NCBI GenBank assembly: GCA_946544115.1
Contig: CAMNLW010000001.1
Span: 16,392 to 80,391, forward strand
Length of the DNA: 64,000 bases
DNA from: an uncultured Verrucomicrobiota bacterium
GTDB lineage: Bacteria > Verrucomicrobiota > Kiritimatiellia > RFP12 > UBA1067
Reading direction: 5' to 3'
Shown here: positions 1 to 64,000 of the stretch, one piece after another
Position numbering within the stretch: position 1 is the first letter of the stretch
Layout: the number at the start of each line of letters is the position of its first letter
The notes under the pieces: model-generated
The model's database searches: none
Seen by the model: only the letters and a program-made list of their open reading frames with translations
What the model was told of the DNA's origin: nothing
Made by a program: the position numbers and the translations under genes

Positions 1-446
1 ACGACTACAGCCAGGGGGCGAAGGCCGTCGCGTCGGGCATATATCCCGGGCGCCGGTACGGGGCGCTCAAGCGCGCCGACCGCACTCTCATGTTCGCCGA
101 GCTGCCGACGATCGATCCCGCGACGCGCAGGCGTCTCGACGAGCCGAGCGGCGCCGAGGCCGACTGCACGCTGCAGTACAAAGCGTCGATAAACGGCAAC
201 AGCTACAACTCGTCGTGGAACGGCAAGGCCGAGTCGGTAGGGTTCGTGCACAAGTCGGGCAAGCGCAACTATTGCGCCCATGTCGTCTTTGCCGACGCCC
301 ACACGGAAAAGCTTGTATATTCGGAAGCCGGGCTGAGCCTGCAGGACTTGACGGCAGCGCTCTGCGAGGGGCTTGACGTGGCCTTCGGCAAGCAAGGCTA
401 CCAGCTGGCGAAGGATGCGGACCAGATGGAGGCGAACGACGAATGA
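1..446 (+). CDS. 5'-truncated CDS: C-terminal part of a PVC-type prepilin-like (H-X9-DG-like) protein
   Basis: The frame of ORF 90..446 stays open back to the window edge (DYSQGAKAVASGIYPG...). The tail KRNYCAHVVFADAHTEKL resembles the (N)VLFADGHV tail of prepilin-type H-X9-DG proteins, but here it is DA rather than DG and there is no His at -10. The stop overlaps the next start (ATGA at 443-446). Confidence 0.45.
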   Translation, partial: DYSQGAKAVASGIYPGRRYGALKRADRTLMFAELPTIDPATRRRLDEPSGAEADCTLQYKASINGNSYNSSWNGKAESVGFVHKSGKRNYCAHVVFADAHTEKLVYSEAGLSLQDLTAALCEGLDVAFGKQGYQLAKDADQMEANDE

Positions 447-3400
447 AAGGGGGTTTGGGCATGAGACCGTTGCGTGAGACTTTCGCACTGTCGAAAAAGC
501 TTGCGGCGCTTGCGGCGCTGGCCGCGCTCGGTTTCGTCCCGGCGAGGGCCGACGTGCAGAGCCTTGTCGACGAGGGCAAGATAACGTGGACCGCGGCAGA
601 TGAAGACTGGATCGACGGGGAACTTGTACTTACGTTCAACGACCCGGACGAAGCCGGGACTCTTACATTGCCGGGGCTTACAAGGGCGAGGATACTTGCC
701 GTAGGCGGCGGCGGCGCGGGCGGCGCGGTCGGCACGACATCTAACTCCCGTGGCGCTGGCGGCGGCGGCGGCGGCGGCGGCTTCCTGGAAATCGGCCCGG
801 TCCTGCTTGAAGGCGGCGACTACGATATAACGGTCGGCAAGGGCGGTGATGCCGGTGAATTTATAACAGGCGCCAACATAATCGGCGGCGACGGCTATCC
901 CAGCAAGATTGAAAAAGATTCCGACCTCCTGGTATATGTCGGCGGCGGCGGCGGCGGCGGCGCGGAAAGCGACGGCAACCCCGGTTGCGCAGGCGACGCG
1001 ACCGCCACGCTCGGCACGGCGGGCGGTTCCGGCGGCGGCGGCTCGAAAATGTATGTTTCCAATACAGACTGGGCTAATCATGTCGGCGGCGAGGGCGTTG
1101 GCGGCGGTTATAAAGGCGGTGACGGTAGCGTCAGCAGGTCTGGCGGCGGCGGCGGCGGTGCCGGTGGCGACGGTACTGTAGCCGAGAAAGCAAACGTTGG
1201 AGCGGCCGGCGGCCCGGGCAGAACAAGCTATATCGCGAGCGATGACGGTATCGGCTACGCAGGCGGCGGCGGCAGCGGAACGCGTTCAGCCCTTAGCGCC
1301 AACGTCGGCAAAGGCAGTGATGGCGGCGGCAACGGCGGCGGCGGACAGAAAACCGCAGAAGACGGCGACCCTGGCACCGGCGGCGGCGGCGGCGGCGGTA
1401 CGCAGACCGCGGCGGGCGGCAACGGCGGCAGCGGCGTAGTGATAGTAAGGATTATCGAGTCCATTGACGGCGATCTCGACATTCCCGAGGGGAAGACGCT
1501 CCCCTACAACGGGGAGAACCAGATCGCCGTAAAGGACAGCTTCGCCTATCACTTCGAGGCCGGCAGCGTTACAAACGCCACGGATGTCGGGAATTATTCG
1601 TTTACCGTCACGCCGAACACCGGTTTTAAGTGGAGCGACGATACAGACCGCTCCGTCACCGTTGAATGGTCGATTGTCCAGGCATCGGTAGAGATTCCGA
1701 CGATTCCTGCCGGTCTTGTCTACGACGGCTCGGTGCAGACGGCGGCGGTGGCGACGGCGGCGTATACGCTCACGGGCGAGTCGTTCGCGACAGACGCGGG
1801 AACATACGATTTCACGGCGACGCTTGTAAGCGAGGAGAACTACAAGTGGGCCGATGGCACGACGGCGGCCAAGAGCTTTACATGGACTATCGCCCGGCTT
1901 GAAGTGGAAAAGCCTGCGGGTGTTTCCGGCGTGGAGTATGGCGGCACAAACGTCGCGGCTTACGCCGAAAGCGAATATTATTCGCTCGTAAGCGGTATTC
2001 ACAGCGCGACAAATGCCGGCAACTACGCCTACACGGTTGCGCTCAGCAACCCATCCGGCAAGACCAATCTCGTCTGGAAGGGCGAGTCGGGCGAGGCGGC
2101 GGCGGAACCGCTTACGATTGAATGGTCCATCGCGCCGGTGGCGGTTGACGTGCCCGCCGTGCCGACGGGGCTGGTATATACCGGCAATAACCAGGTTGCG
2201 TTCGAGTCGGGCGAGCACTATCATTTCACCGAAGCGAGCGTAACGAACGCGACGGGCGCCGGGTCGTACCCTTATGAAATAGTCCTCGACAATCCGGCAG
2301 ACGCTACGAACTACGTCTGGAAAGTTTCCCCGCCGTCGAGCGAAAACAGAAGCGGGAACTGGACGATAGCCAAGGCTGCGAACGAGTGCAGCGTAACGCT
2401 GGAGGGCTGGAAGATCGGCGAGACTCCCGAGACGCCTGTAGGAGAGGCAACCTGGGGGGCGGAATCGGCGACGTATACCTACGCCGCTTCGCCGACAGCC
2501 GCAGAGACCGAATGGACGGACGAAGTTCCGTCAACGGCCGGGCAGTGGTATGTAAAGATGACCGTCCCCGAGGCGGAGAACTGGCTCGGCGCCACGGCGA
2601 CGGCGAGTTTCGTGCTGTGGGAAAGCCCGGCGGACGTCTTTCGCAACAGCATAACATATATTGTGCGGGAATCGGGGGTTAAACCTACCGCATTCTGGCA
2701 GTCGGGCGAATTCGCCGATGATGCGGGCAAGCACGGCGGCTATGCGATAACGCTCAACACCGGCAACACAATAAACGACGCGGGCAACATCGTAATCGGC
2801 GACACCGCGACCAAGGGCGCTGGCATTTCCATCGCCTCGGCAGGAAAAACGAAGGCATCGATACTCGTAAAGTACAAGGCGCCCGCTGGCGGCGCCCCTG
2901 CCGCAAACTCTGTGCTGGCGGGTGTTGTCGCAACAGACAACCACCCGATCGGCGCATTCTGCCAGACGGCGGGCGGCACGTCAATGGAGGGCTATTGGTT
3001 AAACGGCACAACGGCGGCCACGGGGTATTCCTTCAAAACGCCGCCGCCAGCCGTGGAGGGCGGTTCAGGATATTTCCTCTTCTGCTACCACTCCGATGCA
3101 AGTAGCGCTGCCGTTACGGACGGAACGGCGTTTTATGCGGGCGATTCGATTGGGAATCTCGTTGGCGGGAATGTGGCCGGCCTGCAGTGGCGTGGCCACA
3201 CTATAAACGAGCTGTCGATCGGCGGGCCTGCATCCGGTGTGACCGTGCCGTGGAAGGGGCTGGAGATCGAGTCAGTTGCTTTGTTCGTCGATGCATGGCT
3301 TACCCCGGACGACATCACGATGAAGAACTTCCAGATACCGGTGAGGATTTCGGAGGACAAGTCCAAAGGTCTTGTCTACAGCGAGCTTGGCAAGGACGGC

Positions 3401-6400
3401 ACAAAGCTTGCATTTGTCGGCGAAGACGGGAGCCTCCTCGCCTATGATGTGGACACATGGAATGTCTCGGGCGAGTCGGTTGTCTGGGTGAACCTCCCGA
3501 CGGCTGCGGTCGGCACCAAGTTCACGATGTACTGGAACATCCGTGACGGACAGATCGCGCCCGGGCCGAAGCCCGAAAAGGTCTGGGCCGACTATGCAGG
3601 CGTCTGGCACTTCAACGAAACGATCACAAGCGCCACCGCCGCGTCAACCGCCTCCAAGGACTCCACTGGCAACGGGCTTGACGCTGTGCCGACACGCGGA
3701 ACAAACACAGGAGACCAACGTACACAGATGGCGAGCACAAGCGGTGTCTTCGGCAACGCCCGCGTCAACTCCACCGGTATGTATACGGGCGGCAACCGCC
3801 TGGTTGTTGACAACTCCGGCGATCTTGAACTTGGCTCGGTGTTTATGTTCTCTGGATGGGTAAAGGTCGGTGGTATAAATGGATCGAATATCATCGTGTC
3901 GCGAAAGGAAGGCTCCAATGACAACAATGGCTGGCAGCTGGGGCTCTGGGGTTCCACCGCCGCAGGCAGCCTTGCGGTCTGGGGGCCTGGCGGCAGCCCT
4001 GTACGGCCGGAGATCTCGTCAACCAGTCTGGCGTCGCTTGGTGATTATTTCTATGTTACTGTAGTATATAACGGCTCCAATCTGGTGGTTATGTACAATG
4101 ACAGTTACTACAACACATATTCGGGACGAACCGCTGTGGCGGATAACGGCCTGCCGCTTGCTTTCGGCGGCGGCTCGGGCAACGGCAGCCAACTGGTCTT
4201 TAACGGCTCGTATGATGAATTCCGAATCAGGAAGGGTCTTGTCGAGACCGACATGGCCAAACTTCGCGATCGCACCAGGGCCGAATATGCGGCGGCGACT
4301 AGCGACAGCTTCCTTTCGCGCGGGCTTGTGGAGCGCGACGGCAAACTTGTCAACTACTGGGTCCGCGAGCCCTCGATCACGCCTACAAACTGGGACGTCG
4401 GCGATAATCCGGCGGACGACGCGCTGGATGTCGGCGAACTCTTCGCAGGCACGGTAACCAACTGGATATACGAGGTGAACGCGCCGACGAACATTTACTC
4501 GAAGATTTCCGAGATTCCCGAGGACAGAACCGGCGTCTTCCGCGCGGTGAGCCGTCCTGTAGAGACCAACCTGTATGAAGATCTCGCCTTCGAGGTGACG
4601 TTCAGAATCAACGCCCACAGCCCCTACAGCAACATCCAGGGCAATGGCGGCGACTCTGGCCGCGTGCTCCTGATGAACAACGATGCAAACAAAGACTTTC
4701 CTATTGACTACCAGAACTGGTATGATGCCGATACCTGGGGCGCCAAGAAGTCAAATACGACAACTTTCTGGCAGATGCTTACAAGCGACGAGTTGACCGA
4801 CAGGACTTTCAATATGAAGGACGGCACAGAGTTCGTCCTCTGGACCGCCAACTACGGGAGCAGGCTTTGGCATCTAATAAACTGCCGTCACGGCAACACT
4901 TTCCCGTACAACAACGACTCGTCGGCGCTGGCGGATGACCAGAACTATCTGCCTTATTCCTCGACCTCTCGTCGTATCACTTCCCATAATGCATTGAACA
5001 TTCGTCGCCGTGACGTCGGTCAGATCGTTATGCGCAATATTGAGGACGCGGCGGTCTATTCGCAGTGCTTCACAAACGGAGTGGGGTCGATATACTTCGA
5101 CGCCGTGAACGGCTGGACGGCCGGCGCCGCCGAGACGGGCGATAACTACAAACTTGTGGTAGAGGTCGCCACAAACGCCCTCCTTTACGGCGAGAGCGTT
5201 CTCCCGACGGATGAAAACTCGTGGGACGAAACTGACGGCGTTACCAACTACTACGCCAACCTCGAAACCACGTGGCACAAAGCAAATGTGATCCCCTATC
5301 TTCGCGACGGAACGGACGACTTCACCCGTCTCGACGCCACGAACGAGCTCGCCCTCGCCGTGAAGAACGGCAAGACGATGAAGAACTTTTACCGCGTCGT
5401 TGTCCCGTTTACGGAGCTGGGCAACGAGGTTTATGCCAAGGCGAGCCACCTGCGCTTCAGGATTCGTCGTACTACGGCTACTGGCGAAAACGCCGATAAG
5501 TCGGGCATGATCCTTCTCGACAATATAATCGTCTCCTATCCGCCGATGAGGGCAGAGCTCGGGACGGCGGGCTTTTACGACGCGGGCGACGCCGCGAAGC
5601 GCGGCAAGACGATGATGGGCTACGAGCTTTCGACCTCCACGCCCTACCCTGCCGCCGGCGACGCGACGCTCAAGGGACGCGCCAAGGCGACGTACATCGT
5701 GAACGAGGGCAATCCGCTCGCCGACACCACCGCTTTCGTCGCGGCGGCGCAGATGTGGTACCGCTGGCGCTACCTCAATCAGCGCTTCGGCGACTGGAAG
5801 TATGTGGACCTCGACCCGATGACATTCGAGTCGGCCCAGACGCTCGACCTCCCGTCCGTCGCAGGCGATGTGGAATATTATTACACCGCCCAGCTGCAGG
5901 CGCCGTTTTACAAGTATGTCGACTACTCCGGCACGAATCTCGGCGTCCCCTACAGCGAAGAGGTGACGGATGTCACGAACAGGCTCGACTCGGCGACGAT
6001 TCTGCCGACTACGGGGACGGACTGGTTCTTCCGCCTAAGGAAGGGCGCGAGCGAATGGGAGGGCGTTTCGGTTGTCGCCCAGGGCGCGCTCACCAACGAA
6101 TACCCGATGGCGCTCATCGAGGATGACATGTGGCGCGCGCTTGTCGTGATCCCGACGAACGCCGAGGGGAACTGCACGTTCACGTTCAAGGGCGTGAACA
6201 AGCTCACTGGCTCGCCTTGGGAGATCAAGGAGAACGTCACGAACTGGGGCGTCGCCGACAGCGCCGACGCGTCGTTCACGCCGCCAGGCAACGGGCTTCT
6301 ACGCGAGGGGGGCGATCCGCTGTCGTTCGAGGTCGACCATATCTCCAACTATCTGGAGGTCAAGATAAGCACGCGCTACCTTACGTGGAGCGTAGCGAGG

Positions 6401-9400
6401 GCGGAGTATCAGGACTTCAACCACTGGAACGACGCCCACACCCCTGCGGAGAACCCGCAGTTCAAGGTCAACGTGCCCACGAACGGCGTCGACGACGTGA
6501 CGATGAAGACATATCCGCTTGCGGACGACATCAAGACATGGAGCGAATTCTCGTCGGGCAACAGCGATTGGGACGAAATATTTTATCTCTCGAACTACAA
6601 CGACCCCGGCTTCCCGAAGGAGGTCGTTTACCAGAGCCATGTAACCCCGGCGCGGTGGGACGGCTACAATCTCTCGTTCGTCTCGACGGAACTCACGAGC
6701 GGTTCTTCAGACGACCAGATGAAGAAGTCCGGCATGGGCGCGAAGCTCATCGGCCAGGGCAGGGGCTCGCTAACCTACACGAAGTCCAACTGCCCCGAGG
6801 GGCTTGAGAAGGTTTCGCTGAGGGCGAGGCTCGGCCAGTCGATGACGTTCGACGGCATAAGCTGGCATCCCGACGCCTGGGGGAAGAAGGACTACATGTT
6901 CTTCGTTCCCGCGACGATGAGCCGTAAATGCAGCAACGACTCGGCGCTCGGCGATATGGCGGTCGGCGCGGCGGTCTCGGTTGTCGGCTACTACAGGCCG
7001 TCGGCCGGCTGCTACGAGTTCAGGGCAGAGCGTCTTTACTCGGGGTCGAACATGAGGCTCTCGCTCTACAAGTGGTCTGTGAACAACGGCACCATGGAGC
7101 CTACGCTCCTTTGCGCGCAGGATTTCAAAGACACGCGCAAGATGTGGTCGAACGATTCCTCTGCCGCGGCCAACACCAAGCTTTATTACGGCATGTTCAT
7201 CTCGCTCGAGAACACGAGCTCGGGTACGCGCATCATCGGCGGCCTTTCGGTAAACGGCAAGGCCGTTGTCGACACGAACCCGGCCTCCAACTTCTCCGGC
7301 GACAGCGGCGGCTTCGGCGGCCTTGTCTACACCGACAGTTCCAATCCTCTCACGCGCGGTGCATACGGCGTGATGTCGAAGGACTGCCCGGCGGAGTTCA
7401 TGGCGCCTGTTTGCTACAAGACGGCGTTTACATCGGGCATCACGACAGGCGGCAACGCTTCGATGGGTCTCGGCGGCCAGTATTTCAACCCGTCCGCAAA
7501 CAAGCTCACGTTCGGCGGGTCCGCCACATTCGACGATCTAAGGGAGTCGCTAAGGGAGGACGAGTGGGAGCTTGTCGCCGGGCGCGCACAGTGCTACACG
7601 AACCTGCTCAACCAGGGCAGCGCCAACTACGCCTGGACGGGCATCCGCACCCCGACGGACATCAAGCAGACGGTCGAGCTGTGGCTGAAGTCGAAGACGG
7701 CTCCCGGCGCGAACTGGGTGAAATACGGCGAGAAGGAGGTTTCGAGCTATGGCTTCACGAGTTCGTTCGACCTGCCGCTCAACATAACCGGCACGTGGGA
7801 CATCAAGCTCACGACCGGCGGCTACAACGCCGATGTCGTCGTCGACGACGTGAAGCAGTACCAGTGGCAGGCGCCCGACCTCGACGGCCTCGAGGCCTAC
7901 AGCGGGCGGTTCATCTACACGCAGGGCGTCGTCGAGACCAACAAGACGCTCAAGGCGAGACAGCTCGTGCTGCAGCCTTCGCGCGGCGTCGCGACCAGGG
8001 CGATGTCGCTGAGATCGCCCATCCTCGGCGGTCTCGGGCGCGTGGCGTTCTCCTACGAGAACGTGGACGCGAACGCCGAGATCTGGGTCCAGGTCGCGAC
8101 GAACTCCGTGAACGGCGCGACGCTTTCGGGCGATGGGGGCTACAACAGGTCCGTCAAGTCCGTCGACCTCGCCGATATCGCCGCCGGGACCGCGACAGAA
8201 CCCGTCGGGACGTGGATAACGCTCGCGAAGTACACGGCGGCGGACCTCGGGACCTCGGGCTCGAAGCCGGTCTACCTCGGCTGGCACAACAACGAGGCCG
8301 ATTCCGTGCGCGGGGTCTTCCGTCTTTACGTGCCGACCAACGTCGTCTCGGCCGCGATCGTCGCCGCGACCAACGAGACGCAGAACACGGCCTACGGGCG
8401 CATCACCATAACCGGCATGACCGTCACCGACGAGCCCGCGCTGTCAGACAGGGCGTGGCGCGGCTGGAACATCCGCACCATCGGCGACGGCGCCGACACC
8501 GAGCGCCGCATGAACATCGACGACTCCTCGCTTCTCGGCGAGGACGGCACGGGCCTCGACTGCGGGCTCAACAATTCGACGGAAGACGTGGTGCCCGTCG
8601 ACGAGATCGTCAAGGTTGAATCGGGCAATCCCGCGATCTACTCGCCGACGTTCAAGTCCTACGGGCAGAAGCGCGGCGTAGGCGCTGTCACGTTCTCGGC
8701 CAGGCTCTACTCCACCAACAACACGCCCGTCACGGCCGGCGCCGGTCTCGTGACGCTCTACGGCTCGACCAGCTCCACAAGCGAGAGGTGGGAAAAGATA
8801 GCTGATTTCAAGATCGACAGCAGCGTCTTCGCCGACTATACGTGGACGGCGTCGAACCAGACCTACGCGGCGGTCAAGCTGGAGGTCCCGACGATCTCCG
8901 GCGAATACGACCGCGTGATTCTCGACGAGGTCACCGTGTCCGAAAAAGTCCAGCCGTCGCTGAGCTTCGTCTACGCGACGCCGTTCCGCCAGAACCTCAT
9001 GTCCAGCGAGCCGATCGCCGATATCGACAGCCCCAGCGAACAGCCGCTGGCGGGCGAGAGCTGGGGCGTGCAGGCCAAGCTGGCGCTCAGACAGCTCGCG
9101 GACGAGATCGACCTTGAAAAGGGCGTTACCGTGACGCTCGCCTACTACTCGGCCGATTCCTACGACGGCCGGCCGCCGGCGGTCTGGGGCTACGGCAACT
9201 GGGAGTCGATAGCCAAGGCGAACGGGAACTACGCGATCCCGCTCAAGCAGGTGGGCGACCCGGCGGACCTCGTATTCCGCTCGGTGGGCGACAGCCCCGA
9301 ATCGCTCGTCCAGCCGTCGTCGCGCGGCGGGGTTGTCGTGCAGTATCAGCTTACGGCCACGTTCTACGGGCGCGACGGCACGGAATACACGCAGACGGTC

Positions 9401-11242
9401 GACAACTGGGAGCAGCCCGACTGGTACTACCCGATCGACCACAACAAGGCGAGCGGCGCGACCGATCCGGCGAGCCCGTCCTACTCGCCCTACACGATTC
9501 TCGACTCGGTCAGCCCGGGCCGCGCGTGGATCAACGAGGTCAACTGGAACGACGGCGCGGGCGCCGACAACGACAACCAGTTCATCGAAGTCTGCGTCCC
9601 CGCGGGCATCGACATGACCGGCTGGTACATAAGGCTCAACGACGGTAACAAGAACCATAATCCGTGGATCATGGCGACCTTCGGCTACGGCAGCATCCAG
9701 GGCTCGGCACAGCGCTCCGAGAAGGGGACGAACGGCTATGAATTCGTAGTCCTGCAGAGCCCCAATACGAGCATGAACAGCGGCGGCATCCGCGACACTT
9801 TCGACGGGCAGGTTCTAAACGCGCCTGCGTGGTACAGCGACGGCATTGACGGCTCTGCGCCGAACGGCGAGCTCAACTACGGCTATCCGTTCCAGTTCGA
9901 GCTTGTGCGGCCCTCGGGCGTTATCGAGCACCAGTTCGTCCTGCAGGGGACCAACCAGTGGTCCGGGACGGACTACGAATACTATTCTTCGGGCGAACAT
10001 CTCACGTCCCAGCTCCAGACGGCCGACGGTTCGCCGCTCCGGTTCTACGCTGGCGAGGAGAAAGACGTGCGCGAGGGCGGCGAGCCCTACGGCTTCGACG
10101 ACCGCAGGTTCGGTTCGTCGGGCGTTACCGGCGACGGCGAGACTCCCGGCGCGACAAACTCCTGGAAGAGCGCGATGATGTTCACGCCGGGCCGCCTCAA
10201 CGAAGGCCAGACGATCCCCGAGAACTGGTTCCTCAGACCGAACGGGACGAACGCGTGGGTCTATCTGATGGTCGAGGGCGGCCATATTTCGCAGAACGTC
10301 GGCGGCAACACCGACAGGTCGGTGATGATCGTCGTGCCGCAGGGTTCCCAGACGAACGTCACCTACTCTGCGACGCCCTGGTACGAGGTCTCGTATATAG
10401 ACACAGACGGCGACAAGGTCTACCACCACACGCCCGGCGAATGGGTCTACTCCTTCACGCCCACCCAGCAGACCTCCTACGTTACCGCGTATGAAGGTCC
10501 GGTGGAGAAGCTCGTGACGGACTTCGGGCTCAAGGAGTCCAACCCCTACACTCCCGCCGTCATCAACTGGCTTGCCGAAAACTATCCCGACAAGACGCCC
10601 GAGGATATCAACGCCGCGATCTACAAGGGTCTCGCGGAGGATTCCGTCGAGCAGCCGCTTACGCTTACCGAGATGTACTGGCTCGACATCGATCCGTTCG
10701 GCGCAGAGCGGCAGTGGTGGCTGAGGGGCAACTTCGTTCAGAACCACAGCGGCGGCACGCTCACGATAACCAACAGGACATATACGAATCTCGCGGGCGA
10801 GACGATCGTCCACACCAACAGGATACTAACGGCCAAGCTCTACATTTCGAACGCGGTCGACAAGGTGGCCCACGCGCCATCCCGGCTGCAGGGCCTCGCG
10901 AACGAGAAGAGCGACGAGTTCTACGGCAGCTGGACGAGCGTTACGTTCCAGGTGACGGCGATGCTGCTTACGGACATGCCGCGCAACAAGGGTTTTCTCA
11001 CGTTCCGTCCGTTCATCTTTGACAAGGATTCGTTCTACCCTGCAGGCGACGAGCACGAGTTCGAGTCGACAATCGAAATCCTCGATCCGTTCTCGAAGGC
11101 GTCGCCCGGCTACGGCTACGGCTGGAGCGACCGCCCCGACCTTGACAAGGACGACGGTTCTCTGTGGCGGTGGGAGATCGGCACGACCAACACCTTCCCC
11201 GTCCAGGTGGAGCGTCTCAAGAAGGAATCGACTTACGATTGA
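443..11242 (+). CDS. giant secreted multidomain protein (3599 aa): glycine-rich domain, MBG-like repeats, LamG-like domain, lamin-tail-like domain
   Basis: One uninterrupted ORF with a signal-like N-terminus (KKLAALAALAALGFVPARA). Domain-like segments seen:
- Poly-Gly blocks at nt ~690-1455, ending GGNGGSGVVIVRI.
- Four repeats with xYxGxxQ...TNAxxxGxY...(E/T/N)W(S/T)I at nt ~1480-2400.
- LamG-like WHFNE..DSTGNGLDA..FMFSGWVKV..YDEFRIRKG at nt ~3600-4240.
- LTD-like AWINEVNWND..NQFIEVCVPAGIDMTGWYIRL at nt ~9520-9765.
Alternative start at 461. Confidence 0.9.
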   Translation: MKGGLGMRPLRETFALSKKLAALAALAALGFVPARADVQSLVDEGKITWTAADEDWIDGELVLTFNDPDEAGTLTLPGLTRARILAVGGGGAGGAVGTTSNSRGAGGGGGGGGFLEIGPVLLEGGDYDITVGKGGDAGEFITGANIIGGDGYPSKIEKDSDLLVYVGGGGGGGAESDGNPGCAGDATATLGTAGGSGGGGSKMYVSNTDWANHVGGEGVGGGYKGGDGSVSRSGGGGGGAGGDGTVAEKANVGAAGGPGRTSYIASDDGIGYAGGGGSGTRSALSANVGKGSDGGGNGGGGQKTAEDGDPGTGGGGGGGTQTAAGGNGGSGVVIVRIIESIDGDLDIPEGKTLPYNGENQIAVKDSFAYHFEAGSVTNATDVGNYSFTVTPNTGFKWSDDTDRSVTVEWSIVQASVEIPTIPAGLVYDGSVQTAAVATAAYTLTGESFATDAGTYDFTATLVSEENYKWADGTTAAKSFTWTIARLEVEKPAGVSGVEYGGTNVAAYAESEYYSLVSGIHSATNAGNYAYTVALSNPSGKTNLVWKGESGEAAAEPLTIEWSIAPVAVDVPAVPTGLVYTGNNQVAFESGEHYHFTEASVTNATGAGSYPYEIVLDNPADATNYVWKVSPPSSENRSGNWTIAKAANECSVTLEGWKIGETPETPVGEATWGAESATYTYAASPTAAETEWTDEVPSTAGQWYVKMTVPEAENWLGATATASFVLWESPADVFRNSITYIVRESGVKPTAFWQSGEFADDAGKHGGYAITLNTGNTINDAGNIVIGDTATKGAGISIASAGKTKASILVKYKAPAGGAPAANSVLAGVVATDNHPIGAFCQTAGGTSMEGYWLNGTTAATGYSFKTPPPAVEGGSGYFLFCYHSDASSAAVTDGTAFYAGDSIGNLVGGNVAGLQWRGHTINELSIGGPASGVTVPWKGLEIESVALFVDAWLTPDDITMKNFQIPVRISEDKSKGLVYSELGKDGTKLAFVGEDGSLLAYDVDTWNVSGESVVWVNLPTAAVGTKFTMYWNIRDGQIAPGPKPEKVWADYAGVWHFNETITSATAASTASKDSTGNGLDAVPTRGTNTGDQRTQMASTSGVFGNARVNSTGMYTGGNRLVVDNSGDLELGSVFMFSGWVKVGGINGSNIIVSRKEGSNDNNGWQLGLWGSTAAGSLAVWGPGGSPVRPEISSTSLASLGDYFYVTVVYNGSNLVVMYNDSYYNTYSGRTAVADNGLPLAFGGGSGNGSQLVFNGSYDEFRIRKGLVETDMAKLRDRTRAEYAAATSDSFLSRGLVERDGKLVNYWVREPSITPTNWDVGDNPADDALDVGELFAGTVTNWIYEVNAPTNIYSKISEIPEDRTGVFRAVSRPVETNLYEDLAFEVTFRINAHSPYSNIQGNGGDSGRVLLMNNDANKDFPIDYQNWYDADTWGAKKSNTTTFWQMLTSDELTDRTFNMKDGTEFVLWTANYGSRLWHLINCRHGNTFPYNNDSSALADDQNYLPYSSTSRRITSHNALNIRRRDVGQIVMRNIEDAAVYSQCFTNGVGSIYFDAVNGWTAGAAETGDNYKLVVEVATNALLYGESVLPTDENSWDETDGVTNYYANLETTWHKANVIPYLRDGTDDFTRLDATNELALAVKNGKTMKNFYRVVVPFTELGNEVYAKASHLRFRIRRTTATGENADKSGMILLDNIIVSYPPMRAELGTAGFYDAGDAAKRGKTMMGYELSTSTPYPAAGDATLKGRAKATYIVNEGNPLADTTAFVAAAQMWYRWRYLNQRFGDWKYVDLDPMTFESAQTLDLPSVAGDVEYYYTAQLQAPFYKYVDYSGTNLGVPYSEEVTDVTNRLDSATILPTTGTDWFFRLRKGASEWEGVSVVAQGALTNEYPMALIEDDMWRALVVIPTNAEGNCTFTFKGVNKLTGSPWEIKENVTNWGVADSADASFTPPGNGLLREGGDPLSFEVDHISNYLEVKISTRYLTWSVARAEYQDFNHWNDAHTPAENPQFKVNVPTNGVDDVTMKTYPLADDIKTWSEFSSGNSDWDEIFYLSNYNDPGFPKEVVYQSHVTPARWDGYNLSFVSTELTSGSSDDQMKKSGMGAKLIGQGRGSLTYTKSNCPEGLEKVSLRARLGQSMTFDGISWHPDAWGKKDYMFFVPATMSRKCSNDSALGDMAVGAAVSVVGYYRPSAGCYEFRAERLYSGSNMRLSLYKWSVNNGTMEPTLLCAQDFKDTRKMWSNDSSAAANTKLYYGMFISLENTSSGTRIIGGLSVNGKAVVDTNPASNFSGDSGGFGGLVYTDSSNPLTRGAYGVMSKDCPAEFMAPVCYKTAFTSGITTGGNASMGLGGQYFNPSANKLTFGGSATFDDLRESLREDEWELVAGRAQCYTNLLNQGSANYAWTGIRTPTDIKQTVELWLKSKTAPGANWVKYGEKEVSSYGFTSSFDLPLNITGTWDIKLTTGGYNADVVVDDVKQYQWQAPDLDGLEAYSGRFIYTQGVVETNKTLKARQLVLQPSRGVATRAMSLRSPILGGLGRVAFSYENVDANAEIWVQVATNSVNGATLSGDGGYNRSVKSVDLADIAAGTATEPVGTWITLAKYTAADLGTSGSKPVYLGWHNNEADSVRGVFRLYVPTNVVSAAIVAATNETQNTAYGRITITGMTVTDEPALSDRAWRGWNIRTIGDGADTERRMNIDDSSLLGEDGTGLDCGLNNSTEDVVPVDEIVKVESGNPAIYSPTFKSYGQKRGVGAVTFSARLYSTNNTPVTAGAGLVTLYGSTSSTSERWEKIADFKIDSSVFADYTWTASNQTYAAVKLEVPTISGEYDRVILDEVTVSEKVQPSLSFVYATPFRQNLMSSEPIADIDSPSEQPLAGESWGVQAKLALRQLADEIDLEKGVTVTLAYYSADSYDGRPPAVWGYGNWESIAKANGNYAIPLKQVGDPADLVFRSVGDSPESLVQPSSRGGVVVQYQLTATFYGRDGTEYTQTVDNWEQPDWYYPIDHNKASGATDPASPSYSPYTILDSVSPGRAWINEVNWNDGAGADNDNQFIEVCVPAGIDMTGWYIRLNDGNKNHNPWIMATFGYGSIQGSAQRSEKGTNGYEFVVLQSPNTSMNSGGIRDTFDGQVLNAPAWYSDGIDGSAPNGELNYGYPFQFELVRPSGVIEHQFVLQGTNQWSGTDYEYYSSGEHLTSQLQTADGSPLRFYAGEEKDVREGGEPYGFDDRRFGSSGVTGDGETPGATNSWKSAMMFTPGRLNEGQTIPENWFLRPNGTNAWVYLMVEGGHISQNVGGNTDRSVMIVVPQGSQTNVTYSATPWYEVSYIDTDGDKVYHHTPGEWVYSFTPTQQTSYVTAYEGPVEKLVTDFGLKESNPYTPAVINWLAENYPDKTPEDINAAIYKGLAEDSVEQPLTLTEMYWLDIDPFGAERQWWLRGNFVQNHSGGTLTITNRTYTNLAGETIVHTNRILTAKLYISNAVDKVAHAPSRLQGLANEKSDEFYGSWTSVTFQVTAMLLTDMPRNKGFLTFRPFIFDKDSFYPAGDEHEFESTIEILDPFSKASPGYGYGWSDRPDLDKDDGSLWRWEIGTTNTFPVQVERLKKESTYD
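758..781 (+). repeat. (GGC)8 in-frame trinucleotide tract (Gly8)
   Basis: Read directly from the sequence; encodes AGGGGGGGGF in the glycine-rich domain. Confidence 0.9.
941..961 (+). repeat. (GGC)7 in-frame trinucleotide tract (Gly7)
   Basis: Read directly from the sequence; encodes YVGGGGGGGAE. Confidence 0.9.
1379..1396 (+). repeat. (GGC)6 in-frame trinucleotide tract
   Basis: Read directly from the sequence; with the following GGT it encodes Gly7. Confidence 0.85.
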
Positions 11243-11258
11243 ACATGGGAGTGATTTT

Positions 11259-11267
11259 TGGTAAACT
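11259..11267 (+). promoter_or_regulatory. candidate extended -10 (TGgTAAACT) upstream of the lipoprotein gene
   Basis: Lies in the 61-nt gap after giant gene 1, 36 nt upstream of ATG 11304. Confidence 0.3.
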
Positions 11268-11303
11268 ACACAATGCTTGACTTGAAGAAAGAGCGATGAC
11301 AAG

Positions 11304-11783
11304 ATGATGAAACGTACGAGACAGGGCCTCGTGGCGTATGCGTTTGCCGCATGCGCTGTGTTGTCGTTTGCGTTTTTGGGCTGCAGCCGCGATGAAGCGG
11401 CGCCGCCTGCGGAGCCTTCCGCCGCGCCTTCCGCGGCGGCCGAGGCCGCTCCGTCTGCCGAGCCGGTGAAGGTCGTGTCCCGCCTCGCAGACCCCGCCTA
11501 CAAGACGGCGCTCGACGGACAGGCGGCCGACAGGGCGGCTCTTCTCAAGACGCGCGACGGCGTGGCGGCGAAGATGCGCGGCATGGTGAACGCCGCGCGC
11601 GCGCGCCTCGCGACCGATGACGAGGCGGCCGTCACCGCCGAGCTGGAGAAGGATCCCGAATGGGCGGGCCTGCGCGCGCGTATCGCCGATTTGAACAAAG
11701 CGCTCGAAGACAACCGCCGCAGGTCTGCCGAGGTCGTGCGCCGCAAGATTTCATCCGAAACCAAGGAAGTCAATTTGAAATGA
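11304..11783 (+). CDS. small lipoprotein (159 aa), Ala/Pro-rich linker plus helical C-terminal part
   Basis: Lipobox-like signal MMKRTRQGLVAYAFAACAVLSFAFLG-C, then a PAEPSAAPSAAAEAAPSAEP linker. It sits between the two giant genes. Its stop overlaps a possible ATG of the next gene (ATGA at 11780-11783). Confidence 0.7.
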   Translation: MMKRTRQGLVAYAFAACAVLSFAFLGCSRDEAAPPAEPSAAPSAAAEAAPSAEPVKVVSRLADPAYKTALDGQAADRAALLKTRDGVAAKMRGMVNAARARLATDDEAAVTAELEKDPEWAGLRARIADLNKALEDNRRRSAEVVRRKISSETKEVNLK

Positions 11784-11794
11784 GGAACGAAGCC

Positions 11795-14700
11795 ATGAAG
11801 AAAAGCAACCTAGCATTCACGCTTGCAGTCGTCATCGCCGCGCTGGCGGCGCCGTTCGGCGCGCGGGCGAACATCGCCTCGATAGAGTCGGTCGCCGACT
11901 CGTCGACAAGCGTCGCGGCATATCCAAACATGAACTCGCCGCTTGTCGCAGGGCAGACGCTCTACGTGCGCCTTCGCATGCTCAACAAGGGGTGGCGTCC
12001 CAACATAAGCGACGGGACAGGCTGGAAGTGGGACAGTGAAGCGTTCACCGAGTCGACGGGCCCGGCCCTCGGTCTCGCGGTCGGCGGCAAGCGCGTCTGG
12101 GCGCCTTATGCCACTACGACGCCCGGCCTTGTCGCGAACGGCGCCGTCAACGGCCCTGTTACCGATCTTTACTTTGCATACAAGGTGCAGCCCGGCGATA
12201 TCGGCAAGACCGTCTGCCTGCTTAGGACGGACTACAAGACCTCCGACAGTTCAAGCGGCGATTTCCTCATCCGCGGCGTAAACGACGGCACGTCAAAGTT
12301 CACGCTTGTCAGCGACGACAGCGATGCCACCGCCGCCGAGTTCAAATACGTCGACCAGGCGACGCAGAGCATCTTGAGCACTTTCATCACGGTCATCACC
12401 TCCACGCGCGAGATAAAGGAGCGCGTCTATGTGCAGGCGGTCGATTTCGACAGCCCGAAGTATACCGACGCCTGGCGCTATGTCGACCAGGGCGCGTACG
12501 AGCCGGTCGACGGACTTGTCCCTACGATCAACTGCAGCGGCGCAGGCGAGAACGAGGCGCTTTATGTGTGGTCCGACGACGAGAGCGTGTGCGTGCCGAT
12601 CGATATAGATCTCAACCCCGCCCGCACGAACGTCGTGGACGGCAAGACGGTTCTTACGATTCCGCTTTCCGGTTCCGCCGAAACCGTGAGGTTCTACCTA
12701 AAGGGCGGCGATGCGGCGGTCGGTTCCACGACAAAGATATACATGAGCCCGGCGGTTCTCGGCAGTTATACAGAAGTCGGCACGAGCATCGAGGAGTCGG
12801 CCGTGGCGACGACGGTCAAGCTCGTGAACAATCCGCCGACCGTTTCGCTCTACTTCAACGAGACGAGCAACGACCCGTTGACCGTCGACTGCCAGACCAA
12901 CTACGCCAAGGCCGCGGCGTGCACGCTCACGGCGAGGCTCTCGAAAGCTGTCGATCATGATGTTACTGTAAACCTCGCCGCCGATCTCGCGGGGAGCGAC
13001 CTCGCCGCGCTGTTCAATGACGACATAATCGGTCTCGGCAGCACCTATCTGAAGGAGGACACGTCCATCACGATTCCCGCCGGTCATCTCTTCGCCAATC
13101 TCAACCTCTACGCGCTCGGCTGGAACGACGACACTGTCGAGAGCGGCATAAACTTCACCATTGCCGGTATCGAGAACGACACGGGCGATGTAACCGTAAG
13201 CGACGACTCGATAAACCTCGTTATAAGCAGGCTCAATCCCGTCATAACGACCGAGCGTCCCACGCTCGACGTCTACAACAAGACCGAGGTCCCCGACGAG
13301 AAGTTCCAGGTCACGGTAGAGGACTGCTATCTGGCCGAGAAGGACTGGGGCGCGTTCACGTTCGACATCATCCCCGATGTCAACAACCCCGACAACAAGC
13401 TTACGGGCGTTCCTGCCGTGCACAAGGGCGGCGGCGTCTTCTCGCTCAAGCCGACATTCGTCATGACGCCCGGCGTCACCTATGACGCGCAGGTGACAGT
13501 CCGTTCGCCCACGGGCACGAGCGGCTCCACGACGTTCTCGCTCATCGTCAAGAAGGCCAAGACGGTCTACGCGACGGCTTCGGCCTCCTCTGCGGACGAG
13601 GGCGGCAAGATAACGGTTTCGTTCAGCCTTTCCGAGAGCTACAACGCCAACACCTGGGCGTTCCTCGTACCGACCTCCGAGAACGCCGAGGAGTTCGTAA
13701 ACGCCAACGGCGCGCCGTTCACCTCGGGCGTGCTTATCGAGGCCGGCGAGACCGACGGCTCCTACACGGTCGATGTAGAGTTCGCCGACGGCGAGAACAA
13801 GCCCGTCACCTTCGAGGCGGTTCTCTCCTCCGAGGAGAACACGCTTACCAGGGTGACGGCCTACAGCCCGAGCAACCTCAAGCCCACCGTTTCGGTGCAG
13901 AACGTCGCGCCGAAGCTCACGAACGCGACATTCAACAACAAGAGGGTTACCGGCGCGACGGTAGCGACGGTTCCGAGGAAGGCGACGATTTCGATGGGCC
14001 TTGTGGCGTTCGACGTCGACGGCGACCTTGACGCTGTCAACACCGACACCTCTCTCGACGGCGTCTACAGCGACGCGAACCGCCAGTTCATGGCGATCTG
14101 GCGCTTCGACGACGGCTCGCCCGACCTCGTCACCTACGGCAATCCCGCCGGTCAGACGGTTTCGCGCGAGTTTACGTCCGACACCGAGGTCTCAATCTAC
14201 CTGAAGGACAAGGACCAGAAGCTTCAGACGGTTCTCGCCGGCGAGCCGGTGAAGACGTTCACGGTTCCCGTGGGCGACGAGCCCGGCGTCAAGATCGCCT
14301 TCTTGAGCGAGTATGACACGGGCGTCTGGAACGAGGACGGCGAGGACGACCATTCTGTCCTGGTGAGCCTCAATCCCGCGCCCGCCGAGGACGTGACAGT
14401 TCAGCTCACCGTTCCGAAGGGCTCCAACGGCGGTTTCCTCAAGTTCATTACCGATGCCGACGTGTCGCTCGTCAGCGAGGATGACGCGGCGATCGTCTAC
14501 AACGTCGCGATCGCGGCGAACCAGTCCTCTCCCGTGCGGCTCGACATCGACGCCATGGACGGCACGTCCACGACGCGCGCGCTCTACATAACCGGCGTCG
14601 TCACGACCGACACCCCGAGCGGCTACGGCGACAAGACCTGGGCAGACTACTACAAGGCCGGCAAGTCGCCCAAGATCCAGATAAAGAACATCGCCCCGAC

Positions 14701-17700
14701 GATCGCCCGCCCGACCGAGGAGCAGGCGGCGATAACCAACACCACCGTCAAGGTATATTCGCCGTTCTCCGTCGACTACCAGATCGGTGAAGAGGTCCGC
14801 GCCGACCTCGACAGGGGTGTGAAGGCCGAGCTTATCGTCGACGGCGACACAATCGCCACCGAGGACGTGACCGACACTCGCAAGCACACTTTCGCCAACA
14901 AGGTCGAGTTCACTTCGGGCGGACTCCACACCGTGACCGTCGTCTTCACCGACAAGGACGGCAACAGCGGCGAGGACGGCGACTCCAGCGAGCCGCGCAC
15001 TATGCTCTATGACGTGCTCTCCACCAAGAACGTGATGGTTGCGGCGCACGGCCCCGGGGCCTCGCGCGTCTCGGCCAACGGCCACTCCGTTCGCTACGCC
15101 AAGGCCAAGGGTCTCGGCGCGGGCCGCGTCGACGGCGAGCAGAACCCGCAGAGCATCAAGTCGTGGGTCTCGACCTACGCGGTCTCGGCCTCCGAATCGG
15201 GGCTCAACATGACGGCTCGCGGCTACCAGGCCGCCGACCCGCTCAATGACACGATCGACGCTTTCGGCAACACGCGCGGCACCGCCGACAGCTTCTCCTA
15301 CACCAACAACGTCGGCGTGGGCATGATGGGTTACGACAGCTTCTTCTACGCGTGGACGTGCAACAACTCCAAGCCGTCCGACGGCATCGAGCTTGCGAGC
15401 GACCTTCTCATAGCCCCAGGTCTCGCGGGAGAGTATGAAATCCCGCTCCAGCCCTACGACAAGGAGAAGACCACCTACGACAACCAGTACTGGGAGGCGA
15501 TCTTCTCGCGCGAATGGCGCAAGACCGACAACCTCGGCGATATAAACGCCGACGGCGTGCCTGATATCTTCGTGGCGCTTTACGACTTCGGCGTGATCAA
15601 CCGCACGACCTCGACGGTTCTTGACGGTGACGACATCGCCCCGCTCAACGACTACAACGAGGACGGCGACTTCTACGGCGCGACCACCAACGCCGAGCAG
15701 AAGTTCACCGCGCGCATGGAGATTCGCGGTCTCCACGACGGCCTCAACTACGGCATGTTCCCCGTTACCGACACTGAAGGATGGATTTCCGAGCTGGAAC
15801 TCGGCCCCGCGGAAAAAGCCGCGCTCGACCGCTGCCTCGCGGCGAAGATCGAAGACGGTTCCTGGACCGGCACCAACGCGTTCGACCTCGCGACGGCGCA
15901 GGGCCAGGCCGATGCGAAAGCCTTCATAACCTGGACGTGGCGCGAATACGTCGAGGGCGACGCCTCCACATGGGGCTTCACCGTCGAGAACCGCACAGAT
16001 CCCACCAAGGAGGATACCGACGGCGACGGAATGCCCGACGGCTACGAGTACTACTGGTGGTACGCCGCAACGATCGGCAGCAAGGACGACGGCACAGGCC
16101 TCGCGACCGGCAAGGCGTTCAACCTCGCCGATCTCGACAACCCGACCGACATATCCCCGGCCGACATCGCCAGGATATACAACCCGAACGCCAGCATCGA
16201 CTGGACCAAGCAGGATACCGATAACGACGGCCTCACCGACTACGAGGAACGCGCCATCGGGACCAATCCCGTCAACTGGGACAGCGACGGCGACGGATTG
16301 AGCGACCTATACGAGGTCATGTGGTCCATCGACCCGCTCAAGAACCAGAACGGTGTCAACGGCGCCATGAACAACGATCAGGACTTCATGGCCTTCGCCG
16401 ACGTCGGGTCGTACACCATCTACAAGCTGGGCAACGGCTCGTGCTATGCGTTCAAGCTGCCGCCGACGGTCGAATCCGGCGAGGGCGGCACTAACACCGT
16501 GCGCGGCGCGTACCTCGCGGTTCTGCCATACAACGGCAAGTACATCCCCGCGACGGAGATGGTCACCGAGAGGCTGCTTGATGGCTCCTACGGCGAATTT
16601 ACATATGTCGACGGCGATGCGACGACAGTAACCTATGGCTCTGTCGCGCTTTACCACTACCAGGTCTACAACCGTTTCGGCTTCGATCCGCGCACCGGCT
16701 GGTGGAAGGATTCCGCCAACGGCACGGTCTCGCGCACGACGCGCTGGCTTGACGGCGGCAGCCCGCTGCAGGCCGGCACGCCGGTGAACACCATGCCGTT
16801 CACCGCGCGCGACGAATTCATGCTCCTCAAGTACCGTTATCTGCTCGGGTTGAGAAATCTTGCCGATGATCAACGCAAGCTCGCTGCCGAGGAGACGACC
16901 ATGGCGGCGATTCTCGCCGGCGGGTGCACCAACCCGAACGCCGTGAAGGACAGCTGGAGCTGGCCCTTCGGCGACAAGGCCGTCAGCTACCCGACGACCC
17001 ACGGCGCCGACACCGACGTCGACGGCGTGCCGGACGGCTGGGAGCTTTATGTAGGCGTCAACCCGAACGTTCCCTTCACGAGCAACAACGAGGGTCTCTA
17101 CAACGTGATTCGCGATACCGACAGAGAAGACGGCCTTGCCCTTCTCGCCGAGTACGCCGGAACCGACACATGCGGCAACTATGACGAGGGCGGCGCGAAC
17201 TGCCCGTCGATATACGCCAACCATCCGAGCGAGGCTTCGGGCTGCATGCCCGGCTGGTTCAACAAGTTCATGCCTACCGATCCGCGCGACGACGATACCG
17301 ACGGCGACGGCATCAAGGACGGACAGGAGGGCCAGAGCTGGAGCGGCATCTACACGATGAACCGCTGGGGCCAGCGCGTGAGCGAAGTCGCCGCGAGGAC
17401 GGTCAAGCACTTCTCGATCTACGGCAGCCCGACCAACGCCGTCTCGCGCTGCATCCAGGGCGGCGGCTACAACCCGTGCACGATCGATACCGATGGCGAC
17501 ATCCTGCCCGACCCGTGGGAGCGCCAGTACGCGGGTCTCCTCTTCCACGGCAACAACATCTCCACGGAGGGCGACTACAAGGTGTTCGGAGTCGCAGGCC
17601 CGCCTTCCTCGGAGTTCTTCGACGACATCCGCGCGGCGGTGACGGCCAACTTCACCACCAACACGTCCGGCTGGCGCGTCCTGATGGGCATGGACGGCAC

Positions 17701-20700
17701 TAAGGCCGACGCGACGGCCAACACGGTCATCGGCGACCCCGATATGGACTGGGACGGCGACGGTCTCCAGAACTGGCAGGAGTACATGGTCCAGGCGATG
17801 CGCCACCTGCGCTATGACGACAGCCGCACGCCTCTCATGGGTATGGACATGCCCGCCGTCGACTATGACGCCGGGACGATCGTGCCCGGCCAGTGGAACG
17901 GCCCCGGGGAGTATCTTAGGATAAGCTACACCGAGCCGCTCGTCGGCTCCCAGATCGACAAGGTCGCCGAGCTCGGCTACAAGAACTTTGCGAAGTATGT
18001 CGAGTCCAACCCCGACTACTTGAGGACCCTCGGCTACTTTGCCGAGCCCCCGAAAGAGTGGGATATCCAGCGTATCGACCGCGGCGAGCTCTACATGCTC
18101 CCGCCGACGGTCGAGCAGGATCGGGTGGCGACGATGGAATACCAGCACCAGAAGTTCGATGTTGATCTTGACGGTCTTCACCTTGTCTGGGATGAGGACG
18201 GTTCGGAATGGGTCGATCCTGTTCCGGTGGTGGATTTGGACACAATCCTCTCCGATGAAGATGCTCTAATCGACATCATTACAAATGCCTATGTGTACGG
18301 GACGGGCAGCGTTTCCAACAACGTCACCTCTACCGGAACTACCTGGTACTACCTTGAGGTCGATGACGAGGACGGCGAGGAATACGCCTACTATGTGACG
18401 CCAAAGTACGAAACGACGTCCCATACCATTAAATCCGTCAGAAAAACAAAGGCCACCGGCTACGTCGGCACCGACCCGCGCCTGTGGGATACCGACTTTG
18501 ACGGCATGGACGATTTCTACGAGCTCTACCACGGCTTGAACCCGCTTCTCGGAAGCATCGGCTCGCTTGCCACGGTTACGAATGCTGAACTCGGCACAAG
18601 CTACACGACGATCGTGGGCGCGCACGATGTAATCGGCAGCACTGTACCGAACGTCAGCGCCTGGCGCAATGCGTGGACAGGCTGGGAGAATACCGACACT
18701 CCGCCTTACGATCCCATCCGATTCCCGTGGATGATGGGCGTTGGCGACTGCGATGCCGACGGCGACGGCCTCAGAAACTATGAGGAAATGTTGCTCTCCG
18801 ACATCACCCAGCCCGGTGCTACCCACACCGACCCGACGCCGCTGTGGATGACCGACAACACCCACGATATCCGCTACGAGCCTGTCGTAACCGCGATCAG
18901 CATCACCAACTACCTCTATACGGCAGACGGCAAGCCGGTTTATGTCAAGGTAAACGGCGAGCGACAGCGCAAGATTCGCGATGTAACCGAGAGCGTGATC
19001 ACCAATTCCATGATTACGCTTGTAAAGGGACCGTCCTACACCCAGCTTTACTATCCGTGCGAGGTATGGCCGCTCATCTGGCTCAACGCGGGCTACAATT
19101 ACATGGCTTCGTTTGAAGTCAACGAGGGCTATGACAGCGATAACGATATGCGCGGCGACCGCCTTGAGCAGATCAAGACCGCCGAGCCTTCGAGCGATCC
19201 GCTGCACTTCGGCGACCCTTCGCGCCGCCAGAGCCTCTGGCTTGGCGGCCAGGACGACCCGGGTCTGGCGATTACCGTCATGCCGGCCGAGCGCGAAACC
19301 AACGGCAACGACCTCTTCAAGCAGTTCACGGTCGAAGCGTGGGCCAAGCCCGAGACGCTCGCCGCAGGCCACGACCAGTGCATCGTGAGCCGCTCCGTCC
19401 TCTACGGCGGCTGGGACATCGAGAACTCCAACACTGTCGTCCGCTGCAACTTCGCGCTCGGCATCGACGCCGACGGCTGCATATACGCCGGCTTTGACGA
19501 TTCTACCGATGGTTCGATTCGCGCCACAGGTTCTAAGCTTGACGACGGCGAGTGGACTCATCTTGCCGCCACCTACGACGGTGAAAAGATAACGCTTTAC
19601 GTGAACGGAATCCCCGTCAAGCGCGACGCAACGGCGAAGATTCCCGCGAACGGTCTCATATCGCTCATTCAGGATCCGCAGTATGATGGAGGCTTCCCCT
19701 ACATCAACTACCGCACCGAGCCCGGTGCTGTGGCTGTTGGCGGCCGTGCGACCGGCCCGGCGGCGTTCGCCTACAACCTTACAGCCAAGGCGACGTCGTG
19801 GAATGAGGTCGCGGACGACTTCTTCGGCGGCTGGGTCGACGAGGTTCGCGTGTGGGACGGCGCCCGCACCGATGCGCAGATTCTCGCCGAGTACAAGACG
19901 CGCTTTGACGCCGACAAGGCCAAGGAGCTGCGCGATGGCATCTATCAGGAATACCGTGAGCGCAGGACGCGCGCCGGAACTGCCGGTGCCGAGCAGATGT
20001 CGGCCGAACTGGTGATGCACTATGACTTCACGACCCTCGGCGGCGCGCCAGAGGCGACCAACGCCCAGCGCATACCGGGCGGCTTCGAGGCGCAGGTTCT
20101 CGACAAGGTTGTCAATCCTTCGACCGGCTCGGCAATCGACCAGTCTGCCATCGAGGTCGGCTGGTGGAGCAAGGTTCAGAACAACGAGGCGGTTGCTTCC
20201 AAGGTCTACACCTCCAAGCACTATGTGCCTTGGATAGAGAACACCGTAGCCCACCTGCCGCCGCTCAGCGGCAGGGTCATGGACAGCGTTTACTGGAACG
20301 AGAACTACGCCGGTTACACCCCGGCATCGTTCCACGGTATCGACTCCTACACCTTCCCGAACTCTATGACGCCTTACAACTGGACCGTCCAGCACGGCGA
20401 GGCGGATTATCTCTGGAAGAAGCTTCGCAAAATCGAGAGTGCCACCAACGAGACGGAGCGCGCCCACGGCGCCATAACCGAGGATTCGCCCTACAGGCGT
20501 CTCAGGTTCGACGTCCGCCACGAGTTCGACGAGGTGACCGACCTTGTCCCGCTCGGCAGCGCCTTCCCGAAGCGTATCTCCGAGGATGACGGCGGCAGCT
20601 GGGACGGCGAGGGCGCCGAGGACGCGTGGTCGATAACGACGCGCGAAGGTCTCGACGGCGACAAGAACGGAGACGGAATCCCCGACTGGTACGACGGTTC

Positions 20701-23638
20701 GACCGAGGACTACATCCGAGACCTCGCGGCCGGTCTCCTGCCCGACGGCTCGAAGCCGAACGATGAATGGGCCGATACGGCCGATCTCGACAATGACGGA
20801 CTTCCCGACTGGTGGGAGAAGCTCTACGACGTCTATGCCGACGGTGCCGACGACGACACAGACCGCGACGGTCTCTCCAACTATCAGGAGTATCTGATAC
20901 GCGAGGTTTACGGTCTTGAAAAGGTCGATCCCGGGCTCGCATACTCCACTGCGGGGCAGAAGGTCACCGACTACTATCTTCGCTACGGCACTCTCTATTA
21001 CGGAGAGCTCTTCGCCGACCACGACCATATCGAGGACTGGTTTGAGGACGAACAGCCCGTGGAGGCCGTCATCGGCGGCAAGCGTCTCGCCAACTACTCG
21101 CGCTTCACGTATGACGCGGCGCGCGATGTCGACGGCTCGGGCTGGAACAATTGGTTGCTTGCTCGCGCCTACATTGAAGGCATGTACACGAGCAACATAG
21201 TCACGGTTGTTACAAACTCCTCCGGCAGGGTTGTCGCGACGACCAATGAAGTGACGGGTTCCACCCTTGCCGACAGGAAGGGCAACCTCGACCCGGCGGT
21301 CGACATCCACGTGTTCTACAACGGCAAAATGGGCAACCTTGGATACGGCAGCACCGTGCATACCATCGCTGTCAAGGTGTGGGGGCTTGACGCGGACGGC
21401 AAGGCCGACCTCAGCCGCTCGCCCGACAAGGTCTGGGGTATGAAGGCCGAAAGCCAGAACGCCCTTGACATGGAGGGGCTTGCCCACGGTTACAGCGCCA
21501 CGCTCGGCAGCGTCCGCCCGGGACGCAGCCTGTTCGTGGCCTATGCCGTGGAGGGCGAGTACGATGATGGTACCGAGATTCCTCCGTACGAAGAAGGTAT
21601 GCCCTACGGCGTCGCCTACGCGACAATCGGCGCGAAGAGCGGCGAAGTCGTCGATATTGAACTGACGGACTTCAATCCTGCGATGATGCGTGTCAACCTC
21701 CCGGAGGCTATTGCGTTGCAGCGTGTCTACGCAGACAGCCTTGCCGCCAAGGACTCCGAGTGGTGGGGCAAGGCGATGACGGCCGGCAGCGCCGAGTGGA
21801 GGACGTACTATTCCGACATGAACGCGGCCTACGAGAGCATGGTCGGGACTGCCGACCGCGGCAAGGGTTCGTGCAGCTGGGCGACGATCCAGCGCGCCGT
21901 GGACTACTGCGGCACGAATCTCGTGTTTGCGTCGTCGAACATAGTCCACGTCTGGGTGGCGCAGCTTCTTCTCAACGGCGAGAAGAATTCCAACGGTCTC
22001 TATTACAAGCCCCTGTTCACCATGGGCGCGGTGGACCTTTCGAAGCACAATGTGCTCACCGAGGCCGATCTTGTGAATTATGGCTATCCCGACCTCGGCT
22101 GGGGTACGGTTGGATCGGCGTATCTTGAGGATCATCCCAACATCTCCTCTCTCACTAGCGCGACATTCGGCTTGATTCTCGAGCGTTCGCCGGTGACCTA
22201 TCCCAACGCCAACAACCTGCTCCTTGTCGAGATGGTGAACCATTACGAGAAGGGTCTGCGCCAGACGGCTATCGCCGACAGGCAGGTTCGCAACTACAGC
22301 GGCCAGCCGACGTTCAGCTGGACCCACGCGAACACGATAGGCAAGGACTACCCGGCCTTCCAGCTCAAGGTCTGGAAGAGTGGCACGGTGGTGTACGATT
22401 CCGGTGTGCAGCCCGCGCCCGTGCGCGACGCGTCCGGCCGCTACAACTGGACGGCGCCTATCTGGGTCGGCTCCATGCTGGCGAGCGGCACGGTGTTCGA
22501 AGGCAACGAGGAGTATGTCTGGGATGCGTCCATGCTTGACGCGAAGTTCACGTCGTTCGGCGGCTCCGCCGGCGCCGGCCAGAAGTTCACGATGCAGGAG
22601 AGCTCGCCGTCTGGCGGAGCAACCGACTATGGTGTGATTCCCGTAAAGGTGAAGTACACCGGCCCGGGCACGGTTTCCACAACTGCGGCCAAGCAGTGCC
22701 TGCGCGTCGAAGCCTATCTCTCCTCCGACTTCAGCGGCACGCCGGTCGGCGTGGGCTTTGTGACCGACGCGGGCGATCTAAAAGATGTAAAGAAGATCAG
22801 CGTCAACGCGCAGGTGACCGGGTTGCCGACATCGAACGAGTACTATCTGCTCGCCTATATCGACACCAACGGCAACGGTGTCCACGACGACTGGGAATCG
22901 TGGGGTTACGCCTGTTACTACATGGATCCGGATCGCGACGACATCTACACGCCGCGCGCCTACAAGCCGGGCAATGCGGCTGCCGTGGAAAACTGCCTGA
23001 TCTATGTCAACGATGCCGACACCAACGGCAACATGGTTCCCGACGTGTGGGAATGGGAGAAGGATGGCAGGCTTGGCGGCGCGACCGCCACCGGCGCGGC
23101 TTCGCTTTCGCCGTACTACTCCTACACGCTTGACGACGCGACGAAGAAGTCTGCCCTCTCGAAGCTCGGCTCCAAGTTCGGCGCTCCCGCGCTCATGAGC
23201 TCGCTTGCGTATGCGACGATGCTCTCGGCGATGCGCTCCGGCGAGCAGCTCACCGCCGAGCAGGCGTTCATCATCACCGGCATCGATGTGACGAAGGTGG
23301 AGGCGTCGCCCAAGGTGTCGATATCCTCGTTCTCGCTTGCGGACGGGATCACGCTGGCGGTCGATCCGTCGGCGACGGTCGACGGCGAGGAGGTTTCGTC
23401 GACCGCCCCGCTCACAATCAAGGTCTACGTGACGCTCTCCGTGCAGTATACTGACAATCTCGCCTCGGCGACATGGACCGAGGCGGCCAGGAAGACCATG
23501 CAGCTTACGCTTGCCTCCGGCGAGCGCAAGATCGGCGCGGACGAACTGACCGATGTCAACGACGCGCTGCGCGAAGCGGTCGCCGAGCATGGTTCCGGCT
23601 GCTACTTCCGCGTGGTGGTCGAAGTCGGTGAAAAGTGA
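11795..23638 (+). CDS. giant secreted Ca-binding adhesin-like protein (~3950 aa): Calx-beta/PKD-like modules, at least 13 TSP3-type DxDxDG repeats, LamG-like domain
   Basis: One uninterrupted ORF (track 11660..23638). I place the start at ATG 11795 (MKKSNLAFTLAVVIAALAAPFGARA, GAGGA 8 nt upstream); ATG 11780 is an alternative. Motifs seen:
- TSP3-like motifs DTDGDGMPDGYE, DTDNDGLTDYEE and DSDGDGLSDLYE at nt ~16010-16330, with more through ~23050.
- LamG-like FTVEAWAKPE..WTHLAATYDGEKITLYVNG..VDEVRVWDGARTDAQI at nt ~19325-19895.
- PKD-like WRFDDGSPD. Confidence 0.9.
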   Translation: MKKSNLAFTLAVVIAALAAPFGARANIASIESVADSSTSVAAYPNMNSPLVAGQTLYVRLRMLNKGWRPNISDGTGWKWDSEAFTESTGPALGLAVGGKRVWAPYATTTPGLVANGAVNGPVTDLYFAYKVQPGDIGKTVCLLRTDYKTSDSSSGDFLIRGVNDGTSKFTLVSDDSDATAAEFKYVDQATQSILSTFITVITSTREIKERVYVQAVDFDSPKYTDAWRYVDQGAYEPVDGLVPTINCSGAGENEALYVWSDDESVCVPIDIDLNPARTNVVDGKTVLTIPLSGSAETVRFYLKGGDAAVGSTTKIYMSPAVLGSYTEVGTSIEESAVATTVKLVNNPPTVSLYFNETSNDPLTVDCQTNYAKAAACTLTARLSKAVDHDVTVNLAADLAGSDLAALFNDDIIGLGSTYLKEDTSITIPAGHLFANLNLYALGWNDDTVESGINFTIAGIENDTGDVTVSDDSINLVISRLNPVITTERPTLDVYNKTEVPDEKFQVTVEDCYLAEKDWGAFTFDIIPDVNNPDNKLTGVPAVHKGGGVFSLKPTFVMTPGVTYDAQVTVRSPTGTSGSTTFSLIVKKAKTVYATASASSADEGGKITVSFSLSESYNANTWAFLVPTSENAEEFVNANGAPFTSGVLIEAGETDGSYTVDVEFADGENKPVTFEAVLSSEENTLTRVTAYSPSNLKPTVSVQNVAPKLTNATFNNKRVTGATVATVPRKATISMGLVAFDVDGDLDAVNTDTSLDGVYSDANRQFMAIWRFDDGSPDLVTYGNPAGQTVSREFTSDTEVSIYLKDKDQKLQTVLAGEPVKTFTVPVGDEPGVKIAFLSEYDTGVWNEDGEDDHSVLVSLNPAPAEDVTVQLTVPKGSNGGFLKFITDADVSLVSEDDAAIVYNVAIAANQSSPVRLDIDAMDGTSTTRALYITGVVTTDTPSGYGDKTWADYYKAGKSPKIQIKNIAPTIARPTEEQAAITNTTVKVYSPFSVDYQIGEEVRADLDRGVKAELIVDGDTIATEDVTDTRKHTFANKVEFTSGGLHTVTVVFTDKDGNSGEDGDSSEPRTMLYDVLSTKNVMVAAHGPGASRVSANGHSVRYAKAKGLGAGRVDGEQNPQSIKSWVSTYAVSASESGLNMTARGYQAADPLNDTIDAFGNTRGTADSFSYTNNVGVGMMGYDSFFYAWTCNNSKPSDGIELASDLLIAPGLAGEYEIPLQPYDKEKTTYDNQYWEAIFSREWRKTDNLGDINADGVPDIFVALYDFGVINRTTSTVLDGDDIAPLNDYNEDGDFYGATTNAEQKFTARMEIRGLHDGLNYGMFPVTDTEGWISELELGPAEKAALDRCLAAKIEDGSWTGTNAFDLATAQGQADAKAFITWTWREYVEGDASTWGFTVENRTDPTKEDTDGDGMPDGYEYYWWYAATIGSKDDGTGLATGKAFNLADLDNPTDISPADIARIYNPNASIDWTKQDTDNDGLTDYEERAIGTNPVNWDSDGDGLSDLYEVMWSIDPLKNQNGVNGAMNNDQDFMAFADVGSYTIYKLGNGSCYAFKLPPTVESGEGGTNTVRGAYLAVLPYNGKYIPATEMVTERLLDGSYGEFTYVDGDATTVTYGSVALYHYQVYNRFGFDPRTGWWKDSANGTVSRTTRWLDGGSPLQAGTPVNTMPFTARDEFMLLKYRYLLGLRNLADDQRKLAAEETTMAAILAGGCTNPNAVKDSWSWPFGDKAVSYPTTHGADTDVDGVPDGWELYVGVNPNVPFTSNNEGLYNVIRDTDREDGLALLAEYAGTDTCGNYDEGGANCPSIYANHPSEASGCMPGWFNKFMPTDPRDDDTDGDGIKDGQEGQSWSGIYTMNRWGQRVSEVAARTVKHFSIYGSPTNAVSRCIQGGGYNPCTIDTDGDILPDPWERQYAGLLFHGNNISTEGDYKVFGVAGPPSSEFFDDIRAAVTANFTTNTSGWRVLMGMDGTKADATANTVIGDPDMDWDGDGLQNWQEYMVQAMRHLRYDDSRTPLMGMDMPAVDYDAGTIVPGQWNGPGEYLRISYTEPLVGSQIDKVAELGYKNFAKYVESNPDYLRTLGYFAEPPKEWDIQRIDRGELYMLPPTVEQDRVATMEYQHQKFDVDLDGLHLVWDEDGSEWVDPVPVVDLDTILSDEDALIDIITNAYVYGTGSVSNNVTSTGTTWYYLEVDDEDGEEYAYYVTPKYETTSHTIKSVRKTKATGYVGTDPRLWDTDFDGMDDFYELYHGLNPLLGSIGSLATVTNAELGTSYTTIVGAHDVIGSTVPNVSAWRNAWTGWENTDTPPYDPIRFPWMMGVGDCDADGDGLRNYEEMLLSDITQPGATHTDPTPLWMTDNTHDIRYEPVVTAISITNYLYTADGKPVYVKVNGERQRKIRDVTESVITNSMITLVKGPSYTQLYYPCEVWPLIWLNAGYNYMASFEVNEGYDSDNDMRGDRLEQIKTAEPSSDPLHFGDPSRRQSLWLGGQDDPGLAITVMPAERETNGNDLFKQFTVEAWAKPETLAAGHDQCIVSRSVLYGGWDIENSNTVVRCNFALGIDADGCIYAGFDDSTDGSIRATGSKLDDGEWTHLAATYDGEKITLYVNGIPVKRDATAKIPANGLISLIQDPQYDGGFPYINYRTEPGAVAVGGRATGPAAFAYNLTAKATSWNEVADDFFGGWVDEVRVWDGARTDAQILAEYKTRFDADKAKELRDGIYQEYRERRTRAGTAGAEQMSAELVMHYDFTTLGGAPEATNAQRIPGGFEAQVLDKVVNPSTGSAIDQSAIEVGWWSKVQNNEAVASKVYTSKHYVPWIENTVAHLPPLSGRVMDSVYWNENYAGYTPASFHGIDSYTFPNSMTPYNWTVQHGEADYLWKKLRKIESATNETERAHGAITEDSPYRRLRFDVRHEFDEVTDLVPLGSAFPKRISEDDGGSWDGEGAEDAWSITTREGLDGDKNGDGIPDWYDGSTEDYIRDLAAGLLPDGSKPNDEWADTADLDNDGLPDWWEKLYDVYADGADDDTDRDGLSNYQEYLIREVYGLEKVDPGLAYSTAGQKVTDYYLRYGTLYYGELFADHDHIEDWFEDEQPVEAVIGGKRLANYSRFTYDAARDVDGSGWNNWLLARAYIEGMYTSNIVTVVTNSSGRVVATTNEVTGSTLADRKGNLDPAVDIHVFYNGKMGNLGYGSTVHTIAVKVWGLDADGKADLSRSPDKVWGMKAESQNALDMEGLAHGYSATLGSVRPGRSLFVAYAVEGEYDDGTEIPPYEEGMPYGVAYATIGAKSGEVVDIELTDFNPAMMRVNLPEAIALQRVYADSLAAKDSEWWGKAMTAGSAEWRTYYSDMNAAYESMVGTADRGKGSCSWATIQRAVDYCGTNLVFASSNIVHVWVAQLLLNGEKNSNGLYYKPLFTMGAVDLSKHNVLTEADLVNYGYPDLGWGTVGSAYLEDHPNISSLTSATFGLILERSPVTYPNANNLLLVEMVNHYEKGLRQTAIADRQVRNYSGQPTFSWTHANTIGKDYPAFQLKVWKSGTVVYDSGVQPAPVRDASGRYNWTAPIWVGSMLASGTVFEGNEEYVWDASMLDAKFTSFGGSAGAGQKFTMQESSPSGGATDYGVIPVKVKYTGPGTVSTTAAKQCLRVEAYLSSDFSGTPVGVGFVTDAGDLKDVKKISVNAQVTGLPTSNEYYLLAYIDTNGNGVHDDWESWGYACYYMDPDRDDIYTPRAYKPGNAAAVENCLIYVNDADTNGNMVPDVWEWEKDGRLGGATATGAASLSPYYSYTLDDATKKSALSKLGSKFGAPALMSSLAYATMLSAMRSGEQLTAEQAFIITGIDVTKVEASPKVSISSFSLADGITLAVDPSATVDGEEVSSTAPLTIKVYVTLSVQYTDNLASATWTEAARKTMQLTLASGERKIGADELTDVNDALREAVAEHGSGCYFRVVVEVGEK

Positions 23639-23675
23639 GGGTCGTCGAAAAAACCGTTCTAAGGAAGACTAGCAA

Positions 23676-24803
23676 ATGAAGAAGGCAATAAGGAAGGTAC
23701 TCGTAATCAACTCCGGGTCGAGCTCGCTCAAATACCAGCTGTTCGACATGGTCAAGGGCGAGCGTCTCGCCAAGGGCCTCGTCGAGCGTATCGGCTGCGG
23801 CGGCCCCAAGGACCATACCGAGGCGCTCAAGAAGGTCGTCGCCGATCTCGGCGAGCCGAAAGACATCGACGCCATCGGCCATCGAGTGCTGCACGGCGCG
23901 GAGGTTTTCAAGGACTCCGTCAAGGTCGACGCGAAGGTTCTCGCCAAGCTTGACAAGCTCGTGAAGTTCGGGCCGCTGCACATGCCTGCCAACATCGGCG
24001 GCATCCGCGCGTGCCAGAAGATATTCAAGGGCGTCCCCAACGTCGCGGTCTTCGACACGGCCTTCCACCAGACCATGCCCGACTGTGCGGCCATGTACGC
24101 CATCGACCCGAAGTACTACAAGAAGATGGGCATACGCAAGTACGGCTTCCACGGCACGAGCCACAAGTTCATCGTCGCCGAGGCCGCGAAGCTGCTCAAG
24201 AAGCCTCTCGCGAAGATAAACCTCGTGACGTGCCACATGGGCAATGGAAGTTCTCTCTCTGCGGTCAAGAACGGGCAGTGCGTCGACACCTCCATGGGTC
24301 TCACCCCGCTAGCCGGCATGGTGATGGGAACGCGCTGCGGCGATATCGACGCGGCGGCCGTCCTCGCCATCATGGAGGCCGAGAAGCTCACTCCCGCCCA
24401 GGCCGACACGCTGCTCAACAAGAAGTCGGGCCTGTTGGCGCTCACGGGTTCCAGCGACTGCCGCGACATCTGCGCCATGGCGGAGAAGGGTGACAAGGCG
24501 GCCGAGCTCGCGCTTGAGATGCTCGCCTACAGGACGGCGCTCTACATCGGCGGCTACAACACCATAATCGGCGGTGCCGACGCCATCATCATGACGGGCG
24601 GCATCGGCGAGAACTCCAGCGAGGTTCGCGAGCGTATCGTGAACCGTCTCGGCGCGCTCGGTATCAAGCTCGACAAGAAGGCAAACGCCGTCCGCGGGAA
24701 GGTCGCGACCATCTCGGCCAAGGGTTCGAAGATACCCGTCATCATCATACCGACGAACGAAGAGCTCGCCATCGCGCAGGACACGGTAGCGGTTCTTGGC
24801 TGA
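23676..24803 (+). CDS. ackA: acetate kinase
   Basis: VLVINSGSSSLKYQLFD, GHRVLHG, FDTAFHQTMP, KYGFHGTSH, CHMGNGSS, GTRCGDID, GGIGENS, IPTNEELAIA. AAGGAAG lies upstream. Confidence 0.93.
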   Translation: MKKAIRKVLVINSGSSSLKYQLFDMVKGERLAKGLVERIGCGGPKDHTEALKKVVADLGEPKDIDAIGHRVLHGAEVFKDSVKVDAKVLAKLDKLVKFGPLHMPANIGGIRACQKIFKGVPNVAVFDTAFHQTMPDCAAMYAIDPKYYKKMGIRKYGFHGTSHKFIVAEAAKLLKKPLAKINLVTCHMGNGSSLSAVKNGQCVDTSMGLTPLAGMVMGTRCGDIDAAAVLAIMEAEKLTPAQADTLLNKKSGLLALTGSSDCRDICAMAEKGDKAAELALEMLAYRTALYIGGYNTIIGGADAIIMTGGIGENSSEVRERIVNRLGALGIKLDKKANAVRGKVATISAKGSKIPVIIIPTNEELAIAQDTVAVLG

Positions 24804-24828
24804 AGAACAAGCAGAAGGAATACGCCAA

Positions 24829-25866
24829 ATGGATGCGATAAAGAACATAATCGAAAAGGCCTCGAAGCTGAACGGCACCGTCGTTCTGCCCGAGGGAATG
24901 GACGCGCGCGTCATCACGGCCGCCTGCGCCTGCGTCGACCGCAAGATCTGCACCCCCGTTGTGCTCGGCACGGCGGAGGAGATCGCCGCGGTCGAGGCCT
25001 CGGCGGGGCTTAGTCTTGCGGAGCGCGGCATCAAGACCGTTGACTACACCCAGGGCGACGCCGAGCTGGAGGCCGCCTATCTTGAGGCGTGGAACGCCAA
25101 GGAGTCGAAGAAGCCTGCGGAGAAGCAGAAGATTATCGATCTTGCCGCCGCCCAGAAGACCCTTCGCACGAAGCGCATCTACTTCGGCGGCATGATGGTG
25201 AAACTCGGCCGCGTCAATGGACTCGTCGCCGGCTCCATCGCCTCCACGGGCGACATGCTGCGCGCGGCGTTCCACACGCTCGGCACCCAGAAGGGTGTGA
25301 AGACCGCGAGTTCCTGCTTCATCATGGATCTCAAGAGGCCGACAGCCTCGGGTGATTCGGTTCTAGCTTTCGGCGACTGCGCCGTGATCCCCAACCCGAC
25401 GGCAGAACAGCTGGTTGACATCGGTCTTGCGACGGCGCAGACCTACCGCGATCTCACGGGCAACGAGCCGCGCGTCGCCTACCTGTCGTTCTCGACGAAG
25501 GGATCGGCGGCGGGCGACCTTGTCGAAAAGGTCCAGAAGGCTGTCGAACTCGCGAAGCCGCGATTTGCCGAGGCCGGGATAAAGATGGACGGCGAGATGC
25601 AGTTCGACGCCGCTATCGTCCCTGCCGTCGGCAGGCTCAAGAACCCCAAGGGCGAGATACAGGGCAATGCCAACGTGTTCATCTTCCCCGACCTGCAGGC
25701 CGGCAACATCGGCTACAAGATTGCTCAGCGCCTCGGCGAGGCGGACGCGATCGGCCCCAATCTGCAGGGTCTCGCGAAGGCGATGAACGATCTTTCCCGC
25801 GGATGCTCCGCCGAAGACATTGTCGGAACCATCTGCGTAACCCTGCTGCAGAGCCAGACAAAGTAA
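24829..25866 (+). CDS. pta: phosphate acetyltransferase (short form)
   Basis: VLPEGMDARVITAA, GLVAGSIASTGDMLR, SSCFIMD, DCAVIPNPTAEQL, SFSTKGSA, ANVFIFPDLQAGNIGYKIAQRLG. The track ORF starts at 24796; ATG 24829 has GAAGGA about 9 nt upstream and gives a typical N-terminus. Confidence 0.9.
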   Translation: MDAIKNIIEKASKLNGTVVLPEGMDARVITAACACVDRKICTPVVLGTAEEIAAVEASAGLSLAERGIKTVDYTQGDAELEAAYLEAWNAKESKKPAEKQKIIDLAAAQKTLRTKRIYFGGMMVKLGRVNGLVAGSIASTGDMLRAAFHTLGTQKGVKTASSCFIMDLKRPTASGDSVLAFGDCAVIPNPTAEQLVDIGLATAQTYRDLTGNEPRVAYLSFSTKGSAAGDLVEKVQKAVELAKPRFAEAGIKMDGEMQFDAAIVPAVGRLKNPKGEIQGNANVFIFPDLQAGNIGYKIAQRLGEADAIGPNLQGLAKAMNDLSRGCSAEDIVGTICVTLLQSQTK

Positions 25867-25873
25867 AGGAAAC

Positions 25874-26878
25874 ATGACCGAGGAAAGGATGATAGCGCGC
25901 GCGAAGGAAGTCTTCGATATCGAGATCGAAGGCCTCCGCCGCACCCGTGACTCCGTCGGCGGCAGTTTCGCCGCCGCGGTGAAGATGATTATCGCCTGCG
26001 CCGCGCAGGGCGGCATAGTCGTCGTTTCGGGCGTCGGCAAGAATCTGCACATCGCCGAAAAGATGAGCGCCATCTTTTCGTCGACGGGCACGCGCTCCAT
26101 CGTTCTCAACCCCGTGCAGGCGATGCACGGCGACCTCGGGATGGTTTCCGCCAAGGATATCCTGATAGCGCTCTCGTTCAGCGGCGAGAGCGACGAGATA
26201 CTTCGTCTCATACCTGCGATACGCCGGCACGGGCTAAAGGTCGTCTCCATGACCGGCCGTCCCGAGTCGACGCTTGCGTCGATGAGCGATGTACACATCG
26301 AGATCCCTTGCGGGAAGGAGGCCTGCCCTTTCGGGATGGCCCCCACGAACTCCACGACCGCCACCATGGCCATGGGCGACGCGCTCGCGATGACGCTTAT
26401 CGACGCGCAGAGGTTCTCTGTCGAGGAGTATGCGATGAATCACCCCGCCGGCGCTATCGGAAGGGCTCTCGTCATGAAGGTGACGGATGTCATGAGAACC
26501 GGCGGTCGTCTCGCGAAGATCGGTTCTTCTGCGACAGTGATGGAGTCGCTGATGGCTATGACCAGGGCCCAGGGCGGCGCGGCGGTCGTCGTCGGCGACG
26601 GCGACCGGCTTGTGGGTATTTTCACTGACGGCGATTTCCGCCGGGTCATGTCGGAGCGTCCCGCCTCCGGGGACGGCGCGGCCTGCACGGTAATGTCCGA
26701 GCCGGTGTCGAAGTACATGACGGTCTCGCCGATGTTCGTGCGCGACGATGTCTATGCGGCGGAGCTCTTGAAGATATTCGAGCGCAAGCGAATCGACGAC
26801 CTGCCTGTGTGCGATGCGGCCGGTCGCGTGGTGGGACTTGTCGACATACAGGACCTGCCGAAGATGAAAGTGATGTGA
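25874..26878 (+). CDS. kpsF: KpsF/GutQ-family arabinose-5-phosphate isomerase (SIS plus tandem CBS domains)
   Basis: SIS motifs VVVSGVGKNLHIAEKMSAIFSSTGT..ALSFSGESDE, followed by two CBS-like segments (VMKVTDVM..., VSKYMTVSP...). The 334-aa length is typical. Confidence 0.88.
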   Translation: MTEERMIARAKEVFDIEIEGLRRTRDSVGGSFAAAVKMIIACAAQGGIVVVSGVGKNLHIAEKMSAIFSSTGTRSIVLNPVQAMHGDLGMVSAKDILIALSFSGESDEILRLIPAIRRHGLKVVSMTGRPESTLASMSDVHIEIPCGKEACPFGMAPTNSTTATMAMGDALAMTLIDAQRFSVEEYAMNHPAGAIGRALVMKVTDVMRTGGRLAKIGSSATVMESLMAMTRAQGGAAVVVGDGDRLVGIFTDGDFRRVMSERPASGDGAACTVMSEPVSKYMTVSPMFVRDDVYAAELLKIFERKRIDDLPVCDAAGRVVGLVDIQDLPKMKVM

Positions 26879-26915
26879 AGCCTGTCAAATGGAACTTAAA
26901 GAAAGGAACGAAAAG

Positions 26916-27662
26916 ATGAACATCAAGAAGACAATGATTTTTGGTATCGCCGCTTTTGCGGCGGCGGCCGCCGTGGCCGCCACGACGACGCGTTCGTCAT
27001 ACGGGAAGAGGGGGGCGAAGGCCGCAGTCGCCGAGGAGTCCGAGGAAGGTCCTGAGGCGGAGGTGAAGATAGAGCGCTTCCCGATGCTCGGGAGGAGCGC
27101 CACCTTGAACGCGCCTTCTCTTTCTGGCGAGTCCACGATCGGCAATGTATTCACCAAGCCCCGCAAATGGATCGTTCTTGAAGCGAAGTATTCTACGTTC
27201 GACAGGATCGTCGACCAGCTTACATTCACCTGGCATGTGCTTCTCGACACGAGCACGGCGACGACCAAGGACAAGGCGGCTCTCGCCAAGCGCGCGCCGT
27301 ACTCGTACTTCTCGCAGACCGTCACCTACGCCAACATCCCCAAGGGCGCGCATGCCGCGAGCGTCTGCCTGCATCCGAGCTATCTTGAGCAGTTCGGCGA
27401 GCCCAAGGCCGTCGGTCTTGTCATCACGGATGCGAACGGCAAGGTTCTCGCCGGCGACTGCGAAAGCGAGATAAAGGGAATAGCCTCCCATCCGAAGTCC
27501 ATCGACATGGCGTTCTGGAACAACGACGAGATCATGAACAAGAAGAACCCGAAATCCGAATCGGGCGACTTGATGATCGAGCGCCGCCAGGGTCTGCAGG
27601 ACCGTTCCAAGACGATATGGGCGCTTGTAAACCCGAACGACTACGAGCTCGTGATACAGTAA
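26916..27662 (+). CDS. secreted hypothetical protein in the position of Amuc_1102-family pilus-like proteins
   Basis: Signal peptide MNIKKTMIFGIAAFAAAAAVAA. The assignment is by position only: it lies immediately upstream of the PilM-like gene, as Amuc_1102 does in Akkermansia. The track ORF starts at 26889; ATG 26916 has AAGGAA upstream. Confidence 0.55.
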   Translation: MNIKKTMIFGIAAFAAAAAVAATTTRSSYGKRGAKAAVAEESEEGPEAEVKIERFPMLGRSATLNAPSLSGESTIGNVFTKPRKWIVLEAKYSTFDRIVDQLTFTWHVLLDTSTATTKDKAALAKRAPYSYFSQTVTYANIPKGAHAASVCLHPSYLEQFGEPKAVGLVITDANGKVLAGDCESEIKGIASHPKSIDMAFWNNDEIMNKKNPKSESGDLMIERRQGLQDRSKTIWALVNPNDYELVIQ

Positions 27663-27686
27663 ACCCAGCAACGCGGCTTCTATCTT

Positions 27687-29318
27687 ATGGCAAAGAAATT
27701 CCTGACTCTAGACATAGGCGCGGCGACTGTCGCCCTTGCCGAGTACGAGAGCGGCGCGAAAGGCGCGCTGACGCTCCTCAACTACGGCACGGCCCAGCTT
27801 TCCGCGCCGCTCGACTCGGGCGATCCGGCGACGATTCTCGTGCCGGCGCTTATGGACATAGTCCGCGAGAAGGGCATCCGTCCCGGTCCTGTGGCGATTT
27901 CGCTTTCGGGGCAGATGGTGTTCCCTCGCTTCACCGCGATACCGGCCGCCGGCGGGCCGGACAGGTTCGAGCAGATGGTTCGCTACGAGATCGAGCAGAA
28001 TGTGCCGTTCCCGATAGACGAGATGGTGTGCGACAGGCAGATCCTGGGCGACACCGAGAACGGCGACAAGGCTGTGATGATTGTCGCGGCGAAGATCGAG
28101 CAGGTTGAGGCCATAACAGACGCCGTCGCCTCGGCGGGATTCCGTCCCGAGCTGGTCGACGTGGCGCCGCTGGCTTTCACCAATGCCGTGAGGGCTTCGA
28201 CCGGCGGCGACACGAGCTGCGCGATACTGCTTGACATAGGAGCCAAGACCACGTCGCTTGTAATAGTGGAGGACGACAAGGTCTACAACCGGTCGATCCC
28301 GATCGGCGGCAAGAACATCACGCGCGATATCTCGCAGGCGCTGGGCTGCACGGCCGAGGAGGCCGAGGCTCTCAAGATCGAGAAGGGATACGTCTCTCTC
28401 GGCGGTGTCGTCGAGGATGAAGACGAGGTTGCCGACCGCATATCGAAGGTATGCCGCGCGATCATGACCCGTCTTCAGGCCGAGATATCGAGGTCGGTCA
28501 ATTTCTACCGCAGCCAGCAGGGCGGCGGCGCGCCGGTGAAACTATACTTGACCGGCGGAACGGCTCTTCTGCCGCAGGTCGACCAGTTTTTCTCGGAGGC
28601 TCTCGGCATCGAAGTCGAATTCTTCAATCCGTTCGACTTCATAGGAGTCGGTTCGGCCGTGGACCAGGAGGCGCTCGGGTCCGACGGCGCTCTTCTCGCG
28701 CCGACGGCGGGTCTTGCGCTTCACATGACCGGCGCGTCGCGCTTTGCTATAAACCTTATACCTCCGTCGATCCTCGCAGCTCGCGCCGAGCGCGCGAAAA
28801 TACCTGTTGTCGCCGCCGCATCGGCGCTTTTTGTCGCCGCGCTCGCGCTCGTTTTCGTCGGCATCGGCCGTCAGTCCGAAGTCCTTGAAGCGCAGTATGA
28901 CGGCGTCGAGGCCAAGGTGAACGTGCTGAAGGGCTTCGAGACGAAGCTCAAGGCCGCAGAGAAAGGTGTTGAGGAGGCGCAGGCCTCCGCCGATGCGATA
29001 AAGGACCTTCTTGCGCGCAGGTATGCAGCTTCGGCCCGCTTGAGCGCCGTGCGCGGAGCCTTGGGACAGGGCATGTGGATCGAGAAGTGGGAGCCGGGCC
29101 GCGTCACCATGCGGGGATGGAAGGACAATCTCGACGTGATGACCGCCATACATGCAGAGCAGCACAACGGCAAAAAGCAGACGGCGTCTGAAATAGTCGT
29201 TGCGAAGCTCAAGGCGAACATCGCGGTCGTTCCCGAATCGGTTCGCATAGCCGATATGACCGCGCTCGGCAAAGATGCCGCGCTCGAGCAGTTCACAGTG
29301 GAGGTTAAGTTCAAATGA
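27687..29318 (+). CDS. PilM/GspL-like actin-fold pilus assembly protein with a C-terminal TM and periplasmic coiled region (Amuc_1101-type)
   Basis: N-terminus FLTLDIGAATVALAEYE, plus ILLDIGAKTTSLVIVED and LYLTGGTALLP (actin-like ATPase motifs as in PilM/FtsA). A TM helix IPVVAAASALFVAALALVFVGIG follows, then a PilN-like tail. Confidence 0.8.
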   Translation: MAKKFLTLDIGAATVALAEYESGAKGALTLLNYGTAQLSAPLDSGDPATILVPALMDIVREKGIRPGPVAISLSGQMVFPRFTAIPAAGGPDRFEQMVRYEIEQNVPFPIDEMVCDRQILGDTENGDKAVMIVAAKIEQVEAITDAVASAGFRPELVDVAPLAFTNAVRASTGGDTSCAILLDIGAKTTSLVIVEDDKVYNRSIPIGGKNITRDISQALGCTAEEAEALKIEKGYVSLGGVVEDEDEVADRISKVCRAIMTRLQAEISRSVNFYRSQQGGGAPVKLYLTGGTALLPQVDQFFSEALGIEVEFFNPFDFIGVGSAVDQEALGSDGALLAPTAGLALHMTGASRFAINLIPPSILAARAERAKIPVVAAASALFVAALALVFVGIGRQSEVLEAQYDGVEAKVNVLKGFETKLKAAEKGVEEAQASADAIKDLLARRYAASARLSAVRGALGQGMWIEKWEPGRVTMRGWKDNLDVMTAIHAEQHNGKKQTASEIVVAKLKANIAVVPESVRIADMTALGKDAALEQFTVEVKFK

Positions 29319-30325
29319 ACAAGTCGAAGATCATACTGGCTTCGGTAGGCGGCGTTGCGCTTACGGCGTCGCTCGTGCTCGCCTATCTGATATGGAGCGC
29401 GATGGCCGACAAGAGCGAGAGGGCGGCCGACCTTGACGGTGCCATCGCAACTGCCGACAGGCTTACAAGGCTTCCCGTGTATCCCGGGCCGGACGGAATA
29501 AAGGCCTACAACGCGAATGCCGAGACCTACAAGACATGGCGCGAAGACGCCGTAAAGATCGCTTCGGCCGGCGACATGGCTTTCGAATCTACGACGCCGC
29601 CGGCGTTCAAGGCGTTTCTTGTCGATGACGCGCGCAGGCTTTCGGCTCTGCCGGGAGCAGTCGACGGGAGGCTGGTCAAAGAGGATTTTCCGTTCGGCTT
29701 TAAAGACTACATAACCGGCGGCGTCTTGCCGGCCCAGGCCGATCTTGCGCGTCTGCAGCGGGAGTGGTATGATGTGTCGACCGTGATCGAGGCGCTTGCA
29801 AAGTGCGGCGTGAGCGAGGTTGTCGACGTGACCATCAAGCCGCCGACCCCGGTCCAGCCCGAGCAGACGGCCAAGAGCAGTAAAAAGAACAAAGGCAAGA
29901 AGCCCACCAAGGTGGAAAACAAGGATCAAGATCCGGTCGTGACGTGCTTCACTGTCGACTTCCGCACGCGTCCGGCAGGACTTGTCAACGCCATCAACGA
30001 GTTCATCACGTCTTCGCGCTTTGTCGTAGTGGACGATTTCTCTTTCACGCGCGAAAAGGACGATATCGCCGAGGCCATCGGCGGCGACGGCAAGAAGCAG
30101 CAGGAGTCGCAGCCTCGCGGCCGCCGCGGCCGCCGCGGCCGTGCGGCCGAGGAGGAAGAGACTCCCAGGCCCGAGGTCGAGAAGGGACAGAGCGTGGTGA
30201 CCGATCCCATGACAGCGTCTCTTTTAAGAGTGTCCATGACATTCTCGGTGTATGATTTCCGTTCGCTTGAGGGCGGCGCGGCGGAAGCCGGCGCAGACGC
30301 GGAGAAATCGGAGGAAGCGAAATGA
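29315..30325 (+). CDS. Amuc_1100-family pilus-like protein (PilO/GspM-position)
   Basis: N-terminal TM helix ILASVGGVALTASLVLAYLIW. Local motifs match my recollection of Akkermansia Amuc_1100:
- TPPAFKAFL vs TPTAFQNEL
- FGFKDY vs LGFQVY
- VIEALAKCGVSEVVDV vs LVNKLAECGLSKFIKV
- FVVVDDFSFTRE vs LFTVNSIRIRNE
ATGA overlaps occur at both ends of the gene. Confidence 0.7.
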   Translation: MNKSKIILASVGGVALTASLVLAYLIWSAMADKSERAADLDGAIATADRLTRLPVYPGPDGIKAYNANAETYKTWREDAVKIASAGDMAFESTTPPAFKAFLVDDARRLSALPGAVDGRLVKEDFPFGFKDYITGGVLPAQADLARLQREWYDVSTVIEALAKCGVSEVVDVTIKPPTPVQPEQTAKSSKKNKGKKPTKVENKDQDPVVTCFTVDFRTRPAGLVNAINEFITSSRFVVVDDFSFTREKDDIAEAIGGDGKKQQESQPRGRRGRRGRAAEEEETPRPEVEKGQSVVTDPMTASLLRVSMTFSVYDFRSLEGGAAEAGADAEKSEEAK

Positions 30326-31434
30326 GTTCACGCATTGGAGGAAATTTCTTTACGGCCCACTACGACTGGATCGTTGCGGGGGTCGCGGTGGTGGCGTTTG
30401 CCTGCGCCGTGGTGTTTTTCACGGGCGCGCTTGAGGAGGACGCCGACGCGCAGACCGCGGCGGCCGTTCGCAGGATAGAGTCGCGCAAGCCCGATGGAAG
30501 CGGCGTGAAGCCTGCCGACATGGAGTGGTATGCGCGGATCACCAAGCTTGCCAAGGCGCCGCTCACCATGAATCCCGTCAATGAAAAAGGCGGCAGTTTC
30601 CTCGCGAGCGACCGTCGCGTGTTCTGCGTAAAGCAGGAATGCCGCGCTCCGATTCCGCCGGCGACGAAGATCTGTCCGTACTGCAACGAACCCCAGCCCG
30701 AGGAGCAGGCGCCGGTCGCGGTGCTCGACGCCGACGGTGACGGCCTGCCGGACGAGTGGGAGCGCAAGTACGGTTTGTCGCCGAGCGATGCTGGCGACGC
30801 CGACGCGGACGCCGACGGCGACGGCTTCACGAACGCCGAGGAATTTGCGGCGGGTACGAATCCGACAGATCGCAACGATCACCCGGACTATCTCGATTCC
30901 ATCAAGATCGCGCTTCCTCTCAAGGAGACGGTGCTGCCTTTCTTCCTGCAGTCGTATCAGAAGAGTCCAGCCGGGATGAGGCTCGACCTCTTCGACCCGA
31001 AGAAGCGCAACGACTACGGAACGCTCGGAAAGTCGTACCTCACGCTCGTCGGCCAGGACGTCGGCGACACTGGCTTCACGGTCAAGAGCTTCGAGAAGAA
31101 GGAGAAGCGCGTCAAGGTCGCCGGCGGCGGCGGCGCGGTGAAATCGGTGGACGTCTCGTACGCAGTCATAGTTCGCAAGAGCGACGGCAAGGAAATAAGG
31201 CTGTCGATCACCGCGCAAGGAAAGCCCAGACGTGTGCCGATCGACGTGCAGGCCCGGCTGCTGTACGAGCGCGGCGAGACGAAGGAGTTCCTGGTGGTGC
31301 CGGGCGATACGATCGACCTAAATGGAACGAAGTATTCAATCAAGGCGATCAACCGCCTGTCCAATGGCGCGTCGGTGACATTCGAGCACTCTACGCTCGG
31401 AACGACGCGGACACTTCAAGCACTTGAATCGTAA
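30322..31434 (+). CDS. membrane protein with a Zn-ribbon-like Cys pairs and TSP3-type Ca-binding repeats (Amuc_1099 position)
   Basis: TM helix WIVAGVAVVAFACAVVFFTG. Cys pairs in CVKQECRAPIPPATKICPYC. DADGDGLPDEWERKYGLSP..DADADGDGFTNAEEFAAGTNPTD. Confidence 0.75.
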   Translation: MSSRIGGNFFTAHYDWIVAGVAVVAFACAVVFFTGALEEDADAQTAAAVRRIESRKPDGSGVKPADMEWYARITKLAKAPLTMNPVNEKGGSFLASDRRVFCVKQECRAPIPPATKICPYCNEPQPEEQAPVAVLDADGDGLPDEWERKYGLSPSDAGDADADADGDGFTNAEEFAAGTNPTDRNDHPDYLDSIKIALPLKETVLPFFLQSYQKSPAGMRLDLFDPKKRNDYGTLGKSYLTLVGQDVGDTGFTVKSFEKKEKRVKVAGGGGAVKSVDVSYAVIVRKSDGKEIRLSITAQGKPRRVPIDVQARLLYERGETKEFLVVPGDTIDLNGTKYSIKAINRLSNGASVTFEHSTLGTTRTLQALES

Positions 31435-31452
31435 CCAAAATTAGAGTATAAT
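31424..31452 (+). promoter_or_regulatory. near-consensus sigma70-type promoter for the secretin gene (TTGAAT-17 nt-TATAAT)
   Basis: The -35 element lies inside the last codons of the upstream gene. The -10 is 35 nt upstream of ATG 31488, with AAGGAG in between. Confidence 0.55.
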
Positions 31453-31487
31453 ACACTCAGACTTTGAACAAGGAGCATGAGATCGTT

Positions 31488-34400
31488 ATGACGAATCTGA
31501 AAAAAACCGCCGCCGTCAGCGTGGCCGCTGCCGTCATTGCCTGCGTACCGTTTGCGTTCGCACAAGACGACCTGGATGACTTGCTGAAAGATCTCGAAAG
31601 CGATCTTGCAGCCGAAACCGCCCCGGCGGAGGCCGTCGCGCCTGCGACAGTTGAAGAGCCTGTCGCCGAGGAACCAACGGCTGAGGAGCCTGTCGCTGAA
31701 GAGCCTGCCGCCGTGGAGCCAGTCGCCGACGAACCTGCACAGGAAGAACCCGCTGCCGAAGAACCCGCGGTCGAGGAACCTGCGCAGGAAGAACCTGCGG
31801 TCGAGGAGCCTGCAACGGAAGAGCCTGCTGTCGTCGCGCCTGCCGCTGAAGAACCGGTTGCGGTTGAACCGGCTGCCGAGGAGCCTGCCGTCGAAGAGCC
31901 TGCTGCGGCCGAACCCGAGCCTGCAGTTGTTGATGCAGGCCCTGTGGCTGTCGCGCCTGTTCCTGCGCCTGCGGCTGCGCCTGTCGATCCCGACGCCGAG
32001 CTTCTGGACAATCTGCGCACTACGGAGCGTCTGCGCCGCGAAGCATATGATGAACAGGCAAAGCGTGAAATCGTTGCTGCCCGCAAGAGCATGTCCGAGG
32101 GCGCTTATGATGACGCCACGCGCGCCTATGGCAATGCGCTCAAGCTTCTCAATGACAGTCCGGCGACCAAGGATCTCCGCCGCGAGTGCGAGCAGGGTAT
32201 TGCCGAGGGGCAGTACCGCCAGGCTCTCGAGGAGGAGCGTCTCGGGCGGCGCGAGAATGCCGTTGAGATGATGGAGAAAGCCAAGGCCCTGCGTCATCCC
32301 AAGGCCCGTCGCCAGCTTGAGGCCTGGAACAAGACGACCGACCCGAACGCCAACAAGACGGCGATCTCCGATGTCCGCCACCGCCGTAACGATGCGGACT
32401 ACAAGGCGCAGCGCGAGAAGAACCGCCGCCACCTGAGGCGCGCGCGCCAGCTCCTGTCGGTAAGGGATATCGACAAGGCTCTTGACGAGTGCGAGCTCGT
32501 GCTTGTGAACGACCCCTACAACCAGGAAGCGATTCGTCTAAGGGGCGCAATCCAGAAGAAGCGCGCGTTGATTCTCAATCAAGAGTTCAATGTGACGCGC
32601 GACGCCATGATCGCCGATGTCGACAAGGCGTGGCGGCCGGTGTATGCGCCAAACGCGCGCCAGCTCGAGGAGTCGGCTTCGTCTACGCTCAAGCGCTCGG
32701 TCGGCGACGATCCCGAGCGTTCGGTGGAACAGTCTATCATCCAGCGCATGAAGGAGATCGTCCTTCCCACGATTTCGTTCAAGCCGCCGGCGACGATTAT
32801 TCAGGCGATTGAAACATTCCGCACCTATTCAAAGGACTTCGACCGCCCCGACATTCCGCTTGAAGAGCGCGGTTTCAACTTTGTCGTGAAGATGCCCGAC
32901 GCGCTTCTTTCCAAAACATCGGAGCAGAGCGCCGACGACTCCGACGATTTCTCGTCGACCGGCGACGAGACCGATTCCAGCCAGGCGGGAGTGCCTATAA
33001 TACCGATGATCACGGCCAACGCCATCAGCTTCTACGACGCGCTCAAGCTTGTGTGCGATTCGGTCGACTACAAGTTCCAGGTAAAGGGGCCTGTCGTAAT
33101 GGTCATGCACAAGGATCAGGCGATCGACGAGATGATCACGCGCCAGTATCCTGTAATGGCCGCCTTCATGGAGAAGATGGATACCGTCTCCAACGATGTA
33201 AAGGAGATGGGGCTCGGCTTCGGCGGCGGCAGGTCCAACAGTCGCGGCGGCGACAGCGAGGAGGAGAACAAGGAGCAGGATTGGAAGGGCGTCTTCTCGG
33301 CTCTTGGTGTCCAGTGGCCCGAAGGCAGCACGATCTTCTATATGAAGGCGACGGGCAAGCTGTATGTCAAGAATACAGAGGAAAACCTTGCCGAACTTGA
33401 AAAGGCGCTTATCGCGCTCAACGCCGAACAGAAGCTTATCGAGATCGAGGCGCGCTTTGTCGAGGTTAGCCAGCAAGACCTCAACTCCCTCGGCTTTGAG
33501 TGGATACTGAACAGCAACTACACCCTCGGCAGCGGCGGCTGGCTCGGTCGCAAGCTCGGCATGAAGAAGGGCGGTTGGGGCGAAGGCTATAAAGCGCAGA
33601 CGCAGCCGATTCCGGTCAAAAACGCAGATGGTACTATTAGTAGTGTTGACACCACAACCTATACTGGCGACGGCAACACCTCGTGGCGCAAGACCGGGCT
33701 TGTCAACGGCACGCCTACGCGTCTTAACAGCGGTATTGCGGGTATTAACTCGATGGGCGGCGAGAACGCCACGTTCGGCGACGTGAACCGCTATCTCTCG
33801 CGCACGGGCAATGCCGTTTCGGGGCAGGACCAGTCGTCCAACGACCAGTTCATGAAGGTGAACGCGTTCCTCGGCTCGGCCGATCTCTCGATGATTCTCC
33901 ATATGCTTTCGCAGCGCACCGACACGGATCTCCTTTCCGCGCCGAAGGTGCTCACGCGCCCGGGTGAGAACGCGGTCATCAAGGTCGTCACCGAGTACAT
34001 CTACCCGACAGACTACAATGTGCAGCTGCAGTCCAGCTCGTCCTCGGGATCCAGTTCGAACGGCGGCAGCCAGTCGGCGATTCTTGCCGTGGTCGAGCCG
34101 GAGCAGTTCGAAACGCGCGAAGTCGGCGTAATCCTCGATGTAACCCCGACGCTCACGGATGACGGCAACTTGATCGACCTCAAGCTTGATACGAAGGTCG
34201 TCGACGAGCCTACATGGAAGAACTACGGTATGAAGATTCCGTATTCCGGCAACAGTTCGTCGCTGCAGAGCTTCGAGGGTATCGGCGAAATCTTCTCGTC
34301 GCTGGCTGAGTTGATCACTGATGTCGGTGGTGAGCTTACGACCAGCACGCGCCAGATGATTGTCGACAACGCTACAAGTTCTGCAATCAGCGCCATGGAT

Positions 34401-34757
34401 TCTCTCTCTGCAACAGGTGAAAAGAACATGACCTATTACGAGGCGCCTATGGAGCAGCCGTTCTTCCACGTTCGCTCGATTGTTTCCTCCGTCTCGATCA
34501 ATCCCGGGTCGACGATTGTCATGGGCGGTCTTATAACCGAGAGCCGTCAGGCTATGGACGACAAGGTTCCGTTCCTCGGCGATCTGCCTTTCGTCGGCAG
34601 GCTCTTCCGCAGCCATGCAGAGCAGACGATCAAGAAGAATCTCCTCATCTTCGTGACGAGCCGTCTTCTCGACGTCCGCGGCCGCGAGGTCGCGGCCGGC
34701 AGTCCCAACGATGGAGAAACGGGCGTCAAGTCAGCGCCTGAGGCTTCGGCGAATTGA
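31488..34757 (+). CDS. secretin (GspD/PilQ family; Amuc_1098-type) with an acidic EEPAx repeat and a helical TPR-like N-terminal region
   Basis: The C-terminal secretin signature is GSTIVMGGLITE...KVPFLGDLPFVGRLFRS...KNLLIFVTSRLL. Signal peptide MTNLKKTAAVSVAAAVIACVPFAFA. The track start is TTG 31464; ATG 31488 has AAGGAG 13 nt upstream. Confidence 0.9.
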   Translation: MTNLKKTAAVSVAAAVIACVPFAFAQDDLDDLLKDLESDLAAETAPAEAVAPATVEEPVAEEPTAEEPVAEEPAAVEPVADEPAQEEPAAEEPAVEEPAQEEPAVEEPATEEPAVVAPAAEEPVAVEPAAEEPAVEEPAAAEPEPAVVDAGPVAVAPVPAPAAAPVDPDAELLDNLRTTERLRREAYDEQAKREIVAARKSMSEGAYDDATRAYGNALKLLNDSPATKDLRRECEQGIAEGQYRQALEEERLGRRENAVEMMEKAKALRHPKARRQLEAWNKTTDPNANKTAISDVRHRRNDADYKAQREKNRRHLRRARQLLSVRDIDKALDECELVLVNDPYNQEAIRLRGAIQKKRALILNQEFNVTRDAMIADVDKAWRPVYAPNARQLEESASSTLKRSVGDDPERSVEQSIIQRMKEIVLPTISFKPPATIIQAIETFRTYSKDFDRPDIPLEERGFNFVVKMPDALLSKTSEQSADDSDDFSSTGDETDSSQAGVPIIPMITANAISFYDALKLVCDSVDYKFQVKGPVVMVMHKDQAIDEMITRQYPVMAAFMEKMDTVSNDVKEMGLGFGGGRSNSRGGDSEEENKEQDWKGVFSALGVQWPEGSTIFYMKATGKLYVKNTEENLAELEKALIALNAEQKLIEIEARFVEVSQQDLNSLGFEWILNSNYTLGSGGWLGRKLGMKKGGWGEGYKAQTQPIPVKNADGTISSVDTTTYTGDGNTSWRKTGLVNGTPTRLNSGIAGINSMGGENATFGDVNRYLSRTGNAVSGQDQSSNDQFMKVNAFLGSADLSMILHMLSQRTDTDLLSAPKVLTRPGENAVIKVVTEYIYPTDYNVQLQSSSSSGSSSNGGSQSAILAVVEPEQFETREVGVILDVTPTLTDDGNLIDLKLDTKVVDEPTWKNYGMKIPYSGNSSSLQSFEGIGEIFSSLAELITDVGGELTTSTRQMIVDNATSSAISAMDSLSATGEKNMTYYEAPMEQPFFHVRSIVSSVSINPGSTIVMGGLITESRQAMDDKVPFLGDLPFVGRLFRSHAEQTIKKNLLIFVTSRLLDVRGREVAAGSPNDGETGVKSAPEASAN
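31653..31922 (+). repeat. 15-nt periodic coding repeat: 18 consecutive EEPAx-type pentapeptides in the secretin
   Basis: EEPVA EEPTA EEPVA EEPAA VEPVA DEPAQ EEPAA EEPAV EEPAQ EEPAV EEPAT EEPAV VAPAA EEPVA VEPAA EEPAV EEPAA AEPEP. Confidence 0.9.
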
Positions 34758-34759
34758 CG

Positions 34760-37354
34760 ATGGTGCGCAAAGTTTCCATACTTTGCATGGTGGCGTCGCT
34801 GCTCTTCTCTTTGAAGGCAGCGACGCCGCTTGTCACACAATACATAGCACCTGTCGATAAACCTACTTGGGAGGACCGCGTACTGACGGGTGAATATGGT
34901 ACTGGTGCAGGTTTCAAATATAGTGCTGTGAAATCGTTATGGGGAGGAAATACATGGTATAATTTTGCGATATTTGTACAAGGTACGGATTTTGCTGATT
35001 CATGTTTTCTTGCATGGTCGAATTGGCTTAGGTTTACGGTGGATGGAAATCAGCTTCCGCTTGATAACCCATACACATGGACCCGTTCTGTTCAATCCAA
35101 AAAGCGGTATCTTTATTATCCGAAATTCAACGCAAGTGGTGCATTTGATAGTTCATCGTCGGCCGGCCACAAAACCGTCAAAACTACCGTAGGAGCGAAC
35201 CTACATCAGTTATTTGATTTGAATGGTTCTGATGCAACTTCTACTGGTGCAGCATACGTGCAGTGCGTCCATACCGACTGGGTTTATAAAGTGACCTTCG
35301 ATGCAAACGGCGGTAGCGGTACTATGGGCAATTTTGTGTTTACGAATTCCGCCGCGCTGCCTGCGAACGCATTCAGCAGAACGGGATATGATTTTTCGAG
35401 ATGGAATACGCGGGATGACGGATCGGGCACGTCCTACGGTGATGAGGCTGAGGTTCAAACGGATATTGATCCTTTACACGCCATCTGGTCTGCGAAGAGT
35501 TACAACATAACATTCTCGGGCGAGGGTGCTACAACCGAAGGAAAGCGCAGCTGCACGGTGAAGTATGACGGGAGTCTTGTTGACATGTCGTCGCCGGATC
35601 TGCCCAAGCGCACGGGATATGAGTTTGGCGGATATTTCTCCAAGCCGGAAGGTAAAGGCAAGCAGTGGTATTCGTCGACAGGGGAAGCCGCCGATGATCC
35701 TTGGAATGTTGCCGGCAATACTACATTATATGCCAATTGGATTGGTGCTGAATATTATGTCACGTATGCTAAAGGCGGCGATGATGTGACGGGAATAATG
35801 GATCGTCAGACTTTCATATATGGTAAGCCGCAGAAGTTGCTTGCGAACAAATACGAGCGTGAAGGCTATAATTTCATCGGATGGTCGGCGCATGAAAATG
35901 CGTATGTTGACTATGTCGATTGTGCGGTGGTAAGCAACCTTACTGACGTAGCCAAGGCAGACATTGTCCTTTATGCCATTTGGGAAAAAATAAAACCGCC
36001 GGAGACGGTTGCTGTAGTGTTTGATGCGAACGGCGGAGTGTTTGCTGCTGAGGCTGCCACCTATGAGCGCAATATCATCCTGGGTGGCAGGTTTGAATCT
36101 CTGCCTATGCCGACAAACGCCAACAATTCTCTGTTCTTTGCCGGCTGGTGGACATCGACAAACCCGGTCGATCGCGTTCAGATACTTTCCACAAACATCG
36201 TCGACGCCGCAATCACCAATCTCTACGCGCGGTGGAAGGCGGTTGTTTCTCCAGATTTGACTTTCAACCTTGCCGACGGCAAAACATTGACAAACGTTAC
36301 AGCCGTCATAGGCGACGAGTTCGGCAGGTGGTTCCTTGATCCTCCGCCGCAATACACTGGCGGTTACAGGCATTTCGGTTGGTACAGGGCAGACGGCAGC
36401 CGCGTTGAAGAGAATGATATCATAGAAGGAGACGAGACGCTGACCGGGCGTTGGACGCTTGGTGCATTCAACGATGCGTGGAACTGCGCGAATGTTCAAT
36501 TTGAAACGAGCGGCGAAAACGTTTCGGGCTGGGCTATGGACGAGACGAACAAGGTCGCGCGAAGCGGTGACGTATCCGGTCTTGGAACTGATGTGGAGGC
36601 AAAATCCTATCTCTTCATGAAGCCGGCGGTTGCAGGAACATTGTCCTTGAAACTTAGAACGTCATGTCTGCCTAAGCTAGATAATCAATGGCTCGCCTGT
36701 CTTGACATCAACAGTGCAACTAATCGTATCGGGGGGCCGGAATCCTGTCGAGACGTAAGCATACCTCTTGACGGCGACGCCACTTTTTATCTGAACTACT
36801 ATCAATTGGGCGGTTACGATAGCGTGGACTATACTGTAGAAGACTGTGCCTGGGCGAGCGACTTCAGCTTTGTGCCCGAAAACCCTCTCTCTGAATGGAC
36901 GGCGCTTGCCGACAAGACGCTTTCGGCGAAGACGGGCGGCTCGGCTCAATGGGTTGTTGCAGACGACGGCGATTCGCTCGTCATAACGAACCTGCCGGAT
37001 GCGCGCTCTGCATGGATCACGCTGGAGACTTCCAAGAGCCGCGCCGGCGTTCTTGAGTTCAAGTGGCGGACAAGCTGCGAGGATGGTTATATCGACACGA
37101 ACGGCGTGTACCAGGTGTGCGACAGGCTGGAGTTCCAGGATGAGCGCGGTGAAAGGACGCTTCGCATTGAAGGCGTGATGTCGGACTGGGAGAGCGTCGT
37201 ATGGACGAACAGCGTCGAGTCGGCTCATACCTTCACATGGCGCTATGTCAAGGACGGCGATGCTTCGGCCGGCGACGACGCGGCCTGGATCAAGGATGTC
37301 AAATGGACTCCTTTCCCGCCGGAGCCGAAACCTTTCCGCGTCCTCATCTGGTGA
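34760..37354 (+). CDS. secreted protein with Listeria-Bacteroides (Flg_new / InlB B-repeat) repeats and two C-terminal jelly-roll-like modules
   Basis: Five to six repeats of the VTFDANGGSGTM..F.R.GY.F.GW type. The C-terminus has two ...FKWRTSCE..D.L.F...W.YVKDG....DDAAWIKDV-like modules. Signal peptide MVRKVSILCMVASLLFSLKA. The track start is TTG 34754, which overlaps the secretin stop. Confidence 0.85.
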   Translation: MVRKVSILCMVASLLFSLKAATPLVTQYIAPVDKPTWEDRVLTGEYGTGAGFKYSAVKSLWGGNTWYNFAIFVQGTDFADSCFLAWSNWLRFTVDGNQLPLDNPYTWTRSVQSKKRYLYYPKFNASGAFDSSSSAGHKTVKTTVGANLHQLFDLNGSDATSTGAAYVQCVHTDWVYKVTFDANGGSGTMGNFVFTNSAALPANAFSRTGYDFSRWNTRDDGSGTSYGDEAEVQTDIDPLHAIWSAKSYNITFSGEGATTEGKRSCTVKYDGSLVDMSSPDLPKRTGYEFGGYFSKPEGKGKQWYSSTGEAADDPWNVAGNTTLYANWIGAEYYVTYAKGGDDVTGIMDRQTFIYGKPQKLLANKYEREGYNFIGWSAHENAYVDYVDCAVVSNLTDVAKADIVLYAIWEKIKPPETVAVVFDANGGVFAAEAATYERNIILGGRFESLPMPTNANNSLFFAGWWTSTNPVDRVQILSTNIVDAAITNLYARWKAVVSPDLTFNLADGKTLTNVTAVIGDEFGRWFLDPPPQYTGGYRHFGWYRADGSRVEENDIIEGDETLTGRWTLGAFNDAWNCANVQFETSGENVSGWAMDETNKVARSGDVSGLGTDVEAKSYLFMKPAVAGTLSLKLRTSCLPKLDNQWLACLDINSATNRIGGPESCRDVSIPLDGDATFYLNYYQLGGYDSVDYTVEDCAWASDFSFVPENPLSEWTALADKTLSAKTGGSAQWVVADDGDSLVITNLPDARSAWITLETSKSRAGVLEFKWRTSCEDGYIDTNGVYQVCDRLEFQDERGERTLRIEGVMSDWESVVWTNSVESAHTFTWRYVKDGDASAGDDAAWIKDVKWTPFPPEPKPFRVLIW

Positions 37355-37365
37355 CGGAGCCGTCG

Positions 37366-37908
37366 ATGAAGCGCGTGGCCATAACGGGCGGCATAGCATG
37401 CGGCAAATCGCTCGTCGCGAAGTATCTGAACGAGATGGGATTCGCGACGGTCGACGCCGATGATATCGCCCACGAGCTCGTTCCTCCAGAGGAGCGCGCG
37501 CGCCTCGCGAAGATCGTGTTTCACGACCCCGCCGCGCGCAAGGCTCTTGAGGCTCGGCTTCATCCGCTCATAAGGCAGCGGCTGCGCGAGCGTATCGCCT
37601 TGGCCGCCCCTGCGCCCGTCATAGCCGTGATCCCTCTCCTCTTCGAAGTGCACTGGGACGAAGATTATGATATAATATGCTGCGTCACGTCGGAGAAGGA
37701 GACGCAAATCTCCCGGATGATGACGACGCGCGGCTACACGCGCGACGAGGCCGAGGCCCGGATAGCGGCGCAGATGCCGCTGAAGGAGAAGGCCGCGAAA
37801 TCCCAATTCGTAATCGCGAACGATGGGTCGCCCGACGACCTGCGCGCGGCGGTTGCGCAGTTTGCGGAATGGCTTGATTCCCAGAGCCACGGCGAGTCTG
37901 AAATCTGA
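37366..37908 (+). CDS. coaE: dephospho-CoA kinase
   Basis: [39 protein letters not shown]. The 180-aa length is typical. The track ORF (37201) extends upstream into the preceding gene. Confidence 0.88.
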
Positions 37909-37996
37909 GAATGAGGCGGGGCCTCGAAACCCCAGACAAACGCCGGGCCGTCGCGGCCCGCGACAAATCAACGATTCGCAAGAAGGAGCGAAAGCA

Positions 37997-39612
37997 ATGT
38001 CAGAAGAACTAGATGTATTCGCCGGCACGACCGCCGCGGCGAAGCAGACCCATCCTGAGGCCGACGCCTCTGCGACCGACGCCGAGGCGCAGCCGTCTCC
38101 CGACACGCCCGCAGATGGCGAGGCGGAATCATCCGGCGCGGGCCGCCAGTACCAGCAGCGCCAGGGAAAGAAGTTCCACAACGGGCGCAAGCAGTACCAG
38201 CGCCAGCAGAAGAACAACTCGCCGATCCGCGGCGCGAACGGCGAAGAATCGGTGAACCCGCTTCTCAATGCGCCGCTGCCTAAAGAGCAGAAGGCTCAGG
38301 AGAACGAGCCGCCCGCGAACCCCAACCGCAACCCCGAGCTGCCCGAGTACCGCCTTGCCGACATCCAGACCTGGCCCGCGCCGCAGATAGTCGAGCGCAT
38401 GATGCCCGGCGCCGATCCCGAGGAGCTCGGCACATACCGCAAGCACGAGCTCATCTTCGCGGCCATAAGGGCGTACCTCAAGAACGGCGGCGCGGTTCTC
38501 GCCTCGGGCTGCCTTGAGATCATGCGAGAGGGCCACGGCTTTCTGAGGTCGGCGAAGAACAACTTTCTCGCCTGCCCGGAGGATGTCTTCGTCACCCAGC
38601 AGCAGATTCGCCGCCACGCCTTGAGAACCGGCGACGTCGTCGAAGGCCCGATACGCGATCCGCGGGACCGCGACCGCTTCTTCTGCCTTGGCGGCGCGAC
38701 GCTCGTGAACGGGAAGGAGCCTTCGGCGGCGGCCCGCGTGATCCACTTCGAAAACCTTACGCCCACCTTCCCGACGAGACGCATCATCCTTGAAACCGCG
38801 CCCGACGAGTTCTCCACGCGTGTCGTCGACATGTTCACGCCCATCGGCTTCGGACAGCGCGGCCTCATCGTCGCGCCGCCGCGCGTCGGCAAGACCGTCC
38901 TTCTCCAGAAGATGGCGAACGCGATAACGGCCAACCATCCTGATGCAATCCTGATCGTCCTTCTCGTGGACGAACGCCCCGAGGAAGTGACCGACATGCA
39001 GCGCAACACCAAGGCGATGGTGCTTTCGTCCACGTTCGACGAAGAGCCCCAGCACCACGTGAACGTCGCTGAAATGGTTATCGAGATGTCGAAGCGCCAG
39101 GTCGAGAACGGCCGCGACGTGGTGATACTTCTCGACTCCATCACTCGTCTCGCGCGCGCCTACAACACCGTCCAGCCGCACTCCGGCAAGATATTGACCG
39201 GCGGTGTCGACGCGCTCGCGCTCCATCGCCCGAAGCGCTTCTTCGGCGCGGCGCGGAACATCGAGGGCGGAGGCTCGCTTACGATCATCGCGACCGGCCT
39301 CGTAGACACAGGCTCGAGGATGGACGAAGTGATCTTTGAAGAGTTCAAGGGAACGGGCAACATGGAACTCGTCCTCGACCGCGGCCTTGCCGACAAGCGG
39401 ATATTCCCGGCGATCGACATCGACAAGTCCGGCACGCGCAAGGAAGACCTCCTGCTCGACCCGCTTGAGCTTGAGAAGACGTGGAACCTCCGCCGCGTCC
39501 TCTCGGACGTCGGCCCCGAGTCCGCGATGAAGAGCGTTCTCAACTCTCTCAAGAAGACGAAGTCCAACCCGGAATTCCTCCTCGCGCTCGACCTCAAGAA
39601 CCTGATGCATTG

Positions 39613-39613
<1 letters not shown>
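37997..39613 (+). CDS. rho: transcription termination factor Rho with a ~117-aa disordered N-terminal extension
   Basis: Near-identical blocks to E. coli Rho: GFGFLRS-like [96 protein letters not shown] lies 8 nt upstream of ATG 37997. Confidence 0.95.
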
Positions 39614-42398
<2,785 letters not shown>

Positions 42399-42402
<4 letters not shown>

Positions 42403-43979
42403 AGACGCTTATCGCCAACGGTACCATTGTGGACGGGACGGGCGCCGCGGCTTTCGCGGGCGACGTTGTCGTCGATGGCGACAGAATCGCCGACGTGCTC
42501 CCGCGCACGCCGCCGCGCGGCTCGTTCGACCGCGTGATCGACGCCTCGGGCTGCCTGGTCACTCCTGGCTTCATCGATGCTCATACGCATTCGGATGCAT
42601 ACCTTGTGATCGAGCCGGACGCACCGTCGAAGACAACCCAGGGCGTGACGACAGAGATCAACGGTCAGTGCGGCGGCTCCGTCGCGCCGCGCTACGGCGA
42701 GGCGCGGCTCTCGGGAGACTGGGCGGCCGTTCTTGGCGACCGCCTCACTTGGCGCTCGCTCGCGGAATACCGAAACGTTCTCGGCGCCGCGAAGCCTGCC
42801 GTGAACACCGTGCAGTTCGTCGGCCACAACACTCTGCGTTCGTCGGTCGTAGGCTACGCGGCGCGCGCCGCGACGCCCGGCGAGGTGGCGCAGATGAAGC
42901 GCCTGCTCGAGGCCTCGCTTGACGAAGGCGGCTGGGGGCTCACCACGGGCCTCATCTACCAGCCGGGCAGATATTCCACGCCGGATGAAGTGCTCGCGCT
43001 CGCGAAGGTAGCGGCGGAGCGCGGCGGATACTACGCGACGCACATGCGGTCGGAAGGCGACAGGATCCTTGAAGCGATAGACGAGGTTCTGGATCTCGTG
43101 CGGGCGACAGGCATCCGCGCCGAGATATCCCACTTGAAGACGAGCGGCCCGAAGAACTGGCACAAGATCGACGCCGTCCTAGACAAGGTCGAATGCGCGG
43201 TTGATGACGGCCTGCTTCTCGGGAGCGACCGCTATCCGTACTGCGCGGCCGGAACAGACCTCGACGTGCTTCTGCCCGACTGGGCGCAGGAGGGCGCCGC
43301 AAAAGCGGAATGCGTGCGGCTGGCCGACGCCGCCGCACGCGAACGCATCGTCCGCGAGATAGACGCCCTCGACCGCGACTGGTCCACTGTCATGATCGGC
43401 GGAACATGGCACGCCGACAGCAGACAGTACAGCGGCAGAACGGTGGCTGAAATCGTCGCCGCACAGTCGGCAGACGGCGGCCGGACGTCCCCCGGCGACG
43501 CGATCTGCCGGATTCTCGCTCTCGACGGATGCAAGACTGGCGCGTTCTTCTTCGGCATGAGCGAAGAGAATCTGGACAAGATATACCGCCGCCCTTGGAT
43601 AGTGCCGGGAAGCGACGCGTCGCTAAGGGCCCCCTGGGGGCCGCTCGGCGCGGACCATCCCCACCCGCGCGCATATGCAACAATGCCCGAATTCTACAGG
43701 CGCGTCCGTGCGCTCGGCTTCACGCGCGAAGAGACGGTCGCGCGGATGACGTCCGTCCCGGCGCGACGCTTCGGCATCCGTGCGCGCGGGGTGGTGGAGA
43801 AGGGTGCGTTCGCCGACATCGTCGTCTGGCGTGAAGATGATTTCAAGGCGAATGCGACCTATCTCAAGCCGCATCAGTTCACCGGCGGCGTGAAGTGCGT
43901 GATGGTCAACGGCGTCGTCCCTTACAAGGACGGGGTTTTCACCGGCGAGCGCGGCGGCCGCTTCCTGGAGCGCGCGTAA
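42399..43979 (+). CDS. N-acyl-D-amino-acid deacylase (D-aminoacylase) family amidohydrolase
   Basis: LIANGTIVDGTGAAAFAGDVVVDGDRI..DASGCLVTPGFIDAHTHSD, and later HMRSEG and ISHLK. The start is uncertain. I chose TTG 42399, which overlaps the uvrA stop and gives MKTLIANG. GTG 42369 and upstream ATGs are alternatives. Confidence 0.75.
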
Positions 43980-44667
43980 GCGCGCCGCCGTTCGAAGCGG
44001 TTTTGCCGCACGTCTTGGCCGCGGCGGGGCATAGGCGGATTATGGGACATCCGTCGCACTTCGGCCGCACAGGGCCGCAGCGCGTCTGGCCGAACGATAC
44101 CAGATGGCTGTTCCAAGTCTTCCAGTATTTGACGGGCAGAATCTTTCGAAGGGCCATCTCGGTGTCGAACGGCGTTCTTGTCTTGACAAGGCCGAGCCTG
44201 TTGCATATACGGTGGACGTGCACGTCCACGCAGATTGCAGGCAGGTCGAATCCCACGGCGACGGTGAGATTGGCCGTTTTGCGTCCGACTCCCGGCAGTT
44301 CGCAAAGCTCCTCGACGGTGTTCGGCAGAACGCCGTCGAATTTTTCTTTCAGCACGTGCGGCAGTTCCTTGAGGTGGCGCGCCTTGTCGTGATAGAAACC
44401 GACGGGGTATATGAGCTTTTCAATCTCGTCCTGCGAGAGGCGTTCAAGGTCGGCCGGTGCAAACCTTTCGCCGCGAGCTTTTGCGAAAAGACGCTGAACG
44501 GCGCCGGTCGTGCACTGGTCCTTCGTCCGCGCCGACAGGATCGTGCCCACGAGCACGCAGAAGGGGTCGTGCGTCTGCGCCTCGATAAGCTCGATAATCG
44601 GCGATGCATGGGCGGCAAACTCCTTCTTAAGCGCCCGATCTACGGCAGGGATGTCATTTACGGTCAT
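43939..44667 (-). CDS. nth: endonuclease III (HhH-GPD with a [4Fe-4S] cluster loop)
   Basis: LPGVGRKTANLTVAVGF..AICVDVHVHRICNRLG. The cluster motif CGPVRPKCDGCPIIRLC has C-x6-C-x2-C-x5-C spacing. This is the only convincing minus-strand gene. Confidence 0.9.
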   Translation of the reverse strand: MTVNDIPAVDRALKKEFAAHASPIIELIEAQTHDPFCVLVGTILSARTKDQCTTGAVQRLFAKARGERFAPADLERLSQDEIEKLIYPVGFYHDKARHLKELPHVLKEKFDGVLPNTVEELCELPGVGRKTANLTVAVGFDLPAICVDVHVHRICNRLGLVKTRTPFDTEMALRKILPVKYWKTWNSHLVSFGQTRCGPVRPKCDGCPIIRLCPAAAKTCGKTASNGGALTRAPGSGRRARR

Positions 44668-44673
44668 GGAAGT

Positions 44674-44682
44674 ATTCTATCA
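44674..44682 (-). promoter_or_regulatory. candidate extended -10 (TGaTAGAAT) for nth, predicting a leaderless mRNA
   Basis: The minus strand reads ATTATGATAGAATacttccATG, so only 6 nt separate the -10 from the nth ATG. Confidence 0.45.
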
Positions 44683-44699
44683 TAATCGCCGCCGCCTCG

Positions 44700-44863
44700 T
44701 AAAGTCCGGGCGAGACTTGCGCAAAGTCTGGGCAAGACTTGGGCAAAGTCTGGGCAAGACTTGGGCAAAGTCTGGGCAAGACTTGGGCAAAGTCTGGGCA
44801 AGACTTGGGCATAAGTCAGGCAGGCTTAGGGTGAAACCCAGGCAGGACTTGGCTAAAGTGCAG
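44700..44863. repeat. tandem 22-bp repeat made of alternating 11-bp half-units, forming phased overlapping palindromes
   Basis: Four perfect copies of GCAAAGTCTGGGCAAGACTTGG at 44721-44808, with degenerate copies at about 44700-44720 and 44809-44863. The cores AAGTCT and AGACTT are reverse complements spaced by GGGCA. Confidence 0.9.
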
Positions 44864-44888
44864 CCGAGAGCCGAGTTCGGACGATTTT

Positions 44889-44897
44889 TGGTATAAT
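44889..44897 (+). promoter_or_regulatory. candidate extended -10 (TGgTATAAT) for rmuC, predicting a leaderless or near-leaderless mRNA
   Basis: TTTTTGGTATAATagaggcgtATG: 8 nt separate the -10 from the ATG. Confidence 0.5.
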
Positions 44898-44905
44898 AGA
44901 GGCGT

Positions 44906-46135
44906 ATGACACAGACTTTACAGATTGTGGTGCTTGCGCTTCTGGTGACGGCGGTCGCCGCGCTCGTCTTCGTCCTCGCCCTCCTGCGTGCCAAGGGCGA
45001 GGCGTGTGAAAGACTTCTCGCCGAGAAGGACGCCGCCTGCGACAAGATGCTCAAGGAGAAGGATGCGGCAGTTGCGCGTCTGGTCGCCGAGAGGGAAAAA
45101 TCCTTCGGACAGGTTGTCGCCACTCTTCGCGAGCAGTTCGCCAATCTCGCCGCCCAGACGCTCAAAGCGCAGGGCGGCGACCTCGCAAAGCTCAACAAGG
45201 ACCAGCTTGAGACCGTGCTGGCGCCTCTGCGCGAGCAGGTCGCGCGTCTGCGCGAATCGACCCTCAAGGCCGAGGCCGACCGCTCCAGCATGAAGTCCGC
45301 CATAGCCGAGAACGTCGGCGCGATCGGCGCGATCGCGGACGAACTCGCCAAGACAGCGTCGGCGCTAGCCTCCAACACGCGCGTGCAGGGGCGCAAGGGC
45401 GAGGATATCCTGGCCGAGAAACTGAGGCAGGCGGGGCTCGAGCTCAACGTGAATTTCTTCCTCCAGGAGGGGACGGGCCGCGAGCGCCCCGACGCACAGG
45501 TGTGCGACACCGAGAACCGCTGGCTGGTGATCGACAGCAAGGTGAGCCTCACGGCGTACATGGAATATGCCTGCGCGAAAAGCGACGACGTCCGCCGCGC
45601 CCGGCTCAAGGCCCATGTGGCGAGCGTAAGGGAGCGCATAAGCGAACTCGCGCGTGTGAAGTATCCGAAGACGCTCGGCGACGAGCATCCCGAGCGCAGC
45701 TACCTGCCGGTGACGGCGATGTTCGTCCCCTACGAGGCGCCCCTTCTGGAGGCGCTGCGCGAGGACGGGTCGCTGTGGCAGTATGCGGCGCAGAACAACG
45801 TCGTCCTCGTGACGCCGCTCACGCTTCTCGCCTACATGCGCCTCGTCTATCTCGCCTGGCAGCATCAGAAGGAGCTCGACAACCAGCATGAGATCGTCAA
45901 CACGGCGCGCGAGCTTCTTACGCGCATGAACGCGTTTCTCATGGCGTTCGAAGGCATAGGCGGCGCGATCGAGAGTCTGCGGCAGGTCTACGCCGACGCC
46001 GGCGCGACACTTGTCGACTCGCCCCGCGCGCAGACCATAGCCAAGGCCGCGAACAGGCTCATAGACCTGCATGTGCGCCTTGAAAGCCGCAAGGGACGGC
46101 GGCTGGAGAAGGCCGCCTGCCTGCAAAGTTGTTAG
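44906..46135 (+). CDS. rmuC: DNA recombination protein RmuC
   Basis: N-terminal TM helix, long coiled coil, then GRKGEDILAEKL..PDAQV...LVIDSKVSLTAY..VTAMFVPYEAPL..VVLVTPLTLLAYM. Confidence 0.88.
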   Translation: MTQTLQIVVLALLVTAVAALVFVLALLRAKGEACERLLAEKDAACDKMLKEKDAAVARLVAEREKSFGQVVATLREQFANLAAQTLKAQGGDLAKLNKDQLETVLAPLREQVARLRESTLKAEADRSSMKSAIAENVGAIGAIADELAKTASALASNTRVQGRKGEDILAEKLRQAGLELNVNFFLQEGTGRERPDAQVCDTENRWLVIDSKVSLTAYMEYACAKSDDVRRARLKAHVASVRERISELARVKYPKTLGDEHPERSYLPVTAMFVPYEAPLLEALREDGSLWQYAAQNNVVLVTPLTLLAYMRLVYLAWQHQKELDNQHEIVNTARELLTRMNAFLMAFEGIGGAIESLRQVYADAGATLVDSPRAQTIAKAANRLIDLHVRLESRKGRRLEKAACLQSC

Positions 46136-46152
46136 CCCCGTAAAATTTCCCC

Positions 46153-46182
46153 TTGCTAACACGGCGGAGATTGTGGTATACT
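46153..46182 (+). promoter_or_regulatory. candidate promoter for the feoA-feoA-feoB operon (TTGCTA-18 nt-TGgTATACT)
   Basis: Lies in the 121-nt gap after rmuC. The predicted leader is ~65 nt and ends in AAGGAGAGGG. Confidence 0.45.
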
Positions 46183-46256
46183 ATGCGCCATGTTAGCCCG
46201 GACTAGCAAAATGAGGCGGGGCGAACACGTTTGAAAGACAAGGAGAGGGAAAGCAA

Positions 46257-46475
46257 ATGCCTTTGGCAATGATGAATGTCGGCGAGAGGGCGCGCGTGAC
46301 GGCGGTCACGGGCGGCGACTCGGTCAAGAAGCATCTGGGGTCGCTCGGGTTCGTGCCGGGCGTCGTGGTGTCGGTCGTGCAGGTCATGGACGGGAGCATG
46401 ATACTCGGCGTGCAGGAGAGCCGCATCGCCGTGAACGAGGATCTTGCGCGCCGCATAATGGTCGAGGCCGCTTGA
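46257..46475 (+). CDS. feoA: FeoA family ferrous iron transport protein
   Basis: 72 aa: VGERARVTAVTGGDSVKKHLGSLGFVPGVVVSVV. AAGGAG lies upstream. Confidence 0.85.
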   Translation: MPLAMMNVGERARVTAVTGGDSVKKHLGSLGFVPGVVVSVVQVMDGSMILGVQESRIAVNEDLARRIMVEAA

Positions 46476-46504
46476 GGATTTACGCAGACAAGGACAAACA
46501 AGCA

Positions 46505-46726
46505 ATGAAAACAATCGGCGACATGAAGATCGGAGAGACGGCGAAGATCGTGCGTCTCAGCGGGGAGGGCGCTGTGAAGCGGCGCATCATGGACATGGGG
46601 CTCACCAAAGGCGCGCAGGTGACCGTTCGCAAGGTCGCCCCGCTAGGCGACCCGATAGAGCTTACGGTGCGCGGCTACGAGCTGTCGATCCGCAAGGACG
46701 AGGCGGCAAAGGTCGAGGTCGAATAG
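46505..46726 (+). CDS. feoA: FeoA family protein (second copy)
   Basis: MKIGETAKIVRLSGEGAVKRRIMDMGLTKGAQVTVRKVAPLGDPIEL. The track start is TTG 46472; I prefer ATG 46505. Confidence 0.8.
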   Translation: MKTIGDMKIGETAKIVRLSGEGAVKRRIMDMGLTKGAQVTVRKVAPLGDPIELTVRGYELSIRKDEAAKVEVE

Positions 46727-46741
46727 GAAAGGAGCGCGGCA

Positions 46742-49126
46742 ATGTCAATCAAGATAGCTCTCGCCGGCAACCCCAATTCGGGCAAGACGACGCTTTTCAA
46801 CGCGCTTACGGGGTCCGACCAGTATGTCGGCAACTGGCCGGGCGTGACGGTCGAAAAGAAAGACGGCATCCTCCAGGGTCGAAAGGACGTCGTCATACAG
46901 GACCTCCCCGGCATCTACTCCCTCTCGCCGTATTCGCTTGAGGAGAAGGTTTCCCGCCGGTTTCTCGTCGAGGAGAACCCCGACGCGATAATAAACATCG
47001 TCGACGGCACGAACATCGAGCGCAACCTGTACCTCTCCACCCAGCTCGCCGAGCTCGGGATCCCGATGGTGATGGCCGTCAACATGATGGACGTCGTCCG
47101 GAAGAACGGCGACAAGATCGACTTCGCCAGGATCGCGAAGGCGCTCAACTGCGAGGTTGTCGGGATAAGCGCCGTAAAGAACGAGGGCGGGCGCGACGCC
47201 GCGATGAAGGCGGTAGAGCTCGCGGAGAAGGGGGCTGCGCGCAAGAGCGAGGTTCCGCACGTCTTCAGCGGCTCGGTAGAGCACGCAATCGCCCACATCG
47301 AGGAGTCGATCCAGGGCAAGGTGAGGAAGTCTGCGATACGCTGGTACGCCATCAAGATATTCGAGCGCGACCGCGAGATCATCAGCGATCTCGGCATCGG
47401 CGTCGGCGACCTGAAGCACATCGAGGAGCACATCCGCGACTGCGAGCGCGAGCTTGACGACGACGCCGAGTCGATCATAACCAGCCAGCGCTACGAGTTC
47501 ATCAAGAACCTCATGGACAAGTCGCTCACCAAGAGCGAAAAGCGCAGGAACAAGGCGACGCTCTCGGACAAGATCGACAAGATCGTGACGAACCGCATTC
47601 TCGCCCTGCCTATTTTCATCCTGTCGCTCTGCGTGATGTGGTGGATAGCTGTTGCGGACGGCGGTCCGGGAACCGTTCTCACCGACTGGGCCAACGACGG
47701 CTTCCTCGGCGACGGATGGCACCTGCCTTTCACAATGCACGAGGTTGACGGCAGAGACTACGAGACCGCGTGCGAAGATTACGCGAAGGCCGAGGCCACG
47801 GTCGCGGCGTGGGAGGCCGGCGAGAAGACCGCGTCCATCGAGGACGAGGAGACCGGCGAGACCGCCGACGAATGGGAGATCGACGAGGCGGCCTACAATG
47901 CGGCCAAGGCTGTCGAAGAGCCCGATCCGTCGGCATACGGCGTCTGGATCCCCGGCATCGGCGCGCTTATCGGCGGCGCTCTTGAAAAGATGGGCGTCAA
48001 TGACACGGTGGCGAGCCTCGTCAACGACGGCGCGTGGGGAGGCGTCGCGACGGTTCTCGGATTCGTGCCGGTGATTTTCGTCGTGTTCCTGTTCCTCTCG
48101 TTCCTCGAGGACTGCGGCTACATGGCGCGCGTGGCGTTCATCATGGACCGCCTCTTCCGCAAGTTCGGACTGTCCGGCAAGAGCTTCATCCCGATGATCG
48201 TAGGCAAGGGCTGCGGCGTGCCGGCCGTGATGGCGGCGAGGACGATCGAGAACAAGCGCGACCAGCGCATGACGATCATCCTCGCGACGTTCATCCCGTG
48301 CGGCGCGAAGACGGTGATCATCGCCATGTTCGCGGCGGTGTTCTTCCGCGAGATGTGGTATGTCGCGCCGCTCATGGACGTTATCGGCATAGCCATAATC
48401 GTCCTCGGCGGCATCGCGCTCAAGAAGTCCAGGGCGTTCGCGGGCGATCCGGCGCCGTTCGTGATGGAGCTTCCCGCCTATCACATGCCGACGCTCTCCG
48501 GCATATGGCACCACACGTGGAACCGCGTGAAGGCCTATATGCTTAAAGCCGGCATGATAATCTTCCCCGCGTGCGTGTTCCTCTGGTTCATCATGAACTA
48601 CGACTTCCACTTCAACCTCGTCGGCGAGGAGGGGATCGACCGGTCGATGCTCGCGACGATGGGCGGCTGGATCGCCTGGCTCTTCGCGCCGCTCGGCTTC
48701 GGCACGTGGCAGGGCGCGGCGGCGTCGGTCTCGGCCGAGATCGCCAAGGAGCAGGCCACGGCCACGCTCGGCCTCGTCGCGGCCGGTTTTGACGGCGCGA
48801 CAACGGCCTCCAACATCACGGCGCTCTTCGGATCGTTCAGCGACTTCCCGAAGCTCGCGGCGATGTCGTTCATGATCTTCAACCTCTTCATTCCGCCCTG
48901 CATGGTGGCGATCGCCGTCACGTTCCGCGAGATGGGGTCGAAGGCGTGGGGCTGGTTCGCTGTAGGCTTCCAGCTTCTGGTAGGCTATGTTCTCGCAATG
49001 TCGGTCTACCAGATAGGAATGTTCTGCGCAGGCGGTTCGTTCGGCGTCTGGACGGCGGTCGCGATACTTGCCGACCTCGTCGCGGCGTGGTTCGTGTTGC
49101 GCCCCGGCCGCAAGGAGGGGAAGTGA
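46742..49126 (+). CDS. feoB: ferrous iron transporter FeoB
   Basis: G-domain IALAGNPNSGKTTLFNALTG..VQDLPGIYSL, followed by a polytopic membrane domain. An acidic insert of ~60 aa lies around nt 47760-47950. Confidence 0.93.
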   Translation: MSIKIALAGNPNSGKTTLFNALTGSDQYVGNWPGVTVEKKDGILQGRKDVVIQDLPGIYSLSPYSLEEKVSRRFLVEENPDAIINIVDGTNIERNLYLSTQLAELGIPMVMAVNMMDVVRKNGDKIDFARIAKALNCEVVGISAVKNEGGRDAAMKAVELAEKGAARKSEVPHVFSGSVEHAIAHIEESIQGKVRKSAIRWYAIKIFERDREIISDLGIGVGDLKHIEEHIRDCERELDDDAESIITSQRYEFIKNLMDKSLTKSEKRRNKATLSDKIDKIVTNRILALPIFILSLCVMWWIAVADGGPGTVLTDWANDGFLGDGWHLPFTMHEVDGRDYETACEDYAKAEATVAAWEAGEKTASIEDEETGETADEWEIDEAAYNAAKAVEEPDPSAYGVWIPGIGALIGGALEKMGVNDTVASLVNDGAWGGVATVLGFVPVIFVVFLFLSFLEDCGYMARVAFIMDRLFRKFGLSGKSFIPMIVGKGCGVPAVMAARTIENKRDQRMTIILATFIPCGAKTVIIAMFAAVFFREMWYVAPLMDVIGIAIIVLGGIALKKSRAFAGDPAPFVMELPAYHMPTLSGIWHHTWNRVKAYMLKAGMIIFPACVFLWFIMNYDFHFNLVGEEGIDRSMLATMGGWIAWLFAPLGFGTWQGAAASVSAEIAKEQATATLGLVAAGFDGATTASNITALFGSFSDFPKLAAMSFMIFNLFIPPCMVAIAVTFREMGSKAWGWFAVGFQLLVGYVLAMSVYQIGMFCAGGSFGVWTAVAILADLVAAWFVLRPGRKEGK

Positions 49127-49127
49127 G

Positions 49128-49313
49128 ATGAACGCGTCTTCGGCGGCAGTCTTCGCCGCGGTGGTGGCGCTCGCCCTCCTCGCCGCATGGCGCACCTTCA
49201 GGAAGGGCGCGCCGTGCGAGTGCGGCGGGAGCCGCAGAATGTGCGCCGGCAAGTGCCGTTCGTGCGCCGGCGGAGACTGCGCCGGGCATTGCGAATGCGG
49301 GCACGACCGCTGA
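49128..49313 (+). CDS. FeoB-associated Cys-rich small membrane protein
   Basis: 61 aa: one TM helix (AAVFAAVVALALLAAW), then CECGGSRRMCAGKCRSCAGGDCAGHCECGH (8 Cys, 2 His). The ATG is 1 nt after the feoB stop. Confidence 0.7.
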   Translation: MNASSAAVFAAVVALALLAAWRTFRKGAPCECGGSRRMCAGKCRSCAGGDCAGHCECGHDR

Positions 49314-49319
49314 ACAATT

Positions 49320-49328
49320 TGATATAAT
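49320..49328 (+). promoter_or_regulatory. candidate extended -10 (TGaTATAAT) for the Cys-rich outer-membrane protein gene
   Basis: Lies 7 nt after the stop of the FeoB-associated gene and 36 nt upstream of ATG 49365. Confidence 0.45.
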
Positions 49329-49364
49329 CGAAAAACCAAACCAAAGAAACCAAGGAGAAAAACA

Positions 49365-50339
49365 ATGACGACAAAACTGATGACGCTGGCTGCGGCACTC
49401 GCCCTCGGATCGAGCCTTTTCGCCGATCCGTGCAAGTGCGGCAAGCCCGAATGCAAGTGCGGCGACGAGTGCAGGTGCACCGCCGAGACATGCAAGTGCG
49501 GATGCGGGACGGATAAAGACGTTCTCGCCGAGGAGGAGGATGACGCGTTCGTCTCCGCCGAGTTCGGCCTCGCGTTCGATTCGAAGTATCTCACCTACGG
49601 TGTGGTCGACGGCAAGGACCCGATCCTCACGCCCGGCGCGACGGTGACGTTCTTCGACACGTTCTACTTCGGCGTCGAGGCGATCTTCGACGTGACGAAG
49701 GGCAACGGCAAGCGCGGCGGCTACGGCAACCGTGCGTTCAAGTACACGACCCTCGACGGCATCGTCGGCGTGACCCGTGACTTCGATCTCGGCGAGACGC
49801 TCGGCGCCCTCTCGGTCGACTTCAACTACATCTACGAGTACATCCCGCGCCACCACGACAGCATGGACGACACGCAGTATCTCAACCTCGAGCTTTCGCT
49901 CGGCGACCTCTGGCTGGAGCCGACGCTCGCCATCGAGCGCGACCTCATGGCCGACGACGGCACCTACGTCAACTTCGAGATCGGTCACGAGTTCGCGCTC
50001 ATCGACGGCGAGAGCGAAGACGACGACCCCGTGCTCGCGTTCCGTCCTTCGGTCGGCCAGGGCTTCGGCAACTCCCAGCGCACGGCCGGCTACTTCGGCG
50101 AGTCGACCGAGGGCTTCGACCATGCGGGTCTTATGGACACGAACATCAAGGGCGAGTTCACGTGGAACATCTGCGAGAACCTCGCGCTCTCGGCCTACGT
50201 CGCCTATTACGACTACCTCTTCGACCGCAACATGCGCCACGCCGCCCGCGACTACAACGGCGGATGGAGCAGCCGCAGCGACAAGTATCGTGATTCGCAC
50301 CAGTTCGTCTGGGGCCTCGCGCTCACTGCCGCATTCTGA
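49365..50339 (+). CDS. putative outer-membrane beta-barrel protein with an N-terminal metallothionein-like Cys cluster
   Basis: Signal peptide ...LGSSLFA-DP, then CKCGKPECKCGDECRCTAETCKCGCG (9 Cys in 25 aa). The rest has alternating amphipathic strands rich in Y/F/G/D and ends in ...WGLALTAAF with a terminal Phe. AAGGAG lies 8 nt upstream. Confidence 0.7.
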   Translation: MTTKLMTLAAALALGSSLFADPCKCGKPECKCGDECRCTAETCKCGCGTDKDVLAEEEDDAFVSAEFGLAFDSKYLTYGVVDGKDPILTPGATVTFFDTFYFGVEAIFDVTKGNGKRGGYGNRAFKYTTLDGIVGVTRDFDLGETLGALSVDFNYIYEYIPRHHDSMDDTQYLNLELSLGDLWLEPTLAIERDLMADDGTYVNFEIGHEFALIDGESEDDDPVLAFRPSVGQGFGNSQRTAGYFGESTEGFDHAGLMDTNIKGEFTWNICENLALSAYVAYYDYLFDRNMRHAARDYNGGWSSRSDKYRDSHQFVWGLALTAAF

Positions 50340-50369
50340 TCTCCAGTCCGGAGAGTTGGTTCCGAGTGG

Positions 50370-50400
50370 GCCGTCCCTGCATTGCGCAGGGGCGGCTTTT
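50370..50400 (+). terminator. rho-independent terminator after the outer-membrane protein gene
   Basis: GCCGTCCCTGC-attgc-GCAGGGGCGGC forms an 11-bp stem with one G-U pair, followed by TTTT. It starts 31 nt after the stop at 50339. Confidence 0.7.
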
Positions 50401-50489
50401 CCTGCGTCTCGCCGCCGCCGCCCGGCAGGGCCTTGCCGGCTTGACGGCCGTCTTGTCAAAGCAAACGCAAGACCTTCCCTGTGAAACTA

Positions 50490-50498
50490 TGGTATAAT
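50490..50498 (+). promoter_or_regulatory. candidate extended -10 (TGgTATAAT) for the PspC-domain gene, predicting a leaderless mRNA
   Basis: CTATGGTATAATattcttcATG: 7 nt separate the -10 from the ATG. Confidence 0.5.
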
Positions 50499-50505
50499 AT
50501 TCTTC

Positions 50506-50715
50506 ATGGACAATCTCTATAGAAGTTCCGACGAAAAGGTCGTCGCCGGGGTGTGCGCAGGTCTTGCGCACAAATTCGATTGCAATGCAAACGGATTGCG
50601 CTGCGTAGTGGTGCTGGTTACGCTGTTTTTGTCCGGCATACCTCTTTTTGTGTATGCCGCGATGTGGATGATTCTCAAGGAACGTCCGACGGCCGGGGGA
50701 GTGATCGACGTGTAA
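50506..50715 (+). CDS. PspC domain-containing membrane protein
   Basis: LYRSSDEKVVAGVCAGLAHKF, followed by a TM helix. Confidence 0.75.
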   Translation: MDNLYRSSDEKVVAGVCAGLAHKFDCNANGLRCVVVLVTLFLSGIPLFVYAAMWMILKERPTAGGVIDV

Positions 50716-50730
50716 ACCGGTCGCCGTGAA

Positions 50731-51666
50731 ATGCTTTTCTGCCTCGTCCACTCGCTGATGCTCTGCGCCGCGCTTGCTTTCGCGGACACGAAAACGCTGG
50801 CCGTCCAGATATGTCTGGACCGCGCGGGATACTCGTGCAACACGATCGACGGACAGTGGGGGCGCAAGTCGCAGTCGGCTCTGGACCGCTACTGCCGCGA
50901 CCGCGGCCTTCCCGTGCCGTCTTCGCCTGAGGCCGCCTGCGACGCGCTCTTCGCGAACGAAAAGAACCTCTTCAAACGCGTCGCCGTGACATCGGCCGAC
51001 ATCGCCTCGCTCGTCGTCATGCCTGCGACGCCAGCCGGGAAAGCAGAGCTGGACCACATGGGCTATTCCTCCATAAAGGAGATGTTCGCCGAGCGCGGGC
51101 ATGTGAGCCGTCGCGCCCTTGAAAGGCTCAATCCCGCCCAGGACTGGTCGAAGGTGAGGCCTGGCGACATGATACTTCTGCCCGATTTCCCGTCCGTCGA
51201 GGAGGAGCTTTCGGCGTGGCCGAGGTCGCGTCCGGGCGCATTGAAGCGTCCGGTAGCCGCGCTCGTGAAGGTTTCGCTGTCACGCTTCGAGATAGAGGTC
51301 TACGACAGGTCTGGCAGGCTGCTCGGGCTTTATCCCTGCTCGATAGCGCGCGACAAGGCGAAACTCCCGCCAAAGGGGGAACTCCGGCTCACGACCCCCG
51401 TCGCGAATCCCAACTACACCTACACCCCCGATCACGTGCCGCCGGGCGCGAAAGCGTCGCGCCACATTCTGCCTGCGGGCCCGCGAAACCCCGTAGGCGT
51501 CGCGTGGCTCGGGCTGGACCTTGCGGGCTACGGCATTCACGGCACGCCCACCCCCGAGACGATCGGCAGCGCCGAGTCGCACGGATGCTTCAGGCTGTCG
51601 AACTGGAACGCGGCGAGGCTCTACGCGCTGTGCCCGGCCGGAACGCGCGTGATCGTCGAGCCGTGA
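50731..51666 (+). CDS. L,D-transpeptidase (YkuD) with an N-terminal peptidoglycan-binding-like domain
   Basis: Catalytic motif GIHGTPTPETIGSAESHGCFRLSNWNA. PG-binding-like GYSCNTIDGQWGRKSQSALDRYCRDRGLP. Signal peptide present. Confidence 0.88.
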   Translation: MLFCLVHSLMLCAALAFADTKTLAVQICLDRAGYSCNTIDGQWGRKSQSALDRYCRDRGLPVPSSPEAACDALFANEKNLFKRVAVTSADIASLVVMPATPAGKAELDHMGYSSIKEMFAERGHVSRRALERLNPAQDWSKVRPGDMILLPDFPSVEEELSAWPRSRPGALKRPVAALVKVSLSRFEIEVYDRSGRLLGLYPCSIARDKAKLPPKGELRLTTPVANPNYTYTPDHVPPGAKASRHILPAGPRNPVGVAWLGLDLAGYGIHGTPTPETIGSAESHGCFRLSNWNAARLYALCPAGTRVIVEP

Positions 51667-51677
51667 TCGAGGAAAGA

Positions 51678-51686
51678 TGATATAAT
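51678..51686 (+). promoter_or_regulatory. candidate extended -10 (TGaTATAAT) for rnd
   Basis: Lies 12 nt after the L,D-transpeptidase stop and 30 nt upstream of ATG 51717. Confidence 0.45.
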
Positions 51687-51716
51687 ACCTTCTCTAGAAA
51701 ACAAGGACAAGTAACG

Positions 51717-52814
51717 ATGGGAGATCTGATTACAACCACCGCCGCGCTTGAGGCGGCATGCGAGAAGGCGAAGAACTGCGGGCATCTTGCGCTGGACACC
51801 GAGTTCGTCTGGCGGCATACGTACCTTCCCCAGCTGGGAATAGTGCAGCTCGGCGCGGACGGCGACTGCCGGGCCGTGGACTGCGCGAAGGGGCTCGACC
51901 CGTCGCCGCTCGGCAGGGCAGTGGCCGATGAAGGCGTGGTGAAGATTCTGCACGACGCCCGCCAGGATCTGGCGCTCGTCAAACGCTATACAGGCGCGAG
52001 CCCGAAGAACGTGTTCGACACGCAACTTGCGGCCGCCTTCGCCGGGTTCGCCTCCGGGCTGGGCCTGCAGAAACTCCTCTTCGAGACGCTCGACGTGGGC
52101 CTCGCCAAGACCGAGACATGCACCGACTGGACGAGGAGGCCGCTTTCCGAGGCGCAGGTTCGCTACGCGCTCGACGACGTGCGCTATCTCGCGGCGCTGA
52201 GGGAGGAGCTTCTGCGCCGCGCGGACGCCCTCGGCACGCGGGCGTGGCTGGAGGAGGAGATGGCGCGCTACAACGAGGAGGCGCTTTACGACGAGTCGGC
52301 GCCGCAGGAGATGTGGCGGCGCGTGAAGCTGCGCAGCGCCAGACCGGGCAGACGCGGTTTCGCCGTGCTGCGGGCGGTCGCCGCGCTGCGCGAGGAGCTC
52401 GCCCGCGAATGGAACCTGCCGCGGGCGTGGCTCGGCTCTGATGAATCGCTCGTCGAGATGGCGGAACGCGGGCGTGTGGGGCGGCTCGTCCACAGACTCG
52501 GCGGCGGCCGCGCGGCGCAGCTTCGCGCGCGCTATGCCGACGCGGTGGCGGCCGCGCTCGAAACTCCCGAGGAGGATTGTCCCGAGGATCCGCGCGTGCA
52601 TTATATAGGAGAGGTGCTTGACGCGGCCGACAAAGCGCTTGAGTGGCTCGAGCGCCGCGCCCCGGAGCTGCACGTCGACCATGCTGTGATCGCGAACCGC
52701 GCGACGGTGACGGCATTCGTGGACAACGTGGCGGACGGGTCCAATCCGCTCGCTCGCGGGTGGCGCTGGGAGGCCGTGGGGCGCGACATGGCCGGTAGAT
52801 TCGGCGTGGACTGA
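51717..52814 (+). CDS. rnd: ribonuclease D (DEDD 3'-5' exonuclease plus HRDC)
   Basis: LALDTEFVWRHTYLPQLGIVQL, KILHDARQDL, Y.ALDDVRYL, and an HRDC-like FAVLRAVAALREELAREWNLPR. Confidence 0.88.
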   Translation: MGDLITTTAALEAACEKAKNCGHLALDTEFVWRHTYLPQLGIVQLGADGDCRAVDCAKGLDPSPLGRAVADEGVVKILHDARQDLALVKRYTGASPKNVFDTQLAAAFAGFASGLGLQKLLFETLDVGLAKTETCTDWTRRPLSEAQVRYALDDVRYLAALREELLRRADALGTRAWLEEEMARYNEEALYDESAPQEMWRRVKLRSARPGRRGFAVLRAVAALREELAREWNLPRAWLGSDESLVEMAERGRVGRLVHRLGGGRAAQLRARYADAVAAALETPEEDCPEDPRVHYIGEVLDAADKALEWLERRAPELHVDHAVIANRATVTAFVDNVADGSNPLARGWRWEAVGRDMAGRFGVD

Positions 52815-52847
52815 TTCATCCGGCAGTAGACACTAAACCGAAGAATG

Positions 52848-52856
52848 TGGTATAAT
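52848..52856 (+). promoter_or_regulatory. candidate extended -10 (TGgTATAAT) for the gspF-pseudopilin operon
   Basis: AATGTGGTATAATtatc, 28 nt upstream of ATG 52885. Confidence 0.5.
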
Positions 52857-52884
52857 TATCACAACACTTGACAAGGGTTGAAAC

Positions 52885-54201
52885 ATGGCGACATTCCAAT
52901 ACATCGCAAAGGACTCCGCAGGCAACGAGACCCGCGGACAGATCGAAGCAGGCGACCGCAGTTCCGCAATCGCGGCGGTCCGCGCCCAGGGGCTGTTCCC
53001 GACGGCACTCGGCGAGGTGAAGTCCGCCCCCGCTGCAGCTGCGGTCGCGCCCGCCAAGGCGAAAAAGGCCAAAGCGCCGGCGAAGAAGTCCGGCGGGCTG
53101 AACAAAGACATCAAGATCAACATCAAGATGCCGTCGTGGATGCGCGGCAAGGTGAACACCAAGGTCCTCACCCAGTTCACGCGCCAGCTCGCGACGCTCG
53201 TCAACGCCGGCCTGCCGCTCATGCGCGGAATCGAGGTATTGAAGCGTCAGATGAAAGACCCCCAGATGGTCGAGGCGCTCGGCGGTATCGCCGACAACAT
53301 CGCCTCGGGCGGAACCTTCTCGGAGGCGCTCACGCAGTACCCGAAGATATTCGACAAACTCTATGTCAACATGGTGAAGGCCGGCGAGGCGGGCGGCGTG
53401 CTTGAAGTCGTCCTCGGGCGTCTGGCGGAGTTTGCCGAGAAATCCGAAAAGATCAAGAACAAGGTGAAGGGCGCGATGATCTATCCTATCGTCGTCCTCT
53501 TCGCGGCCATCGGCATCACGGGCTTCCTGCTCGTCGCGGTCATACCGAAGTTCAAGCAGGTGTTCAACGACATGCTCGGCGGCGCGGCCCTGCCGCCCAT
53601 CACCGAGGCCGTCATGCAGGCTTCCGAGTTCGTGCAGCACAACGGCCTCGTGATAGTCGCGATAGTCGCGGCGATCGTCGTGATAAAGAAGATCGTCGGC
53701 CACACCGAGGCGGGCGCCTACTTCTTCGACGTATGCTCGCTCAAGGCCCCTGTGACGGGAACCCTCGTGCAGCGCACGGCCGTTTCGCGCGTCACGCGAA
53801 CGCTCGGCACGCTGCTCTCCTCGGGCGTGCCGATCCTGCAGTCGCTAGTGATCGTGCGCGACACGACGGGCAACCGCGTCGTCTCGAAAGCGCTCCAGGA
53901 GGTTCATGACGCCGTGAAGGAGGGCGAGGGCATGACCCAGCCGCTGTCGCAGTGCCCCGTGTTTCCGCCGATGGTAGTCTCGATGGTGGAGGTCGGTGAA
54001 GAGACGGGCGCGCTCGCCGACATGCTTACGCGTATCGCCAACACCTACGACGACGAGGTCGACAACGCCGTCGCCGGCATGACCGCCGCGATCGAGCCTG
54101 CGCTCATCATCGTGCTCGCCGTCGTCGTCGGCACGATCGTCATCGCGATGTTCCTGCCGATGATCAAGATCATCTCTTCCGTGTCGGGAGGCGCGGCCTA
54201 A
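52885..54201 (+). CDS. gspF: type II secretion / type IV pilus platform protein (GspF/PilC family)
   Basis: FQYIAKDSAGNETRGQIEA start. Two GspF repeats (FTRQLATLVNAGLPL..., VTRTLGTLLSSGVPIL...) and three TM segments. Confidence 0.9.
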   Translation: MATFQYIAKDSAGNETRGQIEAGDRSSAIAAVRAQGLFPTALGEVKSAPAAAAVAPAKAKKAKAPAKKSGGLNKDIKINIKMPSWMRGKVNTKVLTQFTRQLATLVNAGLPLMRGIEVLKRQMKDPQMVEALGGIADNIASGGTFSEALTQYPKIFDKLYVNMVKAGEAGGVLEVVLGRLAEFAEKSEKIKNKVKGAMIYPIVVLFAAIGITGFLLVAVIPKFKQVFNDMLGGAALPPITEAVMQASEFVQHNGLVIVAIVAAIVVIKKIVGHTEAGAYFFDVCSLKAPVTGTLVQRTAVSRVTRTLGTLLSSGVPILQSLVIVRDTTGNRVVSKALQEVHDAVKEGEGMTQPLSQCPVFPPMVVSMVEVGEETGALADMLTRIANTYDDEVDNAVAGMTAAIEPALIIVLAVVVGTIVIAMFLPMIKIISSVSGGAA

Positions 54202-55353
54202 GTGAAGAAGGCCTTTACACTGGTTGAGCTCATGATCGTGGTCGTGGTGATCGCGATCCTGGCCAGCATAACGTTCAGGATAGCGGGCATCGGGCAGGAT
54301 TCAACCCAGCGCAACCGCACGATCGCCCGCCTCCAGCGCCTTGAAAACGCCATATCCGGCTACTTCGCGGCGTACGGCAGCTACCCGGCCGTTCCGCTGG
54401 AAGGCCGCAGCCGCAACATCTACTACAGGGTGAACGGCTACGGCATCCAGCAGACCGACAGCGAGCCCGATACTTCGCGCCTCGAATGGAAGCGCGTCGA
54501 GGCCGCATGCAGGGCGCAGCCGATCGCGATGTGCTTCCCGTTCGCCTCTTCGCGCCAAGAGTATGTAAGGACGGTCTCCGACGCCCTCAAGGAACTCCAC
54601 AACAGCAGCGACAAAACTTCGGCCTATGCCAAGAACGCGGCGCTCGCCTACGGCTTCGACGCGCTCGACAACCCCGAGACGCTGTCGTCCAAGAAGAACG
54701 AGAGCGACTGGACCCGGCTTCAGATGTTCCAGTTCGGCCTCATGAGCTTCCTCCTGCCGCGCTACCTGCTGATGATGGGTCACTCCAACAACAACGTCTA
54801 CGACAATTTCTCGCAGTGGAGCTCCAACAACCAGCTCCCGTGCAGGTTCGAGACGGGTGTCCCCTACGGCAGCTGGAACGAGCTCAACCAGGATCTCTCC
54901 AAGTCGGCAGAGAAGTGGAAGATCGCCCTCATGCCGTCGCAGGCCGTATGCGCGCGCTGGGTGGCGAACTTCGAGAACATCCTCTCCTGCGAGTCGGACC
55001 TCGTAGTATACGGTGTGCACTTGAAGGGCAGGGAGTATCGCGACGGCGGCAATGTCTCTGCCTACAACCCCTACCCTGTTCTCTACTCCGCCGCCAACAG
55101 CCAGGGCGGCGAGGGAACGAGCGGCAGCCAGCAGTATGCGCTCGACATAATAACCTGCCGCGACGGCTGGTATAACGAGTTCTACTACTACTCGCCGCCG
55201 CCCTACCAGACCTACCGCCTCTGGAGCGCCGGCCCGAACGGAAAGACGTTCCCTCCGTGGATCTCGCCCGAGGAGATAGAAAAGCTCAACGGCTCCGAAA
55301 AGAACACCGTCCGCAACTGGATGGCCGACGACATAGTGCATATGAGGAACTGA
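54202..55353 (+). CDS. prepilin-type N-terminal cleavage/methylation domain protein (383 aa, long pseudopilin)
   Basis: (M)KKAFTLVELMIVVVVIAILASI class III signal with Glu at +5. GTG start directly after the gspF stop, with GGGAGG upstream. Confidence 0.85.
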   Translation: MKKAFTLVELMIVVVVIAILASITFRIAGIGQDSTQRNRTIARLQRLENAISGYFAAYGSYPAVPLEGRSRNIYYRVNGYGIQQTDSEPDTSRLEWKRVEAACRAQPIAMCFPFASSRQEYVRTVSDALKELHNSSDKTSAYAKNAALAYGFDALDNPETLSSKKNESDWTRLQMFQFGLMSFLLPRYLLMMGHSNNNVYDNFSQWSSNNQLPCRFETGVPYGSWNELNQDLSKSAEKWKIALMPSQAVCARWVANFENILSCESDLVVYGVHLKGREYRDGGNVSAYNPYPVLYSAANSQGGEGTSGSQQYALDIITCRDGWYNEFYYYSPPPYQTYRLWSAGPNGKTFPPWISPEEIEKLNGSEKNTVRNWMADDIVHMRN

Positions 55354-55355
55354 TC

Positions 55356-55979
55356 ATGAAAAAAGGTTTTACTCTTGTTGAAATGCTTGTGGTCATGGGT
55401 ATTCTCGCGGTCCTGATGGGAGCGTCCCTCGGCGGATACTCCGCATTCGTGAAGAAAGCCCAGCGCGCGCGCGCCGTGGAGCTTGTCGCCAACGTGCAGA
55501 CCGCGCTGGAAGCCGTGCTGCAGCGCGAAGACGCGTGGCCCCGGGCGCTTCTCGCCGGCAACAACGGCGGCCGCGGCGAGATGACGGCCGAGGTCGGCGC
55601 GGCGCTCGCCAAGCGCGGCGTAATGTCGCTCACCTATAAGAAGACCGAACGCGACGGCGACACGATATACGTCCTCACGGGTCTCGACCAGTGCGGCATC
55701 GTTTCTCCATGGGCCGCCGCCGCCATAAAACGCGCTGCCGCCAACGGATCGGTCAGCGATTCGCTGAGGGTCGCCGAAGGCGGCACCATCGCGGACCATC
55801 GTCTCAGATACGCGATTGACGATGACTACGACGGTGTCACCGACGTCGGCGTGAGCCAGAACGGTTCAGGCTCGTGCAAGGTTCGCGCCAACGCCTGCGT
55901 GTGGTGCTGCGGCATGGACGGCAAGTTCGGCACGAAGGATGATATCTACAGCTGGTCCGCCGGACAGGAGGTGCACTGA
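55356..55979 (+). CDS. GspG-like pseudopilin (207 aa)
   Basis: MKKGFTLVEMLVVMGILAVLMG. The C-terminal GMDGKFGTKDDIYSW resembles the GspG G(A/P)DG..G..DDI..W tail. Confidence 0.85.
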   Translation: MKKGFTLVEMLVVMGILAVLMGASLGGYSAFVKKAQRARAVELVANVQTALEAVLQREDAWPRALLAGNNGGRGEMTAEVGAALAKRGVMSLTYKKTERDGDTIYVLTGLDQCGIVSPWAAAAIKRAAANGSVSDSLRVAEGGTIADHRLRYAIDDDYDGVTDVGVSQNGSGSCKVRANACVWCCGMDGKFGTKDDIYSWSAGQEVH

Positions 55980-56599
55980 TGAAAAAGGGTTTCACGCTTG
56001 TTGAAATGCTCGTCGTGATCGCCGTCATAGGCATTCTGGGCGGGATCGTCACCACGGCGGCCGTCGGCGCGATCAAGAACGGCCGCTCCAAGAGGGCCGA
56101 CGCGATGTGCGTCGCGCTCGAACAGGGAATCGCCGCCTATTACGCGCAGGAGGGAAACTGGCCCGACGCGATCGAGAAAAAGGCGCAGTCGATGGATTCC
56201 GCCACCTACACCTTCACGCCCGACGAGGCCGACAGCATATTCCAGGATGTCGTAGGGTGCGGCTTCGGCAAGGGTCACGCGAGCCACAAGGCGATGCTCG
56301 TCGACGCGACGGCCCTCTTTGTGTGCGACAAGTCGAGCGTCGGCAACCAGCAGCGCGGCTGCTACGACAACCATTCCAACAAGAAAGAGCGAAGAACGTA
56401 CTGCGCCGGCATGGGGTGCCGCAACGGCATCGACTTCTCGGAGGCGACCAAGAAGGGCGGGAAAGTCCGCATACCGTTCTCACAGATGGCGTTCGGCTTT
56501 CAGGGGCCGGAAAACGGCAAGTTCTGCCGGTTCTGGATCACCTATAACGGACAGGCCGATTCGGTCTCGGTTTCAAGACGCGGCCCGGACCTGAACTGA
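55979..56599 (+). CDS. prepilin-type pseudopilin (206 aa)
   Basis: MKKGFTLVEMLVVIAVIGILGGIV. TGATG overlap with the upstream gene. Confidence 0.85.
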   Translation: MKKGFTLVEMLVVIAVIGILGGIVTTAAVGAIKNGRSKRADAMCVALEQGIAAYYAQEGNWPDAIEKKAQSMDSATYTFTPDEADSIFQDVVGCGFGKGHASHKAMLVDATALFVCDKSSVGNQQRGCYDNHSNKKERRTYCAGMGCRNGIDFSEATKKGGKVRIPFSQMAFGFQGPENGKFCRFWITYNGQADSVSVSRRGPDLN

Positions 56600-56612
56600 C
56601 GGAGGCGACTTG

Positions 56613-57431
56613 ATGCGCAAAGGGTTTACATTGCTGGAACTGCTCGTCGTCGTCGGCATCATGGGCATGCTCGGCGTCGCCGCGGCCGGCGGATATTCCG
56701 CGCTTGTGCGCGGCATGAGCGAACGCGGCGCGGTGGCGTCGGCGGCGTCGCTTCTGAGGGCCGCGAAGGAGCGCGCCCAGGTCGACAGGTCCCCGACGGT
56801 CGTCTACTGCTACAACAGGCTCGTCAAGGAACCGACAGGCGTGGACGACAACGGCGTGGTAGTGGGCGTAATGACGGCGGTGCGCCGCGCGGGGCGCATA
56901 ACCTACACGACCGGCGGCGACGTGCTCTATGATGAATTCGCCGACCTCGACCGCAACTACGAATATGAGACGAGCACGACAGACCTCAAGAAGGGCGGCG
57001 GCTTTCGTCTCTTCCGCATAAGCGGCAGAGTCAACAAGATGGAGTATTCCATCGTTTCCGACAGAGTCCTGCGCGACGAGAACAACACCGTGACGGTTTT
57101 TTCCGGCAGCCAGCAGGGCGGCCGCACGAACCTCCTCATGAGCGCTTTCGTGAAGACGGGCGTCACGAGCGCCAACGAGGCCCAGTGGAAGATAGGCGAC
57201 GGCTACGGAATGGAGTTCGCCGAGGTGCAGCTGCCCGACGGTTACATCTTCGGCAAGACAGTTCCGTCCCAGGCGGGGCGCGTGACGGTGGAGAAGGTCG
57301 TGTATTTCGACCCCGACCAGGATTCCACCGAGACGATCGATGTATGGTCCACCAAGCCGAACGCCTCGGGCATGCCGCAGGCGTTCAAGAAGGCCGGTCA
57401 GGCTTCGGCCGACAACGACAAGGGAGTGTAG
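56613..57431 (+). CDS. prepilin-type pseudopilin (272 aa, GspH-like position)
   Basis: MRKGFTLLELLVVVGIMGMLGV. The track start is TTG 56610, one codon upstream. Confidence 0.8.
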   Translation: MRKGFTLLELLVVVGIMGMLGVAAAGGYSALVRGMSERGAVASAASLLRAAKERAQVDRSPTVVYCYNRLVKEPTGVDDNGVVVGVMTAVRRAGRITYTTGGDVLYDEFADLDRNYEYETSTTDLKKGGGFRLFRISGRVNKMEYSIVSDRVLRDENNTVTVFSGSQQGGRTNLLMSAFVKTGVTSANEAQWKIGDGYGMEFAEVQLPDGYIFGKTVPSQAGRVTVEKVVYFDPDQDSTETIDVWSTKPNASGMPQAFKKAGQASADNDKGV

Positions 57432-57433
57432 CG

Positions 57434-58012
57434 ATGAAGTTCATGAAAAACAGGCCTGGCTTTACGCTGCTTGAGGTGAATCTCGCCATATTCATCATGG
57501 CGACCGGCGTGCTTGTTATGTGCGGTCTTTACTCTCTAGGCTTCAGGGAGAACCGCCAGAGCGTCGAGGACGTGGCATCCGCCGCGTTTGCCGACGCCTA
57601 CCTGGGGCCGCTTGTCCAGGGGCTTTCGGCGACGAACATGCCCTGGTCGGCATGGATACAGATCGGCGACTCGCCGTCCAACAGCGACACCACCCGCGTC
57701 GCCGACGGCGTATGGCCGAGCGACGGATGGATGTCTTACGTGCAGCAGGTCGGCACCACGGCCAACTACCGCATAAAGGGAACACCACGCGCCACCGCCG
57801 ACGGCGTGTTCCAGAAAATCCTCTCCAAGGTGCCCTCGCCATACAAGGGGAGCAACCCGGGGCTTCCTTCCGATTACCAGTACGGGTTCGTGGCGACGCG
57901 CTGCGGCGCGACGGTCCAGCTGGCGTTCAGAGCGTCGCGGCGCAAGGAGGCGCTCATGTCACAGCCGCTCTTCGTTTCTGAGGTTCACTTCCAGGGAGAT
58001 CCGGAGAGATGA
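57434..58012 (+). CDS. minor pseudopilin (GspI-like N-terminus, 192 aa)
   Basis: MKFMKNRPGFTLLEVNLAIFIMATGVLVM. The track ORF 57185 extends upstream inside the preceding gene. Confidence 0.8.
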   Translation: MKFMKNRPGFTLLEVNLAIFIMATGVLVMCGLYSLGFRENRQSVEDVASAAFADAYLGPLVQGLSATNMPWSAWIQIGDSPSNSDTTRVADGVWPSDGWMSYVQQVGTTANYRIKGTPRATADGVFQKILSKVPSPYKGSNPGLPSDYQYGFVATRCGATVQLAFRASRRKEALMSQPLFVSEVHFQGDPER

Positions 58013-58521
58013 AAAAGGGCTTTACACTTGTCGAGCTTATGGTGGCGAGCCTCCTGCTCGCGATGCTCGTGACGATTCTTACCATGATGTTCAACCAGTC
58101 GTCCATCGCGTGGCGGACCGGCACGGCAGGCGTCGCCGACCTCAACGAGACGCGCTGGTCGCTCGGCTCCTTCCACGACGTGCGCGACGAGGCTCTGCCG
58201 GGTCTAGGCGACCAGTCTCCCTCGGTCGGCGCGAGCGACAGCAGGACGGTCAAGTACCGCACAATGCCGCTTTGGGATCCGAACGGCGACAACAGACTCC
58301 GCAACAGGCGGGCGTTCAGCATCGAGAACTCCAGCATGAACTGGGGCCACGCGCCGAGCTTTTCGATAAACGACGCCATGACTGCGGCGAAGAAGGCGGT
58401 GTCGGGCGCAGGCAACGGCGGCGGCTCCTCGCTCTTCACCGTCGGCGTGAGGAGCGCCGGGCCCAACAGGACGTTCGGCGACGAGGACGACATAACAACC
58501 TGGCCGGAGGACATCGACTGA
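58009..58521 (+). CDS. minor pseudopilin (GspJ-like N-terminus, 170 aa)
   Basis: MKKGFTLVELMVASLLLAMLVTILTMMFNQSSIAW. ATGA overlap with the upstream gene. Confidence 0.8.
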   Translation: MKKGFTLVELMVASLLLAMLVTILTMMFNQSSIAWRTGTAGVADLNETRWSLGSFHDVRDEALPGLGDQSPSVGASDSRTVKYRTMPLWDPNGDNRLRNRRAFSIENSSMNWGHAPSFSINDAMTAAKKAVSGAGNGGGSSLFTVGVRSAGPNRTFGDEDDITTWPEDID

Positions 58522-59003
58522 TGAAGAAGGCTTTTACACTTGTCGAACTTCTGGTCGTGATCGCGATGATAGCGGTTCTGACCGGCGCCATGACTGTGGC
58601 GGTGAACGGAGCGCGAACGCGCGCGAAGATTTCAAAGGCCACCCAGGAGGCGAAGGAGATGACCAACGCAATCCTCGCCGGCGAGCAGTATGCGCGCGGG
58701 AGGACGCTCGAAGATTACGCCAACGGCTCGTGGGCGGACTGCTCCGAAGGGGCGAAGGCGATGCGTCTCATACTCGGCGGCGAGACGAGCGAAAGCGGCG
58801 AAACCATACCGGTTCTCTTCAACGCCAATCTGTCGCGCGGCTACCAGCTCGACCCGTGGGGCAAGCCCTACCAGTATATGATACAGAAGACGGCGAGCCT
58901 TTCGAGCGACGACGCGACCGGCGGCAAGGTACAGTTCTGCACGGCGCCCGCCCTGCCGAACTTCTTCAGGCTCACAGACAAGGAGCGTAGTTGTGATCGT
59001 TGA
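58521..59003 (+). CDS. gspG: type II secretion major pseudopilin GspG-like (160 aa)
   Basis: MKKAFTLVELLVVIAMIAVLTGA...AKISKATQEAKEM and the conserved DPWGKPYQY core. TGATG overlap with the upstream gene. Confidence 0.85.
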   Translation: MKKAFTLVELLVVIAMIAVLTGAMTVAVNGARTRAKISKATQEAKEMTNAILAGEQYARGRTLEDYANGSWADCSEGAKAMRLILGGETSESGETIPVLFNANLSRGYQLDPWGKPYQYMIQKTASLSSDDATGGKVQFCTAPALPNFFRLTDKERSCDR

Positions 59004-62000
59004 AAAGTCCAGAAAAGGTTCCGCGCTGCTTATCGTAATCGGAATGCTCTCGTTCATGGTCGTCTCGGCCGTGAGCTTCTCGATATACATGCGCCAGAGC
59101 CGCGTGCCCTCGAGCTACCTGCGCCGCGCGTCGTCGTCGCGCTACCTCCTCAAGGCCGCGCTCGCCCACGCGATAGACCGGCTTGACGGCACCTTCGCGA
59201 GCTATGCCGATATAAACGAGCCGTCTCTCGGGAACAGTTCTGTGAACGGACTTGTCGAAGGTGTATATGACGATCCCTACCCGGGCGTAGGCCCGTCGCA
59301 GAGCAATGACAACGACACTTATCACCGACGAAACGGCGACTTTTGGGATCACCGCGTATTCACTCCGTTCGGCATGGTCTCGCCGCTCAAGACAGTATCC
59401 ACCATGACGCTCGAAGGCCTCGCCTACGTTCCGCCGGCCCTCATCAACGAGGCGCGCATCTATTCTCGCCAGACGCGCACAGCCATGTGGCGCAACCTTT
59501 CCTACGACATGGGGCGCTATGCGTTCTCGGCTATAGACGTTTCGGACTGCTTCGACATCAACCGCGTCCGCGCTGGCGAGCGCCGCACATCCGCGCCCGA
59601 CGGCCGCGTCAACCTCTCGTCTCTTTACGACACGAACGGTTCGACGCTAGACCAGAAGCTCAAGCTGTGGGAGAACGACGACATTCCTTTTGTTTCGGTT
59701 GCCGACTTCAACATCGCCGCCGGGCAGAGCCCGTTCACGCCCTTTTACAAGTACATCGGCTCCACCAGCAGCGAAATCTACAGTTCTGGCGACGCCAACA
59801 CAGTTTCCAATGCGCTCTTTATAACCGACACCTGGTTCCCCGCGACGAACAGCACGACATCGGTCAAGCGCTACGACCTGGCAGGGAAAGACCAGCCCTT
59901 CATGCAATATCCAGATACAATGTCTCTAAGGGACATGATAACCGGGACGACCGATTTCTGCAAGATGCTCACCAAGAACATTGGCGTAGGCATCGCCTGC
60001 CTTTACGACTACCTTGATGAAGACAGCTTCCCGATTTCGTTCTGTCTGCCGACGGTCGAAGCGGCTCCTATGATATGCGGTATCGGCCTTCTGCACAACA
60101 ACTCGTTCACCCCCACAGTCGCGGCCGGGAATGACATTGTCGAGGGCGAGTATACGAAGGACAGGCAGAAAGTAAAGTGGAGAGCCACCCCCTACAGACT
60201 GACAAAGCTTGCCGGCGCGATGCTTCTCAACGGAGCAGCGACGTTTCCTTTCAAGCGCCTTGGCGCGAGAGACGGCTATCAGACGTCGTTCACCGGTCGT
60301 GCGCTCGTAAGGATCTTCATGGGACCTCCCTCGATGAAGTGCCGTGTTGCAGGCAACTCGCCGCTTTATCCAACAAAAAACGACTGGAACAACAGCAATC
60401 AGACTGTTGCCGACGGTATGGTTTCCTATGCGGTCGATCTCGACCAGGTCCAGTTTGCCCAGAATATAGAGAAGCAGGATGACGCTGTTAAAAACCTTAC
60501 GGCCCGTCTCACCCTGCAGCAGGTCAACAGCATCGTCTACTGGCTTGTAGAGCAGGAGGGTATGGACGAAGAAGGCAACCGCACGCAATTCGATCCATAT
60601 ATATCGTTCGACGGCTGCGCGGGCGGTCTTGCGCCTCGAGATGCCGACGGAAAGATTGAAAGCTGGTGGACCGCCCAGACCAAAAACCCCGCGCCGACTC
60701 CCGAGCGGCTGCCGACGCAGTCTACCGTAAGCACCGCGCAGTATGTACCGCATATTGCGGTCTGGATGAGGCTTGACAGCGGTTCGGATACGGTGGACAT
60801 CGTTCCTGCCCGTCTTGACGACGACGCTACATGGGGCAGGCGTTCTGTGAACCTTGCAAACCAGGCCGACAAGTTCGGCGGCGCGGGAACCCCGATCCTT
60901 GAGTTCCGCGGCCAGCGGCCTTTTACATATTCTCTTGACAACGACACTGGTATAGCTACGGTTTTGAACGGAACGGCCGAGTCATTTGACAACTGGGCCG
61001 AGTTCTACGCGCCCGACCCTCGCTACAACTATGCGCCCGAGGATTGGTGCCCTTCGAAGGGCAATGGCGCGGTTACAGGCGCCAAATGGCTCGACAGGCT
61101 TGGCGCGAAGGACGGCAGCGGCAGCATCATGGGCAAGAATGGGCGCGACAAGGACATATTCATGTTTGTAAGCGACCAGGAGTACATGCAGTCCATCGGC
61201 GAGCTTGAGTTTCTTCCGCTTCTCGCGGACCTTAACGGCAGCCAGAACTTCTTTGACAACAACTTCCTCGACGCGATGAGTGCCAACTTGAACGGAGCCG
61301 ACTTTGCGTCGCGTACGATACTTAGCGATGGTGACAAGCTCTCGCTCAACGGTCTCGCAAGCCGCGACTTCATGTGGCGCACGTATTCCGCGTATGACGG
61401 CGACCCGATATACGATCTTCGCGACGGCAGTGCTCCGGTGGAGGTTGTGAACGGAACGGGAGACTTCAGGGTGAATCCGTTCTCCAGCGATACGCGTGTT
61501 CTCATGGCGGCGCTCAAGGACACGCCCTTCGACTACTATGTGGCGAGCACCAACAAGACTCTGAACAACACTGTGAACGACAAGCCTGCAAACGCCCAGA
61601 AATATGCGTTTGCACGAGGCTCGACTTATGCCCCGCTCGATGACGACGAGTTGCAGGATCTTGCCTCTGCCATGCGCACGGGCTTTACGGCGTCCGCCAA
61701 GGATGGTCGTTCATGGGAGAGTGCATTTGAAGAACTTGAGTGGTACAGGAATTCTGAATACGGCGACGAACAGCTTTCTCTCTTCGGCGTCGATCTAAAC
61801 AATCCGCTTCACGGTGTCGACCGTAAGTATCTTCATGCGTTCTGGCGCGACTGCTTCCAGAACAGGCAACAGCTGTTCCTGGTGTTCATAAGGGCCGAGC
61901 CTCTTTCGGTCGGCGGTTCCGCCTCGAGCACGGCCGCGAGCTCCCAGCTCGGCGCGCGCGGTGTCGCGCTCGTCTGGCGCGATCCTGCGCCGCCGGTGCG

Positions 62001-62115
62001 CGGCGGGAACCGTCCTTCGCGTCTCGACCTTGTCTCGCGCGAGCAGTGGCGACAGTTCTACCAGAGCTATGCGCCCCACCGCACAAGGGTTCTCTTCTAC
62101 CATCAGTTTGAATGA
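58993..62115 (+). CDS. giant GspK-like protein (1040 aa), putative filament tip/cap protein
   Basis: The N-terminus KGSALLIVIGMLSFMVVSAVSFSIYM...LLKAALAHAIDRL resembles the GspK RGxALLxVL leader, which lacks Glu at +5. GTG start with AAGGAG 7 nt upstream, overlapping gspG by 11 nt. I recognise nothing in the remaining ~950 aa. Confidence 0.8.
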   Translation: MIVEKSRKGSALLIVIGMLSFMVVSAVSFSIYMRQSRVPSSYLRRASSSRYLLKAALAHAIDRLDGTFASYADINEPSLGNSSVNGLVEGVYDDPYPGVGPSQSNDNDTYHRRNGDFWDHRVFTPFGMVSPLKTVSTMTLEGLAYVPPALINEARIYSRQTRTAMWRNLSYDMGRYAFSAIDVSDCFDINRVRAGERRTSAPDGRVNLSSLYDTNGSTLDQKLKLWENDDIPFVSVADFNIAAGQSPFTPFYKYIGSTSSEIYSSGDANTVSNALFITDTWFPATNSTTSVKRYDLAGKDQPFMQYPDTMSLRDMITGTTDFCKMLTKNIGVGIACLYDYLDEDSFPISFCLPTVEAAPMICGIGLLHNNSFTPTVAAGNDIVEGEYTKDRQKVKWRATPYRLTKLAGAMLLNGAATFPFKRLGARDGYQTSFTGRALVRIFMGPPSMKCRVAGNSPLYPTKNDWNNSNQTVADGMVSYAVDLDQVQFAQNIEKQDDAVKNLTARLTLQQVNSIVYWLVEQEGMDEEGNRTQFDPYISFDGCAGGLAPRDADGKIESWWTAQTKNPAPTPERLPTQSTVSTAQYVPHIAVWMRLDSGSDTVDIVPARLDDDATWGRRSVNLANQADKFGGAGTPILEFRGQRPFTYSLDNDTGIATVLNGTAESFDNWAEFYAPDPRYNYAPEDWCPSKGNGAVTGAKWLDRLGAKDGSGSIMGKNGRDKDIFMFVSDQEYMQSIGELEFLPLLADLNGSQNFFDNNFLDAMSANLNGADFASRTILSDGDKLSLNGLASRDFMWRTYSAYDGDPIYDLRDGSAPVEVVNGTGDFRVNPFSSDTRVLMAALKDTPFDYYVASTNKTLNNTVNDKPANAQKYAFARGSTYAPLDDDELQDLASAMRTGFTASAKDGRSWESAFEELEWYRNSEYGDEQLSLFGVDLNNPLHGVDRKYLHAFWRDCFQNRQQLFLVFIRAEPLSVGGSASSTAASSQLGARGVALVWRDPAPPVRGGNRPSRLDLVSREQWRQFYQSYAPHRTRVLFYHQFE

Positions 62116-63578
62116 CGGCCGCGGTGCTCCTTCTGGCCGCCGCGACTGCGGCTGGCGCACTCGGCGGCTTCTCCGAAGGGGCCAGGCGCGAGCTCGAGTC
62201 CCGCATATCATCGACCCTTGCAGAGGCGGGGACTTCTTCTGATGTATCGGGAACGGTTACTTTCGCCAACGGCGACTTCTTTTTCATACAGAGCGGATCA
62301 GACGCTCTCAAGGTTCTCACGCGCGGCCCTGTTCGCGCCGACCCGCCGCCACGTGTAGGCGAAATCGTCGAAGTGTCGGGCCGTCCTGTTCTTGAAGGCG
62401 GGCGTGTCGTGATGTCCGCCGACGCGTGGAAGACCGTCGGCGCCGCAGGTCTCCCCGAGCCTGTAGCCGCCGACGCCGACTCTCTCGTCTACGCAGGCCT
62501 GGCGCCACGCGGTAAGTGGCGAGCCGCATCGCGCGATCCAAACGACGTGAACTGGCGTCGCGTGGAGGTCGTCGGCCGCGCAATGGGGCGCACCGAGAAC
62601 GGCTTTTCGCTCGAGGTAGCCGACGGCCTTCTCATAAGCGTGATGATACGCGACAAGCCTTCTTTCATTGCGAACTGCGAACGTCTCCACCCTAAGGTCT
62701 CGGTTCGCGGCGTCGCCGAACTCTTTCTCGACCAGAGCGCGCTCTTCGGACGCGGCAGATATGTGATAGGTGTCAGGCTCTGTTCGGCTTCGGCCGACGA
62801 CGTGACGCTCCTGCCGGATTTAGGCTACCAGATGCGCCTGCACGAGCGGAGAGTGTCCATCGCGCTGTGGTCTTCGGTCGCGGCGCTTGTTCTCGGTCTC
62901 GGCGCGCTCATGCTGGTTCTTGTTCGCCACCGCCGGGACAGCCACGCGACCGCGATGGTCATGGCCGACCGCAAGCGCATGGCCGACGACCTCCACGACA
63001 CCATCGAGCAGCATCTCGCCGGTGCGGGCATGCTGCTCAAGCTCGCGCGCATGCCTGCGAACAATCTCGCCGAGCGCGCCGACCGCCCCATACGCGAGGC
63101 GCAGGACATCCTCGTGCGGGCAAAGCGTGAAATGCGCGACATCGTATGGGGCCTCAAGAATGACGACATGATGCGAAAGTCGCCGGCCGACATGCTGCGC
63201 GAGATGGCGGCCGACATGACGCGCCAGGGACTCTTCAGGGTGAGGACGCGTCTCGTTGGGCTGCCAGAGCGGATGGAAGGCGGCAGAATACGCGATCTTT
63301 CCCTTATCGTCCGCGAGGCGATCGGCAACGCCGTCCGCCATGGCCGCGCCCGCAAGATAGCGGTGACGTGCGATCCGATAGGCGAGGGCCCCGGCTGGTT
63401 CCTGCGCGTCGCGAACGACGGGCGCCCCTTTGACCGCGCCGCTGCGCCAGGCCCCGCCGAGGGACACTTCGGGCTGGAGGGCATGGCCGAACGCGCGCGC
63501 CGCATAGGCGGCGAGCTTTCATTCTCGCGCAAGGGCAAGTGGACCGTTGTCACGTGTGCCGTGCGCGCGGAAATATGA
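62112..63578 (+). CDS. sensor histidine kinase (HisKA_3 / HATPase_c, NarX-LiaS type) with a periplasmic sensor domain
   Basis: Signal/TM segment, ~230-aa extracytoplasmic part, TM helix VSIALWSSVAALVLGLGALMLVLV, H-box ADDLHDTIEQHLAGAG, N-box REAIGNAVRHG, G-boxes VANDGRPF and GHFGLEGMAERA. ATGA overlap with the upstream gene. Confidence 0.88.
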   Translation: MTAAVLLLAAATAAGALGGFSEGARRELESRISSTLAEAGTSSDVSGTVTFANGDFFFIQSGSDALKVLTRGPVRADPPPRVGEIVEVSGRPVLEGGRVVMSADAWKTVGAAGLPEPVAADADSLVYAGLAPRGKWRAASRDPNDVNWRRVEVVGRAMGRTENGFSLEVADGLLISVMIRDKPSFIANCERLHPKVSVRGVAELFLDQSALFGRGRYVIGVRLCSASADDVTLLPDLGYQMRLHERRVSIALWSSVAALVLGLGALMLVLVRHRRDSHATAMVMADRKRMADDLHDTIEQHLAGAGMLLKLARMPANNLAERADRPIREAQDILVRAKREMRDIVWGLKNDDMMRKSPADMLREMAADMTRQGLFRVRTRLVGLPERMEGGRIRDLSLIVREAIGNAVRHGRARKIAVTCDPIGEGPGWFLRVANDGRPFDRAAAPGPAEGHFGLEGMAERARRIGGELSFSRKGKWTVVTCAVRAEI

Positions 63579-63595
63579 TAAAATACCAACTTCTA

Positions 63596-64000
63596 TGAAC
63601 TGCATCAAAGAGAAACGTCAGCTGTCCGACAACGTCTTCTTCATGAAGATCGACGCTCCGCTAATAGCGCGCGAGCGCAAGGCCGGTCAGTTCATCATAC
63701 TTATGGTCGACGAAGAGGCTGGCGAGCGCATACCGCTCACCATCGCAGACGCCGACGAAACGGCAGGGACGATTTCGATCATCTTCCAGACGGTCGGCGC
63801 CACAACAATGAAGCTTTCGCGCCTTGAGCCGGGCGACAGTCTCGCCGCAGTGCTGGGTCCGCTCGGGCGGCCTACCGACATCCGCGGCGCGAACGGCGAA
63901 AAACCCGGCCACGTGGTATGCGTCGGCGGAGGGATCGGCGTCGCGCCGATGCATCCTATCGCCCAGGCGCTCAAGGCCGCCGGGAACCGCGTCACGATAA
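63596..64000 (+). CDS. nfnA: 3'-truncated CDS: NfnA / sulfide-dihydroorotate dehydrogenase-like FAD/NAD-binding subunit
   Basis: Hand translation: MNCIKEKRQLSDNVFFMKIDAPLIARERKAGQFIILMVDEEAGERIPLTIADADETAGTISIIFQTVGATTMKLSRLEPGDSL..VLGPLGRP..VVCVGGGIGVAPMHPIAQALKAAGNRVTI. This matches the family pattern (ERIPLT.AD, GPLG.P, GGG.G.AP..PIA.ALK..GN). The frame is open to the window end and is not in the ORF track. Confidence 0.8.

Follow-up and report, generated by a model that had tools for sequence, protein, structure and literature searches.

Giant surface proteins built from LamG, DUF2341, TSP3 and lamin-tail (LTD) domains are known from gut and PVC bacteria, and they are among the closest described counterparts of the protein reported here. 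Other systems resemble it in part. PilY1 is a large, secreted, beta-rich protein encoded with four or five minor pilins, while tandem jelly rolls and related beta-structures are seen in reelin repeats, the MAM-TRAF part of meprin, CBM22 tandems and neuropilin b1b2. Glycine-rich domains are known in ALK and LTK, and a phage tail-fibre type is represented by PF21722 and phrog_2295. Polyglycine-II helix bundles have been documented for ALK and for gp38 of phage S16 (PMC13243192).

Here, we describe P1, the product of a giant gene from an uncultured member of the Kiritimatiellia (Verrucomicrobiota). It shares with the LamG/DUF2341/TSP3/LTD proteins a predicted signal peptide, an all-beta modular build, a LamG and an LTD-like module and a putative DUF2341-like one, and NCBI has annotated one of its relatives as 'DUF2341 domain-containing protein [Kiritimatiellae bacterium]'. 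It differs from them in its C-terminal core, which is not a repeat array and consists of distinct domains that are conserved as a unit and match no library entry, and in being paired with a specific second giant gene, P2. The catalogued N-terminal modules are the variable, exchangeable part of P1, and the conserved core is the part that defines the family.

The window is the whole stretch of DNA that was analysed, 64,000 nucleotides long. It belongs to an assembly of ~2.3 Mb that is 79% complete, of which P1 and P2 (~23 kb) make up roughly 1%. P1 and its parts are placed as follows.

443..11242, plus strand: giant gene P1 (3599 aa; read as an open reading frame and from a second record)
443..550, plus strand: predicted signal peptide of the Sec type (aa 1-36), cut after PARA
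659..1450, plus strand: glycine-rich domain, aa 73-336 (PF21722 Gly_rich_2; phrog_2295)
1490..2617, plus strand: four repeats of ~75 aa and a degenerate fifth, aa ~350-725 (phrog_37900; weakly MBG-like)
2753..3292, plus strand: insert of ~180 aa, aa 771-950, limited to P1 and its closest kin
3395..3553, plus strand: DUF2341-like beta-sandwich, aa 985-1037 (below cut-off in P1, above it in homologues)
3818..4228, plus strand: LamG/concanavalin-like domain, aa 1126-1262 (PF13385)
4625..11239, plus strand: C-terminal core, aa ~1395-3599, about a dozen beta-rich segments in a fixed series, with no library match
9500..9931, plus strand: divergent lamin-tail-like domain within the core, aa ~3020-3163 (profile-profile match by HHalign; the Pfam LTD model fails)

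The frame starts with ATG and is intact, with exactly the extent and length given in the initial annotation. That annotation had named an interruption in an independent assembly as grounds for doubt, and the identical, unbroken product is recorded on two contigs (NCBI/ENA and Logan). P1 is not a pseudogene, because relatives at 77-88% identity are uninterrupted at 3300-3400 aa; together with the two identical records, they also rule out an assembly artefact. A horizontally acquired island was considered as well, and was set aside on base composition, which resembles that of the rest of the window.

The predicted signal peptide has held up. The sole hydrophobic window in P1 lies at aa ~14-38 and leads into the cleavage site PARA/DV, and the signal is kept in homologues even where the adjoining domain differs. 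A search of P1 for a membrane or lipid anchor found no second hydrophobic segment, and there is no lipobox because the signal peptide lacks Cys. Pfam scans of the C-terminal tiles gave no match to an anchoring domain.

The segment following the signal peptide had been called an ALK/LTK-type glycine-rich domain. The glycine-rich part of that claim stands: aa 73-336 are 37% Gly with ten runs of three to eight glycines (G3-G8), and they match PF21722 with 56 bits against a curated cut-off of 24.3 bits (E 7e-15, profile positions 7-224 of 226), as well as phrog_2295, a phage family (E 1e-20). All 21 family copies tested match PF21722, and a six-frame search finds the only copy in the genome within P1 (44.7 bits). 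The ALK/LTK part is not supported. The ALK_LTK_GRD model PF12810 has no match on P1 (E<=1), on the 21 family copies (E<=0.1) or in the whole genome (E<=10), and a search of the PDB with the glycine-rich family profile (E<=10) brings up neither ALK nor LTK, only a weak match to fibre chains of cyanophage Pam3 (7ypx/7yfw, E 0.66). The P1 segment resembles the ALK/LTK domain in being extracellular and rich in glycine runs, and a distant structural kinship between the two is plausible in view of the polyglycine-II bundles of ALK and gp38. With the phage tail-fibre type, the domain shares its matches to both PF21722 and phrog_2295. In P1, it lies near the N-terminus of a very large secreted protein and is exchanged between strains. 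Unlike in PF21722 proteins, the domain is optional in the P1 family, where many members lack it and the long ones carry up to four copies, and the defining part of P1 is an unrelated core of 2200 aa.

The repeats that follow have the pattern Y-x-G...G-x-Y...W-[ST]-I, with four copies at aa ~350-645 and a degenerate fifth to ~725, one more than previously noted. They match phrog_37900 (E 2e-30). Their proposed resemblance to MBG domains is weak: MBG_2 (PF18676) reaches only E 3.2 and 8.9 bits in P1, too little for membership, and among the repeat regions of 18 relatives, two match MBG_3 (PF18887, best 4.9e-4) and one matches MBG_2 (2.9e-4). The insert at aa 771-950 has an alignment occupancy of 2-19% and has a paralogue on contig C37 at 57.6% identity (tblastn). 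DUF2341 (PF10102) scores 17.3 bits in P1, below its cut-off of 23.4, and passes it in the homologues P0051 (32.2 bits) and P0008 (24.1 bits), in columns that map to P1 aa 985-1049. The LamG-like jelly roll is confirmed by Laminin_G_3 (PF13385) on a 350-aa tile, with E 2e-10 and 41.5 bits against a cut-off of 27.6 over aa 1126-1262, and PF13385 is found at the same alignment columns in P0008 and P0006. Since the whole-protein scan had missed this true match, later Pfam scans were run on tiles.

These N-terminal modules change from one relative to the next. The segment ahead of the core is swapped between strains. P0004 is 88% identical to P1 in the core and 40% in the glycine-rich region, and its signal peptide is almost the same; P0003 has the opposite pattern; and P0006 has neither the glycine-rich domain nor the repeats. 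The shortest relatives (~2200 aa) start at P1 aa ~1380-1407. The N-terminal half of the core matches 449 clusters among 1.84 billion representative proteins. In the best 150 of these, the core half ends ~1100 aa before the C-terminus, and the extension ahead of it varies from ~20 to ~4700 aa.

The core itself is ~2200 aa long, conserved from end to end, always C-terminal and present once in the genome. The initial annotation had recognised nothing in ~1800 aa of P1 and had suggested a domain search on tiles; a Pfam search of this kind left the stretch blank, with no hit at E<=10 over seven overlapping tiles covering aa 1250-3100. Neither the NCBIfam scan of the unrecognised stretch nor PHROGs on four core tiles gave a match, searching all PDB sequences with a profile of each core half brought up nothing at E<=1, and whole-protein Pfam and NCBIfam scans of P1 returned PF21722 only. 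The unread stretch, the LTD-like module and the C-terminus form one conserved 2200-aa core, a lineage-restricted family: among the genomes sampled, it is confined to one Kiritimatiellia family and close kin, and is found in 14 of the 17 genomes sampled from the organism's own family. Its domain order is fixed and its invariant positions include dozens of Trp, Arg, Asp and Gly; D1553, D1685, D1693, E1811, E1839, E2192, D2298, E2834 and E3032 are among the invariant charged residues. A limited literature search found no description of the core family. Minimal forms that lack every N-terminal module show that the core has an independent function.

Structure prediction of the central tiles, another check suggested at the outset, produced confident models. 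AlphaFold2 modelled the core with pLDDT values of 87.4 and 85.7 as nearly all strands, arranged in a string of jelly-roll or beta-sandwich modules, and the core is a confidently foldable family without an entry in Pfam, NCBIfam, PHROGs or the PDB. Foldseek comparisons of whole 1100-residue models with PDB and BFVD returned generic tandem jelly-roll or beta-sandwich arrays, namely reelin repeats, meprin beta (probability 1.0), CBM22/CBM4, neuropilin b1b2 and phage tail-tip proteins. For each of the two models, the reelin, meprin MAM-TRAF, CBM22 and neuropilin b1b2 arrays match best. The P1 core differs from these in having TM-scores no higher than 0.41 and no sequence relationship; scores over all matches were low, about 0.05-0.41 (meprin beta 0.10-0.20), and have no bearing on ligands.

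P1 jelly rolls have a recurring start motif, S-P-x(3-8)-G-x-G-x-[IV]-x-F, and a recurring end motif, [IV]-x-[LIV]-D-[DEN]-[IV]-x-V, and both resemble those of MAM-type jelly rolls. Membership of the MAM family (PF00629) was rejected, with no match in the genome at E<=10, and the resemblance is at the level of the fold only. A recent internal repeat array was likewise rejected: pairwise HHalign of 15 core segments gave one moderate link (J1-J4, 79%) and otherwise weak ones, and A2 against A3 gave 11%. In our best explanation, several of the jelly rolls share an ancient origin.

One core segment had been described as LTD-like. Pfam does not recognise it as such: the LTD model PF00932 (cut-off 34.3 bits) has no match on the P1 tile at E<=10 or on any of 41 family copies at E<=0.1, and a six-frame genome search (E<=10) misses P1. 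As a divergent relative, it fares better. The family profile of aa 3010-3175 aligns by HHalign to 25 bona fide LTDs from other Kiritimatiellia (63-86 bits) with a probability of 81% and E 1.2e-5 over 104 columns, against less than 1% for eight other P1 segments, and the AlphaFold2 model has an eight-strand beta module at this site. This profile-profile comparison suggests that aa ~3020-3165 are a divergent LTD relative. Giant ORFs from other Kiritimatiellia families abound in canonical LTDs.

The genes and signals flanking P1 are the following.

1..446, plus strand: 3' end of the gene for a 330-aa prepilin-like protein with the class III leader GFTLVELLVVI (PF07963)
11330..11360, plus strand: terminator-like hairpin in the 550-nt spacer between P1 and P2 (one site against 0.9 expected by chance, and given no weight)
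11795..23638, plus strand: partner giant gene P2, about 3950 aa from the signal-peptide Met (the open reading frame opens at 11660)

P2 carries TSP3 calcium-binding repeats and LamG. In 47 of 59 loci, the gene that immediately follows the P1-family gene belongs to the P2 family; the other 12 have no adjacent P2 gene. A family of small secreted proteins is encoded upstream in 22 loci. The P1 gene has a conserved chromosomal context in dozens of species. No Rfam family was found at positions 1-27000.

Our best explanation, to which as a whole we give an even chance, is that P1 is a Sec-exported, almost entirely beta-structured protein of ~380 kDa that works with P2 as an adhesin-like display scaffold, or surface binding fibre, with a constant core and exchangeable cassettes. 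The core, which can occur with only a signal peptide ahead of it, would form the shaft of a fibre on the surface or outside the cell, along with the part that assembles or anchors it, and would probably act with the co-encoded TSP3/LamG giant P2. The swappable N-terminal modules, and perhaps core jelly rolls too, would bind gut ligands, most likely glycans or other cell surfaces. In some lineages, the small secreted protein upstream and the prepilin-like protein may take part. The surface location, the ligand binding and the partnership with P2 are what we infer from these features, and the original proposal, a giant adhesin-like protein that is secreted or at the surface and whose centre is uncharacterised, remains the best reading of the sequence.

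Some observations count against a fibre or an adhesin. Conservation of 2200 residues from end to end in fixed order is more than a passive stalk needs, and the P1 core is conserved, whereas adhesins tend to be repeat-rich and fast-evolving. P1 has no detected anchoring signal, and the function of the core that the minimal forms imply is not specified by a fibre.

The gene upstream raises another reading, which we consider unlikely: the prepilin-like protein would join P1 and P2 in a complex on, or exported by, a type IV pilus or type II secretion-like machine, for tip-associated or pilus-delivered capture in the manner of PilY1. The prepilin-like protein has the motif GFTLVELLVVIGIIATLAG, a methylation/cleavage motif with Glu at +5, and matches N_methyl (PF07963) with E 2e-6 and 27.5 bits against a cut-off of 21.2; DUF1559 reaches E 0.22. 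Its stop codon overlaps the P1 start (ATGA) and, judging by these nucleotides, the gene is translationally coupled to P1 at this locus. A prepilin-like gene lies directly upstream in 9-11 loci of relatives and in G246, and the arrangement recurs in the distant members L054, L065, L074 and G246. With only nine prepilin-like ORFs in the genome, this neighbourhood does not simply follow from a very large family of paralogues. The window also holds ack and pta and, 4 kb beyond P2, a PilM-to-secretin cluster, and the genome has four secretins and four T2SSE-type ATPases. Against this, the prepilin-like gene is present in only 11 of the 44 loci with upstream DNA, and the signal of P1 is an ordinary Sec signal, not a pilin leader. 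Proximity to the cluster is not conserved: no ack, pta, pilM or secretin homologue was found in the 20 kb past the expected position of P2 in four relatives, where coordinates were estimated and P2 was not located, so that a conserved link of P1 and P2 with the PilM-secretin cluster is unsupported there. P1 is like PilY1 with its minor pilins in being a large, secreted, beta-rich protein right after, and coupled to, a prepilin-type gene. It differs in adjoining a single prepilin-like gene, in being coupled in a quarter of loci only, and in having no PilY1 family domain, with Pfam empty (E<=10) on the core and C-terminal tiles.

A bolder form of this reading, which we regard as a long shot, is that the prepilin-like protein, P1 and P2 are the working end of a type IV filament machine of host-associated Kiritimatiellia, in which a retractable or piston-like filament presents two calcium-stiffened multi-lectin giants. 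If true, these giants would capture host or dietary polymers or cells and draw them to the envelope, with the N-terminal cassettes setting the specificity, and they would define a novel class of cargo or adhesin associated with pili and much bigger than PilY1. P1 has about three times the size of PilY1.

P1 and P2 might also build a constitutive surface layer, sheath or intercellular matrix stabilised by calcium, with ligand binding secondary; we find this improbable too, to the same degree as the PilY1-like complex. The single-copy core, its occurrence in most of its family, its fixed architecture and high conservation would suit such a role, as would the many TSP3 repeats of P2, a repeat type that the Myxococcus surface proteins CglD and MtsD also carry. 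However, N-terminal modules swapped between strains are less expected of a lattice subunit than of a binding tip that is exposed and under selection, P1 lacks an S-layer homology or anchoring domain, and a fifth or so of loci (the 12 counted above) have no adjacent P2 gene.

It is quite improbable that the core hides a new catalytic domain, for instance a glycan lyase, hydrolase or esterase, whose substrate is a polymer, with the jelly rolls and N-terminal modules as carbohydrate-binding modules. Its many invariant charged and aromatic residues would suit an enzyme, the Foldseek matches include kappa-carrageenase, xylanase J, GH29, GH43 and PNGase F-II (jelly-roll enzymes and CBMs), and Kiritimatiellia are known polysaccharide degraders (PMC10880615). 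But Pfam, NCBIfam and PDB sequences offer no enzyme match, binding-type jelly rolls are matched as often as catalytic ones, all with low TM-scores, and no active-site motif can be assigned.

That P1 is a phage-derived or tailocin-related receptor-binding protein is highly improbable: its glycine-rich domain and repeats match phage families (phrog_2295 and phrog_37900) and its BFVD/PDB fold matches include phage tail-tip and host-specificity proteins, but the core has no PHROG match, the neighbours are cellular (the prepilin-like gene, ack, pta and the pilus cluster), the gene occurs once, in a chromosomal setting that is conserved, and its composition is like that of the rest of the window.

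The adhesin-like scaffold, probably working with P2, remains our best reading. Host-associated Kiritimatiellia are common, uncultured members of rumen, horse and human-gut communities. The architecture of P1, with its constant C-terminal core, variable N-terminal cassettes and fixed partner, is unmatched in the libraries and in a limited literature search. Its N-terminal domains are individually catalogued already and add little, and the core is a defined target for structural biology. The P1 family occurs in most sampled genomes of the lineage, and P1 could serve microbiome work as a probable surface marker that varies by strain, with cassettes that may follow the specificity for ligand or host.

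P1, the giant protein encoded in the window, is intact, exported-looking and all-beta. Its ORF (443-11242, plus strand) runs uninterrupted from an ATG start for 3599 residues, and the G+C content of the region, 55-65%, resembles that of the remaining window. An identical product is recorded from two contigs (NCBI/ENA and Logan), and relatives sharing 77-88% identity have uninterrupted products of 3300-3400 aa, which answers the caveat of the initial annotation that P1 might be a pseudogene; it is not. The proposed signal peptide is also borne out: the sole hydrophobic window of the protein (aa ~14-38) leads into a cleavage-like junction between KKLAALAALAALGFVPARA and DV, and P1 has neither a lipobox Cys nor a second membrane segment.

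The poly-Gly segment occupies aa 73-336, with 37% glycine and ten runs of G3-G8; run lengths vary among relatives in the family alignment (window 758-1396). It had been labeled as ALK/LTK-type, a label that the HMM and PDB-profile searches do not support. PF12810 (ALK_LTK_GRD) has no match on P1, in 21 family copies or genome-wide at E<=10, and no ALK/LTK chains appear among the PDB matches of a 33-sequence profile of the Gly-rich family. The segment matches PF21722 (Gly_rich_2, 56 bits; the only copy in the genome) and the phage family phrog_2295 (E 1e-20). The family profile also gave a weak PDB match to the cyanophage Pam3 fibre (E 0.66), and its matches to FtsZ were rejected as spurious. 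Because polyglycine-II bundles are documented in both ALK and gp38 of phage S16 (PMC13243192), a distant structural kinship with ALK is plausible by analogy. Four Gly_rich_2 copies occur in long members of the P1 family.

The four repeats noticed earlier are present as ~75-aa units ending in W-[ST]-I, together with a fifth, degenerate copy (aa ~350-725), and match phrog_37900 (E 2e-30). Their description as MBG-like fares less well, since the match is weak: ~3e-4 in 3 of 18 relatives, but E 3.2 in P1 itself. The LamG assignment holds, with PF13385 matching aa 1126-1262 above the cut-off in a tile scan. Whole-protein hmmscan of P1 missed Laminin_G_3, which a 350-aa tile recovers at E 2e-10, above the cut-off; given this loss, very long, compositionally biased proteins are best scanned in tiles. 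The DUF2341-like module before LamG (aa 985-1037) is below the cut-off in P1 and above it in homologues, in the same alignment columns. A further element is unnamed in the family libraries searched:

aa 771-950 (window 2753-3292), plus strand: insert of ~180 aa, private to P1 and its closest kin by alignment occupancy

The insert has a 57.6%-identical paralogue on the minus strand of contig C37 of the same genome (420-971). This contig also bears a secretin gene (14715-15248), one of four.

These N-terminal modules are exchangeable and, the insert aside, of already catalogued binding types. The homologue P0004 is 88% identical to P1 over aa 953-3599 and 40% over the Gly-rich region; its signal peptide is nearly identical to that of P1, and it is without the insert. 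P0003 shows the reverse pattern (N-terminus 88%, core 77%), and in P0006 and P0007 the signal peptide is joined straight to DUF2341. By these alignments, the N-terminal third is a cassette region swapped among strains, and the core (aa ~1395-3599) is inherited as a unit.

The core is constant, lineage-restricted and unannotated. Across 57 homologues and 74 genomic loci, conservation resides in the last ~2200 aa rather than in the recognisable N-terminus: from aa ~1300 onward both occupancy of the alignment and conservation are high, ahead of that point they are low or patchy, and the shortest members (~2200 aa) start at P1 aa ~1380-1407. A profile of aa 1395-2500 matched 449 clusters among 1.84 billion representative proteins, 289 of them at E<=1e-30. 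Within the best 150 of the 449, the match always stops ~1100 aa short of the C-terminus, and between ~20 and ~4700 aa precede it. Nothing had been recognised from sequence in most of this stretch, and the core has no match in Pfam (seven tiles, E<=10), NCBIfam, PHROGs or PDB sequences. It is single copy in the genome.

By record titles, P1-family loci come from rumen, horse, goat, yak and human-gut Kiritimatiellia MAGs. Nine loci (L001, L005, L006, L007, L017, L021, L034, L058 and L070) lie in records titled for other taxa (Alistipes, Methanomethylophilaceae, Barnesiella, Faecalibacterium, Gemmiger, Lachnospira, Azospirillum, Clostridiales), and these contigs are almost certainly mis-binned there. 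Among 401 sampled genomes of the phylum, 14 of the 17 from the organism's own family contain the first half of the core, and a few others from its order and class match it in part; no match was found in the 269 genomes of 41 other families. The second-half profile is matched over its full length in the organism's family; in the rest of the class, matches are limited to its LTD-containing stretch and lie within other ORFs of 2000-4000 aa.

The initial annotation had called this stretch lamin-tail-like. The Pfam LTD model does not match it, whether on the P1 tile, in 41 family copies or in P1 by six-frame genome search, but profile-profile comparison (HHalign) with 25 bona fide LTDs from other Kiritimatiellia gives aa ~3020-3163 a probability of 81% (E 1.2e-5, 104 columns), while eight other P1 segments stay below 1%, which makes it a divergent LTD. 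Other Kiritimatiellia families are rich in canonical LTDs, with as many as 38 matches in one genome; at E<=1e-6, this genome and four others sampled from its family yielded none. A further giant ORF, on contig C2:12327-18071 (3303 aa; L075, L076), matches LTD twice below threshold, at 24 and 19 bits.

AlphaFold2 models of the core halves, from alignments of 71 and 67 sequences, are nearly all beta strands with few short helices, at mean pLDDT 87.4 (aa 1395-2500) and 85.7 (aa 2501-3599). The pTM values of 0.55-0.61 indicate modules predicted to be well folded, in an uncertain mutual arrangement. Strand pattern and confidence dips mark about a dozen beta-rich segments with approximate boundaries. 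Foldseek retrieved only jelly-roll/beta-sandwich arrays, at low TM-scores: reelin repeats, meprin beta (prob 1.0), CBM22, CBM4, neuropilin b1b2, ephrin receptor, lambda tail tip and phage host-specificity proteins. MAM membership was rejected, the MAM model itself being without a match. When the profiles of 15 segments were compared with one another, aa 1524-1709 paired with aa 2508-2665 (79%), a moderate link, and three further jelly rolls were linked weakly; the core is thus not a recently arisen repeat array but a fixed series of distinct domains of ancient origin.

Three features lie near P1:

Contig C1:12327-14921, about 4 kb upstream of the window start: secreted 864-aa protein, no Pfam match
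Directly upstream of P1, same strand, stop overlapping the P1 ATG: prepilin-like gene, 330 aa, class III prepilin leader, PF07963
Window 11243-11794: 550-nt spacer between P1 and the neighbouring giant gene P2

Of 44 loci, 11 have the prepilin-like gene immediately ahead of the P1-family gene, distant loci included; the genome has only nine prepilin-like ORFs, with four secretins and four T2SSE-type ATPases. The 864-aa protein and P1 have a ~79-aa repeat in common (48% identity). In 22 loci its secreted family (500-860 aa) is encoded upstream of the P1-family gene in the same direction, and it is a candidate for a third conserved component of this gene set. The giant partner P2 is conserved: a member of its family, carrying TSP3 calcium-binding repeats and LamG, follows the P1-family gene in the same direction in 47 of the 59 loci with at least 3 kb of downstream DNA, usually after 150-700 nt. 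The spacer holds one terminator-like hairpin (11330-11360), no more than chance expectation, and no sigma-70-like promoter was found in it. Beyond P2 the window carries ack, pta, a SIS/CBS gene and a PilM-to-secretin cluster; ack, pta and PilM-to-secretin genes are absent from 20 kb at the estimated beyond-P2 position in four relatives, where P2 itself was not located. In the genome (2.28 Mb, 79% complete), 17 frames stay free of stops for 1500 aa or more, and some of these may be antisense artefacts of high G+C.

Conservation of the core from end to end, and the existence of minimal members without any cassette, fit a plain adhesin poorly. They leave room for a structural or a pilus-linked role of the core, each of which we consider improbable, and equally so, and for an enzymatic role, which is more doubtful still. 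We infer that P1 is a surface or extracellular binding fibre, in which the core would form the shaft and assembly part, probably with P2, and the N-terminal cassettes would set ligand specificity.

Follow-up and report, generated by a model that had tools for sequence, protein, structure and literature searches.

The first 23 kb of the window (the whole stretch of DNA analysed, 64,000 nt, from an uncultured Kiritimatiellia bacterium of gut or rumen) contained a prepilin-like gene (designated X), a 3599-aa gene (giant 1), a gene for a lipoprotein of 159 aa and a second giant gene of 3947 aa (giant 2), all closely packed on the same strand (Table 1). The two giant genes alone occupied 35% of the window (22,644 of 64,000 nt) and, because of the length of their open reading frames (3600 to 3950 codons), could not be regarded as chance products; full-length homologues of both were also detected. 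The TGA of X overlapped the ATG of giant 1 (cgaATGAaag, 443-446), the giant-2 ATG was located 11 nt beyond the lipoprotein stop at 11783 and was preceded by GAGGAA, and 37 nt separated the end of giant 2 from ackA. The block described in a first-pass annotation of this DNA, with four co-oriented genes, an ATGA at 443, a 61-nt gap, a tight junction at 11780-11795 and giant genes covering more than a third of the window, was thus found to be real.

Table 1. Coordinates of the genes, domains and gene clusters discussed in the text
Feature	Positions in window	Strand	Basis or remark
X, 3' end	1..446	+	gene begins 5' of window; stop overlaps giant-1 start
Giant 1, 3599 aa	443..11242	+	ORF list
Giant 1, glycine-rich domain, residues 73-336	659..1450	+	Pfam PF21722 Gly_rich_2, E 7e-15
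Giant 1, DUF2341-like plus LamG (ConA-like), residues about 985-1262	3395..4228	+	Laminin_G_3 E 5e-10; weak DUF2341 match
Giant 1, conserved core, residues about 1470-3460	4850..10822	+	common to all 1700-3100-aa homologues in family and class
Giant 1, C-terminal tail, candidate docking strand	11120..11239	+	family-wide alignment
Intergenic gap, 61 nt	11243..11303	+	between giant 1 and lipoprotein gene
Lipoprotein, 159 aa	11304..11783	+	ORF list; lipobox AFLG/C
Giant 2, 3947 aa from ATG at 11795	11795..23638 (ORF open from 11660)	+	ORF list
Giant 2, 11 dispersed TSP3 motifs (DxDxDGxxDxxE), residues 1407-3701	16013..22897	+	regex; Pfam TSP3_bac
Giant 2, LamG/ConA-like, residues 2508-2685	19316..19849	+	Laminin_G_3 E 1e-22
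ackA, pta, kpsF-like SIS-CBS gene	23676..26878	+	Pfam; between giant 2 and PilM cluster
PilM-secretin cluster	26889..34757	+	Pfam PilM_2 and Secretin
gspF, seven prepilin-type genes, 1040-aa last gene	52885..62115	+	Pfam T2SSF and N_methyl

The prepilin-like gene and the three genes that follow it had been proposed to form a single module. Judged from gene order in related genomes, the 23-kb block is not one ancestral module but consists of two older gene pairs that were juxtaposed at the level of the genus. Adjacency of the two giants was limited to genera g1 and g108 and to L002, and the giants were found on separate contigs in g2, g3, g5, g104 and g115. Comparison of the two proteins detected neither sequence similarity nor common domains. 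As the lipoprotein-giant 2 pair stands alone in other genomes, it would need a promoter of its own, and the 61-nt gap probably holds the retained promoter of this unit. The possible promoter reported earlier for this gap could be recognised by eye as TTGAAC-17-(TGG)TAAACT (that is, TTGAAC-17-TGGTAAACT), but it matched only 8 of 12 consensus positions and was not flagged by the consensus scan. The promoter and terminator scans yielded counts equal to the shuffled expectation, and the intergenic gaps were without any match.

The X gene was complete on the contig (C1:15764-16837), with M28 at C1:15845 being the likelier start. A basic leader (...HLHRG/FTLVELLVVIGIIATLAGI, with the slash marking the cleavage point) followed by a hydrophobic alpha1-N helix gave the N terminus the character of a class III signal. 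The sequence RGFTLVELLVV matched Pfam N_methyl (E 2e-6) and TIGR02532 (E 6e-6), and the N terminus also matched pilin alpha1 helices in the PDB. A single copy of X was present in 88 of 101 family genomes, and the window's genome contained about 11 prepilin-type genes, seven of which were within the pilin operon. The PF07596 and NCBIfam H-X9-DG models did not match X itself, the tail of which (HVVFADAHTE) has DA where the H-x9-DG motif has DG. Several homologues with 70 to 75% identity carried PF07596, and one of these is called an 'H-X9-DG protein' by JGI. X is accordingly a putative member of the DUF1559/HX9DG-type pilin-like proteins. Proteins of the DUF1559 type are uncharacterised, and no filament-subunit role has been demonstrated for them in the literature. 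The 843-nt region 5' of X consisted of dispersed repeats that were also found at many contig ends, which suggested a rearrangement hot spot upstream of X. A shared leader RNA in this region was considered and was rejected on account of the repeats.

The signal peptides of both giants were assigned by reading the n-h-c regions. In giant 1, the Sec signal was read as ...LAALAALAALGFVPARA/D, with predicted cleavage (ARA/D) after residue 36. A total of 57 full-length homologues were detected with identities of 29 to 88%. An N-terminal extension of ~1400 aa, which includes the glycine-rich domain, was lineage specific and absent in basal homologues. AF2 models of the core consisted of an all-beta chain of jelly-roll/lectin/CBM-like domains (pLDDT of 81 and 77.5), and Foldseek searches with these models returned reelin repeats, MAM, CBM32/29/22/4 and galactose-oxidase lectin domains; a PDB sequence search with giant 1 produced no match. 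Giant 1 was rejected as a PilY1 homologue on the basis of its fold, since no PF05567, beta-propeller or vWA domain was detected by Pfam, AF2 or Foldseek. A C-terminal tail of ~25 aa was retained from deep to close relatives, with near-invariant columns forming the motif F-[FL]-[RK]-W-x-I ... V/I-x-x-x-x-L, after which the protein ends. By analogy with PilY1/PilC, this tail may act as a docking strand. Another conserved strand, R-I/V-L-L-M-N-N-D, was N-terminal in basal forms and internal (~residue 1470) in the window's protein. A conserved N-terminal export signal of the TcpF type is therefore unlikely, and a C-terminal signal is the likelier one for giant 1. At 390 kDa, giant 1 would be ~3 times larger than any tip-associated protein known to us.

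The genetic context of X was tallied for 90 X loci, and the G234 locus was re-read. In 42 of these loci, representing 20 genera, X was directly 5' of giant 1 or a giant-1-like gene. The distance from X to the matched giant-1 core was usually tens of nucleotides, and the pairing was maintained at protein identities of 25 to 40%. The usual order at such loci was proS <> X-giant 1-leuS, and the basal arrangement in family f1 likewise placed X-giant 1 between the housekeeping genes proS and leuS and away from the pilus genes. A second context, found at 25 loci from 5 genera, had X directly after the GspK-like gene that closes the seven-pilin operon. Other contexts accounted for 12 loci, in which X preceded a secreted protein of ~500 aa or, in G206, an 840-aa ORF plus small membrane-protein ORFs; the remaining 11 loci were cut by contig ends. 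In a tree of X proteins, the window's X and that of G234, both adjacent to giant 1, were sister (100/98) to the gspK-adjacent copies of G273 and G279, and the well-supported branches required at least 6 context changes. The base of the tree within the gut clade was unresolved, and G259 and G205 each had two X copies, so duplication followed by reciprocal loss, and not relocation, could explain part of this pattern.

Linkage of giant-1 homologues to filament genes was also detected outside f1. In f23 and f45, the order was tsp370<-h336<-pilM<-h257<-X; secreted gene->giant-1-like; <-gspK-like<-pilins. The layout in f46 was as in these two families, but X was not detected there. A single-strand order of giant-1-like->gspF->six pilins was present in f6, and f3 had X->giant-1-like. 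Giant-1 homologues thus adjoined the gspK-like/pilin operon or gspF in f6, f23, f45 and f46, and, when f3 is included, filament genes adjoined giant-1 homologues in at least four different arrangements across five families outside f1. An additional order was found within g1 (G285/L002), where gspK-X was followed after 6 kb by giant 1-lipoprotein-giant 2. Linkage that is both varied and repeated would not be expected from inheritance alone.

The second gene pair had a different distribution. The Sec signal of giant 2 was read as MKKSNLAFTLAVVIAALAAPFGARA/N, with cleavage (ARA/N) after residue 25, and the core that is common to deep relatives comprised all of the protein beyond residue ~1235. 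Homologues of 2500 to 6700 aa numbered at least 468, and these are named only 'LamG domain-containing'. A PDB search with giant 2 detected the LamG domain only, with a match to the LamG domain of pappalysin-2. The lipoprotein is small and helical, and its signal ends in the lipobox, the cysteine of which aligned in 12 of 13 orthologues; in g115, a related ORF of 206 aa was without the lipobox cysteine. Conserved motifs in the lipoprotein were R-x-DP-x-Y, ARAxLPxGATDE, KYPEWK and VRxRIxKE, and no match was obtained in Pfam or NCBIfam. In all genera inspected, including g1, g2, g3, g5, g104, g105, g108 and g120, the lipoprotein gene was directly 5' of a giant-2 homologue. A role as a secretin pilotin of the PulS/OutS/AspS type was rejected, as the gene accompanies giant 2, rather than the secretin, from genome to genome. 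As far as gene content and order can indicate, the lipoprotein and giant 2 are an independent envelope/surface pair that is conserved family-wide, in which the lipoprotein is probably a tether or chaperone for giant 2.

Export genes were surveyed in and around the block. No T1SS or T5SS genes were detected in the 16 kb upstream of the window (the contig's first 16.4 kb), which encoded an AAA_14/DUF4143 protein, a 1064-aa protein without assignment, a LamG protein, a GH5-like protein, a peptidase U32, tRNA-Pro and an 864-aa secreted protein. T1SS genes were likewise absent downstream, the TolC-like genes of the genome were on other contigs, and neither giant had Pfam matches to RTX, autotransporter or T9SS-tail models. 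The Pfam results and the upstream gene survey therefore bore out the earlier observation that T1SS, T5SS and T9SS features are lacking in and beside the giants. Sec-dependent exoproteins without T1SS or T5SS features typically leave diderm bacteria by a T2SS, and known T2SS substrates are far below 3600 to 3950 aa. A prepilin peptidase (A24) gene was detected in the genome (PF01478 match at G000:C56, 58 bits). Four secretins and four GspE/PilB-type ATPases were present genome-wide, and hence the channel for giant 1 cannot be assigned.

The PilM-secretin cluster of the window encodes a 257-aa protein, a PilM-like protein, a 336-aa protein, a 370-aa TSP3 protein and a 1097-aa secretin. With rho following, it had the same order and content type as MUL2 of Akkermansia muciniphila (Amuc_1098-1102), which has been implicated in mucin use and particle attachment (PMC13174399). 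In contrast to the arrangement described here, no giant partner or HX9DG-type pilin was tied to MUL2 in the literature found, and the MUL2-like cluster is one of four secretin loci in this genome. The putative GspK-like protein (1040 aa) encoded by the last gene of the pilin operon had no PDB or Pfam match. Phylogenetic co-occurrence had been put forward as a check on a link between the giants and the filament system. The PilM cluster was present in 96 of 101 family genomes, giant 1 in 78 and giant 2 in 89, and co-occurrence could not discriminate because the cluster is nearly universal.

Several known systems share features with the two giants. In PilY1/PilC with PilI-J-K (FimU-PilVWX), a large Sec-exported non-pilin encoded beside minor-pilin genes is proposed to be held at the tip by a C-terminal strand (PMC13533445; PMC7541494), with this strand adding to the sheet of a PilK-type minor pilin (PMC13533445). 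Giant 1 resembles PilY1/PilC in that it has a signal peptide and a C-terminal tail conserved across the family, is adjoined by a pilin-like gene of its own and is linked to a GspK-like operon. It differs in size (1700 to 3900 aa versus about 1000 to 1500 aa), in its lectin/CBM-like beta-sandwiches and in having a partner of the DUF1559/HX9DG type, with which contact is predicted only, in place of PilK/PilX. TcpF of the Vibrio cholerae TCP and CofJ of ETEC CFA/III are Sec dependent, are encoded with the pilus genes and, as the pilus extends, are transported over the outer membrane (PMC10120004, PMC6048534, PMC9565799), having bound a minor pilin at the pilus tip (PMC10120004, PMC6048534). These proteins are, however, ~ten-fold smaller (~35 kDa) and bind a trimeric minor pilin through a disordered N-terminal signal that is cleaved on release. 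T2SS exoproteins such as the lipoproteins PulA and SslE are comparable in Sec entry, periplasmic folding and exit through a secretin by means of a GspK-I-J-tipped pseudopilus, but they reach only about 1500 aa, lack a pilin-like partner gene of their own and are in most cases encoded outside the pseudopilin operon. The RTX adhesins of T1SS (LapA, SiiE and MpIBP) are multi-thousand-residue, calcium-binding, beads-on-a-string surface proteins and in this respect resemble giant 2 especially. Unlike both giants, they lack a Sec signal, have RTX repeats and a T1SS signal at the C terminus and are encoded next to ABC/MFP/TolC genes.

Since genes of its family travel with pilus genes class-wide, giant 1 is probably displayed or exported by a pilus. 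We consider it an even bet that giant 1 docks to X, rides a type IV filament out through a secretin and serves as a surface adhesin, with the lipoprotein-giant 2 unit being separate. Giant 1 would enter the periplasm via Sec and would dock to X, probably by its conserved C-terminal tail, in the manner of PilY1/PilC and PilK-type minor pilins. X would join the tip or initiation complex of a filament produced from the gspF/seven-pilin/GspK-like operon, and growth of this filament would move giant 1 through a secretin. Once outside the cell, giant 1 may act as a long glycan- or particle-binding adhesin. The size of giant 1, its lack of a PilY1-type propeller or vWA domain, the f1 loci between proS and leuS and the 12 loci at which X adjoins neither partner weigh against this route.

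The location of giant 2 bears on a broader interpretation in which all four genes are one cargo module of a T2SS-like or secretin machine, with a pseudopilus exporting both giants and the lipoprotein being a tether or pilotin-like helper. In 35 genomes belonging to 5 genera, giant 2 shared the strand of pilM and was 4 to 10 kb 5' of it, and the order of the intervening ackA-pta-kpsF genes was kept in g1, g2, g3, g5 and g104. All genes from X through the secretin are on one strand, with no gap exceeding 61 nt, the block continues in G277 via rho into gspF-pilins-gspK, and TSP3 repeats occur in both giant 2 and the PilP-position protein. However, ackA-pta-kpsF are housekeeping genes, and the lipoprotein-giant 2 pair was 200 kb from pilM in G202 and 363 kb in G218. 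Giant 2-ackA and the pilM cluster were on different contigs in G212, the arrangement being broken in genus g115, and giant-2-like genes in f3, f23, f45 (G109) and f46 were on contigs other than that of the filament locus. When the narrow range of giant 1-giant 2 adjacency, the dissimilarity of the two proteins and the fidelity of the lipoprotein gene to giant 2, which argues against a pilotin, are also considered, a single module is very unlikely. The position of giant 2 before ackA-pta-kpsF-pilM...secretin has been inherited within one gut clade and is weak support for dependence on the secretin. The first-pass annotation had speculated that the filament and secretin machinery either exports both giants or serves as the scaffold for their assembly. 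This was strengthened for giant 1, by its coupling to X and its homologues at filament loci, but not for giant 2 and the lipoprotein, which are 200 to 360 kb from the PilM cluster in deep genera.

Two further explanations apply to X and giant 1. X could be a pilin-shaped tether or chaperone of the inner membrane that keeps giant 1 in an enlarged PVC-type periplasm or envelope, for example for glycan capture in 'selfish' uptake via the MUL2-like machine. The lectin/CBM-like folds of giant 1, the frequent location of the X-giant 1 operon away from pilus genes in f1 and the lack of a demonstrated filament role for DUF1559 proteins are compatible with such retention, as are the periplasmic storage of glycans in Verrucomicrobiota and the association of MUL2 with mucin and particle use (PMC13174399). 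We nevertheless regard it as unlikely, given the repeated occurrence of X at the 3' end of the pilin operon after the GspK-like gene (25 loci), the location of giant-1 homologues in four other families either directly 5' of gspF or flanked by the pilM cluster and the pilin operon, and the canonical cleavage/methylation motif GFTLVE on X in a genome with a prepilin peptidase. Alternatively, there may be no functional link, with the adjacencies reflecting inherited synteny and rearrangement noise in streamlined, repeat-rich gut genomes and the giants being ordinary surface proteins that use another export route. Unrelated housekeeping genes (ackA, pta, rho, leuS and proS) are indeed interspersed in the region, the dispersed repeats of the 843-nt region mark a rearrangement hot spot, and related genomes are non-independent samples. 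Inherited synteny and noise are a poor explanation for an X-giant 1 pairing that spans 20 genera at such low protein identity and for the variety of arrangements in five other families, and we accord this reading little probability.

The proposed docking of giant 1 to X leads to a more tentative generalisation, against which we put the odds at about two to one, that DUF1559/HX9DG-type proteins are cargo adaptors, each of which docks a specific Sec-exported protein on a shared filament tip, the cargo here being a lectin-like giant of 1700 to 3900 aa. If this adaptor role were true, giant 1 would greatly exceed all known filament-borne proteins in size, and DUF1559 would gain its first functional handle. 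The lipoprotein and its LamG/TSP3 giant form a widespread pair of their own, and annotations should not assign both giants to a single system. Kiritimatiellia are abundant glycan degraders of gut, rumen and sediments. If the proposed route for giant 1 is correct, these bacteria would present or release a giant lectin-like protein on a type IV filament via a dedicated pilin-like adaptor. The principle known from PilY1 and TcpF/CofJ would then apply also to cargo that is larger by a factor of three to ten, and the MUL2-type PilM-secretin cluster would acquire a concrete partner protein.

The first-pass annotation had described a tightly packed 23-kb block of a prepilin-like gene, a giant gene, a lipoprotein gene and a second giant gene, and this was borne out by the ORF table and the junction sequences. 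The TGA of prepilin X, the single pilin-like gene upstream of giant 1, overlaps the ATG of giant 1; a gap of 61 nt precedes the lipoprotein gene, and giant 2 starts 11 nt past the latter and is preceded by GAGGAA. The two giants occupy 35% of the window. Only 37 nt separate the end of giant 2 from ackA, and all genes are co-oriented with small gaps through the secretin and the next gene (Listeria-Bacteroides-repeat). Giant 2 is followed by ackA, pta and a kpsF-like gene; further downstream are the pilM cluster (a 257-aa gene, h257; a PilM-like gene; a 336-aa gene, h336; a 370-aa TSP3 protein, tsp370; and a 1097-aa secretin), rho, uvrA and other housekeeping genes, and the pilin operon (gspF and seven prepilin-type genes, closing with a 1040-aa gene labelled GspK-like).

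Coordinates of features in the window, on its contig (C1) and in fetched loci (L numbers; G and g numbers denote genomes and genera)
Feature	Position	Product	Remark
X	ends at 446		
Giant 1	443-11242	3599 aa	canonical Sec signal peptide at start
Lipoprotein	11304-11783	159 aa	lipobox AFLG|C
Giant 2	11795-23638	3947 aa	canonical Sec signal peptide at start
ackA	23676-24803		
pta	24796-25866		
Dispersed repeats	C1:14922-15763		843 nt before X
Dispersed repeats	C1:11808-12104		
up864	C1:12327-14921	864 aa	secreted, unannotated family
Slot protein, G095	L015:5777-9139		C10 (SpeB-like) peptidase domain
Peptidase after giant 2, G218	L026:3673-8673	1666 aa	thermolysin-type M4
Protein next to X, G277 (g3)	L056:11451-12965	~500 aa	secreted
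Protein next to X, G085 (g3)	L060:7004-8497	~500 aa	secreted
X locus, g109	L065 (G206:C19:3701-8900)		

The window (C1:16392-80391) comes from a MAG of 2.28 Mb in 161 contigs, and the source names of its homologues put it within gut/rumen Kiritimatiellia. The MAG has four secretins, four GspE/PilB-type ATPase matches, one prepilin peptidase and two TolC-like loci; of these, the window's contig carries only the secretin already described. Upstream of the window, the contig carries AAA_14/DUF4143, 1064-aa secreted, LamG, GH5-like, peptidase U32, tRNA-Pro and 864-aa secreted genes. No T1SS or T5SS genes were found there, so the adjacent export genes that would have spoken against the filament proposal of the first-pass annotation were absent from this side. 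The 864-aa gene (up864) is flanked on both sides by dispersed repeats, in an arrangement resembling a rearrangement hot spot; an element of ~100 nt has ~20 copies across the genome, and one of 210 nt forms an inverted pair and recurs beside tRNA-Pro and at many contig ends. Members of the up864 family (also in L013, L016, L031, L041 and L001) adjoin giant 1 in several gut-clade genomes, their MBG-like repeats resemble the N-terminal repeats of giant 1, and in G245 the gene is overlap-coupled to X. A promoter-like TTGCGC-17-TGGTATGAT lies immediately 5' of X.

A survey of 101 species-representative genomes of the window's family, which are relatives of one another, and inspection of fetched loci indicated that the 23-kb block is two units rather than one. 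Adjacency of the giants was detected only in the window's genus (g1), g108 and the metagenomic locus L002; in g2, g3, g5, g104 and g115 they lie on separate contigs, with giant 1 upstream of leuS. The order from lipoprotein and giant 2 through ackA, pta, kpsF, the 257-aa gene and pilM to the secretin was shared by 35 genomes of g1, g2, g3, g5 and g104 and was absent from deep genera; in G212 (g115), giant 2-ackA and the pilM cluster do not share a contig. This order is most simply explained as one rearrangement, with housekeeping genes inside, inherited by the small-genome clade. In g3 and g104, a secreted protein of 1000 to 1180 aa takes the place of giant 1 upstream of the lipoprotein (L015, L017 and L003). 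The adjacent pta and ackA, which belong to one pathway, differ strikingly in rate: across genera, pta shows 83 to 90% protein identity in most of the gut clade and 72% in G278, ackA only 56 to 69%.

The lipoprotein gene was directly upstream of giant 2 homologues in every case inspected, large-genome genera included, and the lipoproteins align across genera with clear conserved motifs. The pair lies 363 kb from pilM in G218 and 200 kb in G202. A role as secretin pilotin was rejected because the gene goes with giant 2 rather than with the secretin. Giant 2 has one LamG domain and eleven scattered DxDxDGxxDxxE calcium motifs; its family comprises at least 468 members of 2500 to 6700 aa, named no more precisely than "LamG domain-containing", and no similarity between the two giants was found. 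Homologues reach 6659 aa in G245 (C23, L041) and, in G278 (C112, L033/L034), a 9981-aa open frame with several internally repeated LamG-containing modules. Across the class, giant 2-like genes were detected in 39 of 201 genomes, and in the other families examined they and the filament locus were on separate contigs. We commit only to a lipoprotein dedicated to giant 2, which it would tether or chaperone as a calcium-binding envelope or surface giant.

X had exactly one match per genome in 88 of the 101 family genomes, the MAG has only ~11 prepilin-type genes, and X is an unusual gene for a PVC genome. It scored below thresholds against the PF07596 and H-X9-DG models, which some close homologues match; DUF1559 has essentially no functional literature. 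All X loci were fetched and sorted by neighbouring genes (G234 was re-read). X immediately preceded giant 1 or a 1900- to 3000-aa giant 1-like gene at 42 loci (20 genera), directly behind the GspK-like gene at 25 (5 genera: g1, g3, g5, g104 and g108), elsewhere at 12 (4 genera) and cut by contig ends at 11 (7 genera). All deep genera have X upstream of giant 1, usually as proS <> X-giant1-leuS. In a maximum-likelihood tree, the giant 1-adjacent copies of the window and G234 were sister to gspK-adjacent copies of G273 and G279 (100/98), and well-supported branches forced at least six context changes. Two copies are present in G259 and in G205, the gut-clade base is without resolution, and part of the pattern could reflect duplication and reciprocal loss; under either relocation or duplication and loss, a single pilin-like protein per genome serves in one or the other of the two neighbourhoods. 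At the third type of location, inspected in G277 and G085, the gene after X encodes a secreted protein of ~500 aa that may be an alternative small partner. In g109, the genes after X are an 840-aa ORF and then three small ones whose hydrophobic N-termini look like those of membrane proteins, a layout that may correspond to a TPR plus ExbB/ExbD "proton motor" operon.

With a basal giant 1-like protein as query, 201 genomes of the class were searched and the loci inspected. In two families (f23 and f45), tsp370<-h336<-pilM<-h257<-X is followed on the opposite strand by a secreted gene and a giant 1-like gene, and these by a convergent gspK-like/pilin operon; f46 has the same layout around its giant 1-like gene, but no X homologue was detected there. 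In f6 the giant 1-like gene immediately precedes gspF and six pilins and shares their strand, in f3 X comes before it, and in G285/L002 (g1) a distance of 6 kb separates gspK-X from giant1-lipoprotein-giant2 downstream. Because these several arrangements all place the giant 1 family against filament genes, inheritance alone appears a hard explanation. The proposal that both giants are exported by, or assembled on, the filament and secretin is supported in part: synteny with filament genes favours it for giant 1, and the separate contigs and distances from pilM stand against it for giant 2.

The only Pfam matches of giant 1 were a glycine-rich N-terminal domain (PF21722) and a LamG/DUF2341 region. 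Comparison with 17 relatives indicated that residues 1 to 1400 are a lineage-specific extension and that the conserved core (residues ~1470 to 3460) directly follows the signal peptide in basal homologues; the last ~25 residues are kept from the deepest to the closest relatives. AlphaFold2 models of residues 1440 to 2600 (pLDDT 81) and 2560 to 3599 (pLDDT 77.5) were all-beta chains. Their top PDB matches were reelin repeats, MAM, galactose-oxidase lectin domains and CBM32/29/22/4, with no enzyme fold or beta-propeller among the matches. A lone homologue of 3684 aa (39% identity) lies near dnaA/dnaN/mnmG in L001 (ERZ27280421 contig), between AAA_14/DUF4143 genes such as the one opening the window's contig.

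The new elements are the division of the block into two units, a single-copy X that adjoins giant 1 in some genomes and the pilin operon in others, giant 1 homologues embedded in the filament locus across the class, and the negative result for giant 2 as a filament partner. The closest precedents are of two kinds. In PilY1/PilC adhesins, the last ~10 residues fill out the beta sheet of a minor pilin of PilK type (PMC13533445; PMC7541494), whereas TcpF and CofJ attach to a minor pilin and leave the cell as the pilus extends (PMC10120004, PMC6048534, PMC9565799). Since the PilY1 fold test failed, giant 1 would "work like" PilY1 but not be a member. The gene structures, folds and synteny are observed; by this analogy we infer its contact with X, export route and function: giant 1 would be exported by Sec, dock to X via its conserved C-terminal tail, enter the tip complex of the filament made by the gspF operon and be extruded through one of the four secretins. 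Outside the cell, it would be a long adhesin binding glycans or particles.

Follow-up and report, generated by a model that had tools for sequence, protein, structure and literature searches.

The MUL2 locus and related assemblies

The closest described counterpart of the locus analysed here is the Amuc_1098–Amuc_1102 cluster of Akkermansia muciniphila. This cluster is now named MUL2 (MUL2A being Amuc_1102 and MUL2B being Amuc_1101) and has been implicated in the acquisition of mucin (PMC13174399; bioRxiv 10.64898/2025.12.30.696933), which makes the statement in our initial annotation that its function remains unclear outdated. Synteny of MUL2 with the secretin, coaE and rho genes has been reported for Akkermansiaceae (PMC13174399), and Amuc_1100 has been reported to be PilO/PilN-like (bioRxiv 10.64898/2025.12.30.696933). 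Two other systems are relevant, namely the pilMNOPQ operon of the type IVa pilus (Myxococcus xanthus, Pseudomonas aeruginosa) and the GspC-D-L-M components of the type II secretion system (T2SS).

Organisation of the gene set

The window, by which we mean the whole 64,000-nucleotide stretch of DNA that was analysed, comes from an uncultured gut or rumen Kiritimatiellia bacterium. Five adjacent ORFs, all on the + strand, span positions 26916–34757:

26916–27662, +, g1: secreted or periplasmic Ig-like beta-sandwich protein of 248 aa, Amuc_1102 (MUL2A) homologue by fold and family matches
27687–29318, +, g2: PilM-PilN fusion of 543 aa (cytoplasmic actin-like domain, TM segment, periplasmic domain), Amuc_1101 (MUL2B) homologue by HMM and family profile
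29315–30325, +, g3: bitopic Amuc_1100-like protein of 336 aa in the pilO position, with one N-terminal TM segment and an Amuc_1100_fam match
30322–31434, +, g4: bitopic Amuc_1099-family protein of 370 aa in the pilP position, with one N-terminal TM segment, a Cys4 zinc-ribbon-like module, TSP3 calcium-binding repeats and a C-terminal beta-rich domain
31464–34757, +, g5: outer-membrane secretin of 1097 aa, Amuc_1098 homologue (Secretin PF00263 and Amuc_1098_fam); the true start is probably the ATG at 31488
31424–31452, +: sigma-70-like promoter match (TTGAAT-17-TATAAT) at the 29-bp gap 5' of g5

The five consecutive genes of the initial annotation were thus recovered, as were the ATGA overlaps linking its three middle genes. 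These lie at both the g2/g3 and the g3/g4 junctions and, as read from the sequence, would fit co-translation of the three genes. The promoter candidate agrees with the consensus at 10/12 positions in a consensus scan. It is no more than a pattern match, and promoter-like matches in the region were not more numerous than expected from shuffling.

Homology of the five proteins

Each of the five proteins is a homologue of the corresponding Akkermansia family. The significant links to Amuc_1100, Amuc_1099 and Amuc_1102 go beyond generic PilM and secretin similarity, and the earlier suggestion that the whole set is kept therefore held. MUL2 comprises these five families too, arranged in the same order and likewise on a single strand, as judged from family models and folds. 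The sequences have diverged from those of MUL2, with three of the four NCBIfam models matched by the cluster (Amuc_1101, Amuc_1100 and Amuc_1098) scoring under their curated equivalog cutoffs.

The g1 protein has a hydrophobic, Sec-type N-terminus. The best Foldseek PDB match to its AF2 model (core pLDDT 85–95) was 7DSZ, the crystal structure of Amuc_1102 (E 7.4e-8, prob 1.0, TMt 0.56; identity only ∼19%), and the second-best match was four logs weaker. Pfam PF28178, named Amuc_1102, is found on g1 homologues, and NCBIfam NF042424 (Amuc_1102_rel) is matched by 14 of 33 g1 family members (best E 3.7e-8). The g1 sequence itself gave no direct match in NCBIfam and other HMM searches, and no phmmer match to the PDB Amuc_1102 sequence. 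It is among the best conserved of the five genes, with a median identity of 53% versus 35% for g3.

Residues 8–346 of g2 correspond to Pfam PilM_2. The protein matched Amuc_1101_fam with E 5.9e-120 (402 bits, under the NCBIfam cutoff of 650) and TIGR01175 PilM with 168 bits, over the cutoff of 133. In the PDB, the g2 family profile matched both M. xanthus PilM (3jc8_M, E 2.5e-67, positions 4–349) and M. xanthus PilN (3jc8_N, E 8.5e-10, positions 355–487), and because of this double match we identify the family, at the level of sequence, as a PilM-PilN fusion. The PilN evidence is at the family level only: the C-terminal parts of g2 relatives gave weak Pfam PilN matches, the C-terminus of the window's own g2 gave none, and profile–profile comparison of this C-terminus with g3 found no PilN/PilO-type similarity. 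The earlier description of a PilM-like protein with a C-terminal TM helix stands as regards the PilM likeness and the single TM segment, but this segment (approximately residues 369–397) is not at the C-terminal end, being followed by ∼150 periplasmic residues.

The match of g3 to Amuc_1100_fam (E 1.2e-15) is full length, residues 7–316 aligning with positions 9–324 of the 326-position model, at a score of 57.8 bits, under the cutoff of 180. Pfam PF28028, named Amuc_1100, occurs on a protein 99% identical to g3; this assignment and that of PF28178 are precomputed, on homologues 95–99% identical. The sole PDB matches of the g3 family profile were the Amuc_1100 entries 6lad and 6kny (E 0.024), g3 itself gave no phmmer match to the PDB Amuc_1100 sequence, and the only recurrent Pfam match of its relatives was a weak one to T2SSM_b (4/31, best E 0.0029).

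The fourth protein scored 73.2 bits against Amuc_1099_fam, over the NCBI cutoff of 50, and contains TSP3_bac repeats (E 4e-11). Cysteines C102, C107, C118 and C121 are invariant across 32 sequences, and the AF2 model places 15 strands within residues 194–368. Neither fold nor profile searches found any resemblance of g4 to PilP or GspC.

Finally, residues 177–1076 of g5 align with positions 19–803 of the 805 in Amuc_1098_fam (E 1.5e-127, 427 bits, under the cutoff of 750), and PF00263 was found with E 6e-31. Generic searches placed it about equally close to the two secretin types: the PDB matches were PilQ (6w6m, 8.6e-15) and GspD (6i1x, 2.4e-14), and the best generic NCBIfam match was GspD (1.1e-35; PilQ 5e-33).

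Conservation of gene order and neighbours

The initial annotation had called for a survey of gene order across relatives. In loci drawn from MAGs labelled Kiritimatiellia, Lentisphaerota or Verrucomicrobia, the order and strand of g1–g5 were the same in all 43 of the 43 related loci with all five genes detectable; this, together with HMM E-values down to 1e-127, excludes chance for the gene set. Two further genes recur beside it:

37201–37908, + (ORF containing the gene): coaE (TIGR00152 dephospho-CoA kinase, 116 bits, over the cutoff of 65)
37823–39613, +: rho (Rho domains)

Both are usually found 3' of the cluster in relatives, as reported for MUL2, with rho at most 7 kb downstream of the secretin gene in 34 of 38 related loci. 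Many PVC-group genomes thus share both the order of the five genes and the coaE-rho neighbourhood. In the window, unlike in MUL2, the secretin gene is separated from coaE by an inserted gene for an 864-aa repeat protein.

A GspF/prepilin locus 18 kb downstream

The pilin and GspF genes, which had been placed 18 kb away, are indeed found in a candidate partner locus (52885–62115, +) that begins 18.1 kb downstream of the cluster:

52885–54201, +: GspF/PilC platform protein (T2SSF, E 1.8e-64)
54202–55353, 55356–55979, 55979–56599, 56610–57431, 57434–58012 and 58009–58521, +: six prepilin-type genes (N_methyl motifs)
58993–62115, +: 1040-aa ORF with a pseudopilin-like hydrophobic N-terminus (N-terminal sequence)

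The GFTL[VL]E motifs of the prepilin-type genes can be read straight from the sequence; their number is six and not five, 57434–58012 having been missed before. The annotated genes of the window include no recognised GspE/PilB ATPase, and the window has no prepilin peptidase. As to the proposal that the two loci form one apparatus, gspF lies within 10 kb of the cluster in only 1 of 80 related loci, and the genes between the two loci are housekeeping genes. Because the linkage is not conserved in relatives, a single apparatus is plausible but unproven.

Pilus-like scaffold or secretion system

We consider it likely that the cluster is the Kiritimatiellia orthologue of Amuc_1102–1098 (MUL2). Its products most likely form the scaffold that spans the envelope, and the channel in the outer membrane, of a machine resembling a type IV pilus (type IV filament). 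Since g2 is a PilM-PilN fusion, the cluster reads Amuc_1102-like, pilM/N, pilO position (Amuc_1100-like), pilP position (Amuc_1099-like) and pilQ. The M-N-O-P-Q order with the secretin last, the significant PilM and PilN similarity, the bitopic inner-membrane proteins of the middle genes and their likely translational coupling are all as in the pilMNOPQ operon. That operon differs in having separate PilM and PilN polypeptides and in starting without an Amuc_1102-like gene; moreover, the protein in the PilO position can here be recognised only by its likeness to Amuc_1100, its GspM-type similarity being faint, and the one in the PilP position is anchored by a TM segment instead of being a lipoprotein, and has TSP3 and Cys4 modules with no detectable PilP fold.

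The cluster and the downstream operon can also be read as a T2SS exporting glycoside hydrolases and similar enzymes, with g2 as GspL, g3 as GspM, g4 as GspC and g5 as GspD, rather than as a surface pilus. The TM anchor of g4 is as in GspC, the domain architecture of g2 is GspL-like, weak T2SSL matches occurred in 8 of 31 g2 relatives, T2SSM_b is matched by g3 relatives, and GspD is the top generic match of the secretin. In the operon, too, gspF precedes several short genes of the prepilin type and a large GspK-like one, and TIGR02120 GspF is the best match of its platform protein (384 bits, under the cutoff of 424), but the PilC score is practically equal (383 bits). We nevertheless regard a T2SS as unlikely. 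The strong g2 matches are to type IV pilus proteins, over the curated cutoff for PilM, and its PDB matches are PilM and PilN with no GspL at E ≤ 0.01; the window has no significant GspE, GspC HR domain or GspL match; the gene order is that of pilMNOPQ, not gsp; the two loci are unlinked in 79/80 relatives; and the Akkermansia literature connects the locus with uptake or attachment, not export.

Less probable still is a machine with no classical prepilins, in which the Amuc_1102-like g1 or the Amuc_1100-like protein would itself polymerise into the fibre or be the subunit displayed at the surface, in line with the original view of a 'pili-like protein' in Akkermansia. The g1 gene is first in the cluster and always adjoins the PilM-like gene, and Amuc_1100 was immunolocalised to the cell exterior (PMC5332112). 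Against this, the g1 signal peptide is Sec-type, not that of a class III prepilin, the protein is without a hydrophobic pilin helix, and exposed fibre subunits are not usually so highly conserved, while g3 keeps its N-terminal TM anchor and has the GspM-type matches in its relatives. In addition, PilM-PilN scaffolds operate with prepilin filaments. That the likeness in order to Akkermansia is coincidental, with only generic PilM and secretin domains in common, would agree with the missing phmmer matches of g1 and g3 and the sub-cutoff NCBIfam scores, but is extremely improbable and was rejected, given the family-specific matches of all five proteins and the synteny, including coaE-rho.

Proposed machine and cellular role

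In the pilus-like machine that we favour, the actin-like PilM domain of g2 would lie under the inner membrane, covalently tethered to a PilN-like TM segment, coiled coil and periplasmic domain, and the Amuc_1100-like g3 would pair with this periplasmic part in the manner of PilO or GspM. The earlier idea of an inner-membrane alignment complex is favoured by the g2 fusion, the weak T2SSM_b similarity of g3 and its Amuc_1100-only PDB matches; as to g4, a PilP/GspC role rests on position and topology only. The TM-anchored g4 could bridge to the periplasmic domains of the secretin, as PilP or GspC does, with its calcium-binding TSP3 repeats as a spacer. Exported via Sec and highly conserved, g1 may assist the machine from the periplasm or be carried by it as cargo. 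The motor, platform and pilins, absent from the cluster, would be encoded elsewhere, as in MUL2, and the GspF/prepilin operon may supply some of them.

The cluster starts with the gene for an Ig-like protein and further encodes a PilM-like protein extended by a TM segment and a periplasmic part, a pair of bitopic proteins and a secretin; it is of a kind already described in Akkermansia as the MUL2 locus. Differences from MUL2 include the host, which belongs to the Kiritimatiellia, here treated as a PVC phylum other than Verrucomicrobiota, an additional four-Cys zinc-ribbon-like module in g4, upstream of the region covered by the Amuc_1099 model, and an additional N-terminal stretch of ∼130 aa, rich in Pro/Glu/Ala, in g5. 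The Kiritimatiellia copy is thus a real but ordinary further member and, by analogy with Akkermansia, its likely cellular role would be attachment to, or acquisition of, complex glycans.

Organisation of the gene cluster

The initial annotation had described five consecutive genes between 26916 and 34757, with overlaps in the middle three, and the open reading frames confirm this arrangement. The genes, designated g1 to g5, are:

26916-27662, + strand: g1, 248 aa, Amuc_1102 homologue
27687-29318, + strand: g2, 543 aa, Amuc_1101 homologue
29315-30325, + strand: g3, 336 aa, Amuc_1100 homologue
30322-31434, + strand: g4, 370 aa, Amuc_1099 homologue
31464-34757, + strand: g5, 1097 aa, Amuc_1098 homologue

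They are adjacent and co-directional, with intergenic gaps of ≤29 bp and ATGA overlaps at both the g2/g3 and g3/g4 junctions. Their order is 1102-1101-1100-1099-1098, the Akkermansia order used for this comparison being that of the locus-tag numbering and the literature. Pfam domains were found in g2 (PilM_2 and FtsA), g4 (TSP3_bac) and g5 (Secretin). By a hydrophobicity scan, g1 and g5 carry an N-terminal signal-like segment, and g3 and g4 each have a single N-terminal TM. The one TM of g2 spans residues ~369-397. This last helix had been described as C-terminal, but ~150 residues come after it, so that it is no tail anchor. At the g4-g5 gap (31424-31452) a sigma-70-type match (TTGAAT, 17 bp, TATAAT; a pattern match only) hints at a possible internal promoter for the secretin gene.

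Relationship to the Amuc families

Searches against the NCBI Amuc_10xx models returned matches for g2, g3, g4 and g5, with no direct match for g1. The strongest were to g5, which aligns with nearly the whole Amuc_1098_fam model (NF042912, positions 19-803 of 805; E 1.5e-127, 427 bits, below the cutoff of 750), and to g2, residues 3-477 of which align with positions 5-480 of 608 of Amuc_1101_fam (NF045709; E 5.9e-120, 402 bits, below the equivalog cutoff of 650). As judged by this alignment, g2 is clearly homologous to Amuc_1101 and falls outside NCBI's narrow equivalog. The match of g3 to Amuc_1100_fam (NF038287) runs end to end, with an E of 1.2e-15 and 57.8 bits, again under the cutoff (180), whilst that of g4 to Amuc_1099_fam (NF042425; 73.2 bits, E 2.7e-20) exceeds the cutoff of 50 and covers residues 140-345, aligned with model positions 106-313 of 321. 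Thus, by NCBI's strict equivalog cutoffs on sequence scores, g2, g3 and g5 are relatives, not members, of the Amuc families.

No NCBIfam model matched g1 even at E≤10, and searches of PDB sequences, by phmmer and with a 33-sequence profile, gave no match to Amuc_1102. Three other results tie g1 to Amuc_1102. The AF2 model of g1 (core pLDDT 85-95) has as its top Foldseek match 7DSZ, the Amuc_1102 crystal structure, with E 7.4e-8, a probability of 1.00 and a target TM-score of 0.56 over 193 columns; the runner-up, at E 5.8e-4, is four orders of magnitude behind. PF28178, a newer Pfam family named 'Amuc_1102' in the contig look-up, is precomputed on all 120 homologues listed for g1, one of them 95% identical. 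Lastly, NF042424 ('Amuc_1102 family pilus-like protein') matches 14 of 33 close g1 relatives, themselves 59-93% identical to g1, with a best E of 3.7e-8.

For g3, PF28028, named 'Amuc_1100', is found on homologues that include one 99% identical. Phmmer searches of the PDB with g3 gave noise only; the g3 family profile matched two PDB entries, both Amuc_1100, at an E of 0.024.

The claim that this is an Amuc_1098-1102-type set therefore stands, since similarity to the Amuc_1099, Amuc_1100 and Amuc_1102 families is present, through family matches and, for g1, the fold link. A chance resemblance of the cluster is ruled out by the E-values and the synteny, and the cluster is a known kind of system with curated families.

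Conservation and neighbourhood

A diverse alignment of g2 sequences, used to scan species-representative genomes, gave 573 relatives, the best 80 of which were examined. Nearly all of these 80 are MAGs with a Kiritimatiellae or Kiritimatiellia label, and some bear the label Lentisphaerae, Victivallales or Verrucomicrobia; the samples were of rumen, gut, sediment and lake origin, and the closest of the 80 is 74% identical. The source of the window is thus placed as an uncultured member of the Kiritimatiellia. Ten distant PilM-like representatives, looked up by cluster, gave only Kiritimatiellia and Lentisphaerota names. Four copies of the Kiritimatiellia-type locus (L004, L016, L029 and L045) occur in records titled Anaerovoracaceae, Muribaculaceae, Lachnospira hominis and Clostridiales, and these contigs are probably mis-binned or belong to mislabelled MAGs.

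The window proteins were compared by tblastn with the related loci (the best 80 of 573), 56 of which had room for all five genes. All five were detected in 43 of the 56, and every one of the 43 has the same order and strand. In the remaining 13 loci, mostly more distant, only g3, g1 or (twice) g5 went undetected, and a right-sized gap is still present between g2 and g4. At a median identity of 53%, g1 and g2 rank with the best conserved genes of the set, close to g5 (55%); the lowest of the five is g3, at 35%.

The surroundings are also retained. Of 38 loci, 34 have rho no more than 7 kb downstream of the secretin gene, and in the closely related locus L001 the order is giant protein, ackA, pta, kpsF-like, Amuc_1102, PilM, Amuc_1100, a 367-aa gene, secretin, coaE, rho, uvrA, the same context as in the window. 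A 2026 paper (PMC13174399) gives a secretion channel protein, dephospho-CoA kinase and rho as neighbours of the Akkermansiaceae locus. Since the same neighbours are found here, the synteny crosses phyla.

Upstream of ackA-pta-kpsF lie two giant ORFs (443-11242 and 11660-23638; 3599 and 3992 aa), for the most part without annotation; the first has Gly_rich_2, the second Laminin_G_3 and TSP3. This neighbourhood is conserved, as L001 has a 4002-aa Laminin_G_3 protein at the same position. Between the secretin gene and coaE, at 34754-37354 (probable start ATG 34760), is a gene whose 864-aa product has a signal peptide and Listeria-Bacteroides (Flg_new) repeats. It starts 3 bp past the secretin stop and has a GC content of ~51%, against ~61% around it. 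L001 has nothing between secretin and coaE, and two other loci (L012 and L019) have weakly similar repeat proteins after the secretin. The gene may have been inserted recently, or its product may serve as cargo or adhesin.

Proposed correspondence with a T4P-like machine

Taken together, the cluster reads as Amuc_1102-like, pilM/N, pilO-like, pilP-position and pilQ. This T4P-like reading, an alignment complex plus a secretin, has good support in g2 and g5 and is reasonable in g3; in g4 it is purely positional.

The PilM part of g2 is direct: TIGR01175 (PilM) scores 168 bits, above its cutoff of 133, and PilM_2 matches with an E of 1.6e-41. Further assignment came from the g2 family profile (A4), an alignment of relatives of the gene rather than the window protein alone, which was searched against the PDB. 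It matched Myxococcus xanthus PilM (3jc8_M) over positions 4-349 (E 2.5e-67) and M. xanthus PilN over positions 355-487 (E 8.5e-10), so that PilN is assigned at the family level; the two are separate chains of one M. xanthus T4aP machine model, 3jc8. Weak Pfam PilN matches were found in 9 of 31 g2 relatives, and weak PilN and T2SSL matches recur among the relatives within the post-TM region. The C-terminal fragment of the window g2 alone matched no Pfam family, PilN included. Because the profile matches both proteins and the weak matches lie after the TM, g2 is a PilM-PilN fusion, which also confers on it a GspL-like architecture.

As for g5, it carries the Secretin domain, and PilQ and GspD models score equally on it. 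With the ATG at 31488 as an alternative start, the signal peptide is cleaner. Residues ~45-175 form an N-terminal stretch of low complexity, rich in Pro, Glu and Ala, that has a weak Extensin-like match; faint TPR-like matches come after it. The stretch falls outside the Amuc_1098-model alignment.

The initial annotation had proposed the Amuc_1100- and Amuc_1099-like proteins as alignment analogues, and for g3 this is reasonable. It occupies the pilO position, the sole recurrent weak Pfam match among its relatives is T2SSM_b, a GspM-type family (4 of 31, best E 0.0029), and Amuc_1100 has been reported to be structurally similar to PilO/PilN (bioRxiv 10.64898/2025.12.30.696933). No PilO match to g3 was obtained. 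A comparison of the g2 and g3 families by hhalign, in search of PilN/PilO-type paralogy, gave no match (probability 1%).

For g4 the proposal holds by position only, the gene being at the pilP position. PilP is a lipoprotein with a beta-sandwich that binds the secretin N0 domain, whereas g4, with no cysteine close to the N-terminus, is anchored by a TM. Relaxed Pfam scans, a PDB profile search and Foldseek of the AF2 model gave zero matches of g4 to PilP or GspC, and no other informative match, although the fold test is weak because the AF2 model has a pTM of only 0.47. Besides the TM anchor, g4 has Asp-rich TSP3 repeats and a C-terminal half rich in beta structure. Four cysteines (C102, C107, C118 and C121), invariant in 32 homologues, form a zinc-ribbon-like motif (residues 102-121) that precedes the part of g4 aligned with the Amuc_1099 model. 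The motif is on the side of the TM predicted to be periplasmic, an unusual location for a zinc ribbon, and one g4 homologue is named 'RING-HC finger protein' by NCBI. From its position and topology we infer a bridging role for g4.

A T2SS would share several of these features, given the equal PilQ and GspD scores of g5 and the GspL-like architecture of g2. T2SSL and T2SSM_b gave weak matches only, in some relatives; GspD scored 123 bits on g5, below its threshold of 351, and GspF 384 bits, below 424, on the platform protein of the downstream locus. GspE and GspC were not found within the window. The T4P-like reading, in turn, has the PilM score of g2 above its cutoff.

The GspF/prepilin locus

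The scaffold and secretin would have to work with a platform, motor and pilins from other loci. Neither a motor ATPase nor a prepilin peptidase was found within the window, which does contain a GspF/PilC platform protein and prepilin-type genes:

52885-54201: GspF/PilC platform protein, 18.1 kb downstream of the cluster
57434-58012: sixth prepilin-type gene (MKFMKNRPGFTLLEV...)
58993-62115: 1040-aa ORF with a pseudopilin-like hydrophobic N-terminus

Six prepilin-type genes follow the platform gene; the sixth, overlooked earlier, is located between annotated pilin-like genes four and five. The pilin-like proteins match through the N-terminal methylation motif only, and the 1040-aa ORF, which comes next, has zero family matches. 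Several pilin-like proteins also show faint matches to 'Verru_Chthon cassette' proteins C and D. On the platform protein, the scores of the GspF and PilC models are equal. The genes between the two loci are housekeeping (rho, uvrA, nth-like, rmuC, feoB, L,D-transpeptidase and RNase D-like).

This operon is a reasonable candidate for supplying the missing parts. The initial annotation was right to place GspF and the pilins about 18 kb away; its suggestion that the two loci form one apparatus is unproven, as gspF lies within 10 kb in only 1 of 80 related loci (the best 80 of 573) and its proximity is thus not a conserved feature.

Implications for the Akkermansia system

Amuc_1100 is among the most-studied probiotic effector proteins, and its parent machine is poorly understood. 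The Akkermansia cluster encodes abundant envelope proteins (PMC5332112) and, now named MUL2, is said in recent work to be important for mucin acquisition (PMC13174399; bioRxiv 10.64898/2025.12.30.696933), a glycan/mucin-acquisition function known from the Akkermansia literature only. Earlier work has followed the locus across Akkermansiaceae and other Verrucomicrobiales, and the literature searched contained no paper tying it to Kiritimatiellota. The gain here is incremental, since the families are curated in NCBIfam and Pfam, the likeness of Amuc_1100 to PilO/PilN is published and Verrucomicrobiales-wide conservation has been reported. Our analysis makes the PilM-PilN assignment explicit and extends the set to genomes labelled Kiritimatiellia or Lentisphaerota.

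The retention of the five-gene set with coaE-rho in these genomes argues for an old, general PVC envelope machine rather than a gut-mucin adaptation. A fuller version is possible, though on balance we think it unlikely: that the Amuc_1102-1098-type set is an ancestral, PVC-wide type IV filament machine and not a mucin-specific Akkermansia trait, kept beside coaE/rho in Akkermansiaceae, Kiritimatiellia and Lentisphaerota alike. Such a machine would be a subtype of its own, defined by a PilM-PilN fusion, a PilO analogue of the Amuc_1100 type, a connector binding calcium and zinc, and a dedicated Sec-exported Ig-like partner, and would serve general macromolecular glycan capture or uptake. If this were true, the therapeutic 'outer-membrane pilus protein' Amuc_1100 would be an inner-membrane alignment subunit. 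The pilM/N-O-P-Q alignment of the cluster gives each Akkermansia protein a concrete assignment that is open to testing.

Follow-up and report, generated by a model that had tools for sequence, protein, structure and literature searches.

What kind of element fills the short intergenic region between nth and rmuC, two divergently oriented repair genes of an uncultured species of Kiritimatiellae, and is it there on behalf of these genes? The window, that is the whole stretch of 64,000 nucleotides under analysis, lies on contig C1 of a MAG of 2.28 Mb and 61% GC, which is 79% complete, split into 161 contigs and fragmented at repeats. Between the two genes, positions 44700-44861 read directly as a head-to-tail array of seven units with a 22-bp period (Table 1). 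An earlier, sequence-only reading had described four perfect 22-bp copies with decayed copies on both sides, and both the sequence and TRF bear this out: four perfect copies of GCAAAGTCTGGGCAAGACTTGG span 44721-44808, and TRF returns a period of 22, 5.3 copies and 95% matches over 44701-44817. The same reading had seen a chain of palindromes repeating every 11 bp. The inverted pairs are indeed present, AAGTCT and AGACTT being mutual reverse complements, but the 11-bp half-period is weak (73% matches and 15% indels in TRF), and the true period of the array is 22 bp, not 11 bp. The units abut directly, with no spacers between them, which had been taken to speak against a CRISPR array; that candidate is rejected here on the same ground. 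As single-stranded DNA, the array is strongly hairpin-prone (z -6.3 and -7.9 in two fold computations), in keeping with the structure-prone element that had been listed among the options, and it is the most hairpin-prone member of the family to be described below (z -7.9 versus a family median of -3.0). It lies 17 bp from the extended -10 of nth and 27 bp from that of rmuC.

Table 1. Features of the nth-rmuC region, in coordinates of the window.
Feature	Position	Strand	Evidence or remark
nth-like gene, HhH-GPD / endonuclease III-type DNA glycosylase, 242 aa	43939..44667	-	Pfam HhH-GPD 1.3e-21, HHH 3e-09
Predicted extended -10 of nth, TGATAGAAT	44674..44682	-	6 nt before ATG
Partial terminal unit TAAAGTCC	44700-44707	+	Sequence; constant across all strains compared
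Five-unit family-A block	44708-44817	+	Unit number and unit variants differ between strains
Family-A unit 1, GGGCGAGACTTGCGCAAAGTCT	44708-44729	+	Sequence, family register
Three perfect family-A units, GGGCAAGACTTGGGCAAAGTCT	44730-44795	+	Sequence, family register
Family-A unit 5, GGGCAAGACTTGGGCATAAGTC	44796-44817	+	Sequence, family register
Two decayed AGGCAGG-type units, sister type A' (AGGCAGGCTTAGGGTGAAACCC, AGGCAGGACTTGGCTAAAGTGC)	44818-44861	+	2 to 4 units in other strains
Predicted extended -10 of rmuC, TGGTATAAT	44889..44897	+	8 nt before ATG
rmuC, RmuC-family protein, 409 aa	44906..46135	+	Pfam RmuC 1.4e-56

The divergent nth-rmuC pair, first recognised from the letters alone together with its two -10 elements, is upheld by the Pfam matches of both products, and both elements are predicted to be extended -10 motifs. 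The identical nth-like protein adjoins the array in independent assemblies. Motifs of the TGGTATAAT type number 269 in the genome versus 9 for the reversed control, and 121 of the genomic copies have an ATG 4-9 nt downstream; an extended -10 close to the ATG is the norm of this species. Given that norm and the distances from -10 to ATG at the two genes (Table 1), the nth and rmuC mRNAs are probably leaderless, both promoters being predicted ones.

The array is by no means confined to this locus. When the 22-mer is allowed up to three mismatches, it has 101 matches in the genome versus 0 for the reversed control, and clustering by the 11-nt core yields 30 arrays, comprising 144 units, on 28 contigs. 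Each array holds 2 to 8 units, or 2 to 10 if other assemblies are included, always head to tail, and the spacing of units is strictly 22 bp with zero indels across all 30. Contig ends often fall inside arrays; contigs C82 and C32, for one, are joined via a 10-unit array in another assembly. Solitary cores occur at chance level (38 observed, 36.6 expected), and hence the family, referred to here as family A, occurs only in the form of arrays. All 30 are intergenic, no convincing gene overlapping any of them, with the gene context taken partly from a crude GC3-based ORF caller that misses some genes. A few ORF calls that do overlap arrays, including one long ORF at C16, look spurious.

The neighbouring genes have little in common. 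They include functions in transport and in the envelope (HlyD, MFS, LicD, LD-carboxypeptidase, SBF), in metabolism (UbiA, a NuoE-like ferredoxin, DHDPS, superoxide dismutase, PurN, a flavin reductase-rubredoxin, a PFK operon) and in regulation (an AraC-type regulator and a LuxR-type response regulator). Repair genes stand beside the window array only, the neighbours of the other 29 arrays being unrelated to DNA repair. The sequence-only reading had proposed to look for the motif upstream of other repair genes, and had named a generic intergenic repeat as the outcome that would speak against a role at nth and rmuC: the search brought up 30 arrays, of which 29 lie beside non-repair genes, and a generic intergenic repeat, with about 30 arrays and unrelated neighbours, is largely what was found.

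Other modules accompany the family. A' arrays are present at 8 loci in the genome, and eight arrays begin with A' units. At the other extremity, 12 of the 30 arrays (about 40%) end in a conserved module, either the GC hairpin GGACGGCCGCCCGCTCGTCC (tail R1, 7 arrays) or GGGGACAGGCACTAGT (tail R2, 5 arrays), both of which keep to a constant end and a constant strand. A common layout consists of the end of the upstream gene, the GC-rich hairpin R1 and then the array. The genome also contains two further array families, B and C, with a geometry of a 17/18-nt quasi-palindrome plus a 5-nt linker, as in the palindromic family-A unit.

Across the 144 units, the family consensus is GGGCAAGACTT-NNN-CAAAG-NN-T. 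Positions 1-11 (GGGCAAGACTT), 16-19 (AAAG) and 22 (T) are conserved in at least 87% of units, and mostly in at least 94%, whereas there is hardly any constraint on positions 12-14 and 20-21 (0.14-0.9 bits), which differ even between adjacent units of one array. Conservation is therefore sharply bimodal, a 12-nt and a 5-nt block being nearly invariant and five positions free. Pairing with the core requires TC at positions 20-21; 45 units have TC there, 42 have CT, 34 CG and 18 TG. Consequently, the inverted pair AAGTCT/AGACTT is kept in 38 of the 144 units (26%) and lost in 74%, and no compensating change of the core makes up for the lost pairing in any of the 144. With the inverted pair in only 26% of units, the palindrome is a local variant: dyad symmetry is a property of the one unit variant that fills the window array, and the family consensus is a direct repeat. 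Along the same line, the fold is weak in many arrays, with z above -2 in 8 of the 28 folded. As plain slippage and random mutation would not confine variation to 5 of 22 positions, the pattern of substitutions implies a sequence-specific constraint on the other 17, which may be exerted by a host function or by a propagating enzyme, and the conserved blocks themselves suggest recognition by some protein.

The arrays are also polar. The strand bearing GGGCAAGACTT (GGGC) is the strand of negative flanking GC skew in 26 of 30 arrays (binomial p = 6e-5) and is opposite to the majority gene strand in 24 of 30, while the A' arrays show the same polarity as family A in 8 cases out of 8. Because the strand of genes closely tracks GC skew in this genome (Spearman rho 0.82), a replication-linked polarity is inseparable here from a transcription-linked one. 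The window array belongs to the four that deviate with respect to skew; it has the usual orientation relative to nth, which is a minority-strand gene. An outward-facing extended -10 is found within 140 bp on the left side of 12 arrays and on the right side of 4, and on neither side in 14 of the 30. Since the distance between array and -10 varies from 18 to 83 bp and displays no helical phasing (Rayleigh p 0.25), a fixed promoter geometry is rejected.

Comparison among strains indicates that the arrays are both durable and changeable. The identical RmuC protein occurs in 55 index blocks of a contig collection, from which 22 contigs were read and 10 listed. Among the contigs listed, the array is present at nth-rmuC in 7 of the 7 independent metagenome contigs where the identical RmuC lies beside nth, one of them sharing 98.6% identity with the window along 7.2 kb; the assembly artefact that the sequence-only reading had wished to see checked is thereby excluded. 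The gap between the two genes measures 238, 260 or 282 bp, equal to 7, 8 or 9 units, and the variable-number repeat that had been surmised, with a comparison of copy number among strains, is hence a true VNTR. There are 6 distinct alleles among 8 sequences, with shuffled unit variants; the GGGCAAGACTT block and the AGGCAGG block both vary in the number of units, and the free positions differ between alleles (GGGCAAAG, GGGTAAAG, CAGGAAAG, TGGTAAAG). Four further contigs encode the identical RmuC behind the identical -10 and carry an unrelated, array-free upstream region, rich in GGGGGTAG...CTACCCCC hairpins, in which homology with the window starts at GACGATTTTTGG / GACGATTTTTGGTATAAT, 8 bp before the rmuC extended -10. 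It follows that rmuC and its promoter can be retained in the absence of the array.

Other loci behave in their own ways. Upstream of a gene for a 97-aa membrane protein and the PFK operon, the array is present in 10 of the 10 contigs sampled and consists of 1-5 A' units plus 3-7 A units (4 to 12 units), its promoter-side junction being fixed and its distal side variable; in some strains, an IS110-family insertion has taken place on the distal side, at the end of GGGGACAGG. No IS110 gene is found in the present MAG, which is 79% complete. At the response-regulator locus, the 5-unit array that lies downstream of the gene in the host genome is missing from 9 other contigs with the identical regulator, which display four different downstream arrangements, and the junction falls inside the R1 hairpin in 7 of these 9 array-free contigs. 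Arrays are thus long-lived at some loci and polymorphic at others, and their distal ends are hot spots of rearrangement. Where other strains have no array, the neighbouring gene is different too, and neither a clean empty site nor a target-site duplication was seen there.

Beyond the species, the family all but vanishes. The two-unit pattern occurs in 1 of 116 other species of the genus, the sole positive congener being the MAG 'Verrucomicrobia bacterium UBA3750', which holds a single 4-unit array with different flanks, and it is absent from 16 genomes of other families of the order. It is likewise absent from the viral contigs searched, and with zero matches there a phage origin is rejected. 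In none of the other species examined do nth and rmuC adjoin each other. Nine congeners possess an nth orthologue (78-86% amino-acid identity) with the same predicted leaderless extended -10 within a few nucleotides of its ATG; in some cases, a divergent promoter lies back to back with it at a distance of 50-100 bp. A tandem array is missing at nth in all nine, as it is at the rmuC orthologues examined in other species. The nth promoters of congeners being array-free, the array is an acquisition peculiar to this lineage, and the promoter region can function in its absence.

Taken together, and with a probability that I would put at roughly 0.6, the window array is one locus of a nearly species-restricted interspersed minisatellite of the MIRU, BrickBuilt or BOX kind. 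According to this reading, it would have invaded, within this lineage, the narrow stretch where the nth and rmuC promoters stand back to back, would change in length by replication slippage or unequal recombination, and would be maintained as DNA of a selfish or near-neutral kind, with recognition by a protein that copies or binds the array presumably accounting for its invariant blocks TGGGCAAGACTT and AAAG. At most, judging from the predicted extended -10 elements, the array would alter the spacing and the upstream context of two self-sufficient and probably leaderless promoters. As a counterpoint, the polarity of 26/30 and the position upstream of leaderless promoters in 12/30 arrays would also fit a functional element.

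The ends of the arrays and the enzymes of the genome likewise speak against the minisatellite reading. In the aligned flanks, neither terminal inverted repeats nor a shared leader could be seen, and the two ends do not match each other in inverted orientation, the tails being one-sided; no mobilising enzyme linked to family A was found in the 79%-complete MAG. Its two Y1_Tnp matches both lie on contig C31, next to a family-C-like hairpin, AAAGGGTCTGACCCTTT; the family-A motif is absent from that contig, and a link with these Y1 genes is rejected on this account. A single DDE_Tnp_1 (IS4/5-like) element on contig C49 has a TIR, CACCCTTATCCCGGA, that is unrelated to the array ends, and it is rejected as the parent element within a MAG that is 79% complete.

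Should the invariant blocks serve the host, the arrays might be binding platforms for a global sequence-specific protein, set head to tail with one protomer per 22 bp on one helical face, in an architectural, insulator or promoter-upstream role. The sharply bimodal conservation, with five positions free even between neighbouring units, is what such a platform would leave behind, as are the strict, indel-free period and the polarity of 26/30; for 12 of the 30 arrays, an outward extended -10 follows at a distance of 18-83 bp, always on the same side, and the PFK-operon array is retained in 10/10 strains sampled. Yet the family is found in 1 of 116 congeners although the promoter type is common to them, the distance to the -10 is unphased (Rayleigh p 0.25) and 14/30 arrays lack such a promoter on either side, the rmuC and response-regulator loci can do without an array, and a candidate protein was not identified, all of which leaves the platform a possible but doubtful explanation. 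Its more elaborate version is unlikely: a host-used polar element in which a protein would bind one 12+5-nt site per two helical turns, the arrays, oriented to replication or transcription, serving as insulators or architectural sites in the space from a gene end to a leaderless promoter, with families A, B and C made or read by shared machinery. The polarity has a different meaning if the family is a REP/BIME-like element moved as a single-stranded DNA hairpin by a Y1 (HUH, RAYT/IS200-type) transposase, most units being decayed copies. Enzymes of the IS200/IS605 type reportedly transpose via the lagging-strand template, and the bias with respect to GC skew and gene strand is as expected from such transposition; moreover, the palindromic unit consists of a hairpin of 17 nt and a linker of 5 nt, a plan to which families B and C conform as well, and the only two Y1 genes do sit beside the family-C-like hairpin. 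A hairpin is nevertheless impossible in 74% of units, with no compensatory change; the C31 Y1 genes have no family-A motif nearby; copies come as direct tandem arrays only, never solitary or in inverted pairs; and no GTAG-type tag was seen. Mobilisation of this sort is accordingly rather improbable.

Closer to the locus itself, the number of units, changing in 22-bp steps of two helical turns, might tune the divergent nth and rmuC promoters in the manner of a contingency-type VNTR. Alleles of 7, 8 and 9 units do exist among strains, and VNTR3239 upstream of M. tuberculosis fpg1 provides a precedent (PMC2734929), but both predicted promoters are of the extended -10 type, independent of an upstream element, and are kept beside unrelated upstream DNA in other strains and species; the same length variation is found at loci with unrelated genes; and two-turn steps keep the rotational phase, so that a small effect on the promoters is to be expected. 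Such tuning is very unlikely. An action at the RNA level, with the repeats in 3' or 5' untranslated regions, or as a small RNA or protein sponge, bearing on mRNA stability, has in its favour the polarity relative to gene direction (24/30), the usual position of the array after the upstream gene's end and the R1 hairpin, and the example of BOX and REP elements, which act in this way (PMC3049150). It would hardly be expected, however, of arrays many of which fold weakly (z above -2 in 8/28), which have no Rfam match above noise and which, in the case of the window, lie between divergent promoters and are probably transcribed from neither. There remains the operator for a dimeric regulator, the sequence-only reading's first option, here taken as an operator array dedicated to DNA-repair genes. 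The perfect local dyad symmetry and the way in which the array fills the divergent promoter region of the window had made it attractive. It falters on the spread of about 30 arrays beside unrelated genes across the genome, on a dyad that only 38 of 144 units keep (74% are without it), on the orthologous nth promoters of nine congeners that have no array, on strains that keep rmuC without the array, for which it is dispensable, and on unphased distances to the -10; a dedicated repair operator is effectively excluded.

Several known classes of element were compared with the family and set aside. With Rfam at E up to 1, only sub-threshold animal miRNA hairpins were returned (36 bits versus a gathering score of 80), and a known RNA family is rejected; a CsrA-type sponge is rejected as well, the GGA motif being present only in the minority GGGCAGGACTT units. 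A coding repeat is incompatible with a unit of 22 bp, which is not a multiple of 3, and with alleles that differ by ±22 bp, so that the reading frame is not kept; ORFs across the array are spurious. Plasmid iterons or a parC-type centromere do not agree with about 30 chromosomal arrays beside housekeeping genes. A KOPS- or Chi-like polar motif, to which the resemblance of GGGCAGGA to GGGNAGGG might point, is rejected since the G-rich strand coincides with that of negative skew and the motif comes in clusters, not as scattered single copies. As for a G-quadruplex, the 11-nt spacing of GGG exists only in the GGG-variant units (33/144), the loops being 19 nt long elsewhere.

For annotation, the interspersed minisatellite removes a tempting repair-operator reading and documents an easily recognised repeat family in an uncultured rumen species of Kiritimatiellae. 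In practical terms, the arrays break short-read assemblies, several contig ends lying within them, and they are ready VNTR markers for separating strains of the species in metagenomes. The bimodal conservation, the strict two-turn period and the polarity go beyond what slippage alone would produce and point to a specific protein partner; if arrays of this kind were indeed polar elements used by the host, they would represent an undescribed class of bacterial chromatin or insulator elements in the PVC group. If, on the other hand, copy number tuned nth, the case would parallel that of the VNTR of M. tuberculosis fpg1.

Among known systems, the hallmark of REPs is a conserved hairpin, and they are found next to a RAYT gene as single copies or inverted pairs. 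Family A resembles the REP/BIME elements of E. coli and Pseudomonas in being high-copy and intergenic, in its mosaic clusters with short modules and its orientation bias, and in the hairpin shape of its palindromic variant, but it has no conserved hairpin, no Y1/RAYT gene flanked by the repeats and no single or inverted-pair copies. BOX elements possess defined boxA and boxC ends, a boxB of 45 bp and extensive secondary structure. With them, family A shares the nature of a modular non-coding interspersed repeat, a tandem middle module and abundance in one species; unlike them, it has a single end module and most of its units fold weakly. In Streptococcus pneumoniae, BOX is abundant, while it is sparse in a sister species and absent elsewhere in the genus, and it has been read as a parasitic element with slow transposition (Croucher et al. 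2011; PMC3049150).

The closest anatomy is that of BrickBuilt in Porphyromonas gingivalis, a minisatellite MITE with 23-nt units, no spacers and about 19 intergenic copies (Klein et al. 2015; PMC4596501). It is species-restricted, its units have conserved and variable sites, it has leader and tail subunits and a variable number of units, it bears 12-nt terminal inverted repeats resembling the ones found in its host's IS5-family elements, and promoter activity has been measured for it (PMC4596501). Both families are made of spacerless tandem units (22 versus 23 nt) in intergenic copies near coding sequences (about 30 versus 19), restricted to a species, with conserved and non-conserved unit sites, a flanking tail and a variable number of units. 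Unlike BrickBuilt, family A is known from sequence alone, is devoid of TIRs and of a leader, and has a tail on only 12 of the 30 arrays. Measured against MITEs in general, it has the many short, intergenic, non-coding copies, but neither two-ended TIRs nor, within the 79%-complete MAG, a parent transposon.

In behaviour, family A comes closest to the MIRU-VNTR loci of M. tuberculosis, likewise direct tandem repeats at tens of intergenic loci, for which a palindrome is not obligatory and some of which are polymorphic in copy number. MIRU units are often located within operons, are oriented with the genes and carry small ORFs. They are 40-100 bp long, unlike the 22-bp, non-coding unit of family A, which is unrelated in sequence and belongs to another phylum, so that the analogy is one of kind only. 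In H37Rv, 41 such loci are known, 12 of them polymorphic (PMC2734929, PMC5056196), and at VNTR3239, upstream of the glycosylase gene fpg1, repeat length correlated with the level of fpg1 mRNA (PMC2734929). The two families have in common that one of their loci lies just upstream of a gene for a base-excision glycosylase. To sum up, the two marks of an interspersed minisatellite or VNTR, namely many intergenic tandem loci and a copy number polymorphic among strains, are both present, and the family between nth and rmuC is a previously undescribed member of a kind that is already known.

At some loci, repeat modules lie where strains of this species differ in gene content. At one such locus, a single identical LuxR-type response-regulator gene is followed by downstream gene cassettes that vary by strain (C139:2866-3100 of the genome carrying the window, G000, as compared with metagenome contigs L061-L070). 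These cassettes include an MBL-fold gene, GH35, VWA and others, and their junctions fall inside or adjoining the GC hairpin R1, one of the tail modules of family-A arrays; therefore, repeat modules mark recombination breakpoints at this locus. The region upstream of rmuC is likewise a structural polymorphism between strains: in strains with identical RmuC (L046-L049), nth and its array are replaced by a region rich in the hairpins listed as family D in the table. There, homology to the window breaks off 8 bp 5' of the extended -10, placing the breakpoint at window position ~44880.

At the PFK-operon locus of other strains (L073, L074, L077, L079), an element encoding an IS110-family transposase sits immediately past the array tail, the junction reading GGGGACAGG|TATAATG. 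The second tail module, the R2 motif GGGGACAGGCACTAGT, is present in 36 copies in G000 versus 0 for its control; it may represent a target site or an end of IS110.

Repeat families other than family A, with units and example coordinates
Family	Unit	Period	Arrays in G000	Location
B	AAAATACCTAATACTTTTGATCA	23 bp	~14	e.g. C3:3891-4034, C59:12184-12362
C	AAAAGGTCWGACCTTTT + 5-nt linker	22 bp	~12	e.g. C3:46017-46161, C48:16359-16484
D	GGGGGTAG...CTACCCCC hairpins			upstream of rmuC in L046-L049

Beside family A, G000 contains further dispersed tandem-array families of near-equal period (B and C in the table). Their units consist of a 17/18-nt quasi-palindrome and a 5-nt linker, as does the palindromic form of A, and this shared build hints at a common generating mechanism for the three. 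The window holds another repeat at 31653-31903, an in-phase 15/30/45-bp tandem repeat of the GAAGAGCCTGCCGCC type with ~17 copies, which is probably a Pro/Ala/Glu-rich coding repeat.

As to promoters, the extended -10 TGGTATAAT occurs 269 times in G000 versus 9 for the control, and 121 of the copies across the whole genome lie 4-9 nt ahead of an ATG. An extended -10 immediately 5' of the start codon is the species norm (for example, at window 44889-44908); on this ground, leaderless mRNAs seem widespread in this Kiritimatiellae genus. In nine congeners nth is preceded by the same arrangement. Gene orientation in G000 shows a very strong strand bias that tracks GC skew closely, with a Spearman rho of 0.82 across contigs; in the 20 kb surrounding the window array, for example, coding sequence amounts to 20.2 kb on one strand versus 0.7 kb on the other.

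One module has a close match in another species. A 139-bp non-coding module adjoining the only family-A array of the congener UBA3750 (L019:201-339, contig DFGM01000104.1) is 95% identical to C106:285-423 of G000, whereas the two species share only ~75-80% identity in coding DNA, a disparity which suggests that repeat modules moved horizontally, and recently.
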